A stretch of 64,000 nucleotides of DNA from Mytilus trossulus (lineage: Eukaryota): assembly GCF_036588685.1 (NCBI RefSeq), contig NC_086385.1, positions 12,214,001 to 12,278,000 of the forward strand, in the 5' to 3' direction. Positions 1 through 64,000 of the stretch are shown piece by piece. The notes below the pieces were generated by a model, which worked only from the letters and a program-made list of their open reading frames with translations, ran no database searches and was not told where the DNA came from. A program made the translations under genes and the position numbers. Every line of letters starts with the position of its first letter. Within the stretch, counting starts at the first letter, position 1.

Positions 1-375
1 TACCATGTCGATCAGTGATACATTAATTGAATTATGATCACTGAAATTGAAGATATCGGAAGTAAATATCATGTGGGAGGTCAATTGTTTTGGAATATTT
101 AGCAACTTTACCACAAAATGCAAATGCAAATAAACATGCATGAACTGCATACATGAAAATGTTAAAAATATTACGTTACTTGAATTGTATCACCTTGGGC
201 GAAAGTACCAACATAGGATACAGATTCACAATTAAACAAATACTTTATTTCAATTGTTCGTTTGTTCATTTTATTTAAAACTAAAAATCACTAGTAAAAT
301 AAAGATTGTGATAATTGCTTGTTTCAATTTAAGTAATTGTCCATATGATAAAATAGCATGTATGGTCAGCTCGTA

Positions 376-453
376 CCGGACCGTACGCATATACTCATAC
401 GGTCCGACCGTACGCGTATGGTCGGACCGTACGAGTATATGTATATGGTCCGG
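376..453. repeat. 78-bp palindrome built from GGACCGTACG-type motifs (likely core of a small non-autonomous DNA element)
   Basis: Arms 376-414 and 415-453 pair at 34/39 positions with no spacer; related motifs flank both sides. Confidence 0.8.
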
Positions 454-1561
454 ACAGTACGCGTACGGTCCAAATACTAATATGGTCTGGAACATATGTA
501 AAGGTAGAATATTTGGTTAGGTTGCTTGTTAGTTGAACCATGAAGTCATTAGGTTACTAGGTATACTACTCTCCTTTCGGTTAGACAGATATATGTTATA
601 TTGGTTATCTATCGGGCTTGTCTACTCTTAAAGGGGAATATTTTACCTAACATAACGGTTCAGCTAGCAAGCAAGATAATCAAAGATATTACTTTTACCT
701 AAACAATCAATACATTATGCTGTAAATTATTCAATTTTAGTGGTGTTTTTCATAATTTTGACATCCCAATTATTAAATCCCGGTAAATAAGTCAAGTTAA
801 CTCCAAATGGCAAAACAAGCACATTTGCACATTGTTTCTTGCATGCAATGATATTACGAAATCGGCAATCATGTAACATTGTTTAAAGGAAAAGATGGGC
901 AAGAAATACAGAATGTTTCGTCCGAACGCTCATCGAATTATCTGAGTAAACTTTCATTTCCGAATATAATCAGAAAGTGAAAAATATAACCTTATCCCTA
1001 CTTAAGATATTTCCAGGAGAACTTAGTGTGTGTGCATAATAAAACGGACCTGTTCTGCTAAAAAATAGAATGGTTGAAAATAAACCAATAAATGTATTAA
1101 TGGTAATGCACTGTTTTTCATTTTGTTTTTCGTGTTTAAAAAAAAATGTGAAATAATTATATCAATTTATTTTCCTTATTTAATGTCTTTTAGAGAAAAA
1201 AAATATTTTTAATTCCAGCAAAAATAAGTAAAAAATACAAAACTGAAAAGTGCATGCACAAGATCTTCTGATATTCAATAATTTTTACTTACCGACGGCA
1301 GAATAATTTAACAATTTTGATGTTTTGTACGAGAAATAACACCCATTGTTTGATTATAGATGGTTGAGTTGACACATCTAATTTTATAACAGTTTGTATT
1401 TATGTTAGGTGTATGTGTTTTATATATAACAGCCTAACAGGTGTATAGATGTTATATGGCGTGTGGGTTGGTTTAAACCTGTAAAAACCAACATGTCTGG
1501 ATCGACAGTGACGGTCAATTGGTGTTTTTTTTTCTTCACCTGCAGGTGGGTCGGTTTGACG

Positions 1562-1583
1562 ACAGGCGCTTGGGTCTATGATA

Positions 1584-1615
<32 letters not shown>

Positions 1616-1900
1616 ATTAAAATATCCAATTTTCTACATATATAATACATATCTATCACTTCTGTGCATGTCTCACCTAGTTTCGAGTGATTTAAACGAC
1701 CCAGAGAAAATACCAAATTTTACTATCCATACCTAGTTTCGAGTGATTTAAACGATTTTCTCTGGGTCGTTTAAATCACTCGAAACTAGGTGAGACATGC
1801 ACATAAGTGATAGATATGTATTATATATATAGAAAATTGGATATTTTAATAAAAAAAAAAAAAAAAAAAAAAAATCTGTATCATAGACCCAAGCGCCTGT
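1562..1900. mobile_element. Foldback MITE with ~150-bp inverted arms
   Basis: ACAGGCGCTTGGGTCTATGATACAGA-(T)n... mirrored by ...(A)n-TCTGTATCATAGACCCAAGCGCCTGT; flanking direct repeat GGTTTGACG (1553-1561, 1902-1910), i.e. an 8-9-bp TSD. Confidence 0.8.
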
Positions 1901-2029
1901 GGGTTTGACGTCACCATGATTTTCAAAACTTAAAATAGACATATATTCAATCGTAACAACTTGACCGATTCCGTACCTCATCTAAGATAGACGGAGTCAT
2001 CCGAGGATTGCCGATTGGACATCTATTTA

Positions 2030-2725
2030 TAGCTTGCTTTTTGGTGTAAGCAAAGACTCCGTTTTGAAGACTGTACTTTGACTTATAATGGTTTGTTTTT
2101 AAAAATTGTGTTTTGGATGGAGAATTGTCTCATTGGCACTAATATCACGTCATCTTCTTATATCTATATGATATTTTATAGGTGTGATGTTACACTTTTA
2201 TTTCAGGTTAGAGTAAAGGTTAAAACGTATATCAGCTGCAATTGTTAATTTTCTTTATAGATTAGAGTCAAGACCGCTAGTTTTCCAGTTTGAATGGTTT
2301 TGCACTGGTAATCTTTGGTGCCCGTTATAGCTTGCTGTTCGGTGTGAGCAAAGGCTCTATGTTTAAGATTGGGCTTTACCTATAATGATTTACTTTTCCA
2401 AATTGATTAGGATGGAGAGTTGTCTCATTTGCAATCATATCACATCTTCTTATATCTATATAACAGTGATTTTACACATGATAGGGTGAAGGGTTGGCGC
2501 ATGTTTAAATGTTTAAATGATGTTGTTCATATGCGTTTCTCGTTTCTCATCTTTTTATACACATTTGACCGTTGGTTTTCCTGTTGGAATGGTTTTACAC
2601 TAGTCATTTTATATGCTTGCTGTTTTGTTGTGAGTCAAGACTCAGTGTTGAAGGCCTTACTTTGAACTATAATGGTTTACTTTTTAAAAGTGTGACTTGG
2701 ATCCAGAGTTGTCTCATTGGCACTC
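2030..2725 (+). repeat. Three degenerate tandem copies of an abundant interspersed repeat
   Basis: Recurring TTGGATGGAGAGTTGTCTCATTGGCACT...CACATCTTCTTATATCTAT and TATAATGGTTTACTTTT motifs; related copies at ~7610-8190, ~14390-14790, ~15608-16030, ~48535-48745. Confidence 0.7.
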
Positions 2726-3758
2726 ACGAAATTTGAACTACTACTACTAGTAATTATTAAATTTGTTATATGAAATATTTGCCTCTGGGTGTTTAAACAA
2801 CGTGTCAAATAGGGAGACAACCGTTAATTTATTTAGTCATATCTTTTTAAGGGTGTGTGTGGGTTGGGGAGGATGAATAAACTAGCTGAAAAAGAGCTGA
2901 AAAAGACAAGAGTAGAATTAATAATAAATCAACAAAAAACATCGCACTACCCCCCTCTTTCCTGAAATTTAAAATGATCGGATAAATACTATAAATTTTA
3001 ATAGTATGGTTAGTTCTATAATATAAAACTACAAAATGGCCATTCTTTTCAGTTTTGTCATTTGTTATCGGATTTATTCACCAATAGTTCTCACTTTGAA
3101 TATTTAATGAATAATCTATCTGGAATCATAGATAACTTTATTGAAAGCTCTAATGCCCATAAGGGCCAATGGCTTAAAACATTTTACTTGATATGCAGTA
3201 CCATACATAAAAATATAAAACAATGAAAATAAACAATGCAAACACGTTCTTCTATTATCCTTCTAAAAGTTCTGTTGTCTTTCTTCAAATCCATATAGAC
3301 ACCTTTTCGTTTTTAAGTAATTGCAATTGATTTTATAAACTTTAAAAAAAATCAACCCCTCGAAAACTTTAATAAAAAAAATATAAGTATTGAAGATTAA
3401 TAAATATTGGTAATATAGAAGACGAATAGGTTCCTAGCATAATTACATTTGGTCATAACAAGAAGTGTCTTTTAGTTAAATTTAAGAACATGTACTGAAA
3501 GTGGATACATGTTTTGTAATTAACAAGTAAAATTTGTACCTGGCATAATTACATATGGTCATCCACTACACAGGAAGTGTCCTAAGGGTCAATATATCGG
3601 TCAGATTATTCATAAGTTTATGTAATTAAATATTCTATGTCCTTTTACTTTTGTATGTTGATGTTTTCGGTATTCTCATGGCAAGCATAACAGATCTACT
3701 TAATTTCAGATAGGATTTAGAAATTCACGCAAAAATTTTCAGAGTTCGTGTTAGTAAA

Positions 3759-4916
3759 ATGATGAAGCCCTTAAAATCAGTTTTAAATGTATGTGTAGGA
3801 ATTGCTTTGTGTATCGTATTATATTATGTTTTGTTGAACAGTTTTCAAATATTCCGAATTATGATGTTTTCTGAAATAAATCAAAACCCCGAATTTAATG
3901 GAAGTGTGGACCAATCGAGTGATCGTTATTGGATGGAATATTACCAACAGATAACCAAACAAAATGGAATCAAAGCATTTACGCATGCGCCTATAACTAA
4001 CGGAACTTGCCACGGAAAATTTCACAGTAATATGAATGATAATATGCAAACCGTTTTGGACTATCCGGTTGTAAACAAAATGGCTTCACAATTCAAAGAG
4101 ATGTTCGAATTGTTTGGAGAACCGGTTGTCAGTGGTAACGAGACTTTACCTGTTATTGTTACAGGTGCTTCGTCCAATCATTACCACGAATCCCTTGCTA
4201 TGATCAACACTTTCAAGGAGAAAATTTCATTACGATACAAAGGGATAAAGTTGATTTATTATGATCTCGGTTTAACGAGATTTCAAAAACGGGAGTTACA
4301 CAACTTTTGCAATTGTGAAATAAGGACTTTTCGTTTCAACAAATATCCTTCGTTCGTAAGGGAATTGAGAAATTTTTCTTGGAAAACTGTAATTATATAC
4401 ACAGTCTTGAAAGAACACAATTTTGTAATGTGGGCCGATACATCGGTAAAATTTACAGGTACGAAGGAAGCTTATGACGTGTTTTTTCAACAAGTAAAAC
4501 AAGTTGGCATTCTTGTTAGAAAGAATAACCGAAGTGAAACAGCTCGAACTTTTTACCGCACGAAAGAAGAAACATTTAAATATCTAAATGAACAATCATG
4601 TATGTTCGATTTCAAAATATTAGGAGCTGGATTCATAACAATTTGGAAAACATCATTTACGTGGAAATATATTATACAACCTTGGCTAGCATGTGCCTTG
4701 ACAGAACATTGTATGTCTCATTTCGACCCCGGGTTAATCATGTTTTGTGATCCCAAAAAGGAAGTTTTATATCACTGTCACAGATTCGATCAGGCGGTTT
4801 TAAGTATAATTCTACAGAGACTGTTCAATGTCAATTATGATATAGTGACCTTGAACCGTCTACCGGAAGTTCACCAACGTGATAGATCTCAACGTTATTT
4901 CATTAAAGAAGTCTAA
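3759..4916 (+). CDS. DUF1647-family type II membrane protein (glycosyltransferase-like, uncharacterised), single coding exon
   Basis: 385-aa intact ORF; N-terminal TM anchor (VCVGIALCIVLYYVLL); motifs VIVTGASSNHYHES, LIYYDLGL, FSWK, WADTS, CALTEHCM, HCHRFDQAVLSIIL; splice acceptor TAATTTCAG at 3701-3709 upstream. Confidence 0.85.
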   Translation: MMKPLKSVLNVCVGIALCIVLYYVLLNSFQIFRIMMFSEINQNPEFNGSVDQSSDRYWMEYYQQITKQNGIKAFTHAPITNGTCHGKFHSNMNDNMQTVLDYPVVNKMASQFKEMFELFGEPVVSGNETLPVIVTGASSNHYHESLAMINTFKEKISLRYKGIKLIYYDLGLTRFQKRELHNFCNCEIRTFRFNKYPSFVRELRNFSWKTVIIYTVLKEHNFVMWADTSVKFTGTKEAYDVFFQQVKQVGILVRKNNRSETARTFYRTKEETFKYLNEQSCMFDFKILGAGFITIWKTSFTWKYIIQPWLACALTEHCMSHFDPGLIMFCDPKKEVLYHCHRFDQAVLSIILQRLFNVNYDIVTLNRLPEVHQRDRSQRYFIKEV

Positions 4917-5502
4917 CCCTAATAATCCAGTCGTTATATTACGATCATTCCATAAGTGGGTAGAGGGCACTAACTTATTCTAGTTATAAAGGTATACAGA
5001 ACAAGTGAGCTAGCTCTTTTAAAAATCAACTGAACGTTTTAACGACCTGACAAATTTAAAAAATCAAACTTCTATATGAGAAAACAGCTATATATCCAAT
5101 GAAATAATGTAAATTGTGTGCTTCAAATTTTTTGAAAGTTATATACTTTTGTCAACAGGTCTAAGTTAATATATTGTCAACATCGTGTGAAAATTTAACC
5201 AGCAAAATTTATTCTAGTTATTTTTGTAGCAAACCATTTAATGAACCTACTGTAAGGTATGAAGATGCAGCACACATAATTCGTATCCGGTAAGGGAGAG
5301 CATTCATATTTTTTTTAAATAGTTCACCGCATAACATTCGTCACAACTCGGCCGATTCCGTACCTAGCGAATTCACCCGATGATTGCCGATTGCACTACA
5401 TAGGTGAAAGTGTCAAAATATTAGTTCTAATATGATATAAATATAATAAAAGTTATAAAATTGACTTATCATTATATCATTTCTTGTTATACTATAAACC
5501 AG

Positions 5503-6158
5503 GGGTGGTGGTCTCGAAAGTATCCGAAGATTCGTCCTAAGACACATCTTAGACAAATTTTAGGATGGACACTCTTAAGTTGTGTCTCGAAGCTATCTCA
5601 GACGGATCTTATGTTAGGACGTCCTAAACATATCCTTAGTCGAAATTTTAAATTGTTCAAGATATTTTTTAATAAAACATTTATTAATGACGAAATAATT
5701 TAATAAAATAGTTTACGAATTTTATAAGAACATGTACAGAATTAAATGCATAATTACCAATGTAATTATATAGAAAAAAAAGATTGTTATTTGAACTGGG
5801 AAACAATTCGTTTAGAAATGAGAATTAAATGTGTAGTGTAATCGTATCGTGAAACACGAAGTTCAAAGTTTAAAATCATGCACAATTTCTTTATATACGA
5901 GTTCATAACCGATGGTGCGTTTCATTTCATGTTCATTTTCACGTAAAATAATGAGCAAAATGCGAAATCCAAACTTTATTACACTAGGATGAAGATATGA
6001 TGCTCTTAAGACACATAATTGGGTGTCCTAAAGTTAGGACGAAAAATGAGATGTATCATAAGTTTAGAGAGCTTGAGGACATGACTTAAGACAAAGACTT
6101 GTCATAAGATAGACTTAGGACACGTCCTAATCCTAAGATAGCTTCGAGAACACCACCC
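5503..6158. mobile_element. PIF/Harbinger-type MITE
   Basis: TIRs GGGTGGTGGTCTCGAA / TTCGAGAACACCACCC, CAG TSD on both sides; absent from the paralogous site near 14375. Confidence 0.75.
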
Positions 6159-6536
6159 CAGGTTGCTATAAATATAAGAAGATGTGGTATGACTTTCTGC
6201 CCAGCTAATCTTCTGATACATTGGAGGATGAAGCTCATTTTAATTTATACTAGTATAAAAAAAACACTTTACTGATAGATATTCAAAAATAAGTAGTTTA
6301 AAAACATATGCCAGAATTTATGTCCTGGTAAGAAAATGAGAAAATTGAATATCTAAATTCTTTGCCCATTAACCCCAGAAGCTGTCACAGGCTTTTTCAA
6401 TATATGGTTTAAAGTGTGTCTTGGTTTGATGTTACACTATCATGACTATTGTTTTAAGTTGGATGAAGGTTGGCGTCTATTAAAATGTTTACACCCGCTA
6501 ACTTTTTTTTTGCGCCTGTCCTATGTCAATGGTTTT

Positions 6537-6814
6537 ATAATTTAATTTTGGATGTAACGCGACTTCTGATTGGCTGCCGTTATTTTGTTATGAGCCCATA
6601 GACATAATTAAGACATGTGACCGTGGGGTCATCAACGTTTTTTCATGGTTTTCCACGGTTTAAATTGGAATTTAGAATTAAATTATAAGAAAAGACTGTA
6701 ATATTTTTTCTGTCTATTCGAAATAACATAAAAAAAAATGCGCGTTATTCAGTGTGCACCAATTTTTTTATGTTATTTCTTCATAGACAGAAAAAATATT
6801 TCAGTCATTCCTTA
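6537..6814. mobile_element. Short non-autonomous element with a subterminal ~45-bp hairpin (Crypton-like architecture)
   Basis: Inverted arms ~6694-6737 and ~6763-6807, CTGATTGGCTG motif, ends at CCTTAA; absent from the paralogous flank near 15240. Confidence 0.5.
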
Positions 6815-6948
6815 AATACCTTAACAAATTGTGACTTTGGTTAATAGTCATTTGCAATCATACCACATCTTCTTTTGTCTATCAGGGTCCTGTTTTAAAT
6901 AGACATTAGAGCTGATAACATTGTATTGTTTATTGATATATATAACTA

Positions 6949-7123
6949 CAGTGAAATCTGTTTAAATCACCTCTTCGGGACTTAAGGTTGTGTTTGCTTT
7001 TGGCCAATATTCGGTTTTATCACATTTATAACGCATGCAATTTGATATGCCGGTTCGGAAGAATATGTATGGTTTATACAGGTTTTCGGTTTATGCAGGT
7101 TTCGGTTAAGTCAGGTTTCACTG
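6949..7123. mobile_element. Tc1/mariner(pogo)-type MITE, copy 1
   Basis: TA|CAGTGAAATCTG ... CAGGTTTCACTG|TA; TA TSD. Confidence 0.8.
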
Positions 7124-9295
7124 TATATTAGTAGATGATTTTGCTCCTATAATTATTATCGGCTCTTATCGGCTCCTAGGAGTTGGATTGGATATTGTAG
7201 ATCATTCCAGTATTCTTGACCTATTTATTTGTACAAAAAAAACCAGCTAGTAGTCATTGGATACTGTAGATCATTCCAGTATTCTTGACCTATTTATTTG
7301 TACAAAAAAAAACCAGCTAGTAGTCATTTTTACACTGTAGATCATTCAGGTAGTCTTGACTCTTGACCTGTTCATTTGTATTAAAAAAAAACAGTCAGTT
7401 GTCATTTTCACTTCATACACACATATACGAATATCAATTATATGCTTATGAGACATGCTGCAATGTTAAACTTATTACTGTATGTGTAAATCAAGACTTG
7501 CACTTGCATACAAAATATCCCAATATTAGAGGCAGTGGCGTCATTTTTCCTCAGAGCTTTCAGCTCTTTGATTTTTCTATATTGCAAACTGAACTTTTAG
7601 AGATTTTAAAAAAGAAGATGTGGTTTGATTGACAATGAGACAACTGTCCACAAGAGACCAAAATGACAACGAACAAAGCCTTTACCGCATAGTCAGCTAT
7701 AAAAGGCCCCGATAAGACAAAGTAAAACAATTCAAACGAGAAAACTAACGGCCTTATTTACATGAAAAAAATGAACAAAAAACAAATATGTTACACATAA
7801 ACAAACGAAAACCACTGAATTGCAGGATCCTGACTTAAGACAGACACATACATAAATAATGTGGCAGGGTGTAACATGTTAGCGGGATTCCAACCCTCCC
7901 CTAACCTGGAACATTGGTATAAAAGTAAAACATAAGAACGAACTATATAAATCAGTTGAAAAAGGCTTAACTAATCAGATGGACAAAAATACAAGTGGAC
8001 GTGGCATGGTACTTGTACATCTCGACACAAAAAGACACAAATTCAATGAACAATTCTGAGAGAACTCGCAGTTATCTTACAGTTATTTCAAAGCCACTAA
8101 CAACTAATAAAAAAAAGCATGCATCAAAGACTAAACTATCAATCCGTACACATCCAACATCCAATGGATTTAGTGTAAAGACGTTATAAACAGCCAGAGC
8201 AAATCATGACCTTGTGCAATTGCTTATTATCAATCACTTTTAAAGCGTAAAAACATTTAAATCCTGAATCTGAGCTTTTGACAGAAGTTGATGACTTTTA
8301 ATATAAAGCAAGCTAAAATAACGTCCATATCAATCAAAGGTTACATTCCCATTATATCTATGTCTTTGTGTCTATATATGTAGTTTTTCCTTTTCTGTGT
8401 TATATTTGTTTGTATTTTTGCACGTGTGTTTGCTTGACCGATATGGGTGTATTTTGCAAATAAGATTGTTGTTATCATAAATGTCATGAAATCTCTACTA
8501 AATACCATTCATAAGTCTAGTCTGTCTTTTATTTGGTTTCGAAACAGAGTGTTTACGAATATACGACATTTCACTAATGTCATATTGGCTTGCCTTCAGT
8601 ACTCATTTCATTGGTTAAACATTTACCCTATATATCCATGTACTGATACTGTGCAGTTTGGACTACGGGACACATAAAAATAGCTGCTTCGAAACAATTG
8701 GAATATTGGTAGATACTTTTTCGAAAACTAATTTAAAATTATATTGTGCGTTATTCTTTGTATCTTATGTTTATCGGCTAACCTAAAAAAAAAACCAATA
8801 GCAAAACTAAACAATTACAAAAAACTAAACAATTACAAAAAACCGAAATCAATTAATAATTTTAAATAAAATTAGGTGTTCGCTATGATTCTAGGCATAA
8901 CTCCAAGAGAGATTAATAATTAAATGAATCCAGTCCTCCGCATTGCAGTTTTGATTAAGACCCTCCCCCTATTTGGTCTTTAAGAGACAAACCATAAAAC
9001 TAAGGATATATATTTAGTATTTTACAGTGTAAATATTACAAATTATTTTATAATTTGTGCCGAAGAAATCTTATTTTTTTTTGTCGTGACTTGCAATTCT
9101 GGTAAAGGGTAACAGCTGTTTGTTTTTAAAAACTCTTGCCAAAAATGGATTTCGATTAACCTTTTTAGTATCTGAATTGCATGATCATGATGATATAAAA
9201 TGTGTTCAAGTGAACTTCAACTTTAATGTATGTAAAGTAAAGAAAACAACCAAAGCTAGGCACGTGCTTTTTTTTGTCAAAACCAAGGATTCAAA

Positions 9296-11844
9296 ATGAA
9301 GTAAGTAAACAAATAGAGTTCGATAACAACCACAAACCTGACTATACGCATGCTGTTTTTTTTTATGTTATTGAAATACATGTATTAATAAATAAAAAAA
9401 TAAACTACAAATGACAGAAACTTTTTCTAGCATTAAACAGCTCGAGGATGAGAAACGTTAAGACTTTCTGTTTATTCTATGCGTCTTACTATCAACTTAT
9501 GAAGACGAAGCACGAAGTTTGTTGGAATTTCAATGTGTATGCATCAAACAAGACGCTTTAACATAAACTGTTGTTTGTTTCATTCATAGCAAAGCTTTGT
9601 ATTAGTTATTTATTATTCATGTTAACCTTTAATTTGTGTTAATGAAAGATTCATTTGATGCCATTTATTGTTTAAGAAAAAGAAACGAAAAAAGCGCATT
9701 CGACGTGAATTAAATGGGTTAAATAATATCATCTAAGATCCAAGATGAACAAATGCACCCAAACTGTTTAACCGCATGTCAATAACTTTTTGATAACTGG
9801 CTATATAGGAACCTATTCAAGCAGAGGGTTAAAAAAATTCAAAAACTGTCAAGACAAACTTAGAGAAAAGTAAAATCACTAATTAAAAAAACTTAACTTA
9901 GAGGAAAATCAATTCGGAAAGTCCTTAATCACATTGCAAAATCAAATAACAAAACACATAAAAAACGAATGGACAAGAATTGTCTTATTCCTGACTTGGT
10001 ACAGTCATTTTCAAATCTAGAAAATGGTGGATTAAACCTGGTTTTATAGCGCTAACCCTCTCACTTAGATGACAGTCTCGTCAAATTCCGTTATATTTAC
10101 AATGATGCGTTAAATAAACAGACACAATAAATAAAATAGTCAAAATATGGGTACAGCAGAGACAGGCTATATTTTTTCAATAACAAAATACCTTTTTTGT
10201 AGCTTTGTTAATGCTATCGCCATTGCGGCAATATTGACTTCAATCCTGACATCAGGCGGGAGCTGCCAAGAATCCTGTTCAAGGAATGCCAGTCTTATGA
10301 AGAGTATTCAGTACCAGTTGAAACTTATGGGAGATAATGATGGAACGTGTGACTGTAATCAGAGTCCTTCTACCCCGAGTAAGTTTAATTATAACACGAC
10401 TAGTACCGGTATTACATTCTTACATGTTTAACCCCGCCGCATTTTTGCGCCTGTCCCAAGTCAGGAGCCTCTGGCCTTTGTTAGTCTTGTATTATTTTAA
10501 TTTTAGTTTTTTGTGTACAATTTGGAAATTAGTATGGGCGTTCATTATCACTGAACTAGTATATATTTGTTTAGGGGCCAGTTGAAGGACGCCTCCGGGT
10601 GCGAGAATTTCTCGCTACATTGAAGACCTGTTGGTGACCTTCTGCTGTTGTTTTTTTATTTGGTCGGGTTGTTGTCTCTTTGACACATTCCCCATTTCCA
10701 TTCTCAATTTTATTAAACCTGTAAACGAAAGGGGAGATTTCGATGCGGTTATATACAAAAGTGCTACTTTGCTAAAAGTCTCCGTTATATTAAATCACAG
10801 CTTTTCTAGAGGGTTCGAGATTGGCATATTTGTTGCTGACTTCTGTATTTTGTACTGCCTCGAAGTTATGTATTAATATTCCAACCCACATTATGCACAT
10901 GTGAAACTACTGGCTATCAGTCAAATTATTACCCGGAATATAAAAAGTTAAAAATAACAATATGTGTCCCCAGTACAATCCGCATTATCATTTTCTATGT
11001 TCAGTGGTCCGTGAAAATGCGGGGAAATCTCTAATTTGGCATTAAAATTTAAAAAAATAATATCACAAGAAAATTCAAGGTGATTGGACTTCAACTTCAT
11101 CAAATACTACCTCGACCAAAAAAAACTTGAAATAACCTGAAGTGGGACAGACCGACGAACGTTACAACCCTGAAAGGACAGATGGACGAACGAACGAACG
11201 GACGCACAGACCAAAAAACATAAAATTAGTATTTTTTTCTGCATTTAATAATTTAACAGGCATGAATTGTGATTATGCCGGAATGAATATATGATACCGA
11301 TTACTTTTTTAAATTAGGTTCAGGAAAGGTTGGTTTTCTGGTATCTAATTCAGGAACTTTGCAGAAAATTGGTGATGGTTCTATCGTTGTGTACGACACT
11401 GTTACTAGCAACCTCGGAGGAGGGTATGATAAATCAACTGGTATGTTCACTGCCCCCGGAGAAGGACTCTACTACTTTACATGGACAGTTCTTACTCCTC
11501 CTGGCAAATCTTTCTACACACAATTATTACTGAATGACACAGTTGTAGCAAGAAATCATGCTGGAGCTATAGGGATATCTACACACATGCCATCTAGTCA
11601 TAGTGCTGTTGGTTTTCTGGTATCTAATTCAGGAACTTTGCAGAAAATTGGTGATGGTTCTATCGTTGTGTACAACACTGTTACTAGCAACCTCGGAGGA
11701 GGGTATGATAAATCAACTGGTATGTTCACTGCCTCCCTCAATGATATGCTTAGGAAGATGTTATCTAAATTTAAAATGTTAAATGAACAGAAAATACTCT
11801 CCCTACCACCACAAAGTCTTTTTATATACTGTATGAATTTTTAA
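9296..11844 (+). CDS. Secreted C1q-domain-containing (C1qDC) protein with a rearranged C-terminus; exons 9296-9300, 10203-10378, 11318-11844
   Basis: ATGAA|GTAAGT, TTGTAG|C...A|GTAAGT, ATTAG|GT; phases join in frame to MNFVNAIAIAAILTSILTSGGSCQESC...(signal peptide)...KVGFLVS...VVYDTVTSNLGGGYDKSTGMFTAPGEGLYYFTWT (gC1q motif). TATA-like GATATAAAA at 9192-9200. The terminal gC1q strands are missing, so it may be a pseudogene. Confidence 0.85.
10424..10712 (+). repeat. Common interspersed repeat in C1qDC intron 2
   Basis: A reverse-complement copy lies at ~58914-59740, where it is interrupted by a MITE. Confidence 0.75.
10961..11222 (-). mobile_element. HINE (non-autonomous Helentron) fragment in C1qDC intron 2
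   Basis: Reverse-complement homologue of 33846-34297, including the (CGTT/GTCC)n microsatellite. Confidence 0.6.
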
Positions 11845-12449
11845 GACACGTCAATTTAAATGAAGTCTGATTGATCTCCAGCTATTCCCCGTTTTGAAAC
11901 AAACTTAAATATGATCTTTATTAAATTCGATCCAAAAATAATCACTTTATAGGAAAAGATATTTAAAAAGTCGTTGTAAATTCCATTAAAACTCATCCAA
12001 ATCAGATTTCTGTTATTCGGATATTTTTAGATACATTTCTTTTCTGACTGTGAACGCTGATTTAAGATTTACGTTGTACCATAAATATGATGAAATATTT
12101 TATGGTCAAGCTTAAATAAAAACTTAAGGAAAGAAAAACCTTTCTTTTTTCTCATTTTGAAACTACGATGTTTGTACAAAGTTCAACTTTGTCGTACTTT
12201 TAAGGCAGATGGCGGATTCGGGATCGGGGGTGAATGGGTGGTTCATCCTTGGATTGGACCAAATATCGTGTTTAGCATAAAAATCGTCAATATTGTTTTT
12301 ATGCATGCTACACTGGGTATTATTATTATTATTATTTTTATATATAGAATAACGCATCTTTCAAAATCCAGGAATCGCCCCCTAAAGGTAAAAATAGATT
12401 TGAACTGTGCAGTATATATGAGGTAGTTAATGCACACCTTTGCTGTGCC

Positions 12450-13745
12450 CCTCGTTTGTACGGGAATTTAGGAACTGTTCTTGGAAAACTGTAATTATAT
12501 ACACAGTCTTAAACGAACACAATTTCGTAATGTGGCCCGATACATCGGATAAATTCGCATGTACGAAAGAAGCTTATGACGGGTTTTTTTCCAACAAGTA
12601 AAACAAGTTGGCATTCTTGTTAGAAAGAATAACCGAAGTGAAACTTTTTACCGGACGAAAGAAGAAATTTTTAAATATATTAATGAACAATCATGTATGT
12701 TCGATTTCAAAATATTAGTGGCTGGATTCATAACAATTTGGAAAACAACATTTTGACAAACGTCAAAATCATTCAATCGAGTAGTGGAATCAACTATTTT
12801 TGTATTGTTATAAATTCTATATTTAACTTTTGGACTAGTTTAAATCTCGGTCTATTTCTGAAATTTATTCTTACATACTTTTTATTTTTTTTAACCCTGT
12901 ATGCTAACATTGCCTATGTAAATTTTAAAATTGTTTGTACACACATTGAACGACAAATTTATGTGACGTATTAAAAAATTTCTGACGTCAGACACTCATA
13001 TCAATCAATATATTCGTAGATAGAAGATGTTTTTGTGTATTGTGAAATTGTTCCTTTTAAAATTGTTATACGATGATGACTGATGTACCCATATTTTGAC
13101 TATTCTATTGTTTATTTAACGCATCAATGTAAATATAATGGAATTTGATAAGACTGTCATTAAAGTGAGAGGGTTAGCGCTATAGAACCAGGTTTAATTC
13201 ACCATTTTCTACATTTGAAAATGCCTGTACCAAGTCAGGAATATGACAGTTCTTGTCCATTCGTTTTTGATGCGTTTTGTTATTTGATTTTGCCATGTGA
13301 TTATGGACTTTCCGAATTGATTTTCCTCTAAATTCCGTATTTTTGTGATTTTACTTTTTACGTGGAAATATATTATACAACCTTGGCTAGCATGTGCCAG
13401 ACAGAACATTGTATGTCTCATTTCGACCCCGTGTTAGTCATGTATTGTGATCCAAAGAAGGAACAGGTTCGATCAGGCGGTTTTAAGTATGATTCTACAG
13501 TGACTGTTCAATGTCATTATGATAAAGTGACCTTGAACCGTCTACCGGAAGTTCACCAAATTGACAGATCTCAACGTTATTTCATAAAAGGGAGCTAATT
13601 CTTAAAAAATATCAAGTGAACGCTTTAATCAATAAAAATAGATTAAGCTTATCTATGAATTTTGATACAGTGGTCTTAAACCGTCTACCGAAAGTTCACC
13701 AACGTGATAGATAGATCTCAACGTTATTTTATTAAAGGGGTATAA
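12450..13745 (+). pseudogene. 5'-truncated DUF1647 pseudogene (duplicate of ~4348-4916)
   Basis: Direct alignment with the intact gene; frameshifting indels near 12590, deletions near 12643 and 13464, TE insertion 12755-13357, tandemly duplicated 3' end (13670-13745). Confidence 0.9.
12755..13357 (+). mobile_element. Non-autonomous repeat inserted in a T-run of the DUF1647 pseudogene
   Basis: Intact gene reads CATCATTTACGTGG; here CAACATTT[insert]TACGTGG. A partial reverse copy lies at ~9886-10155 (C1qDC intron 1). Confidence 0.75.
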
Positions 13746-15350
13746 CCCTAATAATCCAGTCGTTATATTACGATCACTACGATCAATCCATTAGTGGATA
13801 GAGGGCGCTGTATTGTTTGAGTTATAAAAAGGGTACAGCTAGAACATGTAAGGGAGCATTCCGACCGTGCGAGGGCTGAAAAGCCAGTCAAGGTCGTTAA
13901 ACACTTCCATATATGTAAGTGAGCTCTTTTAAAAATTAAAATGAACGCTTAAATCAACTGATATAAGTAAAAAGAAATCAAGTTTCTCTATGAGCAATGT
14001 TAGTGTTTGTTTAAACTGACATATACCCAATGAAATTATTCAAGTGAATTGTGTGGTTTAATTTTTTTTTAAAGTTATATTGTCAACATCTTCTGAAAAT
14101 TAAACCAGCCAAATTTATTTTTGTCATATTTTGAGCACCCACTTTAATTAATCTACCTATTAAGATGCAGCACAAATAATTAGGACCCAGTAAGAGAAAC
14201 CATTCCTATTTAATCAAAATAGTTCACCGAATAACATTCGTCACAACTCGGCCGATTCCGTACTATGCGGATACACCCGATGATTGCCGATTGCACTGAA
14301 TAGGTGAAACTGTCAAAAAATAATTCTGAAATTGATTCATTTTTATATGATTTCTTTGTTATACTTTCCAAAAGTTAGGTTGCTATAAATATCAGAAGAT
14401 GTGGTATGAGCGCAAATGAGAAGTGAACCATTATAGATCAAAAAACAGTCTTCGACACTTCAATGCGGAGCCTTTGCTCACAACGAACAGCACCTGGCTC
14501 ACACCAAACAACATCTGGCTCACACAGAACAACATCTTTTAACGGGCCCCACAAATGACACGGGTAAAACCACTCAGACGGGAAAACCATTGCAACGGTT
14601 TAATCTATATAAAAAACGATAAGCGATATACACCTATAAACCACATCAACATTCGACAACTACTGAACATCATATTCCTGACTTAAAACATGTGTAAACA
14701 AAAGCAGTGGGTTTGAACGAATGGGTACCAACCTTCACCCTTATCTGAATCAATAGTGTAACATCACAACATAAAAAAGACACATGGTTTACGTTTGTTG
14801 AAGATACTTTGAAAGCGGTACATTATAGATACTCAAAACTGCTATAAAAATATACAAAAAAAAGTTAATTATACCTATTATACAAAAGTTTGAGGCAAAA
14901 TTTAGAAAATCGAAAAAGACTATTAGCCTATCTTGTAATGCATTGGAGGATGGAGCTAATTCTATGTTTTACTGTAAACAAAACTTAACTTAGAGATATT
15001 TGAATAAATGTAGTTATTTGCCCGATTTTATTTCCTGGTAGGACAATGAGAAAATCAGACATCTAATTTTTTTTTGCACGTTAACCTCAAAGAAGTAAAA
15101 GGCTTTTTCAATTGAAATTTTAATACTGTTTGTTTTTCTATGTTGTGATGTTACACAATTGTGTCAAGTTGAATAAAGGTTAGCGTCTTTTACAACGTAC
15201 AAACCCGCTGATTTTGTTTGCGGCTGTCCTACGTCAATGGTTTACCTTTACAAAGTGTGACTTTGGTGGATAGTTGTCTCATTCGCAATCATACCACATC
15301 TTCTTGTGTGTATTATGGTATGTTTTTAAACAGACTTTAGAGCTGAGGAC
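13746..15350 (+). repeat. Paralogous 3' flank of the DUF1647 segmental duplication
   Basis: Colinear similarity to ~4917-6920 (e.g. CCTAATAATCCAGTCGTTATATTACGATCA, CATTGGAGGATG, AGAGCTGA). Confidence 0.8.
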
Positions 15351-16788
15351 ATGACACTATTTATTTATCTATCTTAGATATACAATAGACTGTTAAGCCT
15401 CTTTCTTATACACGTTTTATGTGATATGTTTTATTATGGATATAAATCAAAGTAAATGGGGGTGGGGGTGGGGGGGAGTGGCATTATGTGTTTTAGCTAT
15501 ATCACAGAACATCAAAGTCCTGACGTAATATTTACTCAAATGTACCATATATCTGATGGATTGTGAATATATGGCATACATAGCATAGATCCAAATTGAA
15601 TATATAAAAAAGAAGATATGGTATGATTGCCAATGAGACAACTATCCACAAAAGACCAAAATGACACAGATATTAACAACTGTAGGTCACCGTACGGCCT
15701 TCAGCAATGAGCAAAGCCCATACCGCATAGTCAGCTATAAAAGGCCCCGATAAGATAATGTAAAACAATTCAAACGAGAAAACTAACGGCCTTTTTTATG
15801 TAAAAAAATCAACGACAAACAAATATGTAACACATAAACAAACGACAACAACAGAATTGCAGGCTCCTGACTTGGGACAGGCACATACATAAATAATGTG
15901 GCGGGGTTAAACATGTTAGCGGGATCCCAACCCTCCCCGTCATCTGGGACAGTGGTATAACAGTACAACATTAGAACGAACTATAAAAATCAGTTGAAAA
16001 AGACTTAACTCATGAGATGGACAAAAATACAAACACTGGTTTAAGGTTTCATTGATGACGATCAAATACATGGTCATTAACTTTGTTTTTGTGGCCTGAA
16101 GATTTAAACAGTTTTGTCTATTCATTATGTCTTCATAATTGCATTCTTTTATTGTTTCATAAAAAATCGCTGTCTTTGTGGCTCTTTGGTGAAGGTCAAA
16201 GTTGACCTATACTGACTTGCGGACTTAGATCTATACATGTATATGGCAATATTAATTATGTGAAAGGGTCTGGAGTGGTGTTTAAAAATGACACTTTTTT
16301 TTCACATATATAATATTGCCAAAATTTAATATTTTCTAGAGACCACACCGTGTCATTTTTATTTATCACCATTGTCATATATCTTTAAAATTACGGTATA
16401 ATTAATATTAAATAAAAAAGTCTACATTGAAAACAACGTTCAAACCTATGAATGCGTTGAATAAAAACCTCTTTTTTATACGTGTGCTTGTAAGACAAAT
16501 TTCGTTGTAGAGGTGTTTAAATACAGCATAAACAACATTTTCCAAATGACCAAAAATAGTGAAAAAGTATATTTTAACAAAACGACTACCAACAACAGCG
16601 TTATCGTTCGGGTCATACTTCCCTTGCATCCGCGAAATCCACGAAAATTGGTTTCCAACGAATAATAGTGAATAGAGAGTAGTTGCGTTTGATGTCTGTT
16701 TACGGGGGTTTGGTCATTGTTTCCTGATTATAGTGTGATGCATCTACTAATTATGTCTACTTGGGTTGCCCACCCAATTTTGTCAATA

Positions 16789-16965
16789 CAGTGAAACCTG
16801 TTTAAACCGAACCTCTTTGGAACTTAAAATTTTGTTGGATTTTGGCCAATGTTTGGTTTTATCAGGTTCATAACGCATACACATTGATATGTCGGTGCAT
16901 AAGGACATGTTTGGTTTATTCAGGTTTTCGTTTTATGCAGCATTCGGTTTAACAAGGTTTCACTG
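16789..16965. mobile_element. Tc1/mariner(pogo)-type MITE, copy 2
   Basis: TA|CAGTGAAACCTG ... AGGTTTCACTG|TA; same family as 6949-7123. Confidence 0.8.
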
Positions 16966-17038
16966 TATAACGAAACTATAAACAATTTTTAAGTTTTAAG
17001 GCTGAAAACTATACTTGTGTATTGTGGTTTTCTAGATA

Positions 17039-17815
17039 GACAAGACAAGACAAGACAAGACAAATACTTTATTAAAGTCTCACCACTTGTTTCATATAAA
17101 ATATACAGCTTTTTAAAACACAAATAAACAACAAGAGCCACTCTATAAAGAGTTATGAGAGACTATAAAACATTTTTTTTTAAATTATAAAACAAATACA
17201 ACTTAAGTCAACTATCACGAATATAAAATACATTTTCTCTTTATTAAAATTTCATAGCAGATTTTGGCAGTATGAAATACCATATTTTCATTTGTAAAAA
17301 GAAATATAAATTTCTCATTATCAGACATATGTAAAAAATTCTCATCAACAATACTAGCATGGTTAAAAATAACATTACGAATCTCTGAATATACAGGACA
17401 GTTTAACAAAACATGTTTTTCATCTTCAACGTCATCAGTATAGTGTAGTTAAAACATAATCTATTTTCAATATCAATATTCTCATAACGACCAGTTTCAA
17501 TTCTGATGGGTGCTACACCGCATCTAAATTTTGCTAAAGCACTCCTGTATCTACCTGGTATATTAAAAATTAAATAATTTTCTACGCCATATACATTTTT
17601 AAACATTCTATATGTACGTAATTTATTTTTATCATCTGACATAATCTTGTCATACCATTCTCCCTTAAATTTTTTAAAACATACATTTTCAATAGTCTTA
17701 ATTAAATCCTTGTTCAAAATAGCACCATTGCACAAATATTCCATATCAAGTTCTTTAAACTTATTTTTTACTCTAAAATGCCAATTTTTTACTTTTTTAC
17801 ATGCGTTACCCCATA
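17039..17815 (-). mobile_element. 5'-truncated non-LTR retrotransposon 3' end (RTE-X-like ORF2 C-terminus), frameshifted
   Basis: KLRTYRMFK...YL...RSALAKFRCGVAPIRIETGRY...RLC...EDEKHVLLNCPVYSEIR (C-terminal zinc-binding region); AATAAA followed by a (TCTTG)n tail; candidate TSD TAGATA (17033-17038, 17816-17821). Confidence 0.8.
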
Positions 17816-19157
17816 TAGATATTAGAAAGTTAATGCTTTTACCTCTCATGTTCTTTTTTGGCAAAGGTTTCCGGGGGGAAAATCAAAATAATTGTAAGCA
17901 CTAAAACGTAAATTTGCTTCAATTCATCATTTGGAAAAAAAATATTATTGCATTGAATAAAGCATTAATAAACAACAATTCTGGACAATGAGAGATAACT
18001 CCATTTTTTTAAAGATTACTTTATAAATAATGACATCATTTATTTCTTTAGAACAGATATCAGATTCCTACACCCTGCAAAAGTTATGTAAATTTCTTGA
18101 CAGGTGTAGCATTATTTTGTGAATATCTGAGCATGTATTACATTGAAAATGTTTATGGATATGATTTATAGAATGTTATGATAAATGCGCTTTATTTTGT
18201 GTATCATACAATCTTTACCCCCAAAATACAAACTCTTGTCTCATGCTGTTACACCACTGTACAAAGGTTAAGAGGAAGGTTGAGTCACACAAACATATTT
18301 GACCCTGTCACTTTTCTTATTTCGCTGTCCGAAGTCGGGAGTCTGTAATTCAGTTGTTGCTTTTTGGTTGCTGTCAGTGTCTGTTATAAATGTTTGCTAT
18401 TTTATCACAGTTTTATGGTATGAGTGGCCGTTCGTATCATTTGCGCGATATTCTAACGCGTTAGTAAAAACTAACGCGTTATTTTACTAACGCGTTAGTT
18501 TGATAAAATAGCGCCTTATTTTCATAAAATAACGCGTTATTTTTTCATTTTAACGCGTTATTATTCAAAACTATCGCGATATTTCATTTTTGCTTAAAAT
18601 TTTACTTTAAAATGTTATCAAACTAACGCGTTAGTTTTCACTATTAACGCGATATTTATGAAAACCATAGCGATAATACGGAAATAAGCATCATCCAATG
18701 AGAGATTTTGTTACGTCTATGTTTTGGAATTAATGCAAAAAGGCTGGAATCCACGGAGACCGAGATAGGTTTTTACAAAGAATTAAAGAGACAGTCGATT
18801 ATTGCTTTAGATTGGGATAATCAGATATTTTAGAGACAGACAATTTAACCAACATTAACTTCAGGTCAAAATTTGAATAATTTTAATTGATTTCATCGAA
18901 AATACAATAGTTTCAGGTGTAAAATCCCTTCGTCCGGCAGTGCATTCGGCTCAGTGGGTGGTGGTTAGGGTCTGCTAACAGTTAAATAATAGTGCTGTGC
19001 AACATGTTCCAGTCTTTCCCTTCGTGTTCTCATACAGAATACTTTATTTCCCTTCATGTTTTCATACAGAATCAATCTGATTACATTAAGTTCACATCAC
19101 TTGCTCGGCGACATATATAAAATATCGAGGAGCAAGTGATGTGAACTATAATCTTAA

Positions 19158-19552
19158 GGATGTACTTAGGTGAAATATTTTTTTTTTATAGAAAATCTAC
19201 GATTAAAAATTGATCAAAAGAGCATTAGTTAAGGAACAAAATAAGCAAAAAATATTGATAGGTAATGGAACTCGTTTTTAAGATATTTGATGTTTAAAAA
19301 ATGGCGGAAAAAAGCTTTCTCTGACTTTTACCTTAAATTTAGCATTGATATCATTTGGGTCTCAAATCGTTAAAAAAGAAAATCTACAGTAGGCTTAAAT
19401 TTTGTAAATGACATTTTATAAGTTATTGAAAGATTTCTTTGAAAAGAAAAGGGGTTGTTATGGGGCAAACTATTTAATCTTGTATCTAAGGAAAAAAACC
19501 AAGGAGTTCGAACATTTGACCAAAATTACCAAAACCTCACCTAAGTACATCC
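19158..19552. mobile_element. Kolobok-type MITE nested in the IS3EU-like element
   Basis: 16-bp TIR GGATGTACTTAGGTGA / TCACCTAAGTACATCC, flanked by TTAA/TTTA. Confidence 0.7.
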
Positions 19553-19931
19553 TTTAGTTCATAAAGAGCAGCAACGATAGTGAAAAGTCGGCCGATATCC
19601 ATTTGCGCCAAAAAAAACAACTCATTTGCGCCATAACATACTAAATAATTGCGCCAATACCTCTTTTGCGCCACTATACATTTTGAAAACTGTAGGAATC
19701 ATTTGCGCCAATAAAATGAGCATGCAATTGTGCCAATTTTATAGATTAATTTACATTTATTTGATATATTTTTATAGTGTTAGAATGTTGTAAATATTTA
19801 AAGATTTTTCGCTTTAAATCTTAGATAACATTGAATTTATAATTTTGGATGGTCGCTCACTTTTCATATCTGTAGCTTTTCTTACATGCAGGTATTTAAA
19901 TTCGTCTTTTTCTATAGCTTCTGTGCATTTC

Positions 19932-20295
19932 GACCGCCTCGGCGGTGTAATGGTTAGCGTGCTCGCCACGAGTGCGGTAGGCCGTGGGTTCGACCATCGG
20001 CCGAGTCAAACCAAAGACATGGAAATTGTTTTTGCTGCTTCTCTGCCAAGCACGCGCATTAAGGAGTTAGAGCAAAGACTGGTCGGCCCGGAGTCAGAAT
20101 AATGTGTCCGGGTAAGATGACATGTCTTCCTGCGAACTGTTACCTTGTGAGCTAGATCGTTACAAATCCGGCTCAGCGTGTCGGTCTAGTACAAAGCAGG
20201 GTAAATATTCATATATCATTATCATGTCATTGTTCTCATCCTGAATATGCAAATAACTTGCCACTGGACGTTAAACATCCATCCATCCATCCATC
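19932..20295 (+). mobile_element. tRNA-derived SINE (central domain resembles the Meta/MESC domain of mollusc SINEs)
   Basis: A box GGTGTAATGGTTAGC, B box GGTTCGACC, central TGCTGCTTCTCTGCCAAGCACGCGCATTAAGGAG, 3' TTGCCACTGGACGTTAAA plus (CATC)n tail. Confidence 0.85.
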
Positions 20296-22223
20296 GAAAT
20301 AATTCACCACTCAATATGTCTGAACACGATTCATCAGTAAATAACCCTACTAAACTTGATGTCACTGTTCATCCCCATATTTTCCCTCAAAACAACAAAT
20401 AATTAAGGTGCGGTGCACATTTTACATGTGTATAGAAAGAAATTGGTTAGAAACACTATGAACACTTCAAAAATGTCAAGTTCGAGATTTCACAAAAAGG
20501 TGACCTCTTTTTGTGACGGTAACACGAACAGCTAGACCGACAGATATATACCGTTCTCATCTATTACCCCTAACCAATAACTATGTTTGCTCCTTGTCAA
20601 GGTTCATCCTGAGATTATAGTAATCTCAGATTCGGCTAATAATAATATAGGTGGATTATGTAATGATTTAGTTTTAATGGAAGGGTTCTAGAACCGCGCT
20701 TGTGATTGGTTAACATCATTGTACAAATATCAAAAATTAACGCGTTAATTCCAATAAAATATCGCGATAGATTACATTTGTACAATATACAAAAGTATCG
20801 CGATAGTTTTGTATAATAACGCGTTAAAATGAAGAAATAATGCGTTAGTTTAGCAAAATAACGCGTTAGTTGTACAAAATAACGCGTTAGTTTAACAAAA
20901 TAACGTGTTAGTTTTTACTAACGCGTTAGAATATCGCGCAAATGACACGAACGGCCACTCATATAATGGTTAATCTGACAATAAGTTTTTTTTTACTTTT
21001 AATTTTCACTTTTTGTCATGCCTGTATGTATTTAGCTGACTATACAGAGCTATTAGTCGCATTGTTGAAGGCTGCACGTACGGTATCGCAACATTAGTTG
21101 ATAATAGTTTCATGCCATTTTGTTCGTTGTCTCCTTGACAATCCAACCACAGTTCTTTAATGGTTTCATAGGCGATTTATTTGAAGAAGAAAAACTATTG
21201 AAAGAACGAAAGGACCGATAACTCTGCATAGGAGATTGCTCTCGTCTCAACTCGGCCAATTCCGTACCCTCATCGAACAGATAGAAGGAGAGTGGCAGAT
21301 TCTACCGAGGATTGCCAATTGGGGAGATTCGTGATGGCAATGCAAGAAATCTGTAAAATCTTCCAATATCCATCTACTAACTGTTATAACTGTTACAACA
21401 GTTAAAAGACCTTGTGAGGTCCAGTAGTTATGTCTTATTCTATTATCCCAAATGAACTAATACCAAGACATAGCATTATTGCATTCAACAAACTGTTTAA
21501 TTAAAAAAAGCCAAAGACACTTAGAAACCTCTGCAATTTTATAAGATGTATTAACAGTAAGCTCACTCCTTCTTAACAACCATAATTTATATACCATACT
21601 TATACTTATAAGAAGTATTTCTTTTTACAATTTTAACTTTTACACTTATATATATTCTTTAATATGTTATATCACCCGAAATTTTTGAATTTTATGCATT
21701 TTTAATGCTTTTTTTTTATGTATATTATTTTTCAACTTCTCTGTAACCTTTGTACTTGCATTGTTTTATGAGAATAAACTATCTATCTATTAAAAGTTTG
21801 TAATACAAGTACACCACTATGAAAGATGTCTTTATGTTACTGTATCTTTACAATGATCAAACTCTTTTTTCTTTAAGTTAAGAAATATACCTATAGACTT
21901 TTAAAAACGCAACACTAGATTATACTTTTTATTCAAATTTGTAAAATAAATGTACTAACATAAGTTTCATTCATTCTTCATTGTCTTAAAAAGTGTGCAG
22001 TTCGAAAGTTGAATTGATTACATTATTTTTAATGTTTAAATCACGTGATATGCACTAGAACCCTGCTAATACTAATCTAGACATTATTGGTGCTACACCT
22101 CCTGAGCACCTGTGATCCCTCCGTTTTGGGGCATGAACAAATAACGCAAAAAAATATGTGTGTATAGTTGGCTGATTGCTGGATAAAACATAACAAAATG
22201 TGTATATCTTATTTTAACTTGAA

Positions 22224-22490
22224 TTACGTTTTGTCAACGTCAGCAAATATAGCTTGAAATGTCTGCCCTTGGTCCTCAACATTGCGCATGCTCACATTCT
22301 TAAATCCTACTTTTTCTAATGTTTTCATATACTCTTCGTGATCTGAAGTCTGGCCGTATTTTAAAATATTTTTCTGAGTAATCGCTTTGATAGAATCAAC
22401 TCGTATAGTTGTCACCATCCGCGCACGTGGTTGCATAACTCGGTAAAGTTCACGACACCCAGCCTGTAGATCAGGCCAAAAATAGTAACA
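22224..22490 (-). pseudogene. 3' half of the last coding exon of a class I SAM-dependent methyltransferase (YdaC-like), separated by the Helentron insertion
   Basis: CYYFWPDLQAGCRELYRVMQPRARMV...VDKT-stop continues the frame of 48488-48322 exactly. Confidence 0.9.
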
Positions 22491-23883
22491 ATTAAAGTTC
22501 AATTCTTCTTGAATAATTGATAGGTCTTTCCTTCCATTTTCTTTTAATTATACTGTCATAAATAAAAATATCATATATATTGATTGATTAATTTATTGAT
22601 TAGTTGGTTGATTGGTTTATTAATTAAACACTTGATAAATGGTCTCTTGAAACAAGCGGAAAAAAGAGACCTTGGATTCCGTATTTAACACATGAAACGG
22701 AAACATGCATTAATTAATGAAATAGATTGATTGATTGGTTGGTTAAACACATTGGTTGGTTAAACACGTTGCTTAAACACGTTGGTTAAACATGTTGGTT
22801 AAACACGTTGATTGGTTAAACACGTTGGAAAGGGTCAATTAAATCAGAAAAAAAGAGACCTTAGATCCCGTATTAAACACATGAAACGGAAACATGCATT
22901 GATTGATTAGTTGGTTGGTTAAACACGTTGGTTGGTTAGTTAAACACGTTGGTTAAACATGTTGGTTTAACACATTGGTTAAACACGTTCGTTAAACACG
23001 TTGGTTGGATAGGCTCAATTAAAACAAGCAACAAAAAAACCTTGGATCCCATATGAAACACATGAAACGGAAACATGCATTGATTGATTGGTTGGTTAAA
23101 CACGTTGGTTGGTTAGTTAAACACGTTGGTTAAACACGTTGGTTGGATAGGCTCAATTAAAACAAGCGAGAAAAAAAACTTGGATCCCGTATGAAACACA
23201 TGAAACGGAAACATGCATTGATTGATTGGTTGGTTGGTTAAACACGTTGGTTGGTTAGTTAAACACGTTGGTTAAACACGTTGGTTGGATAGGCTCAATT
23301 AAAACAAGCGAAAAAAAAAACCTTGGATCCCGTATGAAACACATGAAACGGAAACATGCATTGATTGATTGGTTAGTTAAACACGTTGGTTGGTTAGTTA
23401 AACACGTTGGTTAAACATGTTGGTTTAACACGTTGGTTTAACACGTTGGTTAAACACGTTGGTTAAACACGTTGGTTAAACACGTTGGTTGGATAGGCTC
23501 AATTAAAACAAGCGAAAAAAAAACCTTGGATCCCGTATGAAACACATGAAACGGAAACATGCATTGATTGATTGGTTAGTTAAACACGTTGGTTAAACAT
23601 GTTGGTTAAACACGTTAATGAAACACGTTGGTTAAACACGTTGGTTAAACACGTTGGTTGGATAGGCTGAATCAAAACAAGCGAAAAAAAACAACATTGG
23701 ATCCCGTATGAAACACATGAAACGGAAACATGCATTGATTGATTGGTTAAACATGTTGGTTAAACATGTTGGTTAAACACGTTGGTTAAACACGTTGGTT
23801 AAACACGTTGGAAAGTGTCAATTAAAACAAGCGAAAAAAAGAGACCTTGGATCCCGTATTATACACACGAAAGGGAAACTTGC

Positions 23884-23939
<56 letters not shown>

Positions 23940-24727
23940 GGTTGGAATTCAAACACACATACAACTGTTTAAATAGTGCCAAAAAACACACAATTTGATG
24001 ACCTTGACCTTTGACCTTGTGACCTTCGTCAAGGTCATTGCTCCACAAGGTCATTGCAAAAGACCGTATGGGTCAAGGACCTTTTGTTAAAGAGTTTTGC
24101 CTAAAAATGGCTTTTTAAAAACCATCAATGGGAGTTATGTCCCTTACATGATGGTAAAATCAGTATAGTCATAATGTAAAAAAGTTGCCCCTTGTAGTAC
24201 CAATCATTTTTCACTGCTTAATTTTTCTGTATCTATAACCGTTCAATAGTTATAGGGAAATGAAAAACTTTTGAAAATCTAAAATATGACCTTGACCTTT
24301 GACCTTGACCTATATTTTCTAGTTTTGGTCCAATGAACTCAAATCTGAAGACCCGCAGTCTTTATGACTTACGGTTCATGAGATTTATATGCATATCGAA
24401 AATTTAAATATTCAAGGGGAAATAACTCCTATAATAGGTCACTTGATCGCTTCGATTTTAATTATTTGAACTTGTATCATTTGGCAAGGAACATTTTAAA
24501 AAAAAACATTTGCCGCTAAGTCTTATAGTTCATGAGTTATAGCGATAACAGTGTTTTTTGTAATTGGGGAGATAACTCCTATAAAGTAAATAGTACACTT
24601 CGGTGCCCTTAATACAAGATAGCTTTTATTTACCCGATACTTGGTTCTAAAGATTATTTTGATATCTTGCGTACTTTTCTTGGCGATTGACTTTGAAAAC
24701 GGCGGAAGAAAAAGAATAATAATAATA
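22491..24727 (-). mobile_element. Outer non-autonomous Helentron (HINE), main part; its terminal 59 bp lie at 48263-48321
   Basis: Left end ATTAAAGTTCAATTCTTCTTGAATAATTGATAGGTCTTTCC (hairpin plus subTIR), central tandem repeats, 23995-24727 homologous to 47478-48211, breaks off in (AAT)n. Confidence 0.85.
22580..23945. repeat. Higher-order minisatellite inside the outer HINE
   Basis: 13-bp unit TTAAACACGTTGG in variable numbers within ~130-240-bp higher-order units marked by GGATCCCGTATGAAACACATGAAACGGAAACATGCATTGATTG; (GATT)n at 23887-23935. Confidence 0.9.
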
Positions 24728-25469
24728 ATTAAAGTTCAATTCTTCTTGAATAATTGATAGGTCTTTCCTTCCATTTTCTTTTAATTATACTGTCATAAAT
24801 AAACCGTATTCAAACCGAATGTCATTTTGAAAAAGAGGTGGTCCAGCAAATCATTTAAAATTAAATCAGTTTGAATGATACAATCAGTCGAAAAAGGCAC
24901 CAATTCCCGAAATGCAGATGTGTCACAGTTTGACGTCGCGAAAATAACAGTTTAGTTTAAATAATATGTTATTCAGTTTACGTTAGCAACATCATTACCT
25001 CTCCTGTACCTGTATCGTATGCCCTTTATTGACTAATTTTCTTTGTTTTCTTTCTGTCACCTAGTGTCAAATCTGTTTGTCTATATAAATGAAATGTCAT
25101 GCATCTATATATAGTCTATGGCCTCTACGTTGAGCTCTGTCACAGGTCTAGTCATAAAGTTAATTGTAAAACAAAAATACATTGGACATATAGGCTAATA
25201 GATCTCTGATAATTTAATGTACACTCAATATCAAAGATGTCTAGATAGAGGGCTCACGCAAACAAAAACAAACAAAAAATAACTAGAGGACGAGTTGGTT
25301 TTTCTAACATTTGGGCGACTTGTCCTAATATTAGGACGACTTGTCCTAATATATGATGTATGATTAAAGCGCCTAGCTGACTGTGATGTTTATAGCGTTA
25401 CACACGAGGAAGAAGAAATAATATTTAAAAAAGGTAACTTGGTAAGATTCACGAGACCTGAGAATGATT

Positions 25470-26715
25470 ATCTACAGTACACTTTCATCTCTATATAATT
25501 AATCTTCGCGCTATCAATCATATGTGACGAAGCTTGAACAAGTGACCTAATAATTTCCATTTGTTCATCCTGGACCTAGTCCAAACAATCATGACGTCTG
25601 GCAAGGCTATTTTTTTTAATTTTTTCTGGGACGAAAGAAAGCCTTGACAGACATCATACTTATTTGGACTACCTCCTATCACTTCGAGCACTCGTGATTG
25701 AAATGTCATCCCTGAAAAACACAAGAAGGTCCCAAAAATATTACGGACAATACAATGCCAATGGTAAATAATAACGTACGGACTCACCAGTCACCGTACG
25801 GGTATCCCTAAATATTGCACGCATTTTTGTCACAGGATAGAAGTTCCTTCATTATATAAGTTCTAAAAGGAAAAAGTATTCTGGAATATTATTTCCATTA
25901 GTATGAATATCACAGTTTATTATATACTTAGTTGTAAATACAGATAAATTGTATGTAATACAATCAATGGCAAGCCTGCTGTATCAGCCACCCGTGATGT
26001 CAGTCTGAGACATTGAGTTGTAGCCCGAAGCCAGTGTCTAGTTTAAATAAGCTGGGACAAGTTAACGTACACTGCCAATAGTCTGACTGGTCTAGTGCAT
26101 ATCTGTGTGCACTTTTTTAATTGTTACTTACCGTAAGTTAACGCAGAATGTCACTCAACGCCATCAATATTAATAAACTGATACTCTCTTCCTTGCAAAA
26201 ATTTCGTAAACCAGGTTTGACCTCCCTAATAAGTGATTATTAAAAAAAAAAAAAAAAGCGTGAAAACAGTCAGTACCACGTGTATTGAAAATGTCAAATT
26301 TTGGTAATTATTGATTGATTTATGTTTCATAGACTGAATAAAATATAATTATAACAGAAAATAAAAAAACATTGAACATTTTTGCGTCAGAAGATATTAA
26401 TTCGTAACTGCCCGCTTGTCTTCGTGTTTATTTTAGACGATTGATTATTAGGACAACTTCAGTGACTGGTTACCGTTAATTTTATGAGGAAGTGGAACCA
26501 GTTTTGTTTTCATTTCAAAAGTGTACACATAATTTTGGTCACAAACATCGTTTAATTAATATACATGGCTTTACTGTCAGTAAGTGCGAGACCATGAAAG
26601 GCACCAAAAAGGCTGTCTCACAAGTCTGACAAAGTTACGGAGGCTTAAAAAAATACGAGGATCTTGAATGTTGTTATCTCTAATCAACATGGTTGTAAAA
26701 TCAGAGCGTTGCATC
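25470..26715 (-). pseudogene. Decayed intron-containing cargo gene in the Helentron (possible OB-fold/RPA-like)
   Basis: Exon 26225-26132 (TAG acceptor, GTAAGT donor) splices in frame to the TTTTTCAG acceptor at 25711: GGQTWFTKFLQGREYQFINIDGVE*HSALTY-G-MTFQSRVLEVIGGSPNKYDV; upstream broken frames include KTSGQLRINIF. Confidence 0.4.
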
Positions 26716-27210
26716 TAATTATGATCAATTATCAGTCCAGTGATTTTGAAACACCTGTAGAGTTTTGTCAATTGTCACTGTATACTAGAAGATAATACAA
26801 ATTTCACACATAGCGGGTATGATGAATGCATAGCTGCCAAAATTCTATGCGTAGCGGTACCGCAATGCATGAATAGCCTAGGGAAAACACTGGGTTAAGT
26901 TTTCCTAGACAAGTTCATATATCAGATACTCTAAGCAATAGTTCACTAAATCTGATGTATGGAATGATTGTGAGGTTTACATGTTTAACTGGCAGGTGCC
27001 ATTTGACCTTGACCTCATTTTTATGGTGCAGTACTAAGTCAATGTGAAGTTTTTGAGTTTTGGTCTTTTTTTCTTAAACTATATATGCAATAGGTCAACT
27101 ATATTTGGTTTATGGAAATATTTTATCACCATGACGTATACATGGTATACCTATGTCAGTCTTGCAGGTTTTATTTGACCTCAACCTCAATTTAACAGTT
27201 CATTGCTCAG

Positions 27211-27265
27211 TTTTTATACGACCGCAAATTTTGAAAAATTTTCGTCGTATATTGCTATCACGTTG

Positions 27266-27306
<41 letters not shown>

Positions 27307-29008
27307 CGAATACTTTTAGTTTTCGCACTCTAACTTTAGTAAAAGTGAATAGAAATCTATGAAATTTTAACACAAGGTTTATGACCATAAAAGGAAGGCT
27401 GGTATTGATTTTGGGAGTTTTGGTCCCAACATTTTAGGAATTAGGGGCCAAAAAGGGCCCAAATAAGCATTTTCTTGGTTTTCGCACTATAACTTTAGTT
27501 TAAGTTAATAGAAATCTATGAAAATTTGACACAAGGTTTATAACCACAAAATAAAGGTTGGGATTGATTTTGGGAGTTTCGGTCCCAACAGTTTAGGAAT
27601 TAGGGGCCAAAAAGGGACCCAAATAAGCATTTTTCTTGGTTTTCGCACCATAGCGTTAGTATAAGTAAATAGAAATCTATGAAATTTAAACACAAGGTTT
27701 ATGACAATAAAAGGAAGGTTGGTATTGATTTTTGAAGTTTTGGTCCCAACAGTTAAGGAAAAAGGGGCCCCAAAGGGTCCAAAATTAAACTTTGTTTGAT
27801 TTCATCAAAATTGAATAATTGGGGTTCTTTAATATGCCGAATCTAACTGTGTATGTAGATTCTTAATTTTTGGTCCCGTTTTCAAATTGGTCTACATTAA
27901 GGTCCAAAGGGTCCAAAATTAAACTTAGTTTGATTTTAACAAAAATTGAAACCTTGGGGTTCTTTGATATGCTGAATCTAAAAATGTACTTAGATTTTTG
28001 ATTATTGGCCCAGTTTTCAAGTTGGCCCAAATCGGGGTCCAAAATTAAACATTGTTTGATTTCATCAAAAATTGAATGATTGGGGTTTTTTGATATGCCA
28101 AATCTAACTGTGTATGTAGATTCTTAATTTTTGGTCCAGTTTTAAAATTGGTCTAAATTAAAGTGCAAAGGGTCCAAAATTAAACTAAGTTTGATTTTAA
28201 CAAAAATTAAATTCTTGGGCCTCTTTGATATGCTGAATCTAAACATGTACTTAGATTTTTGATTATGGGCCCAGTTTTCAAGTTGGTCCAAATCAGGATC
28301 TAAAATTATTATATTAAGTATTGTGCAATAGCAAGTCTTTTCAATTGCACAGTATTGTGCAATGGCAAGAAATATCTAATTTCACAATATTGTGAAATAG
28401 CAAATTTTTTTTTAATTAAGAGTTATCTTTCTTTGTCCAGTATAGTAAGCAAGAAATATCTGCAAGAATTTTTTTTAATTGGAGTTATCTTTCTTTGTCC
28501 AGAATCAACTTAAATCTTTGTTATATACAATATACAATGTATATTCACTTTTTACTACCAACTGATAAATTTAAATAATCTTTACCATTCAGTGATAACA
28601 AGCAGTTTTTTTACATCATGTATTTAAATGAGTAGTAATTGTTGCAAACTCCATTAGAATATTTTAATTGAAATTAGTTTTGGAATAAGGGAAAGGGGGA
28701 TGTGAATAAAAAATTGGGTTAAATTTTTCTCTTTTGAAATTTCATAAATAAAAAGAAAATTTCTTCAAACATTTTTTTGAGAGGATTAATATTCAACAGC
28801 ATAGTGAATTGCTCTAAGAGGAAACAAAAATTTTAAGTTCATTTGAATACATTCATTCTGTGTCAGAAACCTATGCTGTGTCAACTATTTAATCACAATC
28901 CAAATTTAGAGCGGAATCCAGCTTGAATGTTGTGTCCATACTTGCCCCAACCGTTCAGGGTTCAACCTCTGCGGTCGTATAAAGCTACGCCCTGCGGAGC
29001 ATCTGGTT
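27211..29008 (+). mobile_element. HINE of a second family nested in the Helentron (copy 1)
   Basis: 5' subTIR TTTATACGACCGCA, partial IR, (CGT)n microsatellite, central tandem repeats, 3' subTIR TGCGGTCGTATAAA plus stem-loop, TT target. Confidence 0.9.
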
Positions 29009-29164
29009 GTGTTTTGGTCTGGCTTTTTCAAAATATAAGCAATAGGTCAACTACACTATATGTGTTGTATGGAAGGATTGTAAGGTGTATATGTCTGTTT
29101 GGCATGTACATGTATCATCTGACCTTGACCTCATTTTCATGATTCACTGTTCAATGTTAAGTTC

Positions 29165-29313
29165 CAGTGGTGGATCCAGAGGGGGGGTTCCGGGGGTGCG
29201 CACCCCCCTTTATTTTTGCCGATCAATGCATTTGTATCGGGACATATGTTTTGCACCCCCCTTTTGCCCTGGGTTAGCACCCCCCCTTTCGAAAATTCCT
29301 GCATCCGCCCCAG
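29165..29313. mobile_element. GC-rich MITE with 5-bp TSD
   Basis: CAGTGGTGGATCCAG ... CTGCATCCGCCCCAG flanked by AGTTC/AGTTC. Confidence 0.75.
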
Positions 29314-29483
29314 AGTTCTTATGGCAGAGTTTTTTTCTCAGATATTATAAGCAATAGGTCATATGATCAACTACATGTATATTTAATCCAAAGAATGATT
29401 GTCAGTTGTACATGTCTGTCTGGCATGGTTCATATGATTTTGACCTCATTTTCATGGTTTAAAGGTCAATTTTTAGTTTTTAT

Positions 29484-30803
29484 CAGAGCTCCAGATAAGC
29501 TGCGTATTTGCGTGATCACGAAATACAAATATTAGAAAACCCAATGCAATTGTCCATTGCAGGGTTCAACAACCCAATTAATTCAACGGAAAACCCAATT
29601 ATATGCCAAAACCATGAGTTTTCAACCCTTTTATTGACTACCGTTTGCGTTATTTACCCTTATCTGTTTAAAGTCGTCGCGTAAACTATTTTTATAATAT
29701 TTATAATTGGAAATTTCCTGTCGTTCTAAAAATAGATCCCTGCATCAAGTACCTGAAATGGGTCCCTGTTTGAGATTTCCCTTGCTCAATAAGTACACGT
29801 GTTTTTGTAAACATTTCGATCTTCTCGGCGTTTATCTAATGAGCATGTTTCATGAGTCATATTTTTTTCGCACTGCTCGGGATTTATCATAACATACATT
29901 GAATTAAAACGAAAGTGAATGTCCGGTAAAAATATTGAATAGAAGCATGTTTTCAGCTTCTTTTGAAAATCTGAGGGAAAGTTATGATGATAACAAGACT
30001 CAGCTAGTGTTTTTAGGAAGCGTACATCAAATGCACGGGCGTTTGTGCGTACCATAATGAGAACATTGCTAATAAACACGGGGTTTCATCAAAATCGAAA
30101 TCAGTTGAAAAATGTAAAAGGCCAAATCAATTATGAAATGATAAAGCATCAGAAACCAAAAGTTCTAAATAAAATACAACTAAACCCAGATTTATGTCAA
30201 TTGAATAAAACAAAAGCATTCAGGTATAATTAGAGTTTATATACTATTATTATTCATGTGGGTATGCGCAGCCTAGAACGGCAATTTGACTATTCATACC
30301 CGCATGCGGGTACGCGCAGACACTGCCTACTTATATAATGAATACACATACCATGCACACAGGCACTGGTCTCAGAATTTATTATATTAAGGTATAAGAC
30401 GAGTGCCTGTGAATACACATATCCGTTTTTGTGAGAAAATACAAAACTGGCAAAAGGTTTGAAATGGGACACAATTTAAACCTACAATTGCTCCTCAGTG
30501 AATAAACCAAATAAAACAGCTAGCAAATAACCCTAACCATAACCCCAAACCAAATAAAACAGTTAAACAAAGAAAGAAACATATTTAAGATGGGGAAAAA
30601 TGGGTTGATATTGCCTAAATATTCAATATTGTGTCGATGAAAAAACCCAATTCATTAAGGAGCTTGGTGGTGAAAAACCCAATTTGATATAAACCTGAGG
30701 GGTGAATTGGAATTGATAATGCAATTAAAAAACTTTATCACCCAATTATATAAGAAAATGGTGGGTAAAAACCCCAATTTGTGAATTCTTATCTGGAGCT
30801 CTG
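29484..30803. mobile_element. Non-autonomous DNA transposon, 16-bp perfect TIR, 6-bp TSD
   Basis: CAGAGCTCCAGATAAG ... CTTATCTGGAGCTCTG flanked by TTTTAT/TTTTAT. Confidence 0.85.
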
Positions 30804-31834
30804 TTTTATGGATAAGTCTGTGTCTTACAAACTATTATCAATAGGTCAACTATATTTGGTGTATTAAATGGTTAGAAGGTGTACATGCTTAATTATTATG
30901 CCCCCGACATAGCGGAGGGGCTATTAAGTTTACCCTTGTCTCTCGGTATGTACATGTATTACACATTTATATGTACTTCCTACAACCAGTGATCTGGAAA
31001 GATTTGTTCTCTATGGGCCCAGGGCCACCAAATAATAAAATCAATGGGCCATTTTTAGAGTTGATGGCCCATGTTGTCAAAGGAGTGGGCCATTTGTTCA
31101 CTATAAAAAAAAAGTTAAAGAAAGTATATATTTCAGCAAAGAGTTAGTGGTAGTAACCTGTATGATTTTAATTGATATCATGGATTTTGTGCCTTGCGAT
31201 TTTGTAATTTCAATTGCAACATGTTGATTAACAGAAATAATGCAAGCTTACTTAAAGATTATAATAAGAGAAAAATTTTCGTCTGTAGTAGCCAAATTTC
31301 AGAAATTTAAAGTTGTTTATAAAAACTTATATCATGAATGATGGTTAATTAGTAAGTTACATGTATACTGCATGTTGCTATTATTACCATAGGAAAACAC
31401 CTGAGACGTCTCCAAAAAATGTACGTGCTCCTATCATTGGAGGGAACACTTCATAGTTGTGTACACAAACACGGCAACATGACATAAGAAGAAACTATAA
31501 AAATCAGTTAAAAAAGGCTTAACTTAACGGAGTGGTCATGGAGGGGTACTTATACATCCCAAAATCAAAAAGGCACTAAGTACAGATCTGAGAGTATTCA
31601 AGGCCAATACCAACTAATAAAAAAACTCATGTTACTTGGACTATACAATGTAATCATGATTATATCAAATATAAAAGACTTTTTTTTTAAAACTTTTTCA
31701 TTATTATGTTTTTTTCAGTCTTTTATCATCAATTGTGGAAGATTTTTTTTTTTCTATAAATGATAAATGTTGCATATGTATTTAGAAAGATTGTTAAATG
31801 GTGATATAAATTTTAGTGTTTTTTTCTTTTGCAG

Positions 31835-34506
31835 ATTTTTGAAGAAGTACTGTAGAAGACATTTTTATAAAGCTGTTGTGTATCAGACATTGTCAAAGCA
31901 GTAAGTATAATCAAGAGAGGTCACCTACATATACATAAATAAACTCATTAAGATTCCGGGATTGAATTTAGTATATACGCCAGACGTGTGTTTCGTCTAC
32001 AAAAAACTCATCAGTGACGCTTGAATTTAAAAAAAAAGGACAGACAAATAATTAGACACAACATAGAAAAATAAAGACTAAGCAACACGAACCCCAACAA
32101 AAAATGAGGGTGATCTCAGGTGCTCCAAAAGAGTAAGCAGATCCTGCTCAACATATCATGCATATGATACTGTCAAGTTGATCATGTGGTAAATAGTCTG
32201 AATTCGCTTGGTCACAAAGTTCAAATGAAGTAGATGTAAGCAATTATAACCAAACTGTACGGCCTTCAAAAATGAGAAAAACACATTCTGTATGCCTATG
32301 GTTGGCTATAAAAGGCCCTCAACATGAGAAATATGAAACAATTGAATTGAGAAAACTAAGGGCATAATTTATAAGAAAACAATTACCAAAAATTAAAATA
32401 TGATAGACATGAAACAGCAACTACAGGCTTGGAACTGGCCCATAAAACAAAATGTGGCGGAGTTTTTTCAACATGTTTGCGAGCACTCAACCTTCCCCTA
32501 ACCTGGGACAACGGTATAACAGAACAACATAAGAAGAAATATCATAAATATCAGTTAAAAAAGGCTTAACTTGATAAATAGATACAAATAGAATTACATG
32601 AACAAAAACACAGAGTTGATATGGAGGGATACTTATACATGTTATACATCCCAAAATCAAAAAGGCACCAAGTACAGATCTGAGAATATTCAAGGCCAAT
32701 ACCAACTAATAAAATAAAATCATGTATATTGGACAAAAATATCAAATACAAAAGACTTTTTTTGTTTTTAACTTTTTGATTATTATTTTTTCAGTCTTTT
32801 ATCATCAATTGTGGAAGATTTTTTTTTTCTATAAATGATAAATGTTGCATATATGTATTTAGAAAGATTGTTAAATGGTGATATAAATTTTAGTGTTTTT
32901 TTCTTTTGCAGATTTTTGAAGAAGTACTGTAGAAGACATTTTTATAAAGCTGTTGTGTATCAGACATTGTCAAAGCAGTAAGTATAATCAAGAGAGGTCA
33001 CCTACATACACATAAAATACTGTTACTTGAAAAGAGAAGAAGCTTATATCATATATATATCCTGCTCTTGATTCCAGACCTTATTCTGAAGTACATTTAC
33101 TTATAGTCATAACAAAGATCATTAAAAAAAAATGTATTTGTCACTTAGTTATATCTCAGGAATAGACTGACTAGCTACCTTAGCTTTATTTGGCATAACC
33201 TTTCACAATCAAGGGTTCTTTAACTTCACTTCATACCTTACTTGGCCTTCTAGAGAGAGTTTATTGTAAATAGGGAATATGTCAAAGAGCAAAGAACCTG
33301 ACCAAAGAGCAGATAACAGCCGATGGCCACCAATGGGTCTTCAACACAGCAAGAAAATCAGCTGGCCCCTAAATAAAAATGTGTACTAATTCTGTGAAAA
33401 TTGACGTCATATTTAAATCCAAAACATATAAATGAACTAGGTTAAAAATAAACACATTCTGTCATGGTTTAAAAAACATGACTTTGACTGAGTATTTTCA
33501 TACTATCATGACTTTACTTGTTATAGTTTTTATCGTCATGAACATGCATGAAATATTTGCCACTGGACGTTAGGTAACCAGTAAGCAACAATCAATCATA
33601 TTACAGTACTGCCATTTTGATATCAGTTTTTACATTACAGTTTAAAATTGATATAAAGGCATGAAAGGTCAGATATTTCTCTGTATCAATAGTTAATTTT
33701 GCGTTTGGTTGATAATTTGTACCTCTTTCTTGTGACTTTAGGTAGTCTTATAGCTTGTCGGTTACAAGCATAAAATGACGTTCATTCTTGATTTTACAAT
33801 TATTCAGCTATTTCAGCAGAACATGTATGCAATGCTTTTATAATATTTTTATACCCCACCTACGACAGTAGAGGAGCATTATGTTTTCTGGTCTGTGCCT
33901 CCGTTCGTTCGTTTGTCCGTCTGTGGGTCCGTTCGCTTCAGGTTAAAATTTTTGGTCAAGGTAGTTTTTGAAGAAGTTGAAGTCCAATCAACTTGAAAAC
34001 TTAGTACACATGTTCCCCATGATATGATTTTTCTAATTTTAATGCCAAATTATAGTTTTGACCCCAATTTCATGGTCCACTGAACATAGAAAATGATCGT
34101 GCAAAGTTCAGGTTAAAGTTTTTAGTCAAGGTAGTTTTTGATAAAGTTAAAGTTACATCAACTTGAAACTTAGTACACATGTTCCCTATGATATGATCTT
34201 TGTTATTATAATTCCAAATTATAAGTTTGACCCCAATTTCAAGGTGCACTGAACATTGAAAATGATAGTGCGAGTGGGGCATCCGTGCACTATGACATTT
34301 ATTTTAATCATGTACATTGAATGTTTAAACATGTTAAAGAGTCAAAGAGGTAGTTTGAATACTATTTACATCAACAATATGTGATATCTTCGTTCATGAA
34401 TACCATAGTAAAGCTTTTATTATCACTTTTTTTTTCAGCATTTTATTTTGGAATTTTAGCCTAGTTGGTTTACATCCATAGCTGATTTCTATACTTTACC
34501 AATAGA
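31835..34506 (+). other. Candidate 5'UTR exons of the RepHel transcript (31835-31900, its duplicate 32912-32977, and 34439-34506)
   Basis: Each has a polypyrimidine-CAG acceptor and a GTAAGT donor; the final acceptor TTTCATTTCAG ends at 35509, 3 nt before the ATG. Confidence 0.55.
33846..34297 (+). mobile_element. Short HINE (third family) nested in the Helentron
   Basis: TTTTTATACCCCAC 5' subTIR, (CGTT/GTCY)n microsatellite, two ~170-bp central repeats, GTGGGGCAT 3' subTIR. Confidence 0.7.
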
Positions 34507-35512
34507 GTAAGTATTTTTTTTCAGCATACTTATAAAAAAGCTTAACAATTGATATTGCTCAATATTTCCCATTTCTGGGAGTATTGCATACCCTATAAAA
34601 GTTTGTCCACTTGGGTTATCCTGCCTATATAATACTTTGCCAACCCTTTAGTGCAGAGAAGTGAACATTCTTTTCATTTTATCCAGGCCATTCATGCAAT
34701 TTATTAATAATATTGTTATACTCATCAATCAAAAGAGGGACAGTCAAACTCATGACAATGCCATGGCAAAAAATGAAAAGGACAAACGGACAAACAATAG
34801 TACGCATGACACAACATAGAAAACTAAAGAATAAACAACACAAACTTCACCAAAAAAAAGGGGTGATATTTCACAAAATGATGTGTATTTAAATAACCAG
34901 ACTTGTCAAGAAAACCATTTAATCATATATTAAATAAGTTAAGCATGGTATATAAATGTGCAATTTATATGATAAAAGAAAGATAACTCAAATTTAAAAT
35001 ATTTGATAAATGCAATACAATGTTTATTTTAAGTTAGCATAGCATTCTTTACCCGTCAATGGTTTCAAGCAGTTATATTTTTTTATGAATATGGATACAT
35101 GTATGTTTATGCATTTTTTCTATAGATTTATTTAATGCTTGAAACTTTTTCAATATGCATTTAGATGTATATTATTTTGTGTTCATTATGGAGTTCTTAA
35201 TTTGAATATATATATATATTAAACGTTTCATCAGCTTCTCAAATACAATAAAAACTTTTGTTCAAATGAACAGTTTCACAAAGTGTAAACAAAAATGTTT
35301 TTAAGGTTACATCCTTGAAACAAACAGGTTAATCAATCATTGTACTATTGATTTGATTAAAAATTTTATTTATATTTTTTTTTGTTTGGCATTTCAAGCT
35401 TTAAAAACAAAGTTGGACATGACATAAGTTTGGTACTGATAATAGTAAATCTTTTACAAAACTGCATTTTGTCATAACAATATTTTTATACATTTTTTTT
35501 TCATTTCAGGTC

Positions 35513-38500
35513 ATGGCACGTAAATCAAAAAAGAGCAAAGCCTCCAAAGCCAAAGAACAAAAACTAAGAATGAGAGAAAGAAGGTTGGCAGAGGAGGCTT
35601 TGCAACAGTCTACTGATATTGATAACTTTGAAGGAGAAAGCACTGATAATGGTTATCCTGAAGGAGAAAACACTGTTAATGAATTTGCTGTCAATAAAAT
35701 TGAAATAAATGACACTGTTTTGACTGTTAACTCTGTTGTCAATAAAAGAAATCACACTGATAATGAATTGACTGTTAACTCTGTTGTCAATCATACTGAA
35801 AGAAATCACACTGATAATAAATTGACTGTTAACTCTGTTGTCAATAAAAGAAATCACACTGATAATGAATTGACTGTTAACTCTGTTGTCAATATAAGAA
35901 ATCACACTGATAATGAATTGACTGTTAACTCTGTTGTCAATAAAAGAAATCACACTGTTAATGAATTGACTGTTAACTCTGTTGTCAATAAAAGAAATCA
36001 CAGTGATAATGAATTGACTGTTAACTCTGTTGTCAATAAAAGAAATCACACTGTTAATGAATTGACTGTTAACTCTGTTGTCAATAAAAGAAATCACACT
36101 GATAATGAATTGACTGTTAACTCTGTTGTCAATAATACTGAAAGAAATCACACTGATAATGAATTGACTGTTAACTCTGTTGTCAATAATACTGAAAGAA
36201 ATCACACTGATAATGAATTGACTGTTAACTCTGTTGTCAAAAGAAATCTCACTGATAATGAATTAACTGTTAACTCTGATTGCAATGACACTGTTACTGA
36301 TTTAACTGGGCATACTGTTGCCAATACCACTGAACAGTATCAAACTGTTAATGAATTGACTACTCCTTCTGTTGACTGCAACATACATTTAGTTAAGACT
36401 AATTTGAACAATTCAGAATTGAGTAAACTAAAACGTTATTCAGATTCAATCCACAATCAGTTAGAAAACAAGCAAGCATGTCTGGGTAGAAATAATAAAA
36501 ATGACATTGATAACAAAGCAGACAAATCTGTAGATTCCAATTTATGGAAAGGTGAACAGAAAACAGGTATGCATGTAAATATCAGGTTTGAAAATCCGGT
36601 AGTTTTATATGATTTATCAAGATCACAAGTAACACTAGAACAAAATAATCGAGTCATTCAGGGTAGTTTCCATCAAGGAAATACCAGGTTTGGTGAAAAC
36701 GCTGGGAAACAATGTGTTAGTAATTGTTTATCCGCAATAGTGCACAGTAAATTGAAACCAGTTTTTGCATGGAACAAGTTTTATCTTGACAATATACTAA
36801 TTGAAGGTAACGACATTTATACATCTGTGCACGGTACTAATAATTATCTCTGTGTGGAAGACCTTCCAGAATTTGTAGATCTAAGAAATCGTATTATTCA
36901 TTGTCGCAAGAAACGTTCCATTTGTGCATTTGTACATGACGTTGACCCAGATTTTGATGGCGTCTTACCTTTGGACCAAGCCCTGCAATATGCATTAATA
37001 GACTCAGATGGATGCTTTGTTACTGTAAGAGCAACAACATCATTAGTAATAAAGCAGAATAACAAAATATATATGTTTGATTCTCATGCAAGAAATCGTT
37101 TTGGTCTAGTAGATAATTATGGTTCTAGTATTGTATTTGAACTTCCTGACATTCAAGCTGTTTATCAACACTTTTGTAATTTTGTCCAGGATGACCAATC
37201 TGTACCTTTTGATGTAACAGGAATTACTGTTGCAATGCAAGACACAGTTGACAGTAATGTAGATATGACATTACAAGATAATGTGCAACATATTGAAATA
37301 CAAGATAGTGTACCAATACTAGGTTATTTAGATACTAAGCATAGTATTGAAGAAAATGAGACTAATGAAGAAACAATCGACAATATAAAGGGAGGATTGT
37401 TGAAAAAAACCAAGAGTCGTGTATCTGATTTTTCAAATGACATTAAATCAGACAGATTAATGAACATATCACACAATGTATCAGATGACATTGAATCCGA
37501 CAGGTTAATGGACATATCAGATGACATGGAATCAGTAGATTTTTCAAAGGTAGGGTCTCCATGTACATTTATTAAAGAAAATGAAGTTTCTGATATAGAA
37601 ATGATGTCTGATTGTAGATCTAATTTTGCTTTCAAGCCATTAGATCTTTGTTCTAAAAGGAAACTCTGTACAATATTTAATATATCTTCAAAAGAAGTGA
37701 ATAAGAACACGTGCAGTACAGAATCGTGTAATATTGGCATTCCCTTGGAAACAAAGCCCATCATAGCAGACGGAAACTGTCTCTTTAGAGCAATATCTTA
37801 TGCTGTTTCACAAAGACAAAAATTCCATACAAAAGTTAGACAAGACATAATAAAGCATAGCTTGAGTATTTCATGTCAATTGACCAGTCTATTAGAAAAT
37901 CAATATGATTCAGTGGAAGAACATATAAGTGGTCGTAAAATGAGAGAGAACAATTCATGGGGAACTGCATTGGAAATAATCGCTGCAGCAGACCTTCTTA
38001 AAACGGATATTTATACGTTTTATAATGGAGTATGGATAAAGTATTCATCGTCTCAAATTTTTACAAACAGTGAAATAAATGAACGTGCAATCTATCTTCA
38101 ACACAACGGAGACTTACAACACTATGAGGTTGTATTATCAGTTTTACCAGAGATGGACATACCACTTGAAAGTAATAGAGTTGCAATGAAGAGAAAATGT
38201 GAGCAAAATGATTTATTTGTTTCAAAGAAACACAAAAAACTGGATCAACGGGCTAGTAGTCTAAATGATGAAAACAATTCTTCTGTTAAATCGTCACAGA
38301 AAGAAATACATTCAGGTAAAGATGTAACTGAACAACAAAACGTATCAAAATGCGAAAAACAAAAATTAAAGTATCACACTGATTCTCAATTAAGGTACAA
38401 CAAATTATCAGCACTAAAGAAAAAGTATTCGAACGATAAGTCGTACAAAGCTCAGAAAATAAGACAAGGAAAGGAGAAGTATCAGAATGATTACACATAT

Positions 38501-41500
38501 AAATTAGATATTAAAAAAGCTTCAAAAGATAAGTATATAGCAGACGAAAAACACAGAGAAGGAAAAAAAAATGAAAGCATTGAAAAATATAAAAATAATG
38601 ATGAATTCAAAAATAAACTGAAACATGCAAGCATCCACAAATATGCTACTGACAATGAACATCAAAATAGAATTAAACAGGCAAGCATTCACAAGTATGC
38701 TACTGATGATGAATATCAAACTAAGGTGAAACAGGCAAGCATTCACAAGTATGCTACTGATGATGATTATCAAAATAAGGTGAAACAGGCAAGCATTCAC
38801 AAGTATGCTACTGATGATGAACACAGAAGAAATGTTAAATCTCAGATTTTGTCTAAAAGAATTCTTTCTAAAGAAGAAAGCAAAGACATAACAAAAGTTA
38901 TTAAAAAATTTAAGAAAGATGTATGTGAAGGACCTGAATATATTTGTGCTTGCTGTTTTAGACTTTGTTTTCAAAATCAAGTCATGGAATATAAGAAGGA
39001 TTTGTATCAAAAGGATTCTGTAAAAGATGTAGCAGACACTTGCATTTCTGATAAGTATTTGCATAAATGTTTAGACGAATGCGAAGATGAATGTAAGTAT
39101 CAAGGAACTAGTAGACAATCCCTTTGGATTTGTTACACATGTCACAGAAAGATCCAGAAAGGAAAAGTGCCTGCTGAATCTTTTTTTAACAACTTATTAT
39201 TAGATGATGTTCCTAATGAACTTAGCAAATTAAATCAACTAGAACAACATTTAATTTCTCTTAATATACCTTTCATGAAGATAATTGCTCTACCTAAAGG
39301 TGGCCAAAAGGCAGTTCATGGACCATGTGTTTGTGTACCGTCAGATATTTTTAAGGTAACTACTACTTTGCCTAGATCTGAAGATGACAATTGTTTAGTT
39401 AAAGTGAAGCTCAAAAGGAAATTACAGTATAAGGGTTATGAGGAATATCAATTTGTTGATACTAAACATTTAGAAGAAGCATTGCTATTTTTAAAAGAAA
39501 AAAATGAGTGGTATTCAAATATAGTAATCAATGAAAAGTGGTTGAACCCTATTCCTTTACAAAATAACGACTGTTGCCCTGAAGTAGAGAGCATGGACAC
39601 TTCAACAACAACAAATGAAACGCTAAATGATAATTTGCAAGATAGGTCAAATACAGAGGAACAAACAAATGAAGCGGATACATACTTAGATGATACTTTA
39701 CAGGGCGTTCAGTTGGACACATGTTTACAGCCTGCTGATATTGCACAGGAAGCTTTAGATGCATTGTTTGATAAGGAATTCAATCTATCACCTGCAGAGG
39801 AAAATAACCCTGTAAGTCTTTTGAGAACAAAGGGTATTGAAGCTCAAACGTTTCCAGTACATTATCCTACAGGTAAAAACACATTGAATGAAGAGAGAGA
39901 AGAAAAGTTATCTTTATTAAGATATTTCAATCTGAGATTAATGAGTGTAGAAAACCGATTTGCAAGAGATACTTCTTATATATTCTTTTGTCAATATATG
40001 TCTGAACTAGATAGAGTTATGTCAAATGTTCAAATTTCCTTAAGGAAAGGATCGGTGTTTTCAAATGGAAAGAAAGTAACAGGCAAAATGCTATGTGATA
40101 AAGACACATTACATGGGTTATTCCGAAAAGATGAGGCAATAAAGTTTATGAAACCTGTAAGAGGAACACCTCCTTATTGGCAAGCTGAACAAAAGAATAT
40201 TTTTGCTATGATTCGCCAGTTAGGTATTCCCACATTCTTTGCCTCGTTTTCTTCTGCAGACTTCAGATGGAAAGAAATCATAGAAACAATATTGAAGCAA
40301 CAAGGAGATATTCGTAAGTTTGACGAACTTACTTGGGATGAAAAGTGCAAAGTCCTTTGTAGTAATCCTGTTACACCTGCACGAATGTTTGATCGTAGAT
40401 TTAAAAGATTTCTAAAAGATGTTATAATGTCAGATGCTCAACCAATTGGTCATGTGATAGACTACTTTTATAGAGTTGAATTTCAACAGAGAGGTTCTCC
40501 ACACACGCACTGTTTGTTCTGGGTAGAAGATGCCCCAAAATTTAATGAAGATGAAGATGATATTGTAACTGAGTTTGTTGACAAATATATAACATGTAAA
40601 CTACCGCTGGAAACCGAGGACTCAGAGCTAAAAGACATTGTCACAACTGTACAACAACATAGCAAAACACATTCAAAAAGTTGTAGAAAAAAGGGAACTG
40701 TGTGTCGTTTTAATTTCCCAAGACCACCCTCTGAAAAAACATTTATATCACGCCCACCTAAGGATGATGAAGAAGAATGTAGTGTTGCTGATGACACTGA
40801 TGAAGATGTTGACGATGATGTTGTTGAAAAACCAAAATCGGGAATTAGTTCATTAGAAGCTAAAAAGATATTAGAATCTCTATGGGCTGTAATCAAAGAC
40901 TGTGAAAAGGAAAATTTAACTACTACGGAGTTATTCATAAGGGCAGGAGTATCTCAGGAAGATTTTCAAGAATGCTTTAGGTCAGTTACATATAGAAATA
41001 CTGTGGTGTTAAAAAGAAACAAAAATGAAATGTTTATCAATCAGTACAACCCGCATCTCCTGAAAGCATGGGATGCAAATATGGACATACAATACATATT
41101 AGATGCTTATTCTTGTGTTGTTTATATAATAAGTTACATCAGTAAATCAGAACGTGAACTTGGATTGTTGCTACAACAAACAAAAAATGAGGCCGCTGAT
41201 GGAAATTTGAATGCACAACATACAATGAAACAAGTAGGTACTGCATACTTTCACTTTCGAGAGCTGAGTGCCCAAGAAGCTGTTTTTAGAGTGATCGGCT
41301 TAAGTTTGAAAGAATGTTCAAGAAAAGTTGAATTCATTCCAGTTGGAGAAAATCCATGTAAAATGAGTATTCCTCTAAAAGAACTTTTAATCAAATCTAA
41401 AAGCGCAAATACAAAAAAACCTTCAAAGGAAATCGATGATGATGATGACATTGATGACGGTGATGATATCGAACTTTGGATGAAAAGCATTACTGATAGA

Positions 41501-44266
41501 TATAAAAGTCGACCAGAACTTGAATTATTTAATCAGATGTGTTTAGCTTCATTTTGCTCCGAGTTTTCAGTTTTAGCAGAAACACAGATTCCAAATAAAA
41601 TAAATGAAGATACCACATTCAAACTTAAAAATGATATGGGATACATCAGAAAGCGGACAAGAACCCAGCCTGCTATTATCAAATATGCACGATTTTCCAT
41701 TGAAACATCGCCTGAACAGTACTACCAAAGTATTTTACAGTTATATTTACCTTACAGATTAGAGGAACAGTTGAAACCGCCACAATTTTTGACATATGAA
41801 TTGTTTTACAAATCAGGAATGGTCAGGTATAATCAGAAAGAGGTTCTTGTTAAAGTCGAACAAATAGTTAATACTAACATGTCCAACTTTGTGAAAAGTG
41901 GCAAAGAGCTAGAAGCTGCAGAACAAAAATTGGAAGAAAATGATTACCAAGAAGATGCGTGGGCAGACCTATGTCCAGAAACAGAGAGTGAAAGAAGTGA
42001 ATGCACTGAAGCAGCCAAATCTTCAACTGTCATAGAAGTCGACAGTCCTGAATTTGGAATACCAGATTTAAATAAAAGTAACAAGCCAGAAATAGTTAGT
42101 GGAAATGGGATTAAAACTTGTTTACTAAGGTCGGAAGTTATACCCTTGTTGAGAGGTTTAAACATGAAACAAAGGCGTATTTTCTATAAGGTAAGAGAAT
42201 GGTGCAACCTAAAAGCCAATGGTAAAAATCCCCCTCCCTTTCACGTCTTTGTAACAGGCGGAGCTGGAACAGGAAAAAGCCATCTGATTAAATGCTTACA
42301 TTATGAAACCACAAGAATTCTTGCTCGTTGCTCTCCTAGTCCAGACGATTTGACAGTTTTATTGACTGCACCAACTGGCACTGCAGCCTTCAATATAAAT
42401 GGATTGACGATTCACCATGCTCTTTCTATTTTCAAAACTCTTACTGTTGACAAAGCGATGCTTGGTGAAGATAAGCTGAACACTTTAAGGTCAAAATTAG
42501 AAAATTTACAAATTTTAATCATAGACGAAGTCTCAATGGTCAACAAGAGGTTGTTATTCTTCATTCATGAACGGTTGCGTCAGATCAAGAAAAGACCTGA
42601 AAAAGATCCTTTTGGTGGGGTTTCAGTGATAGCTGTTGGAGATTTTTTTCAGTTACCACCAGTAAAATGCCGAAAAACTGATAAACTTTATGTAGATGAT
42701 CCATCGAATCCTTTGAACTATCTGTGGAACGATTTCTTCACTATTGTAGAATTAGATGAAGTCATGAGACAACGTGAAGATGGTTTGTTTGCTCAGTTAT
42801 TGAATAGACTTAGGATAAAAGACAAATATTCTCCTTTAGAATCCTCAGATTTAAAAATGTTAAAGCAGTGTATAGGTAGTGGGACAGATGAAGCTTTACA
42901 CATTTATGCTACTAATAATGAGATTAATATTCACAATACTGAAATGGTTATTAAACTGTCCAGTGAACCTAAGTTAATTGAAGCACAAGATTTTGAAAAA
43001 AATAAAGCTACAGGAAAACTAAGAAAGAAAACAGCAAATTTTTCACAAACTGATATTTGTCTCCCAACTTCAATTCTATTAGCTGAAGGAGCCCGCGTAA
43101 TGCTGAAAAAGAATGAAGCCGTCAATGATGGCTTGGTAAATGGGGTAATGGGCACTATTGTCAGCATTGCAGAATTTTTAGAAGGGTCTTTGCCGAATGT
43201 TATTTTTATCAATTTTGACAATGAGAGAGTAGGAAAAAACGCTAAGATTCAAAAAACAATAAATGGGAAAAGATGCGTTGGATTGGAACCATCTACAGAG
43301 GACATACCATTCAAAAATGGAACGAGAAAACAGTTTCCTTTGCAGTTAGCATGGGCATGTACTGTTCATAAAGTTCAGGGTTTGACAGTTTCACAAGCAG
43401 TTGTGGATTTGAATAAATGCTTCACTTATGGCCAGGCATATGTTGCATTGAGTAGAGTTACTACAAAAGAAGGGCTTCATATATTACCAATTGATGACAA
43501 AACACTTGGTAAAAAAATATACTGTGATCCTGATATCATAACAGGCATAAAAACAATGAAACATTATCTGACTGAAAATGTAGAAGCATCATCTGAAGAA
43601 ACACTTGTAACTATTGTTTATCACAATATCCAAGGACTAAGAGCTCATAAAAATGATTTAGTGGCTAATTCAGACTGTACAGATGCAGATTATGTCTGTC
43701 TGACTGAAACATGGCTTGAATCTTCCTCTGATCATGTTTATCTTCCTAACTATGATTTTTATCACCAACCAAGATCTGCAGCCTACACACCGACTAATTC
43801 TGTGTTTATGAATTTGCAAGCTATGGGCCACGGAGGAGTAGGAGTATATGTAAAAACAGATTCTGAATATGAAAATTGTAACATTACCGTGGAAAATCTA
43901 GAATGTATGACTTTCAGAATTCCCACCATGAATGTCCTTGTGGCAACAATATATAGAACTCAGAAGTATCAAATTGGAATATTTCTTAAAACATTTATTT
44001 CGTTTGTAAGCAAATTGACTGAACTTTCAAACAATATCATTGTTTTAGGTGACTTTAATCAAGACATATTAAAGGGAGAAAGATCCATACTGGACTATAT
44101 GACTTCAAAAGGATTTCAACAGCTAGTGGAAGAGGCCACAACAGAAGGTGGTACATTGATTGATCATGTCTATGTCAAAGGTTGCTCAAAAGTAGAAGTT
44201 AAAGGCATTCCAACTTACTACAGTTATCACGATGCTGTTTCCATAATGCTTAAAGATAGCCGATAA
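35513..44266 (+). CDS. Helentron RepHel polyprotein (2917 aa): tandem repeat - VTD/peptidase C76-like DUB - OTU DUB - Zn finger/DUF6570-like - HUH Rep - PIF1 helicase - APE endonuclease
   Basis: QGSFHQG...AGKQCVSN...FDSHAR (VTD, ~36650-37230); ADGNCLFRAIS...WG...HY (OTU, ~37745-38140); YICACC...WICYTCH; VEFQQRGSPHTHCLFW and YIISYISK (Helentron-type Rep); GGAGTGKS, IIDEVSMV, GDFFQLPPV, MRQ, FPLQLAWACTVHKVQGLT, GQAYVALSRV (PIF1); HNIQGL, LTETWL, GDFN, IDHVY, SYHD (APE). GTCATGG Kozak context. Confidence 0.95.
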   Translation: MARKSKKSKASKAKEQKLRMRERRLAEEALQQSTDIDNFEGESTDNGYPEGENTVNEFAVNKIEINDTVLTVNSVVNKRNHTDNELTVNSVVNHTERNHTDNKLTVNSVVNKRNHTDNELTVNSVVNIRNHTDNELTVNSVVNKRNHTVNELTVNSVVNKRNHSDNELTVNSVVNKRNHTVNELTVNSVVNKRNHTDNELTVNSVVNNTERNHTDNELTVNSVVNNTERNHTDNELTVNSVVKRNLTDNELTVNSDCNDTVTDLTGHTVANTTEQYQTVNELTTPSVDCNIHLVKTNLNNSELSKLKRYSDSIHNQLENKQACLGRNNKNDIDNKADKSVDSNLWKGEQKTGMHVNIRFENPVVLYDLSRSQVTLEQNNRVIQGSFHQGNTRFGENAGKQCVSNCLSAIVHSKLKPVFAWNKFYLDNILIEGNDIYTSVHGTNNYLCVEDLPEFVDLRNRIIHCRKKRSICAFVHDVDPDFDGVLPLDQALQYALIDSDGCFVTVRATTSLVIKQNNKIYMFDSHARNRFGLVDNYGSSIVFELPDIQAVYQHFCNFVQDDQSVPFDVTGITVAMQDTVDSNVDMTLQDNVQHIEIQDSVPILGYLDTKHSIEENETNEETIDNIKGGLLKKTKSRVSDFSNDIKSDRLMNISHNVSDDIESDRLMDISDDMESVDFSKVGSPCTFIKENEVSDIEMMSDCRSNFAFKPLDLCSKRKLCTIFNISSKEVNKNTCSTESCNIGIPLETKPIIADGNCLFRAISYAVSQRQKFHTKVRQDIIKHSLSISCQLTSLLENQYDSVEEHISGRKMRENNSWGTALEIIAAADLLKTDIYTFYNGVWIKYSSSQIFTNSEINERAIYLQHNGDLQHYEVVLSVLPEMDIPLESNRVAMKRKCEQNDLFVSKKHKKLDQRASSLNDENNSSVKSSQKEIHSGKDVTEQQNVSKCEKQKLKYHTDSQLRYNKLSALKKKYSNDKSYKAQKIRQGKEKYQNDYTYKLDIKKASKDKYIADEKHREGKKNESIEKYKNNDEFKNKLKHASIHKYATDNEHQNRIKQASIHKYATDDEYQTKVKQASIHKYATDDDYQNKVKQASIHKYATDDEHRRNVKSQILSKRILSKEESKDITKVIKKFKKDVCEGPEYICACCFRLCFQNQVMEYKKDLYQKDSVKDVADTCISDKYLHKCLDECEDECKYQGTSRQSLWICYTCHRKIQKGKVPAESFFNNLLLDDVPNELSKLNQLEQHLISLNIPFMKIIALPKGGQKAVHGPCVCVPSDIFKVTTTLPRSEDDNCLVKVKLKRKLQYKGYEEYQFVDTKHLEEALLFLKEKNEWYSNIVINEKWLNPIPLQNNDCCPEVESMDTSTTTNETLNDNLQDRSNTEEQTNEADTYLDDTLQGVQLDTCLQPADIAQEALDALFDKEFNLSPAEENNPVSLLRTKGIEAQTFPVHYPTGKNTLNEEREEKLSLLRYFNLRLMSVENRFARDTSYIFFCQYMSELDRVMSNVQISLRKGSVFSNGKKVTGKMLCDKDTLHGLFRKDEAIKFMKPVRGTPPYWQAEQKNIFAMIRQLGIPTFFASFSSADFRWKEIIETILKQQGDIRKFDELTWDEKCKVLCSNPVTPARMFDRRFKRFLKDVIMSDAQPIGHVIDYFYRVEFQQRGSPHTHCLFWVEDAPKFNEDEDDIVTEFVDKYITCKLPLETEDSELKDIVTTVQQHSKTHSKSCRKKGTVCRFNFPRPPSEKTFISRPPKDDEEECSVADDTDEDVDDDVVEKPKSGISSLEAKKILESLWAVIKDCEKENLTTTELFIRAGVSQEDFQECFRSVTYRNTVVLKRNKNEMFINQYNPHLLKAWDANMDIQYILDAYSCVVYIISYISKSERELGLLLQQTKNEAADGNLNAQHTMKQVGTAYFHFRELSAQEAVFRVIGLSLKECSRKVEFIPVGENPCKMSIPLKELLIKSKSANTKKPSKEIDDDDDIDDGDDIELWMKSITDRYKSRPELELFNQMCLASFCSEFSVLAETQIPNKINEDTTFKLKNDMGYIRKRTRTQPAIIKYARFSIETSPEQYYQSILQLYLPYRLEEQLKPPQFLTYELFYKSGMVRYNQKEVLVKVEQIVNTNMSNFVKSGKELEAAEQKLEENDYQEDAWADLCPETESERSECTEAAKSSTVIEVDSPEFGIPDLNKSNKPEIVSGNGIKTCLLRSEVIPLLRGLNMKQRRIFYKVREWCNLKANGKNPPPFHVFVTGGAGTGKSHLIKCLHYETTRILARCSPSPDDLTVLLTAPTGTAAFNINGLTIHHALSIFKTLTVDKAMLGEDKLNTLRSKLENLQILIIDEVSMVNKRLLFFIHERLRQIKKRPEKDPFGGVSVIAVGDFFQLPPVKCRKTDKLYVDDPSNPLNYLWNDFFTIVELDEVMRQREDGLFAQLLNRLRIKDKYSPLESSDLKMLKQCIGSGTDEALHIYATNNEINIHNTEMVIKLSSEPKLIEAQDFEKNKATGKLRKKTANFSQTDICLPTSILLAEGARVMLKKNEAVNDGLVNGVMGTIVSIAEFLEGSLPNVIFINFDNERVGKNAKIQKTINGKRCVGLEPSTEDIPFKNGTRKQFPLQLAWACTVHKVQGLTVSQAVVDLNKCFTYGQAYVALSRVTTKEGLHILPIDDKTLGKKIYCDPDIITGIKTMKHYLTENVEASSEETLVTIVYHNIQGLRAHKNDLVANSDCTDADYVCLTETWLESSSDHVYLPNYDFYHQPRSAAYTPTNSVFMNLQAMGHGGVGVYVKTDSEYENCNITVENLECMTFRIPTMNVLVATIYRTQKYQIGIFLKTFISFVSKLTELSNNIIVLGDFNQDILKGERSILDYMTSKGFQQLVEEATTEGGTLIDHVYVKGCSKVEVKGIPTYYSYHDAVSIMLKDSR
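35719..36280 (+). repeat. Coding tandem repeat, 48/54-bp units (RNHTDNELTVNSVVNK x ~11)
   Basis: Visible in DNA and protein; all length variants are multiples of 3. Confidence 0.95.
38621..38836 (+). repeat. Coding 54-bp tandem repeat (KQASIHKYATDDEYQNKV x4)
   Basis: Four near-identical 18-aa units, with degenerate units upstream (~38400-38620). Confidence 0.9.
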
Positions 44267-44658
44267 GTATTAGATATATATACTGTATATGAATATAATT
44301 GGTACCTGTAAATGACACTGCGAGTTAAGCAAGCAACAACAACGAAACGCACCATACGCAGATGAAGGGCCGGGTGGGATAGGAGGGGTCCCGATCCCGA
44401 AATCCTGGACTCAAAAACGCAAAATCCCAAGGTCCCAAATTTTAATAAATTTAAATCCCGACAACCCGAAATTGGAAAAAAACAACATTTCCCGGATCCT
44501 GAAATTGTCGATCCCGAAATCCTAAGCTTAAAAACACCCTATCCAGAAGTCACGATAAAGGTCCTATCCCCCTCGCACATGTTGCCAGAATGTTATTACA
44601 AAAACTACATAAAAGGGAAACGACCATTTAAGTTTCAGTGCTGGGTGTGTGTGTGTGT

Positions 44659-44694
<36 letters not shown>

Positions 44695-46892
44695 GGAGAC
44701 TTTTCTGTTTAAACTATTCAGATTCCAAAGATTGGTGAAATAATATCCTTCCCCCTCCCTGTACCCTTACCCCTCCCCCACCAAGTAAAATTTATACATA
44801 ATGTCACATATCAAAAAGCCATTTTAACCGAAAAGTGCAAAATAAACTGACAACTCCATGGCAAATAAGAAAAAAGATAAAATGGCAAACAAAAGTACAC
44901 AAAACACAACAGGGGGAAAAAGCTGATCAACACGAACTCCACCTAAAACGATCTCAATTAATTTGTTTTCTATTTCAGATCAAACCAAAAGACTTCAGTG
45001 GTGTGCAAGATTACTTGAATGTTTGACTAATCAAACTATTGTTTAAATATGTCATATTTGGATGATTTTAATATTAATACAGAAAGAAGTCTTCATTTAT
45101 TCCACTTAGTGGTGTGACATTTTTTTTAAAACCATATTTATATATTTATTGTTACATTGTTTTAATTTGTAAATAATATTTCATATATAATGTCTCATAA
45201 GCCAGATGTTTTGCTTGATATTGATTGTTTATTACGTATGAATATTGTGTATGAATTCTTTTTTTTTTTATTGCAAACAATTCGTGTCACTTCAATAAAT
45301 ATATTTACTGTCTATGTCCAATTATTTAGTCACAATCATTTTCGTTCAACATAAGGATTACCTCCAGTAAGATATCATTGTAGTTGATAACAATAAACTA
45401 TTGTTGGTAGATATTTTTAAGTATGAAATAGTAGAGTAACAGGTTTGCGGTTTTCAAGAAATCACTTCTGGTTACATATATCAATGTATTTAAAACACCA
45501 TAAGTCCTATACTAGTGAAATCTGCAGACTATGGTATATGGCTGGTTGATAACATCGTCCACGTTACCAAGAGAAAAAACGGCATAGGCGGCTCACCATA
45601 AATTTCGTTTTTCATTTGTGGAATCAAGGATACAAATAAAATCATAATAGTTATCAAAGGCAACAGGCTTATAATTTGGTGCCCCAGACGCTCGTGTCTT
45701 TTGTCTTTTTAAGACTGATTAGTGACGCTCGGATCACAATAGTTAGAAAGTCAAACAAGTATGAAGTTGAAGAGGACCAAGGACCCAAAAATCCCCAAAA
45801 AGTACCAAATACGGCTAAGATCATCTATTCCTGGGATAAGAACATCCTTAGTATTTGGAATTATTAACAAATTTGCAAACAGAGTACTGTTGATTAGTCT
45901 CTGCGTGGTTTTGATTAATAATCAGTATGTTGATAATGAAGAAGGCAAACTCGGTGCGGTAAATGTCTTACTGATTTTGGTATTGGAGTTAAAACAACAC
46001 AAACTTCAATATCAACATTTTAAAAAGGATATCAAATTTTATAAAAAGAATGCAGTACCATACCATGATAATTACCGCAAATCGTCCTTCTGCAGTGTAT
46101 CTCCCGTAACTAATTATTTTGTGCAGTATAAGATTATCATGTTTCACCCGTTCGCTCAACCTGTGTTGGAAATGACGATGCCTACATTTCTGTCACATGG
46201 TGATGGAAGTCACATGATATAATCAAATATAACTACTGTATCCTGGAACTGTTGTAATAGGTTCTACTATATGTTTAGACGTTTCGGGATTCTCTGGTTT
46301 TGTCGGAATGATACACACATTCATTAATTTCTTTGCAAAATGTATATAAAAAAAAGAAGATTTGGCATGATTGTCAATGACATAATACAGAAATAAACAA
46401 CTAAAGGTCATAAATAAAATTGAGAATGGAAATGGGGAATGTGCAAAAGAGACAACACCACGACCATAGAGCAGGCAACATGTTTACTTTTTTCTAATTA
46501 TAAGGATTGTAAATAATGGTACCCTATAGAAATTGCAATGAGAATAGTTGTGCAATTGTAATCAATATAATCCAGCAGAAGTCTAAATGGGATCATGCTT
46601 GATTTCATCCACTAAAAGTTTGTGAGAGGAAAATCACTTTGATTTTTATCAATATGGGATCATGCTTGATTTCCTCCAATAAAAGTTTGAAAAATCACTT
46701 TAATTTCATCAAATGTATCTCGAGATTTTGACGAAAACGATAAAGGCCAAAATGATGTATTAAATTGAATTATCTCTTGATTTTTTCCGGTCAAATTCTA
46801 CTTCCTGAGATATCCCTTAAGAAGTAGTAAGGTCAAAGGTCAATGTCAACCAAGAAATGCATTCAAATGCACATAAAACTTTTTAAATGAGT

Positions 46893-47780
46893 ATCTAAAA
46901 TATGACCTTTGACCTTTGACCTTGTGACCTTCGTCAAGGTTATTGCTTCACAATGTCATTGCACAAGACATTAGTGGTGTAGGACCTGTTGTTTAAGAGT
47001 TTTGCCCAATAATGTCTTTTTGTAAACCATCAATGGGGATTATGTCCCTTACACAATGGTAAAACCTATACAGTCATATAGTAACAAAGTTGCCTTTTTA
47101 TTTACCAAGCATTTTTCACTCCTTAAATTTTCTGTATCTATAATCATTCAAGAATTATGGGGAAATCAAAGACATGTGGAAATCTAAAATATGACCTTGA
47201 CCTTTGACCTTGCAACCTATGTCAAGGTCATTACTCCACAATGTCATTGCACAAGACCTTATGGCTGTAGGACCTTTTGTTTAAGAGTTTTGCCTAATAA
47301 CGTATTTTTGTAAACCACCAATGGGGATTATATCCCTTACACAATGGTTAAACCAATACAGTCATATTGTAACAAAGTTGCCCCTTGAAGTACCAAGCAT
47401 TTTTCACTACTTAACTTTTCTGTATCTATAATCATTCAATAATTATAGGGAAATCAAAGACATATGGAAATCTAAAATATGACCTTGACCTTTGACCTTG
47501 TGACCTTCGTCAAGGTCATTGCTCCACAATGTCATTGCAAAAGACCCTATGGGTCAAGGACCTTTAGTTTAAGAGTTTTGCCTAAAAATGACTTTTTAAA
47601 AACCATCAGTGGGAGTTATGTCCCTTACATGATGGTAAAATCAATATAGTCATTATGTAAAAAAGTTGCCCCTTGAAGTACCAAGCATTTTTCACTGCTT
47701 AAATTTCCTGTATCTTTAACCGTTCAGGAATTATAGGGAAATTAAAAACTTTTAAAAATCTAAAATATGACCTTGACCTT
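46893..47780. repeat. ~288-bp tandem repeat (3 units plus a partial) in the Helentron subterminal region
   Basis: Units start with ATCTAAAATATGACCTT(T)GACCTTTGACCTTG at ~46893, 47183, 47470, 47758; the outer HINE has one unit. Confidence 0.9.
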
Positions 47781-48262
47781 TGACCTTGACCTATATTTTC
47801 AAGTTTTGGTCCAATGAACTCAAATCTGAAGACCCGCAGTCTTTACGACTTACGGTTCATGAGATTTATATGCATATCGAAAATTTAAAAATTCAAGGGG
47901 AAATAACTCCTATAATAGGTCACTGGATCGCTTCGGCTAAAGTAATTTGAAGTTGTAACTTTTGGCAAGGAACATTTAAAAAAAAACCATTTGCCGCTAA
48001 GTCTTATAGTTTATGAGATATAGCGATAACAGTGTTTTTTGTAATTGGGGAGATAACTCCTATAAAGTAAATAGTACACTTCGGTGCCCCTTATACAAGA
48101 TAGCTTTTATTAACCCGATACTAGATACCAAAGATCATTTTGATATCTTGCGTACTTTTATCACCGATTAACTTTGAAAAACGGCAGAAGAAAAAGAATA
48201 ATAATAATAATAAACAAACGAAATACAGTAAGGTCTTTCCATTTAAGAAAGGAAAGACCTTA

Positions 48263-48321
48263 ATAATAATAAACAAACGAAATACAGTAAGGTCTTTCCA
48301 TTTAAGAAAGGAAAGACCTTA
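48263..48321 (-). mobile_element. Displaced terminal segment of the outer HINE
   Basis: (AAT)n-AAACAAACGAAATACAG-TAAGGTCTTTCC-N10-GGAAAGACCTTA, exactly the piece missing after 24727. Confidence 0.85.
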
Positions 48322-50415
48322 ATTACAATGGAACACTCTGTGAAACGTGTCATTTTTGAAAGGAAGATCGAGAACATTTCCTTTTCGAATGCAGACTTTC
48401 CCATCATGTATTTTCTTTGCTAGTCGGCTTTTGGCTAGTGAAACCATTTTATCAGAAAAGTCTATACCATATATTTTACCATTGCCATCTGAAGTAAAGG
48501 AAAAACTAAACATTAACACTAAAAAATGAATTTTTATAGCTGACTATGCGGTTAGGCTTGCTCATTGTTGAAGGCCGTACGGTGACCTATCAATCTAATT
48601 AAAATATTGATCTATACTATGTAGTATAACGTAATCAGAGATCAATATTTTAATTAGATTGGGTGACCTATTGTTGTTAATGTCTGTCATTTTGGTCTTT
48701 TGTGGATAGCTGTCTCACTGGCAATCATACCACATCTTCTTTTCATAATGTTAATATATAAAATTGAGATTAAGAACAAGGGCACATTATATATTATGTA
48801 AACAAAACAATAACGATAGTGTATGAAATAACAAAACTGATAACAAAAATTAAAGAGAGGAATCTTAACCCCAAGCCCCGAGAATTTGACAAAATCAGAT
48901 TTTTCCTCCTTTTTTTTGAATGACCCTGGCCACACTCTTTCTCGGTAAATAACTCATTTATTGAAACAGACACATGTTTCTGGAAAACAAAAGTGTGTCC
49001 ATAGTACATGCATGCTCCACGCCATCTTCCATGTTCATTCACTGCAGACGTGCTGGTTTTGATCATTCCAAGCCATCTGTTAGAATAGTCATCAAAGGTA
49101 CCAGGATTATAATTTAGTACGCCAAACCCGCATTTCGACTACATATGACTCATCAGTGACGCTCAAATTAAAAAAAAATATAAAGCAAAACAAGTACAAA
49201 GTTGAAGTCACGGCATTGATGACCCAAAATTCCGAACCTTGTTCCAAATACAGCTAAGCAATTTCAATTGATTTAGACTTTTTGTGCTGTTTGTTTGTAG
49301 ATTTGTGTTTTGATTGTACTTTTCACTTCACGAATTTGTCACATTGTGGTAGATAACGTCTCGTGTCAATATATTTGTCATATGTCACATATGATGTTTG
49401 TTTTTGTACTGCATTTTCTAAGAAAGACTTTTGTAACATAAAGCGTAATAAGTCAGTCACATTTCTACAAGCTTACCCGTTACATATTTACAAGCAGCTT
49501 CTAGTCCAACTCCTGGTCCGAACCCAACCTCTAAAACATCGTAGTGTGGTTCAATCTGACACAGTTTTACAGCACTTTCTTCTAAAACCACATTTCGTCT
49601 CAAAAAGATATTCTGAATTTGAAAAAAGGTTACAAACAAAGTTGTTGATCATAGGTGCAATTGGTGCCAAGATGTTTAAAAGTTTCAAAATGTTTTGTTC
49701 ATAACCCGATGAAAGATAATGACGTGTGTGTTCTTGAATTGGTCGGGTCGTTGACTCTTTGACATATTCCCCATTTCAATTCTCCATTTTATGAATACTG
49801 AAGCAGCCGACCTGTAAATGTCCATCCTTTCATTAAATACAATCACTTACATATCAAAATGAGTAGTAACCTGGAATAGACATGCAAGTTTACTATGATT
49901 CTGTTATGAATATTAAAATGTGAAGATATGTGTGGATTAATATACATTAATATTTTAACTTAACATCAAGCATGTCATGAATATTTAACCGATTGTACAT
50001 CATATGGAAGATGAAGCAAAAATACCAAAGCTCTCTTGTTGACTTTTATTTTAAAACGATGTTTGGCAATAGGTTGAATTACAATTTTTAAATTTCTCAA
50101 AATAAGTTTTATGCCAGGCTGAAAATTTCAGGCAAAAACTTAATGCCTAGGCGTTAGTTCATTGTCAGGGATTTGAGCGCGATGCCTAATTTTTCTTATT
50201 ATCTAACATATATTTATGGCTGTAAACTACTTGTAGAATCTTTCAAGGGCTCACATACAACTAAGGAAATTCAATCCTTTTTAGCCCACCCAAATTCGTT
50301 CCGAACGGTAAAAACTATGAAGACTGATATATACCTTCGTAACATACCAACCAAAGAAGCCACTTCCAGGTTTCCGCAGATTCTGTGCTAAATATTCTCT
50401 GAAGATATTAGTCAT
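48322..50415 (-). pseudogene. 5' part of the disrupted class I SAM-dependent methyltransferase gene; coding exons 50415-50335, 49612-49477, 48488-48322
   Basis: Canonical GT-AG junctions with phases 0 and 1: MTNIFREYLAQNLRKPGSGFFGWYVTK|NIFLRRN...DVLEVGFGPGVGL (motif I)...VT|DGNGKIYGIDFSDKMV...GNVLDLPFKNDTFHRVFHCN; a TAA is created at the element junction. Confidence 0.9.
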
Positions 50416-50559
50416 CTTCCTGAATATATAAAAGTTTAAATTTATGAACATTGCTATCAGAATAAGAATAAAGAAATTTGCTGAGGTTTTTGATGGGATT
50501 ACTCTTTCACCGACGTTCAACGTGACCACGTCCGTTTTTATTCTGATCAAGAGTTTGAT

Positions 50560-50760
50560 GAGAGGTAGACTCAATTTTCTTCCGCAATATTTAAAATATT
50601 AACGATTTCCCGAGTCCTCGATTGATATCATACCGTCATCTTCAGCAATTTAGATGTGCAAAAGTCGTCATGAGTTATTAAATAACAGTACTGTAATTGA
50701 AGAGTTGTCGCCGTCAATCAGAGATTTGATTGATTTGATTGCAGCAAATGACAGGAGTAT
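50560..50760 (-). mobile_element. Highly degraded Penelope-like RT fragment (tentative)
   Basis: Broken frames give RLL-TSKLLKM-(G)YDINR-LGKSL, resembling the PLE RT C-terminal motif RLLTxKLLKQGY. Confidence 0.3.
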
Positions 50761-52014
50761 AGGTCCGGTAAGGGCCGATGTTGGCCTCAAATTACAGGTT
50801 CATCTGCATGACGAAAGATTTTGGAAACTTTTGAAATACTTACGTAAGTGTCTATTTCAGTTGATTCAATTAGTTTATGTGAAAGATTTTAGTCATTAAG
50901 AACTCTCCGATTCAAGCTTAAAAATGCAAGCCCAAAAACTGTCCCTTTTCAGATGGTTTTTTGTCAAAAATGAAAGTGGCCGCATCCGTGTTCATCTTCA
51001 ACCTTTATGTTATGTATCATCAAATACAACTTACATTTTAAAATTAAGAATAAACACAAATGAGGGCAATTTCATTTAAGACGGAAACCGTCTAAATTTT
51101 ATCTAAAATGCTAAAATTGCATGTGAAGATTTGAGTAATTAAGCATGACTAAATGATGTAAGTACCAGTTAGATGTGCATTGCATTGTCAAAAATATGTT
51201 GCAGAAGCATTCTACTTTCCAATAAATAACTTAGTTTATATTTTAACAATTTTGAAAAATTGCTATATTTTAGGGCCGTAAAGGGGTCTTACTGGACCTA
51301 CTCCTTTGTCGGCTTTTGATTTTACGTAGAAGGAGTAGGCATTTAGGAAATGAATAGGTTGGCTTGGTCACACTAGAAATATATAATTTTAATAATTTAA
51401 CCAGAGGCTCGCCTATGTCCACGTGCATCTTCAACAAAGGAGAGCGATAGCCCGACGATACCAGAGGGACATTCAAACTCCTTCAACAATGGATATTCTA
51501 AAGAACTGCAGACGAGTAAAATGAATGACTTAACTCTTTTTTTGTTGTTAACAGTATCTCCTTATCTTCCATCCCCCCCTAAAAAAAAGAAGAAAAAGTA
51601 AAAGAAATGTCCCTTCGGGGCAACAACTCCCATGAAAAGACCGTGGACAAACACTTTCTTAATGCTGACCCTGTCTTTCTGGACAGTTCCGTATTTTAAA
51701 GTTTCGATCCATCTATTATAGTATAAAATTATACTTAGTATATGGCACCAAAAAACTGTAAAACTCATCATTGTCAAAAGGGCAATAACTCATTATAACT
51801 GTTATAACAAATCGACTGACGATTCATCCATGTTCGAAACATTTGAAGTATACTTTTTCGTGTTGATTATGTCTGCTATTTAACGCGTCTATTTATCTAC
51901 TATAGTTGATCATAGTTTTGATGATATAAACTAACAGGCAATCGCACATAAACATTGAGAAAATCAATTTCAGGGGAGCAAGATTTTGAAAAGGAACAAA
52001 TTGTAAAAAAGATT

Positions 52015-52382
52015 ACCGATGCATGTAACCATTGCAACTAATACTCCCGATTCCTGTAACCATTGTAACCAAGGTTCCCGATGTATGTGACCAATGCAAT
52101 CCTCGTTCCCGATGCATGTCACCATTGCAACTAATAATCCCGATTCCTGTAACCATTGTAACCAAAGTTCCCGATGCATGTAACCATTGCAACTAATACT
52201 CCCGATTCATGTAACCATTGTAACCAAGGTTCCCGATGTATGTAACCGTTGCAATGAAATCCTCATTCCCGATGTATGTAACCATTGCAACTAATACTCC
52301 CGATTCATGTAACCATTGTAACCAAGGTTCCCGATGTATGTAACCGTTGCAATGCAATCCTCATTCCCGATGCATGTAACCT
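52015..52382. repeat. Minisatellite of ~30-bp units (CCGATGCATGTAACCATTGCAAC...) with a 3-unit higher-order period
   Basis: Directly visible tandem array. Confidence 0.9.
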
Positions 52383-52743
52383 TTGTGAAAAGGGATTTAT
52401 AAAAACTTTTGAGTAAATGACGTTAACGGTATTTGTTGTTGCTTGACGATAAAACGTGCGCTTTCTTTTAGACTATGGTAAAAAATTCCACTGGTTTTGA
52501 CTATTTAAAAGTAAGTTATTTTTTCCACAAATAACGGTCTGAGACCTCTGACGAAACTATTTGACGAACTTGTCACGTAACGGCATTTTGACGCTAACGG
52601 TAGCCGAAATGGCTATTTGAACGACTGATGGTAAAGGTCATTACTATCCTTATGAAAGTTCAGTATCATCAAGTTCAGAATATGAATAAAATTTCTATCA
52701 AACCACCGTAACTGACATATATTTTTTTCTTTAATTAGAGAAA

Positions 52744-53013
52744 AGGGAACGACCATTTAACTTCAAGGGCCCGGGGTTATGGTGTTTTTTTCCTGGAATG
52801 AAAAATATTCTGATAACCTCAATTGAATCGAAAAAAAATCTGGTCAAGCAGATTACAAAAACAAATATTCTGCATGCTGATTTTCCCTATACCTAAAATA
52901 TAATATACAATTTTTGAGAAAAAACTGACTCAGAAAAAAAAACATACCCCCCCCCCCCCACACACAGACACCTTTTTTTTTAAACCCTTTTAGAAGTTAA
53001 ATGGTTTTCCCCT
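52744..53013. mobile_element. MITE with ~20-bp imperfect TIR
   Basis: AGGGAACGACCATTTAACTT / AAGTTAAATGGTTTTCCCCT; TSD unclear; a related end lies at ~44613. Confidence 0.55.
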
Positions 53014-53521
53014 CACAAGACAACTGTTGAACATGAATTTATTGATTCACCATGTTCACATTCTGTGCATTTCTAAAATATTTTGACTTTGCACCCGACT
53101 ATTTTTATATAATAAAACAAATCAATTATCATGCTGTATAAAAACTAAACTAATTTTACTCGAGGGTCAAACAAAATTAAAAAAAAATTCCCATTGTTAT
53201 AGTTGTTCTTTTAGTTTTTAATTGTTACAGTAATATGTGTTGTAACAAACCGTGATGCATGAGAAAAACATGGAAAGAGTATTTCTAAACAATGCGGATG
53301 AATTCTACTGATAACCTTTTATTTAATATTGCAGTCATATTTAGTATTTTTTGTTGCAAAATAGATATAATAATGTAGAGAATAATAAAATAAAATATTT
53401 CTCTTGAATAATCATTCATTTTTTAAAGAAAAAGACATCTATAACATGACCATAGAACTATTTTTTAATGTATAATTTGGCCTACAGGTAAATAGGTCAA
53501 GTAACAGGTGCTTGTTTAAAA

Positions 53522-53560
53522 GCGCATGCGTGACAGATTAAATTGAATCGCCATCTTGGA
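53522..53560. promoter_or_regulatory. Candidate promoter motifs (NRF1-like GCGCATGCG, YY1-like CGCCATCTTG)
   Basis: Two metazoan core-promoter motifs within 40 bp, ~3 kb upstream of the first coding exon of the methyltransferase, which has its own splice acceptor. Confidence 0.3.
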
Positions 53561-55122
53561 ATTTGAATGATTCAGTTTTGCTGTAATGTGAAGTTTATTT
53601 CAAGCATTCAAAGATTGTGTTTGTAAACTGAGTATTTCGAAAGCCACCTTTGGTTCAAGGCGGCAGTTATTTTCGGTAGGTACTAAGTAAAGAAGTTACA
53701 CAGACCCATATTTCCTTTCTGACCTATATTTTCTCGAACCAAGTTTTCTCCTTTGTTGACGGTTGGGTGTTCAAATATAACGACTTACTCTGTGCAACAT
53801 AACGAATAATACCGGTTGTTGCATAATTGCACGAACTTGGGGTCGATGGTAAATACCCGTAGTAACCACTATATAAAGTTTGCTACAAAAATGTACTTGC
53901 ATGAAAATAATTTCTAAAAGGGGGAAGTGACAAGTGGACGAAAATTTATGATACATGCTAAGTATGACGCATGAAATCACCGGCGTCAGTAATTTTATAG
54001 CTTTTAATTCATGGTCAAACCTGTGGTCCTATTCAACCAAAAATCGTGATTAGAAGAACAAGGTTCTTAGAGCATGGCAGGTACAACACTGTAAAAGTCT
54101 ATAAAATGATAAATGAAGTCTTGATAGGGCTATTTTATGTTTTGCTTTCGCCTTGGCTTGGCTTTGACTAAAGTGAAGGGTCCTAAGGACAAATATTCTT
54201 AACATCTCGTAACAGTAATTGATTCTGTTTTAAATTTCAACTGAAAGAATGAGCGTTATAAAGTTGCAGGAAGGCGTCTAAGCAAAAAATAAAATAGTCT
54301 TCCTCAGGAAGGCATTGTTATTATTTGGACTCAACAGGTTACCAGGTAGAGTGGGGTGCTCATTTTGCCACATCTTTTCATGTTTTCTACAGTTTATGTT
54401 CCGGTCTAAATTTTTTTGAAGTATACTGATATTTCTATATGAAAATAACTTCAAATGCAAAATATTCTTCGTCTTAAAAACGTGTTTGATTGAACATAAT
54501 CATCTTAAAAGTTAGATTAAAGGGCGTATGAAATTTCCTGATTTTTTGTCAATGGGGGACACATATTCGCCGTTTTTACACATCTATTTAAAACCAAAAA
54601 ACTGCATCTTTAAACAACATTGATCAAATCAATTTCATTATAGATGAATAGCAGACATTTCAAAGGTGTTGAGAACTGAAATTTAGGGCATTCAATCAAA
54701 GAATTACTAAGAAGTACTTCTTTGAATTCATGTTTTTTCTTCAGGAAATTGGCAGAAAATCGCTGTCCGTATATTCTTTTTCAGTATGTGCCGCAATTTT
54801 GTCTCAGTTTAAAAAAAAAAATCGCATTTGTTATATAATATCATTTATCGGTATATGTCTTCCATTTTAACCATCCTTTGAAGTTTTTACACCTCAAAAT
54901 CATAAAACGGCGAAGTTGTGTCCCCGAAGAATATGGGCGCCCCACTCTACTAGCTTTAGAACTATAGCTCTGGTGGATATTTATTGCAATATGCTGACTT
55001 TTACAGCTACAGATCTTAATAAGTTAATATGAATGTTTCAATATTGTTACCCAGTTTCAGATTGGCCTTATAAGACTTCATAAGTTAACATGCATGTTTC
55101 AATATTGTTACCCAGTTTCAGA

Positions 55123-55738
55123 GGTATCATGTCCTTTTGCGCCCAATAGACTTTTTTTGCACCCGACATGTTCGCACCTAAGGTCCGTTCGCATCCAATT
55201 TTAAATAAAATTCCAGTTTAATAATTAGAAAATCAACATTTTTGTTTTCAATTGATTTGATGTAAATACTGAATTCAGCTTGGTATGAGTAAAAAGATTG
55301 AAGATTGTAAATGATTTTAACAGCTTGGCCTACTTGATTCGAAACAATGAAACAAAAAAATCATAGCAATGCCCTTACCAAAACACGATTATTATTTTTT
55401 TAACACAAATAAATACGTTGTCATATTCTCACTTTATTTAGAAACAATGAAATAAAAGTTAGCAATCTGACACTTAACCAAAACAAGATTAAGATTTATT
55501 CAACACAAAAAAAAACATGTTTTCTCACTTTAATTTAGGACAATGACAACAAATATACTTATAGGAATACACTTACCAAAACTTGATTACAAAGTTATTG
55601 AACAAAAAAACAATTAAAATTGGACGCGAACGTGTAGGGTGCGAAAATGAAAGGGGGCAAATGTGATAGGGTGGGAAAGTGAAAGGAGGCGAATGTGATA
55701 GGGTGCAAAAGTGAGAGGGCAGGAACGGACCTGGATTC
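55123..55738. mobile_element. Mutator(MULE)-type MITE inserted in a short tandem repeat
   Basis: 9-bp TSD AGTTTCAGA (55114-55122, 55739-55747); imperfect repetitive TIRs (GTTCGCATCCAATTTTAA / TTAAAATTGGACGCGAAC). Confidence 0.7.
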
Positions 55739-57817
55739 AGTTTCAGACTGGCCTTAGACTTCACAAGTTAATATGAATGTTGCAATATTGTTACCCAGTT
55801 TCAGACTGGCTTTAGACTTCATAAGTAAATAATGAATGTTTCTATATTGTTGCCCAGTTTCAGACTGGCTTTAAATTGAATATTCCATTTCCGGTTCATG
55901 TTTTACCAATGTCAAGTCTACAATATCAGTAATCTCAAAAATATGGTTTTTAATGTAAAAAAAAATTTGGCACAAATAAAACATTTAAGGAAAATACATG
56001 AGGGTAGTACTGCCCTTTGATGTTGGGCCTCAACAGTCATTTCCGGTTACCCTTGGCGTCACAAGGTTAAAATATTACTTGTGTTTAAATTTTTTAATAA
56101 ATTCTATGTTTATTTGGTATTATAATATTTTGAGCGGTTAATAACACTTTCCATACACTATATTTTGGTTAGATAGTGTTGTGCGCGGCACAGTACATTC
56201 TATTGAAAATATACTATTTTCTTTGTAATAGAAAGTGTTGTGCGCAGCACAGAACATTTCAGTACAGAATAAACATGGAATTTATTAAAAATTTCAATAA
56301 AAAGAAATCAAGCAAATTCCATAATTAAAAATAATTACAAGTTCAAATAATAGCCTGTTATATGTTTACCTGTAATAGATTGTAATTTTATGTAACAATA
56401 TTGTACATTCTAATGCAACAATGTTTGTAACATTCATTTTGTCACTTACTTACATGGCATCAATTGACAATTGATGTTATGGGACGTATGCGCAAGCGCA
56501 AACGGCATATGACAGATTTTAAATACATGTTTTATGGTTGTTTTCTGTCAGTTTCATTAGAATAGAGATAACAATATTCGCCAGTAAACTTAATTTGCGA
56601 CCATCAAATCCCCAATTGATTCCGTTGGGGCTTAAAATACAATACAGTTATCTCCTAAGTAACGAGTTGAAAACAGAAGTCCCCTTTCAGTGTTTTTCCA
56701 ACCCTCTTATTTGGGTCCGAATGTATGCCCCTTTCCCAATGAGAAATATGCTCTTTTTCCCAATTTTCAGCTCTAGAATTCTCAATTGTATATAGTTTGT
56801 AAGGTTTTGTTGGTATAGTAATGTGGTATTTTGCTTTAAAATCTCTTGAAATTGTTCACAATTTATGCAATTATAACTCTCAGAATGCAGAATTTTGCTA
56901 GTAATTCTTTAAAATTTGCTTGGGGACCAAGTTGCATGAGGCTGGTGAGAACTAATATATTTTCCGCAAATCCACCATTTCATGGAACTTTTATTCCAAA
57001 TTGCATGGGCCCTAGGCCCCTTCCCTTAAACACTAGGAAAATCACTGTATAAACAGTCATGAAACATGGATTTCAAATGATAAAGAATGGTATATCATAT
57101 GGATGATTATTTCATTACTGTATATGGAGGGTAGTCTTAAAACATATGAGCTAAGATGCTCTGTAGAAACAGCAGTCTGTGCTTAAAACTTTTTGAAGCA
57201 GAGCTACATGTAGTTGAATTAACTAAAGCACCTGACAAATTCAATTACTGTGCCATATTTGCATATATACTAAAAATAATTTCATCATTTGAGTCTTAAC
57301 ATCCAAACTAATATTTACTTGAATTATCACTGTATTAAATATTGAAAAGCAATTAACTAGAAATAACACCATAAAAAGCTTCCTAATATTACCAGCTCTA
57401 GAACACCTGCTAATTTCAAGGATAACCATAAAATTTAGCGATTTTCTGTTGTTTTGTAAGCTGAAAATTCATCAAGTATTTAAATAACACTATAAAAAGT
57501 TTGCTAATAATACTTGCTTTGGAACACCTGTACATGTAACCATCAAATTTGGCATTGTTTTGTCAGCTGAAAGTTCTTCAAGTACATGTACATGTATATA
57601 ATAAAATAGCATCTTTGAATTTTATACAAAAATACAGACTTACTGACTGATTGTACTCTCTGTTGCTTGTAGTCTGTCAGCTATTGCATCCTATCACTGT
57701 AAATATTAATAATATGTACAACATGACATTATTTCACTAAAAATGGGGATATAAGCCTTATATCTTTTAAAGGATTTTTTTAAGTTGAGCAGTGATATAA
57801 AAAAGGGAGATAATTAA

Positions 57818-58537
57818 GGTAGCACAATACAAAGATTTTATAACTCCAACTACCAAGTTTTAAAATGCTGTAACTTTCTTAAAATTGCTTGAAAATTTAT
57901 AAAGGTGGTAGTTTTGGATAGCTAACAGATTACTCTTTCAAATTAATACAATGTTAGCATTATGCAACAATTATGTAACCAATTATAATGTTAACGGTGT
58001 CTAAAATATTTTTCACCAAATTTCCACTTTCAAATGAAATTAGCTTCTGCATAGGTATCCCTAGAGGCTTGATTTTATTATATGTTGTTCCTATGGTCAT
58101 TATCTACAAAAGGGTGTCTCAGATTTCAGATAGAATGTATAGAACAAATTTTGCACCTAATTAAACATTATCTTCTTTTATGTGGTTAGGATGTCTCACT
58201 AATTGGAGATTTATGAGAGAATAGAATACAATAGAGACAATCTGAGACACCCTTTTGAAGCCCATGATGTGTTGATTAAGATTTCATTAAAATTTTCTGT
58301 ATAGTTAGAGATAAAAGAGCTAAATTCATTCAAGTGACCTTACCCAGATTTTGCCACTAATTACATAATAATTGATTACATAATGATTGCATAATAAAAA
58401 TATTACATTCATTTAAAAGATTAATCTTTTATCTATCTATATGTACCTCTTTTATTATTTTCTATGCATTCATAAGAAAGTTACAGCATTTCAAATGTTA
58501 GTGATTTGAAGTAAAAAAATCTTTGTATTGTGCTACC
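57818..58537. mobile_element. Kolobok-type MITE
   Basis: TTAA|GGTAGCACAATACAAAGATTTT ... AAAATCTTTGTATTGTGCTACC|TTAA (22-bp perfect TIR). Confidence 0.85.
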
Positions 58538-59140
58538 TTAATGGAGACATGGTTGAAGTGGAATTTGGGTTATCTTCCCTGTGAAATTTTATGAAAATTT
58601 AACATATTTTAGCTAGAAAATAGTTTATAAAGTATTTGTAAACTATTTTCTAGATAATCCACATTTGATCAAATTAGAGTAGAGTGTAAGGCCATAAAAA
58701 AGATAATGTATGTTTGCCATAACCCCATAGTGAGTGTCTACTCAAATTCTCAAACTAAAACTTATTTGAAACATCTGACACTTCAATTTCTTTTTGTTGA
58801 CAGAAAATGTCTACATTGTTCCTTCCCATTTTCTATACCTTTGGGTAGGGTTTGGGAAAACCAAGATATTTTTAAGTATGGCCTTAAGAAGTATCTACAT
58901 ATCTCATAATGTTATAAAATTGAGAATGGAAATTGGGAATGTGTCAAAGAGACAACAACCCGACCAAATTAAAAAAACAACAGCAGAAGGTCACTAACAG
59001 GTCTTCAATGTAGCGAGAAATGCCCGCACCGGAGGCGTCCATTAGCTGGCCCCTAATCAAATATATACTAGTTCAGTGATAATGAACTCCATACTAATTT
59101 CCAAATTGTACACAAGAAACTAAAATTAAAATAATACAAG

Positions 59141-59647
59141 CATAGATGCCAACCATTACGATTTTTCCGATTTTGCGATACAAACTACGCTATTACGGTC
59201 AAAGTCGAATAGTTACGGATTCCAAATCATCGCCGTTCAATTTTGTAAATCGCAGATTTTTATCATTACTTTTCCGTCCTAGTCCGGTACTTAGAAAACG
59301 ACAATGTAATGTTTCCGGTTTCTCGGGAGTTATCAACCTATTGATGGGAACTAACTGACTTCGGAAGAGGAAAACTTGCATTTTATGAAGTAGCTTTCCC
59401 CCTTTCTCTAGTTCTCCTTGACAAAACGAAAATGTACGAGTCGAGAGCATCTAAACAATTAATGAATGGAATTCATACTACAGACAACATGTTGAACGAC
59501 AAATTTTAGTGCACATCATTTTGCAACCACTTGTCAGTAATTTTTATTGGTAAATGCTAGTTTTTGAATGATTACTGAAAACTTTTCAAAAATACGGAAA
59601 ATTTGATAGATTGTTACTGATTGTCTCAAAAGGGGTTGGCATCTATG
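59141..59647. mobile_element. MITE, 14-bp TIR, 6-bp TSD
   Basis: TACAAG|CATAGATGCCAACC ... GGTTGGCATCTATG|TACAAG; the empty site is visible in the homologous repeat at ~10480-10495. Confidence 0.9.
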
Positions 59648-60337
59648 TACAAGACTAACAAATGTCAGCGGCTCCTGAATTGGGACAGGCGCAAAAATGT
59701 GGAGGGGTTAAACACGTTTGTGAGATCTCAACCCTCCCCCTATGCCTCTAACCAATGAGAAAAGTAAAAGCATAACAATACACACATTAATATTCATTTC
59801 AAGAGAAGTCCCAGTCTGATGTCGGAAGATGTAACCAAAGAAAATAAACAAAATGACAATAATACATAAATAACAACAGACTTCTAGCAGTTAACTGACA
59901 TGCCAGCTCCAGACTCCATTTAAACTGACTGAAAGATTATGATTTCATCATATGAACATCAGGCACAATCCTTCCCGTTAGGGGTTAGGTATCATACCAT
60001 CATAACATATGAGAAGAACATAACCCATGTCATGCCTGTTATTGCCAACAACTGTTTTTAAAGCAATTGCTTTCATGCCGTCGCGTATGGCCATCTTTGT
60101 GACCCAGATCAGAGACTCCGCCCAGATCAAGCCATAGTATTTCGTTAAACAGGCTCCTGGTCTGTCATTCTTAAACACCTATGTATGTTGTCTAATGCAA
60201 TACATAGCTTGAAACTTTTAAAAAACGTTAGTGGATTTAAGAAGTTTCAGCATACGTTCTTGTAGATGTATTTTTGTATTTAGGGGGACAACCGTTTGAC
60301 TATCAAAAAACATAGACGTCCAAGTGAAAAAAATGCA

Positions 60338-61969
60338 TTTTTATACGACCGCAAATTTTGAAAAAATTTTCGTCGTATATTGCTATCACGTTGGCGTAGT
60401 CGTCGTCGTCGTCCGAATACTTTTAGTTTTCGCACTCTAACTTTAGTAAAAGTGAATATAAATCTATAAAATTTTATCACAAGGTTTATGGCCACAAAAG
60501 GAAGGTTGGTATTGATTTTGGGAGTTTTGGTCCCAACATTTTAGGAATTAGGGGCCAAAAAGGGCCCAAATAAGCATTTTCTTGGTTTTCGCACTATAAC
60601 TTTAGTTTAAGTTAATAGAAATCTATGAAATTTTGACACAAGGTTTATGACCATAAAAGGAAGGTTGGTAATGATTTTGGGAGTTTTGGTCCCAACAGTT
60701 TAGGAATAAGGGGCCCAAAGGGTCCAAAATTAAACTTTGTTTGATTTCATCAAAATTGAATAATTGGGGTTCTTTGATATGCTGAATCTAACTATGTATG
60801 TAGATTTTTAACTTTTGTCCCTTTTTCAAATTGGTCTACATTAAGGTCCAAAGGGTCCAAAATTAAACTTCGTTTGATTTTGACAAAAAATTAATCGTTT
60901 GGGTTCTTTGATATGCTGAATCTAAAAATGTACTTAGATTCTTGATTATCGGCCCAGTTTTCAAGTTGGTCCAAATCGGGGTCCAAAATTAAACTTTGTT
61001 TGATTTCATCAAAAATTGAATAAATGGGGTTCTTTGATATGCCAAATCTAACTGTGTATGTAGATTCCTCATTTTTGGTCTTGTTTTCAAATTGGTCTAC
61101 ATTAAAGTCCAAAGGGTCCAAAATTAAACTTAGTTTGATTTTAACAAAAATTGAAATCTTGGGGTTCTTTGATATGCTGAATCCAAACATGTACTTAGAT
61201 TTTTGATTATGGGCCCAGTTTTCAAGTTGATCCAAATCAGGATCTAAAATTATTATATTAAGTTTTGTGCAATAGCAAGTCTTTTCAATTGCACAGTATT
61301 GCGCAATGGCAAGAAATATCTTATTGCAAAATATTGTGAAATAGCAATTTTGTTTTTAATTAGAGTTATCTTTCTTTGTCCAGAATAGTAAGCTAGAAAT
61401 ATCTAATTGTAAGATTTTTTTTTATTTGGAGTTATCTTTCTTTGTCCAGAATCAACTTAAATCTTGGTTATATATACAATATACAATGTTTATTCACTTT
61501 TTACTACCAACTGATAAAATAAAATAATCTTTACCATTCAGTGATAACAAGCAGTTTTTTTACATCTTAATATTTTATGATGTATTTAAATGAGTAGTTA
61601 TTGTTGCAAACTCCCTTAGAAATTTTAATTGAGATTAGTTTTGGAATAAGGGAAAGGGGGATGTGATTAAAAAAATTGGGTTCAATGATCTCATTTGAAA
61701 TTTCATAAATAAAAAAAAAAAATCTTCAAACATTTTTTTGAGAGGATTAATATTCAACAGCATAGTGAATTGCTCTAAGAGAAAACAAAAAAAATAAGTT
61801 CATTAGAACACATTCATTCTGTGTCAGAAACCTATGCTGTGTCAACTATTTAATCACAATCCAAATTTAGAGCTGAATCCAGCTTGAATGTTGTGTCCAT
61901 ACTTGCCCCAACCGTTCAGGGTTCAACATCTGCGGTCGTATAAAGCTTCGCCCTGCGGAGCATCTGGTT
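60338..61969 (+). mobile_element. HINE second family (copy 2)
   Basis: Full-length homologue of 27211-29008 with the same subTIRs and 3' stem-loop. Confidence 0.9.
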
Positions 61970-63862
61970 ATACCTGCGATTCCGTTTTCTGTTCGTACGA
62001 TGTTTCAACAAAATATGGAATCATTTCAGTTGTTGATTTAGTATTGAAAATTTGACTGAATTATCTTTTATAATATACGGTTTTATATGTTTAATTGGTG
62101 TTTTTTTAAGAAAGAGGTCAGGTGCTCTTGTTCATTCATAAAATTGTCGTTCATTCATAAATTTATCGTAAAATCAAAATCACTACACAGGTTATCAGGT
62201 TATACGTAGTGTCAAATGATTACCTGTAATCTAAAAATAGACAAAGTTAACTGACCTATTTTGTTGATTTGTTTGCGCAAATAATTTGGAGGAACGAAAC
62301 CCTTGTTAAAAACACATAACAATAAGTTTGTTTTCCTTTTTTGTCATAACTCCGTAAGATTCATCGATCACCTTACTAATGAAATGGACCCGTCCAAACG
62401 TGATAGATGCCAAGTCCAGATGAAGAGATATTTACAATTTGGAATTTTCTAGTTTCATGGATATCATATTCAAAACTGGGTAACTTATGCATGACAAATG
62501 ATGAAACCATTATCCTCGTCTTTCCAATGGACGAGTCTACTACGTTTGTTGACCCTCGACGGTCCACCGTGTTTGCAATTTTATTTCACATGTTTTCGAA
62601 ATATTTATCATTTTCACAATGTTTCCTGAAAATTGGATAAATATCAAAGCAACTTAGAGCTGTTTGTTCTTGTTCGTATAATGACGATTTAATGTCATGT
62701 TTGTCTGTGATGGCCCCTCTTTTCGGGATTGCATGAGAATTATAGTTATCTCGTACCGCATGAGGATGACACATATCAAAAGAGCAATAATGTTTGGGAC
62801 TTAGTTTTTAAGAAATGATGACAAAGTAACATTATGAAAATATTTTTAGTCAGCTGAAATATATATTTATTTTTTACATGTTTATGTCTTGTAAAATATT
62901 TTGTTTCTTTCCCGTTTTTCAACATTTGCGTCTGGAAACGGTTGAAATGTTTTAACTGAAGTGTTAAATTTAAATTAATTATGAAAATTAAATCAATAAA
63001 GGAAATTATTGCCCAGTTACAAACATTACTAGGGGATAATCCATAATAATTTCTCTTGGAGTTATATGTTTCAGCACATGTATATTTGACCCCAACTTTA
63101 TCCTGGTAAACGTGTTAATTGTCTCCTTGTGAAGTATAAAACATATTACAAATGACTTTCTGCTAAAGTCTTTAACCCTTTCCTCCATAATGACGCCTTT
63201 TGACGCCACCCCCTTTACTCCATAATGACGCCTTTTGACGCCTGTGTAGTACCTCAGTTGAAACACTTCGATGACAAAGTGTCTGCAGTTGACTTAATAA
63301 AGTTTGTATCCAATATGAAAAGGAATATCATAGGAATATCTGACTTAAATTTATTTGATGAAATAGTTGTTTTTCACAATGCTTTAATACTTCAAATCGC
63401 AAGTTCAGCATTTTATCAAAAAAATCCTATGCGAATCAAGTATGCAAAAAAAAAATTTCAATGGAGGAAAGGGTTAATTGATATAAAGTTAAAACCTTCT
63501 TAATTCTCACTAGACAACACTCCTGTCATGTTTAATTCTTAAATATATGTGGATGGAAAAAAGTCCCCAAAACATAAACATGGCAGCAATTGCTTTTACA
63601 GCCTTTCAGGCTTTGATTAGAATAAATATAATAGGCTTTTACCACAAGTAAGAAGCATTTTCTATATATTTACATGTATGTATGTAGATTTCAGTTGTAC
63701 ATGTAAGAAAATTTGTTTTAAGTTGGCAATTGAAAAGTAAGGTCAGATACATGTAGGCATTTATTTTGGGCCAAATGTCCTGCCCTGATAATTTAAGAAG
63801 TAAATATGAACCTTATGACATTGTGATTAAGGTCAGTTCTGTCAGAGGGACTTTATACTTAT

Positions 63863-63962
63863 AGATTATCGTTGATTCTCTCAACGAGATTGATTTTCTC
63901 GCTTGAGCTGGTACAGCAAAAGTGAGAAAAGCAATCGAGTTGAGATGACCAATGATAATCTG
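63863..63962. repeat. ~40-bp-arm imperfect hairpin (probable end of a Crypton-like non-autonomous element)
   Basis: AGATTATCGTTGATTCTCTCAAC...TTTTCTCGCTT / AAGTGAGAAAAG...GTTGAGATGACCAATGATAATCT. Confidence 0.45.
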
Positions 63963-64000
63963 TTTATCACTATTTTACCTATGACGACGTTGTCAATTTC

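Follow-up and report, generated by a model that had tools for sequence, protein, structure and literature searches.

Two nested elements of one Helentron family split a methyltransferase gene in the mussel Mytilus trossulus

In a 64,000-nucleotide stretch of Mytilus trossulus contig NC_086385.1 (positions 12,214,001 to 12,278,000; hereafter the window), the last coding exon of a methyltransferase gene is interrupted by 25.8 kb of other DNA. What is this DNA, how did it come to lie within a coding exon, and what has become of the gene? An earlier, sequence-only reading had proposed a recent knockout allele and left the insert anonymous; we find two elements in it, one nested inside the other, which belong to a single Helentron (HLE2) family and share identical ends; the inner one encodes an intact transposase. 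In our view, two insertions by this family are the likely cause of the knockout.

The gene lies on the minus strand, and its coding exons (50415-50335, 49612-49477 and 48488-48322 + 22490-22224) add up to 651 nt, that is, 216 aa and a stop:

50335..50415, minus strand: exon 1 (aa 1-27) of a YdaC-like class I SAM methyltransferase gene; 27/27 residues identical to P0001; joint 49612/50335 found in public runs X6 and X17
49477..49612, minus strand: exon 2, covered by spliced contigs that differ from it in 2 letters (X6) and 3 letters (X17)
48322..48488, minus strand: first part of exon 3, ending with N128 at the break; Pfam Methyltransf_25/11; 0 differing letters against the X17 contig, 1 against that of X6
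22224..22490, minus strand: second part of exon 3, beyond the break (aa 129-216 and stop); 83/88 residues identical to P0001

Excision of 22491-48321 restores a protein of 216 aa, which bears out both the coordinates and the frame of the split as originally read. It aligns without gaps to the Mytilus edulis protein P0001, with 199/216 identical residues (27/27, 41/45, 48/56 and 83/88 for the successive parts), and retains 44 of the 47 columns conserved among 99 homologues. Both introns are of the GT-AG type, and their joints are present in two of the four public runs mapped, both of them RNA-like. Exon 2 contains what we take to be SAM-binding motif I. Homology extends over the full length to animal YdaC-like methyltransferases (P0001; fish zgc:194242), and the closest of the solved structures belong to small-molecule methyltransferases that are remotely related (best E 1.4e-07). 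By its full-length homology and conserved motifs, the protein is a YdaC-like class I methyltransferase, with a predicted activity; the literature retrieved for this methyltransferase does not use the term YdaC. That the halves belong to one gene, as had been assumed, and not to two paralogues, agrees with their best matches, which are the same Mytilus sequences at 90.6% and 94.3% identity; P0001 covers both halves and P0122 the C-terminal part only. We also considered P0122 (130 aa) as the truncated product of the broken allele, but it is a C-terminal fragment of an intact protein.

With the insert in place, a TAA directly follows N128, and 18 of the 47 columns conserved at >=90% fall beyond this stop. 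Rescue by splicing was examined with six donor-like and seven acceptor-like sites, the acceptors being restricted to positions below 22800. The cryptic pair named in the sequence-only reading does cause the frameshift ascribed to it. Donor 48326 paired with acceptor 22552 keeps the frame, yet runs into a TAA at 22548-22550, and the remaining in-frame pairs lose the N128-W133 motif, so that no pair considered keeps this conserved motif. These observations support the view that the allele with the insert is a null allele.

The break position can be slid by one base to the left or four to the right, and the register chosen earlier is the one that places it in a T|T target. In this register, the insert resolves into the following features:

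22491-24727 + 48263-48321, minus strand: outer element A, a non-autonomous HINE of about 2.3 kb
48263..48321, minus strand: 5' module of A (HINE convention), with a 12-bp subTIR, an inverted repeat (hairpin) and the start of an (ATT)n microsatellite
22491..24727, minus strand: remainder of A, with the rest of the microsatellite, the shared core, repeats, the 3' subTIR and a weak stem-loop
24728..48262: inner element B, an autonomous-type Helentron of 23,535 bp, with its termini on the minus and its transposase on the plus strand
26565..26579, plus strand: candidate coding mini-exon upstream of the transposase ORF, with five codons followed by a GTAAGT donor
27211..29008, plus strand: first passenger of B, HINE-like but of another family, with (CGT)n, 159-bp and ~130-bp arrays
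33845..34300, plus strand: second HINE-like passenger of B (169-bp repeat), ends judged by eye
35513..44266, plus strand: Helentron transposase ORF of 2,917 aa, from Pfam and motifs
46893..47788: three 288-bp central repeats of B

Element B lies in the (ATT)n microsatellite of element A, 59 bp from the 5' end of A. The 59 nt that are missing from A's end copy at 24727 occur exactly once, past the end of B, and 48263-48321 is identical to 48204-48262. The terminal 76 nt and 59 nt of B are likewise identical to those of A. Both insertions share the register and the T|T target without target duplication, and the same element definition fits both junction pairs, while a 5-bp AATTA overlap at the outer pair keeps other registers formally possible and can be read as a target duplication.

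Element A combines the termini of an autonomous Helentron with a microsatellite, central repeats and no coding capacity, which makes it a HINE; no ORF of >=100 aa of its own was found. Its 12-bp subTIRs form a perfect pair (22522-22533 and 48308-48319), one beginning 2 nt from one end and its partner lying 31-43 nt from the other, a spacing near the layout given in the available sections of PMC4067079. The 5' hairpin of the family ends is pronounced (z about -6; 0/200 shuffles fold equally well); a second hairpin, predicted to lie between the 3' end and its subTIR, is weak (z -1.2 to -1.6; 11-27/200 shuffles). Between these ends, A contains a single 288-bp monomer (94% identical to the terminal-most monomer of B), private 13-mer and ~140-bp arrays, and (TTGA)n. 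Because its 13-mer arrays are absent from B, A is not a simple deletion derivative of B. Its core is 93% identical to that of B, directly beside ends that are identical, a pattern with a chance of ~6e-5 under uniform divergence; either template switching or selection at the ends would be needed to explain it. We discarded an LTR-type origin of the 736-bp direct repeat, as no retroelement domains were found and the ends are HINE-like.

Element B harbors a stop-free frame of 2,947 codons (35423-44266, plus strand) that went unmentioned in the sequence-only reading. The encoded transposase fuses Rep and PIF1 in one ORF and comprises Herpes_teg_N, OTU, DUF6570, Rep (HUH/Y2; Helitron_like_N, E 1.4e-30), PIF1 helicase (E 6.2e-27) and a C-terminal AP-endonuclease domain (Exo_endo_phos, 28.2 bits against a cut-off of 24.5), with Rep motif 2, the YxxxY motif and the helicase motifs present. 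At Rep motif 2, it shows the Helentron-diagnostic residues FYR and GSPHTH; the criterion, in the part of PMC4067079 at hand, is (F/Y)xR preceding the motif and S in G-S-P-H-x-H. DUF6570, Herpes_teg_N and EN are HLE2 markers. The predicted domains, the diagnostic residues, the subTIRs and the T|T target all fit an assignment of B to the Helentrons (HLE2 with EN).

Upstream of this ORF, the mini-exon is in frame with the acceptor 35509/35510 and matches the first five residues of P0002 (Mytilus trossulus LOC134726488); it has no other match in the window, and 0/2000 shuffles of 24728-35500 gave the pattern. We regard it as a probable coding exon joined by a predicted splice, which would give B a probable first intron of 8.9 kb that holds the passenger elements. 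P0002 is 99% identical to the transposase over aa 1100-2700 (600/600 at aa 1401-2000, 400/400 at aa 2201-2600) and shares its first five residues, but reaches only 81-88% over aa 601-1200. It belongs to a cluster of 14 members at 90%, and its annotation reads uncharacterised protein instead of transposase; RefSeq-type annotation presents close relatives of the transposase as uncharacterised host proteins. The first passenger recurs in the window at 60338-61969 (91.8% over 1,554 nt); the two copies share their ends, beyond which the flanks differ. Neither captured genes nor RPA were found in B: of the 49 listed ORFs of >=55 aa, 44 were domain-scanned together and one separately, the four in terminal repeats being excluded, and the sole match among the 44, HemY_N, was below the cut-off and lies in a microsatellite.

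How recent is this arrangement? The absence of secondary lesions had been taken as a sign of recency, which is a weak argument for 648 nt: this frame is indeed clean, but it stays intact in 47% of simulations at 1% divergence, and it carries one non-conservative change, Q148, at a basic site conserved at 94%. By contrast, at 0.3% divergence no more than 6% of neutral simulations leave the 8.75-kb transposase frame unbroken. Given these survival rates, the clean transposase frame bounds the age tightly and the methyltransferase frame weakly, which points to a recent arrival of B. The presence of at least two passengers in B sits oddly with its youth, unless they were carried in together with it. 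B is a large element with a reversed ORF and was probably mobile recently; its unbroken transposase frame is indirect evidence for an active element.

The insertion had further been called probably polymorphic or hemizygous. Contigs of X2, X6 and X17 depart from the reference exactly at 48321, with 538, 69 and 495 further letters, and this supports an empty allele, since the one-base slide predicts departure there; the sequence beyond would be the post-break part of exon 3. In X1, possibly the source sample, one contig leads out of exon 3 and covers 24 adjoining letters of the element, short of our 31-letter bridging rule; it has 2 differing letters in its 287, and an empty allele would mismatch 17 of the 24. 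Filled and empty forms are both present under one species label, so the insertion looks polymorphic; one run hints at the opposite of hemizygosity. Other copies of the family, seen as the terminal module only, end at 48264-48266 in at least three contigs of X1 and X6. The family ends are very high-copy, with a summed contig depth of thousands against ~30 in the exon, a sum that we do not take as a copy number.

We propose that A, as a 2.3-kb HINE, would have inserted into the last exon, at the T|T of codons N128/C129, and that the 23.5-kb autonomous copy B would then have entered a T|T inside A's microsatellite, 59 bp from A's 5' end; A before B at this locus is the simpler reading of the order. 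By analogy with published Helitron work (PMC5148889, available sections), the Rep domain would nick at a terminus and the helicase peel off a single strand, whose copy integrates without target duplication. A B-type transposase may mobilise A in trans, and the broken allele would yield at most 128 aa, without the C-terminal 88 residues. Self-insertion near the 5' end is known for Fusarium HLE2 from the same sections.

The same anatomy with a different order would result if an A::B composite, made elsewhere, had moved in as one 25.8-kb unit nicked at its outer 5' end, in which case the knockout would be as young as B. The outer ends are intact and identical to those of B, and doubled 5' ends do transpose in Fusarium (PMC5148889, in part), but such a move would have to bypass a perfect internal 3' end. 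One low-depth contig of X17 (91 nt, depth 4, 4 gaps) spans a doubled 5' module, yet it is unlike this locus and a separate self-insertion could explain it; on balance, we consider this route rather unlikely. Still further from our expectation is a single rolling-circle event that left a truncated and a full unit in tandem, with a duplicated end and no nesting. The available part of PMC7492417 mentions tandem Helitrons whose inner copies are truncated, and A's left microsatellite has five AAT units, as does B, but the event would have to lose and regain exactly the same module, and A and B are not copies of one template, given their 7% core difference and the 1.4 kb of arrays private to A.

We are equally disinclined to believe in an assembly artefact that joined B or the entire insert through shared repeats. 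The high copy number of the family ends invites such a join, but the gene halves fit to the base, and the X1 contig crosses from exon 3 into the element, albeit below the bridging rule. Least probable of all appears an origin of the halves from two tandem paralogues, or a gene that was already a dead duplicate before the insertion. Orthologues of M. trossulus and M. edulis are expected to exceed the 92% identity seen here, Q148 replaces a conserved basic residue, and 90% clusters may conceal close paralogues. Yet a tblastn search of the window places every part of P0001 at a single site, no more than two of 116 matches, P0001 and the partial P0122, lie above 90% identity (the next best reaching 62%), and almost all conserved columns are retained. 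Moreover, the pre-break part of exon 3 is identical to a spliced contig with the same species label as the best DNA-matching run.

Exon-breaking transposons are ordinary, and every feature described here has a precedent. The value of this well-preserved locus is practical: with exact ends and an unbroken ORF, it connects a HINE of a bivalve with an autonomous partner, and the B-type transposase is the likely enzyme moving the small element A. The locus could serve to assay the transposition of a Helentron that bears an endonuclease, is useful for testing the role of Helentrons in Mytilus structural variation, and offers a naturally occurring null allele of a methyltransferase that is conserved but uncharacterised. 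A far-reaching extension, which we consider unlikely, is that blue mussels carry an active, intron-containing giant Helentron family that targets the (ATT)n in the high-copy HINEs of the same family and turns 2-kb insertions into 25-kb ones in one step. This family would then account for an appreciable part of the hemizygous DNA and of the gene-null alleles in the mussel pan-genome, and some animals would be homozygous null for a methyltransferase that is conserved from molluscs to fish.

In the literature searched, we found no description of this Helentron family or locus, though the family may already have a Repbase name. As far as the available sections of Thomas et al. (2014, PMC4067079) and of the HELIANO study (PMC11417382) describe them, Helentrons/HLE2 and their HINEs share with our elements the Rep-Hel-EN arrangement in one ORF with OTU, the diagnostic motif-2 residues, 12-bp subTIRs with a 5' inverted repeat, the T|T target, the microsatellite and the central repeats. 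At 23.5 kb, B is large compared with the <12.3 kb of 75% of autonomous Repbase elements (maximum 39.9 kb), as far as these sources report, and it differs from a typical HLE2 in its probable 8.9-kb first intron with passengers, its weak 3' stem-loop and the lack of RPA in the scanned ORFs. A transposase antisense to the conventional terminal 5'-3' order is also described, in the parts of PMC4067079, PMC5148889 and PMC11417382 available, for Helentron-Da-40 of Drosophila ananassae and the 'HLE2-reverse' FoHeli4/5; the likeness is one of ORF orientation, and B differs in its bivalve host and its endonuclease domain.

Self-inserted composite FoHelis of Fusarium oxysporum have a short (<200 bp) doubled 5' terminus, as here, whereas the mussel locus preserves the entire nested state, with both 3' ends and an autonomous element inside a non-autonomous one; the nested example in the available part of that study is the reverse arrangement (PMC5148889). 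Finally, Cg_HINE of the Pacific oyster resembles A in its subTIR, inverted repeat, microsatellite, satellite-like central repeats and T-rich target. According to the accessible portion of the oyster study, none of 10 autonomous Helentrons could be related to its HINEs, and HINE insertions were reported in non-coding regions of genes (PMC7492417); the mussel locus supplies the link that was missing there, a partner and a HINE with identical ends, and its target is a coding exon.

The methyltransferase gene in the window is split; the break is real and is explained by an insert most simply read as nested Helentron elements. Its coding pieces lie as follows:

50415-50335, minus strand, first coding piece
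49612-49477, minus strand, second coding piece
48488-48322, minus strand, exon 3a
22490-22224, minus strand, exon 3b

As the sequence-only reading had proposed, omitting 22491-48321 joins these pieces into an intact frame of 651 nt (216 aa plus stop), whereas with the insert translation stops after N128. The reconstructed protein also stood up to comparison with databases: exon 3b alone matched one protein among 23 candidates, the 216-aa YdaC-like methyltransferase of Mytilus edulis (P0001), with which the restored protein shares 199 of 216 residues, gapless over its whole length. The single-gene claim likewise withstands the objection that the two halves match different paralogues, each part of P0001 having a single tblastn match within the window, and no cryptic splice pair listed at the insert would remove it while preserving the conserved motif. 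Of 114 homologues, 15 were set aside for their length; in the remaining 99 (190-280 aa), 47 columns reach ≥90% conservation. The window protein retains 44 of them, and 18 lie downstream of the premature stop. N128 and W133 are invariant, so the insertion disrupts the most conserved motif, and the filled allele would by inference be null. An AATAAA at 48106-48111 (minus strand, the strand of the gene), about 210 nt inside the insert, might terminate the truncated transcript. Intron 2 holds a 71-bp segment (48591-48661) with 23-bp perfect inverted arms, skipped by many contigs of the examined runs; it is a small foldback insertion within a high-copy repeat.

The opening 76 nt of the insert are found again, unchanged, at 24728, and its last 59 nt form an exact tandem pair. 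Furthermore, 23998-24732 and 47479-48214 are 93% identical, the former stretch breaking off in an AAT run precisely where the 59-nt module would be expected next. The simplest reading is a nesting of two elements:

22491-24727 plus 48263-48321, A, outer non-autonomous HINE
24728-48262, B, inner Helentron, inside A's microsatellite

On the minus strand, both show a 12-bp subTIR, its inverted repeat and (ATT)n, then a partner subTIR and stem-loop; the subTIR hairpin has a z of about -6, and the other end's stem-loop is weak. This is the HINE layout given in PMC4067079 and PMC7492417. A single register places both insertions between T and T without duplication, conforming to the HLE2 rule. The termini of A and B are identical, the adjoining core only 93% so.

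Within B, at 35423-44266 (plus strand), 2,947 codons run without a stop:

35513 (ATG), plus strand, transposase ORF, 2,917 aa; Herpes_teg_N, OTU, DUF6570, Helitron_like_N, PIF1 and Exo_endo_phos domains

The FYR and G-S-P residues that PMC4067079 calls diagnostic for Helentrons are present in its Rep motif 2. The closest record, in a cluster of 14 members, is the Mytilus trossulus LOC134726488 protein (P0002), at 99% over aa 1100-2700 and 93% overall. Identity steps from 81-88% over aa 601-1200 to near-identity beyond 1200, which suggests exchange between subfamilies. In-frame tandem repeats within the ORF (48 bp x 11.5 copies, 35720-36286; 54 bp x 4.1, 38598-38821) vary from P0002 by insertions and deletions.

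P0002 starts with five residues absent from B's main ORF. The stretch 26565-26579 encodes exactly these five and leads into a GTAAGT donor whose frame fits the acceptor at 35510; 2000 mononucleotide shuffles of this region never produced such a pattern. Because this mini-exon, used by the related copy's gene model, sits 1.8 kb inside B's left end, it supports a putative single transcription unit of B's left 10 kb and ORF, with a predicted 8.9-kb intron. The latter contains at least two HINE-like passengers from other families; one family has two copies, 91.8% identical over 1,554 nt:

27211-29008, HINE-like passenger inside B
60338-61969, second copy

Among the ORFs scanned in B, no captured protein domain exceeded the Pfam cut-off. 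A 390-bp duplication inside B (31550-31939 and 32642-33016, 90%) holds in each copy a short AG...GT-bounded segment, by eye, which could be an untranslated exon.

Beyond the observed anatomy, termini, target register, intact ORF and premature stop, the course of events can be proposed. Both elements would have been mobilised by a transposase of the B type, and several T|T targets would be available in each HINE's ATT run. PMC5148889 describes Helitron single-strand copy-and-paste through a circle, without duplication, and doubled 5' termini after self-insertion near the 5' end. The simpler order would be two steps at this locus, A into the exon and B into A; the main rival is arrival of A::B as a composite, and one weak contig of run X17 crossing a doubled module indicates that such doubling may occur elsewhere.

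Neutral decay was simulated with 400 replicates per point and, by our assumption, 0.1 indels per substitution. The transposase frame stayed open in 6% of simulations at 0.3% divergence and 1% at 0.5%; because it so rarely survives, a young age at this site follows for B, or at any rate for its ORF, and B's passengers were then probably gained before its last jump. The methyltransferase frame stayed open in 47% at 1% and 6% at 4%, which bounds the age of the proposed recent knockout loosely, and A may be older.

Logan contigs of four public runs were aligned to 47800-50500: X1 and X2 are DNA, X6 and X17 RNA by the tool's guess only; X1 and X17 are labelled organism A, X2 organism B and X6 organism C. 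X6 and X17 show joints at both methyltransferase introns. Contigs of X2, X6 and X17 match exon 3a up to exactly 48321, followed by 538, 69 and 495 letters absent from the window. As the break slides by one base, 48321 is the expected departure point of the empty allele, from which we infer that these contigs are of the empty type and continue into exon 3b; the 495 letters would then end near 21995, just beyond ATTAAA at 22033. An X1 contig, possibly from the assembly's source sample, extends from exon 3a into the element by 24 letters, 17 of which would be mismatches in an empty allele; 24 is short of the 31 letters that the tool requires. The suspected polymorphism is thus borne out in part: on the run labels as given, organism A appears to carry both forms. 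Among the contigs listed, position 48406 is covered by the X1 junction contig alone (depth 29.7), and intron 2 has two allelic contigs (14.5 and 17.9); because 29.7 approximates their sum, both X1 chromosomes are hinted to carry the junction. Against this, 16 letter differences and 14 gaps separate the two intron alleles just 1 kb away, as would not be expected of a young homozygote.

Elsewhere in the window, a 400-aa ORF with DUF1647 (3714-4916, plus strand) has a partial duplicate about 8 kb downstream (12449-14321, several pieces, 81-88% identical). In a C1q-domain ORF (11287-11844, plus strand) two stretches match, of which the second looks like a partial internal duplication. A 159-aa ORF at 17403-17882 (minus strand), which gave no Pfam match, is reminiscent of a LINE reverse-transcriptase protein's C-terminus. 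Long repeats of palindromic or foldback type (1562-1900, 18419-18635 and 20786-20963) include an array with a 21-bp unit in two inverted copies.

There are precedents for transposons that disrupt exons, for bivalve Helentrons, for ORFs in reversed orientation and for self-insertion. Searches of literature listings turned up no account of the A/B family, which may already carry a name in Repbase; the mussel presence-absence paper (PMC7653742) and PMC10294476 belong to the literature considered. B is long yet within the known size range, and its transposase runs antisense to the terminal layout, like Helentron-Da-40 and FoHeli4/5. An oyster study failed to link its HINEs to autonomous partners (PMC7492417); this locus links HINE A to the autonomous-type B through identical ends.

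Follow-up and report, generated by a model that had tools for sequence, protein, structure and literature searches.

Transposons that carry deubiquitinases (DUBs) have been described among the Helitrons. Erven et al. 2022 (PMC9741609) reported VTD-containing Helitrons, including in molluscs, 121 of which also have an OTU domain, and showed that three zebrafish Helitron VTDs cleave K48- and K63-linked ubiquitin chains. The VTDs of DrT1 also cleave NEDD8, and the VTD of DrT2 (a zebrafish element with both VTD and OTU) is active, with negligible activity on NEDD8. These authors proposed that the VTD protects from proteasomal degradation and discussed its homology with herpesviruses; as of that publication transposon OTUs stood without an activity test, and the literature that we searched, which covered few subscription journals, returned no later test of a Helitron OTU. 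According to the accessible part of the HELIANO study (PMC11417382), Herpes_teg_N and EN domains are enriched in subgroup b of the HLE2 elements, accessory domains are non-essential and most HLE2 and HLE1 elements lack VTD and OTU. Helentrons paired with non-autonomous HINEs (Thomas et al. 2014, PMC4067079), the Cg_HINEs of oyster (PMC7492417) and active RC elements in oysters (bioRxiv 10.64898/2026.02.10.705023) are likewise described in the accessible parts of these reports. No paper pairing 'Helentron' with 'transposition assay' was found in the literature that we searched.

We analysed a window of 64,000 nt from the mussel Mytilus trossulus (assembly GCF_036588685.1, contig NC_086385.1, positions 12,214,001–12,278,000; coordinates below count from its first letter). 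Its plus strand holds one ATG-to-stop frame of 2,917 aa at 35513–44266—the next-longest frame in the window has 400 aa—which confirms the full-length, intact ORF proposed by an earlier sequence-only reading of this DNA. The domain order is VTD/C76, OTU, Zn-finger/DUF6570, HUH Rep, PIF1 and APE, and all Pfam matches exceed the curated cut-offs: Herpes_teg_N (aa 385–528, E = 8.6e-11), OTU (aa 752–842, E = 1.5e-7), DUF6570 (aa 1216–1345), Helitron_like_N (aa 1471–1668), PIF1 (aa 2216–2424) and Exo_endo_phos (aa 2720–2894). Asn/Thr-rich repeats of 16–18 aa (48-bp unit, 11.5 copies; 35720–36286) precede the VTD (36650–37243, aa 380–577; C401, D523, H525) and the OTU domain (37745–38152, aa 745–880; D753, C756, H870, E872). 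Basic 'SxxKY' repeats of 18 aa (54-bp unit; 38598–38821), which the homolog consensus shows too, separate the DUBs from a putative Cys-rich Zn finger with DUF6570 (38930–39547). The HUH Rep (39923–41152) carries YFYRVEFQQRGSPHTH (aa 1651–1666) and YxxxY (1871/1875), the PIF1-like helicase (42158–43522) GGAGTGKS and DEVS, and the APE-type endonuclease (43595–44254) ETW, GDFN, DHVY and SYHD, all on the plus strand.

From its sequence traits, the element that encodes this protein is classed as an autonomous Helentron (HLE2). Helentron Rep motif 2 (F/Y-x-R, then V/I-ExQxRG-S-P-HxH), used as a diagnostic in the accessible part of PMC4067079, is matched by the Rep segment at aa 1651; a PIF1 helicase and a C-terminal AP endonuclease are fused to Rep; and the HLE2 marker DUF6570 is present. 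The element spans 23,535 bp (24728–48262, plus strand), including two later insertions, as judged from end motifs and the alignment of eleven other genome regions (twelve copies) to the window; among the matches listed, copies align from about 24717–24727 to about 48215–48327, a full copy covering about 24720–48270. Its subTIRs are asymmetric, with a weak left hairpin and a strong right stem. At the left end (24736–24770; the '3-prime' end in the DINE-1 convention), a hairpin at 24736–24757, which folds into a 5-bp stem, lies outside a 12-bp subTIR (24759–24770). At the right end (48228–48262; the '5-prime' end in the same convention), an inverted repeat gives a 12-bp stem and a 12-bp subTIR (48249–48260) stands 2 nt from the end of the element, inverted relative to the left one; the 66-nt end folds at −11.6 kcal/mol. 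The defined termini of the sequence-only reading are thus at 24728 and 48262. Under the convention of PMC4067079, which makes the right end 5-prime, the ORF lies in minus orientation, as it does in Helentron-Da-40 (PMC4067079) and as also described in PMC5148889, within the accessible parts of both.

The non-autonomous partner that had likewise been claimed is real and shares both ends with the element, which sits inside it. The left part of this HINE (22491–24727, plus strand, 2,237 bp, with central 13-bp and ~138-bp repeats) and its displaced last 59 bp (48263–48321, plus strand, appearing as a 59-bp tandem duplication) add up to 2,296 bp; its first 76 bp match the left end of the element at 100% identity, and its last 730 bp match the right arm at 93%. 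The AAT microsatellite that the Helentron interrupts belongs to its own HINE (2.3 kb), and the element is flanked there by A^A on the plus strand (T^T on the minus strand), and the HINE itself is also flanked by A^A, so that both insertions fall between T and T. SubTIRs, an inverted repeat, a palindrome, a microsatellite, central tandem repeats and a TT target are traits that the pair has in common with the Helentron/HINE pairs of PMC4067079 and the Cg_HINEs (PMC7492417); the oyster study was unable to assign an autonomous partner to its HINEs, whereas the mussel partner is identified and lies inside its own HINE.

Two insertions interrupt the left arm. A 1.8-kb repeat (27216–29006) is missing from the other copies compared, including one 99.76% identical to the window element; a relative of this repeat, about 92% identical, lies at about 60340–61970, and both contain a CGT microsatellite as well as internal arrays of 159 bp and 135/126 bp. 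The other insertion (1.3 kb, 29484–30803) is common to the copy at G000:C7:77.77 Mb and absent from the others shown. In the right arm, 288-bp repeats occupy 45550–47480, where most copies have the 13-bp and 138-bp repeats of the HINE.

A homolog search with aa 375–885, a query that favours two-domain matches, returned 68 proteins, 1,604–5,105 aa long, whose hosts are many fish, oysters, mussels and a limpet; named relatives from Mytilus, at 90–98% identity, support a bivalve host. Both domains were found in 56 of the 68 long homologs by precomputed Pfam annotation and in 64 by our own profiles (partial domains counted), with the VTD first in all 64; both sites are intact in 55 of the 68. This provides the survey of VTD and OTU co-occurrence that the sequence-only reading had called for, and the layout appears to be common, the figure of 64/68 being no measure of its share among Helentrons. 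The novelty which that reading had implied for the architecture does not hold, given the 121 published Helitrons (PMC9741609). These and DrT2 share with the mussel element a VTD and an OTU inside the RepHel–APE ORF; the mussel element differs in its host. The word 'Mytilus' was not found in three supplements of PMC9741609, and the mussel element may or may not be among the 121. In HLE2 subgroup b, by contrast, the OTU is mostly in a separate ORF according to the accessible part of PMC11417382, whereas in the mussel element it is in frame.

Some homologs vary the theme. The fish homologs P0027, P0028, P0030, P0032 and P0039, among others, have an inactive VTD ahead of the active one, and in fish homologs of the same type an inactive OTU, mostly with a Cys-to-Ser change, follows the active OTU; these duplicates, absent from the mussel element, are possibly ubiquitin-binding pseudo-DUBs. 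Four mussel homologs (P0022, P0023, P0024 and P0026) keep the VTD but no longer have the N-terminal, catalytic half of the OTU, and offer a natural single-DUB comparison.

The VTD motifs proposed earlier are present in the translation (Q400-C401 and F522-D523-S-H525), and C401, D523 and H525 supply the Cys and the invariant Asp-x-His motif of C76 DUBs. In the PDB, sequence alone gave two weak matches for this domain (E = 0.021 and 0.19), neither of them the zebrafish Helitron VTD 8ADD. An AlphaFold model built on a 46-row alignment (pLDDT 93.6) nevertheless had 8ADD as its best PDB match (E = 4.6e-16, TM 0.85, 18% identity), followed by MCMV M48 (2J7Q, TM 0.81); the fold search proposed for aa ~380–575 thus ends on the fold of DrT1-VTD2, with the Cys…Asp-x-His site shared across the set of Erven et al. 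2022. Because zebrafish relatives cut K48 and K63 chains, the mussel VTD very likely cuts ubiquitin chains as well.

The fold and catalytic geometry of the mussel VTD also resemble those of the herpesviral large tegument DUBs (UL36/UL48/BPLF1 and M48), which are parts of the virion rather than of a transposase. In BFVD, 29 entries matched at E of 0.001 or better: 23 named herpesviral tegument proteins (13–24% identity, TM 0.71–0.84), three nameless entries and three giant-virus proteins. Other Helentron VTDs are much closer to the mussel domain, at 24–53%. The relevance to transposon–herpesvirus domain exchange that had been suggested is unsupported for any recent event, at 13–24% identity to the herpesviral folds, and the homology is old. 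Predicted VTD-like folds (TM 0.52–0.59) were also seen in proteins of Tupanvirus, Catovirus, Yasminevirus and Indivirus (BFVD A0A6N1NWC7, A0A1V0SAW3, A0A5K0U9Y5 and A0A1V0SCX7); neither 'mimivir' nor 'giant vir' occurs in the main text of PMC9741609.

The OTU domain likewise bears the motifs read earlier (D753-G-N-C756 and H870-Y-E872). Its AlphaFold model (45-row alignment, pLDDT 89.4), made for the fold search proposed for aa ~745–880, best matches OTUD3 (4BOU, E = 1.8e-7) and OTUD1 (4BOP, E = 4.5e-7) in the PDB; the domain combines the D-x-x-C and His motifs with the OTU fold, and probably cuts ubiquitin chains, by analogy with its relatives. As in OTUD3, OTUD1 and nairoviral OTUs, it is a minimal fold with D-G-N-C and His motifs; unlike them, homologs of the mussel type mostly have Glu at the third triad position (65 of 79 homolog domains).

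Among 92 candidates in the genome, 81 are VTD matches, 29 of them in frames of at least 2,700 aa. Fourteen are 97–100% identical to the window VTD (family A), 12 of these in frames of at least 2,900 aa; eight further matches at 53–54% (family B) all lie in frames of at least 2,818 aa. Some of the copies, on small unplaced contigs, may duplicate chromosomal arrays. Family B (L113–L127 and L105–L112) is a second VTD+OTU Helentron with about 70% amino acid identity in the core and the same subTIR. Its own HINE is 0.9 kb long, and by inserting into the AAT tract of that HINE it builds Russian-doll stacks of nested ends. The 39-nt left end of the window element has 160 exact copies in the genome, against 14 close VTD copies. 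One copy on another contig, with different flanks and a frame in three pieces, matches the window element at 99.76% identity across 19.2 kb, which indicates recent activity of the element. Sites and selection were assessed in 19 full frames—12 of family A and the seven retrieved from family B—with the broken or partial copies C7a, C5b, C5c and L111 excluded. The nine active-site positions checked are invariant in 19/19. Nonsynonymous/synonymous variant ratios, with each variant codon counted once, are 0.15 for the VTD (p = 1e-8) and 0.26 for the OTU (p = 9e-6) in family A, next to 0.26 for Rep, 0.18 for PIF1 and 0.26 for APE; the linker between the two DUBs gives 1.05. In family B the VTD gives 0.09 and the OTU a weaker signal (0.44, p = 0.044). 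Both DUB domains are under purifying selection and the linker between them is neutral, which argues that both still matter to the element; selection speaks for their usefulness and says nothing on their substrate.

Relative to the window copy, 8 of 11 copies differ by 3–13% from the VTD to just past the OTU and by 0–0.7% in the Rep–helicase blocks. The other three behave differently: C12 is close throughout, C5a is different throughout and C196 diverges less from the window copy in its DUBs than it does in the core. Trees of the DUB region and the Rep–helicase region disagree, and the DUB module (36650–38500 in the window) appears, on these alignments, to be mosaic among copies; such a mosaic can also arise by template switching among nested copies.

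Many copies of the element lie in repeats. The first 30 left ends in the list fall into three groups. Fourteen follow a single position in a tandem unit of ~940 bp, six are in another Helentron (in its AAT tract or its end) and ten are at other places after AAT; all 16 left ends outside the satellite follow AAT. The satellite site follows TAT, shows no target duplication and is the only site at which empty alleles were seen. There are 97 exact junctions with the ~940-bp unit; of the 13 autonomous family-A copies whose left end was mapped, 9 lie at such a junction, and Helentron left ends of three or more kinds occur at one nucleotide of the unit. The unit itself (G000:C7:50134555–50135497, L047/L050, and many other loci; 1,320 exact 21-mer matches) has its own Helentron-type left end, and composites of unit plus HINE form arrays with a 2.2–3.3-kb period. 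Because it has this end and seems to travel with the element, site-specific targeting of the unit is not established; the unit appears to move as a composite with the element. Two other identities were rejected: an RNA-gene array (no Rfam hits in 13 loci, no tRNAs in 15) and one centromeric array per chromosome (a single contig holds the unit at several loci). For fungal elements, PMC5148889 describes self-insertion.

Elsewhere in the window are a 400-aa frame with DUF1647 (3714–4916, plus strand; E = 9e-14) and a weak CD59-like match, a 2.5-kb foldback-like element with long inverted arms of 21-bp repeats (18419–20963), a pair of 236-bp inverted repeats 3 kb apart and 92% identical (9885–13344), and, at 1562–1900, a 120-bp inverted repeat that is near-perfect and has a 43-bp spacer.

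A pyrimidine tract with AG lies 3 bases 5′ of the ATG (35490–35512, plus strand), as in 4 family-A and 7 family-B starts identified by pattern matching; it is a probable splice acceptor, whether of a 5′ UTR intron or of a spliced leader. In three raw RNA runs (6–18% of each sampled, tissue unspecified), no splice joint into the ATG and no spliced reads were seen, and depth over bins 36807–44086 was 0–1.3 per strand. The X1 contigs, whose RNA status is a guess, covered the 3′ two thirds of the ORF at a depth of 3–9 that rose 3′-ward, with the VTD uncovered.

HUH Rep proteins form a covalent tyrosyl–DNA bond. Rep would nick the stem-loop end and keep its covalent hold on the DNA for as long as the helicase takes to peel off the strand, which is over 20 kb long and would then be joined into an A-rich AAT target. 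So bound, it would resemble a DNA–protein crosslink and be tagged with ubiquitin for removal by SPRTN, p97 or the proteasome; the tethered DUBs would trim the chains in cis and lengthen the life of free and DNA-bound transposase, and two DUB classes would widen the range of chain types covered. For a transposase that has to remain on the DNA through more than 20 kb of unwinding, tethered chain-removing DUBs would be a gain. The accessible part of a recent preprint describes a viral HUH–DNA adduct that PARP1 flags and SPRTN engages in vitro, and the ubiquitylation of crosslinks for proteasomal removal (bioRxiv 10.64898/2026.01.09.698661). We consider it an even call that the two tethered DUBs take ubiquitin off the transposase, also where it forms a covalent adduct with DNA. 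The active sites invariant in 19/19 frames, the sites intact in 55 of 68 long homologs, the purifying selection, the folds and the cutting of K48 and K63 chains by zebrafish VTDs (PMC9741609) speak for this reading; the four homologs that lost the OTU catalytic half and retain the VTD, and the near-zero RNA depth over the ORF in three runs, speak against it. Since most HLE2 and HLE1 elements lack VTD and OTU, as far as the accessible part of PMC11417382 goes, both are dispensable for transposition.

The DUBs might instead edit ubiquitin on chromatin or repair factors at the donor or target (H2A/H2B monoubiquitin, or K63 chains at the nick) and thereby hold off its repair or silencing until strand transfer. 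Their tether to a DNA-binding enzyme, the K63 activity of relatives (PMC9741609), the position of many copies in repeat arrays and a suggestion of this kind for the Helentron OTU in the accessible part of PMC4067079 would fit; yet the VTDs assayed in PMC9741609 act on K48 chains too, and we consider chromatin editing unlikely. Rather unlikely, too, is action in trans on host defence—cullin deneddylation, or factors of innate immunity or germline silencing—in the way known from the tegument DUBs of herpesviruses, with exchange of the module among copies resembling an arms race. Here the cleavage of NEDD8 by the DrT1 VTDs and the divergence of the DUB module in 8 copies, with its discordant trees, are set against the negligible NEDD8 activity of DrT2, which has the same layout (PMC9741609), against selection that is purifying overall on both domains rather than positive, and against template switching among nested copies as another source of the mosaic.

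Cleavage of the 2,917-aa product into subunits by one or both proteases, in the manner of a viral polyprotein, had been offered by the sequence-only reading and, for the OTU, in the accessible part of PMC4067079. Sites of viral DUB cleavage are flanked by di-Gly (PMC9741609), and the VTD–OTU linker contains [LI]KGG in 11 of 12 family-A proteins and SKGG in the remaining one. Among homologs, however, GG occurs in 8 of 64 VTD–OTU linkers and [LIRK]xGG in 3, GG is found in 1 of 48 linkers between OTU and Zn finger, family B is without the site and the linker evolves neutrally; with no conserved di-Gly sites at the domain borders, such processing is very improbable. Most improbable of all is that the domains are passengers of an old capture without a present role. 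They are dispensable across Helitrons (PMC11417382, accessible part) and the OTU was lost in one mussel lineage, but the purifying selection on VTD and OTU, which flank a neutrally evolving linker, largely refutes this, and the triads are kept across mussels, oysters, a limpet and fish.

We return, then, to removal of ubiquitin from the transposase itself. Fusion without conserved cleavage sites would keep the DUBs at the adduct, and its protection by them is plausible. Only tentatively, and with more doubt than belief, do we extend this to a cassette that shields against crosslink repair, covers different chain types with its two domains and is swapped as a unit onto a common Rep–helicase core, as the host-facing part in a conflict.

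The element is real, well preserved and recently mobile, with an architecture that is itself already published; new here relative to the publications are the full frames of 12 of the 14 close copies, the selection ratios and the mosaic DUB module. Since many full-frame copies occur naturally, the ends are mapped and the 2.3-kb HINE is a matching donor, the mussel genome makes reconstruction unneeded for tests of the DUBs, and the value of the element is that of a well-preserved natural example in which to test what both enzymes do. If the more doubtful reading of a shielding cassette is true, a mobile element would be countering a host repair pathway with deubiquitinases of its own, and this would be the first role assigned to a transposon OTU.
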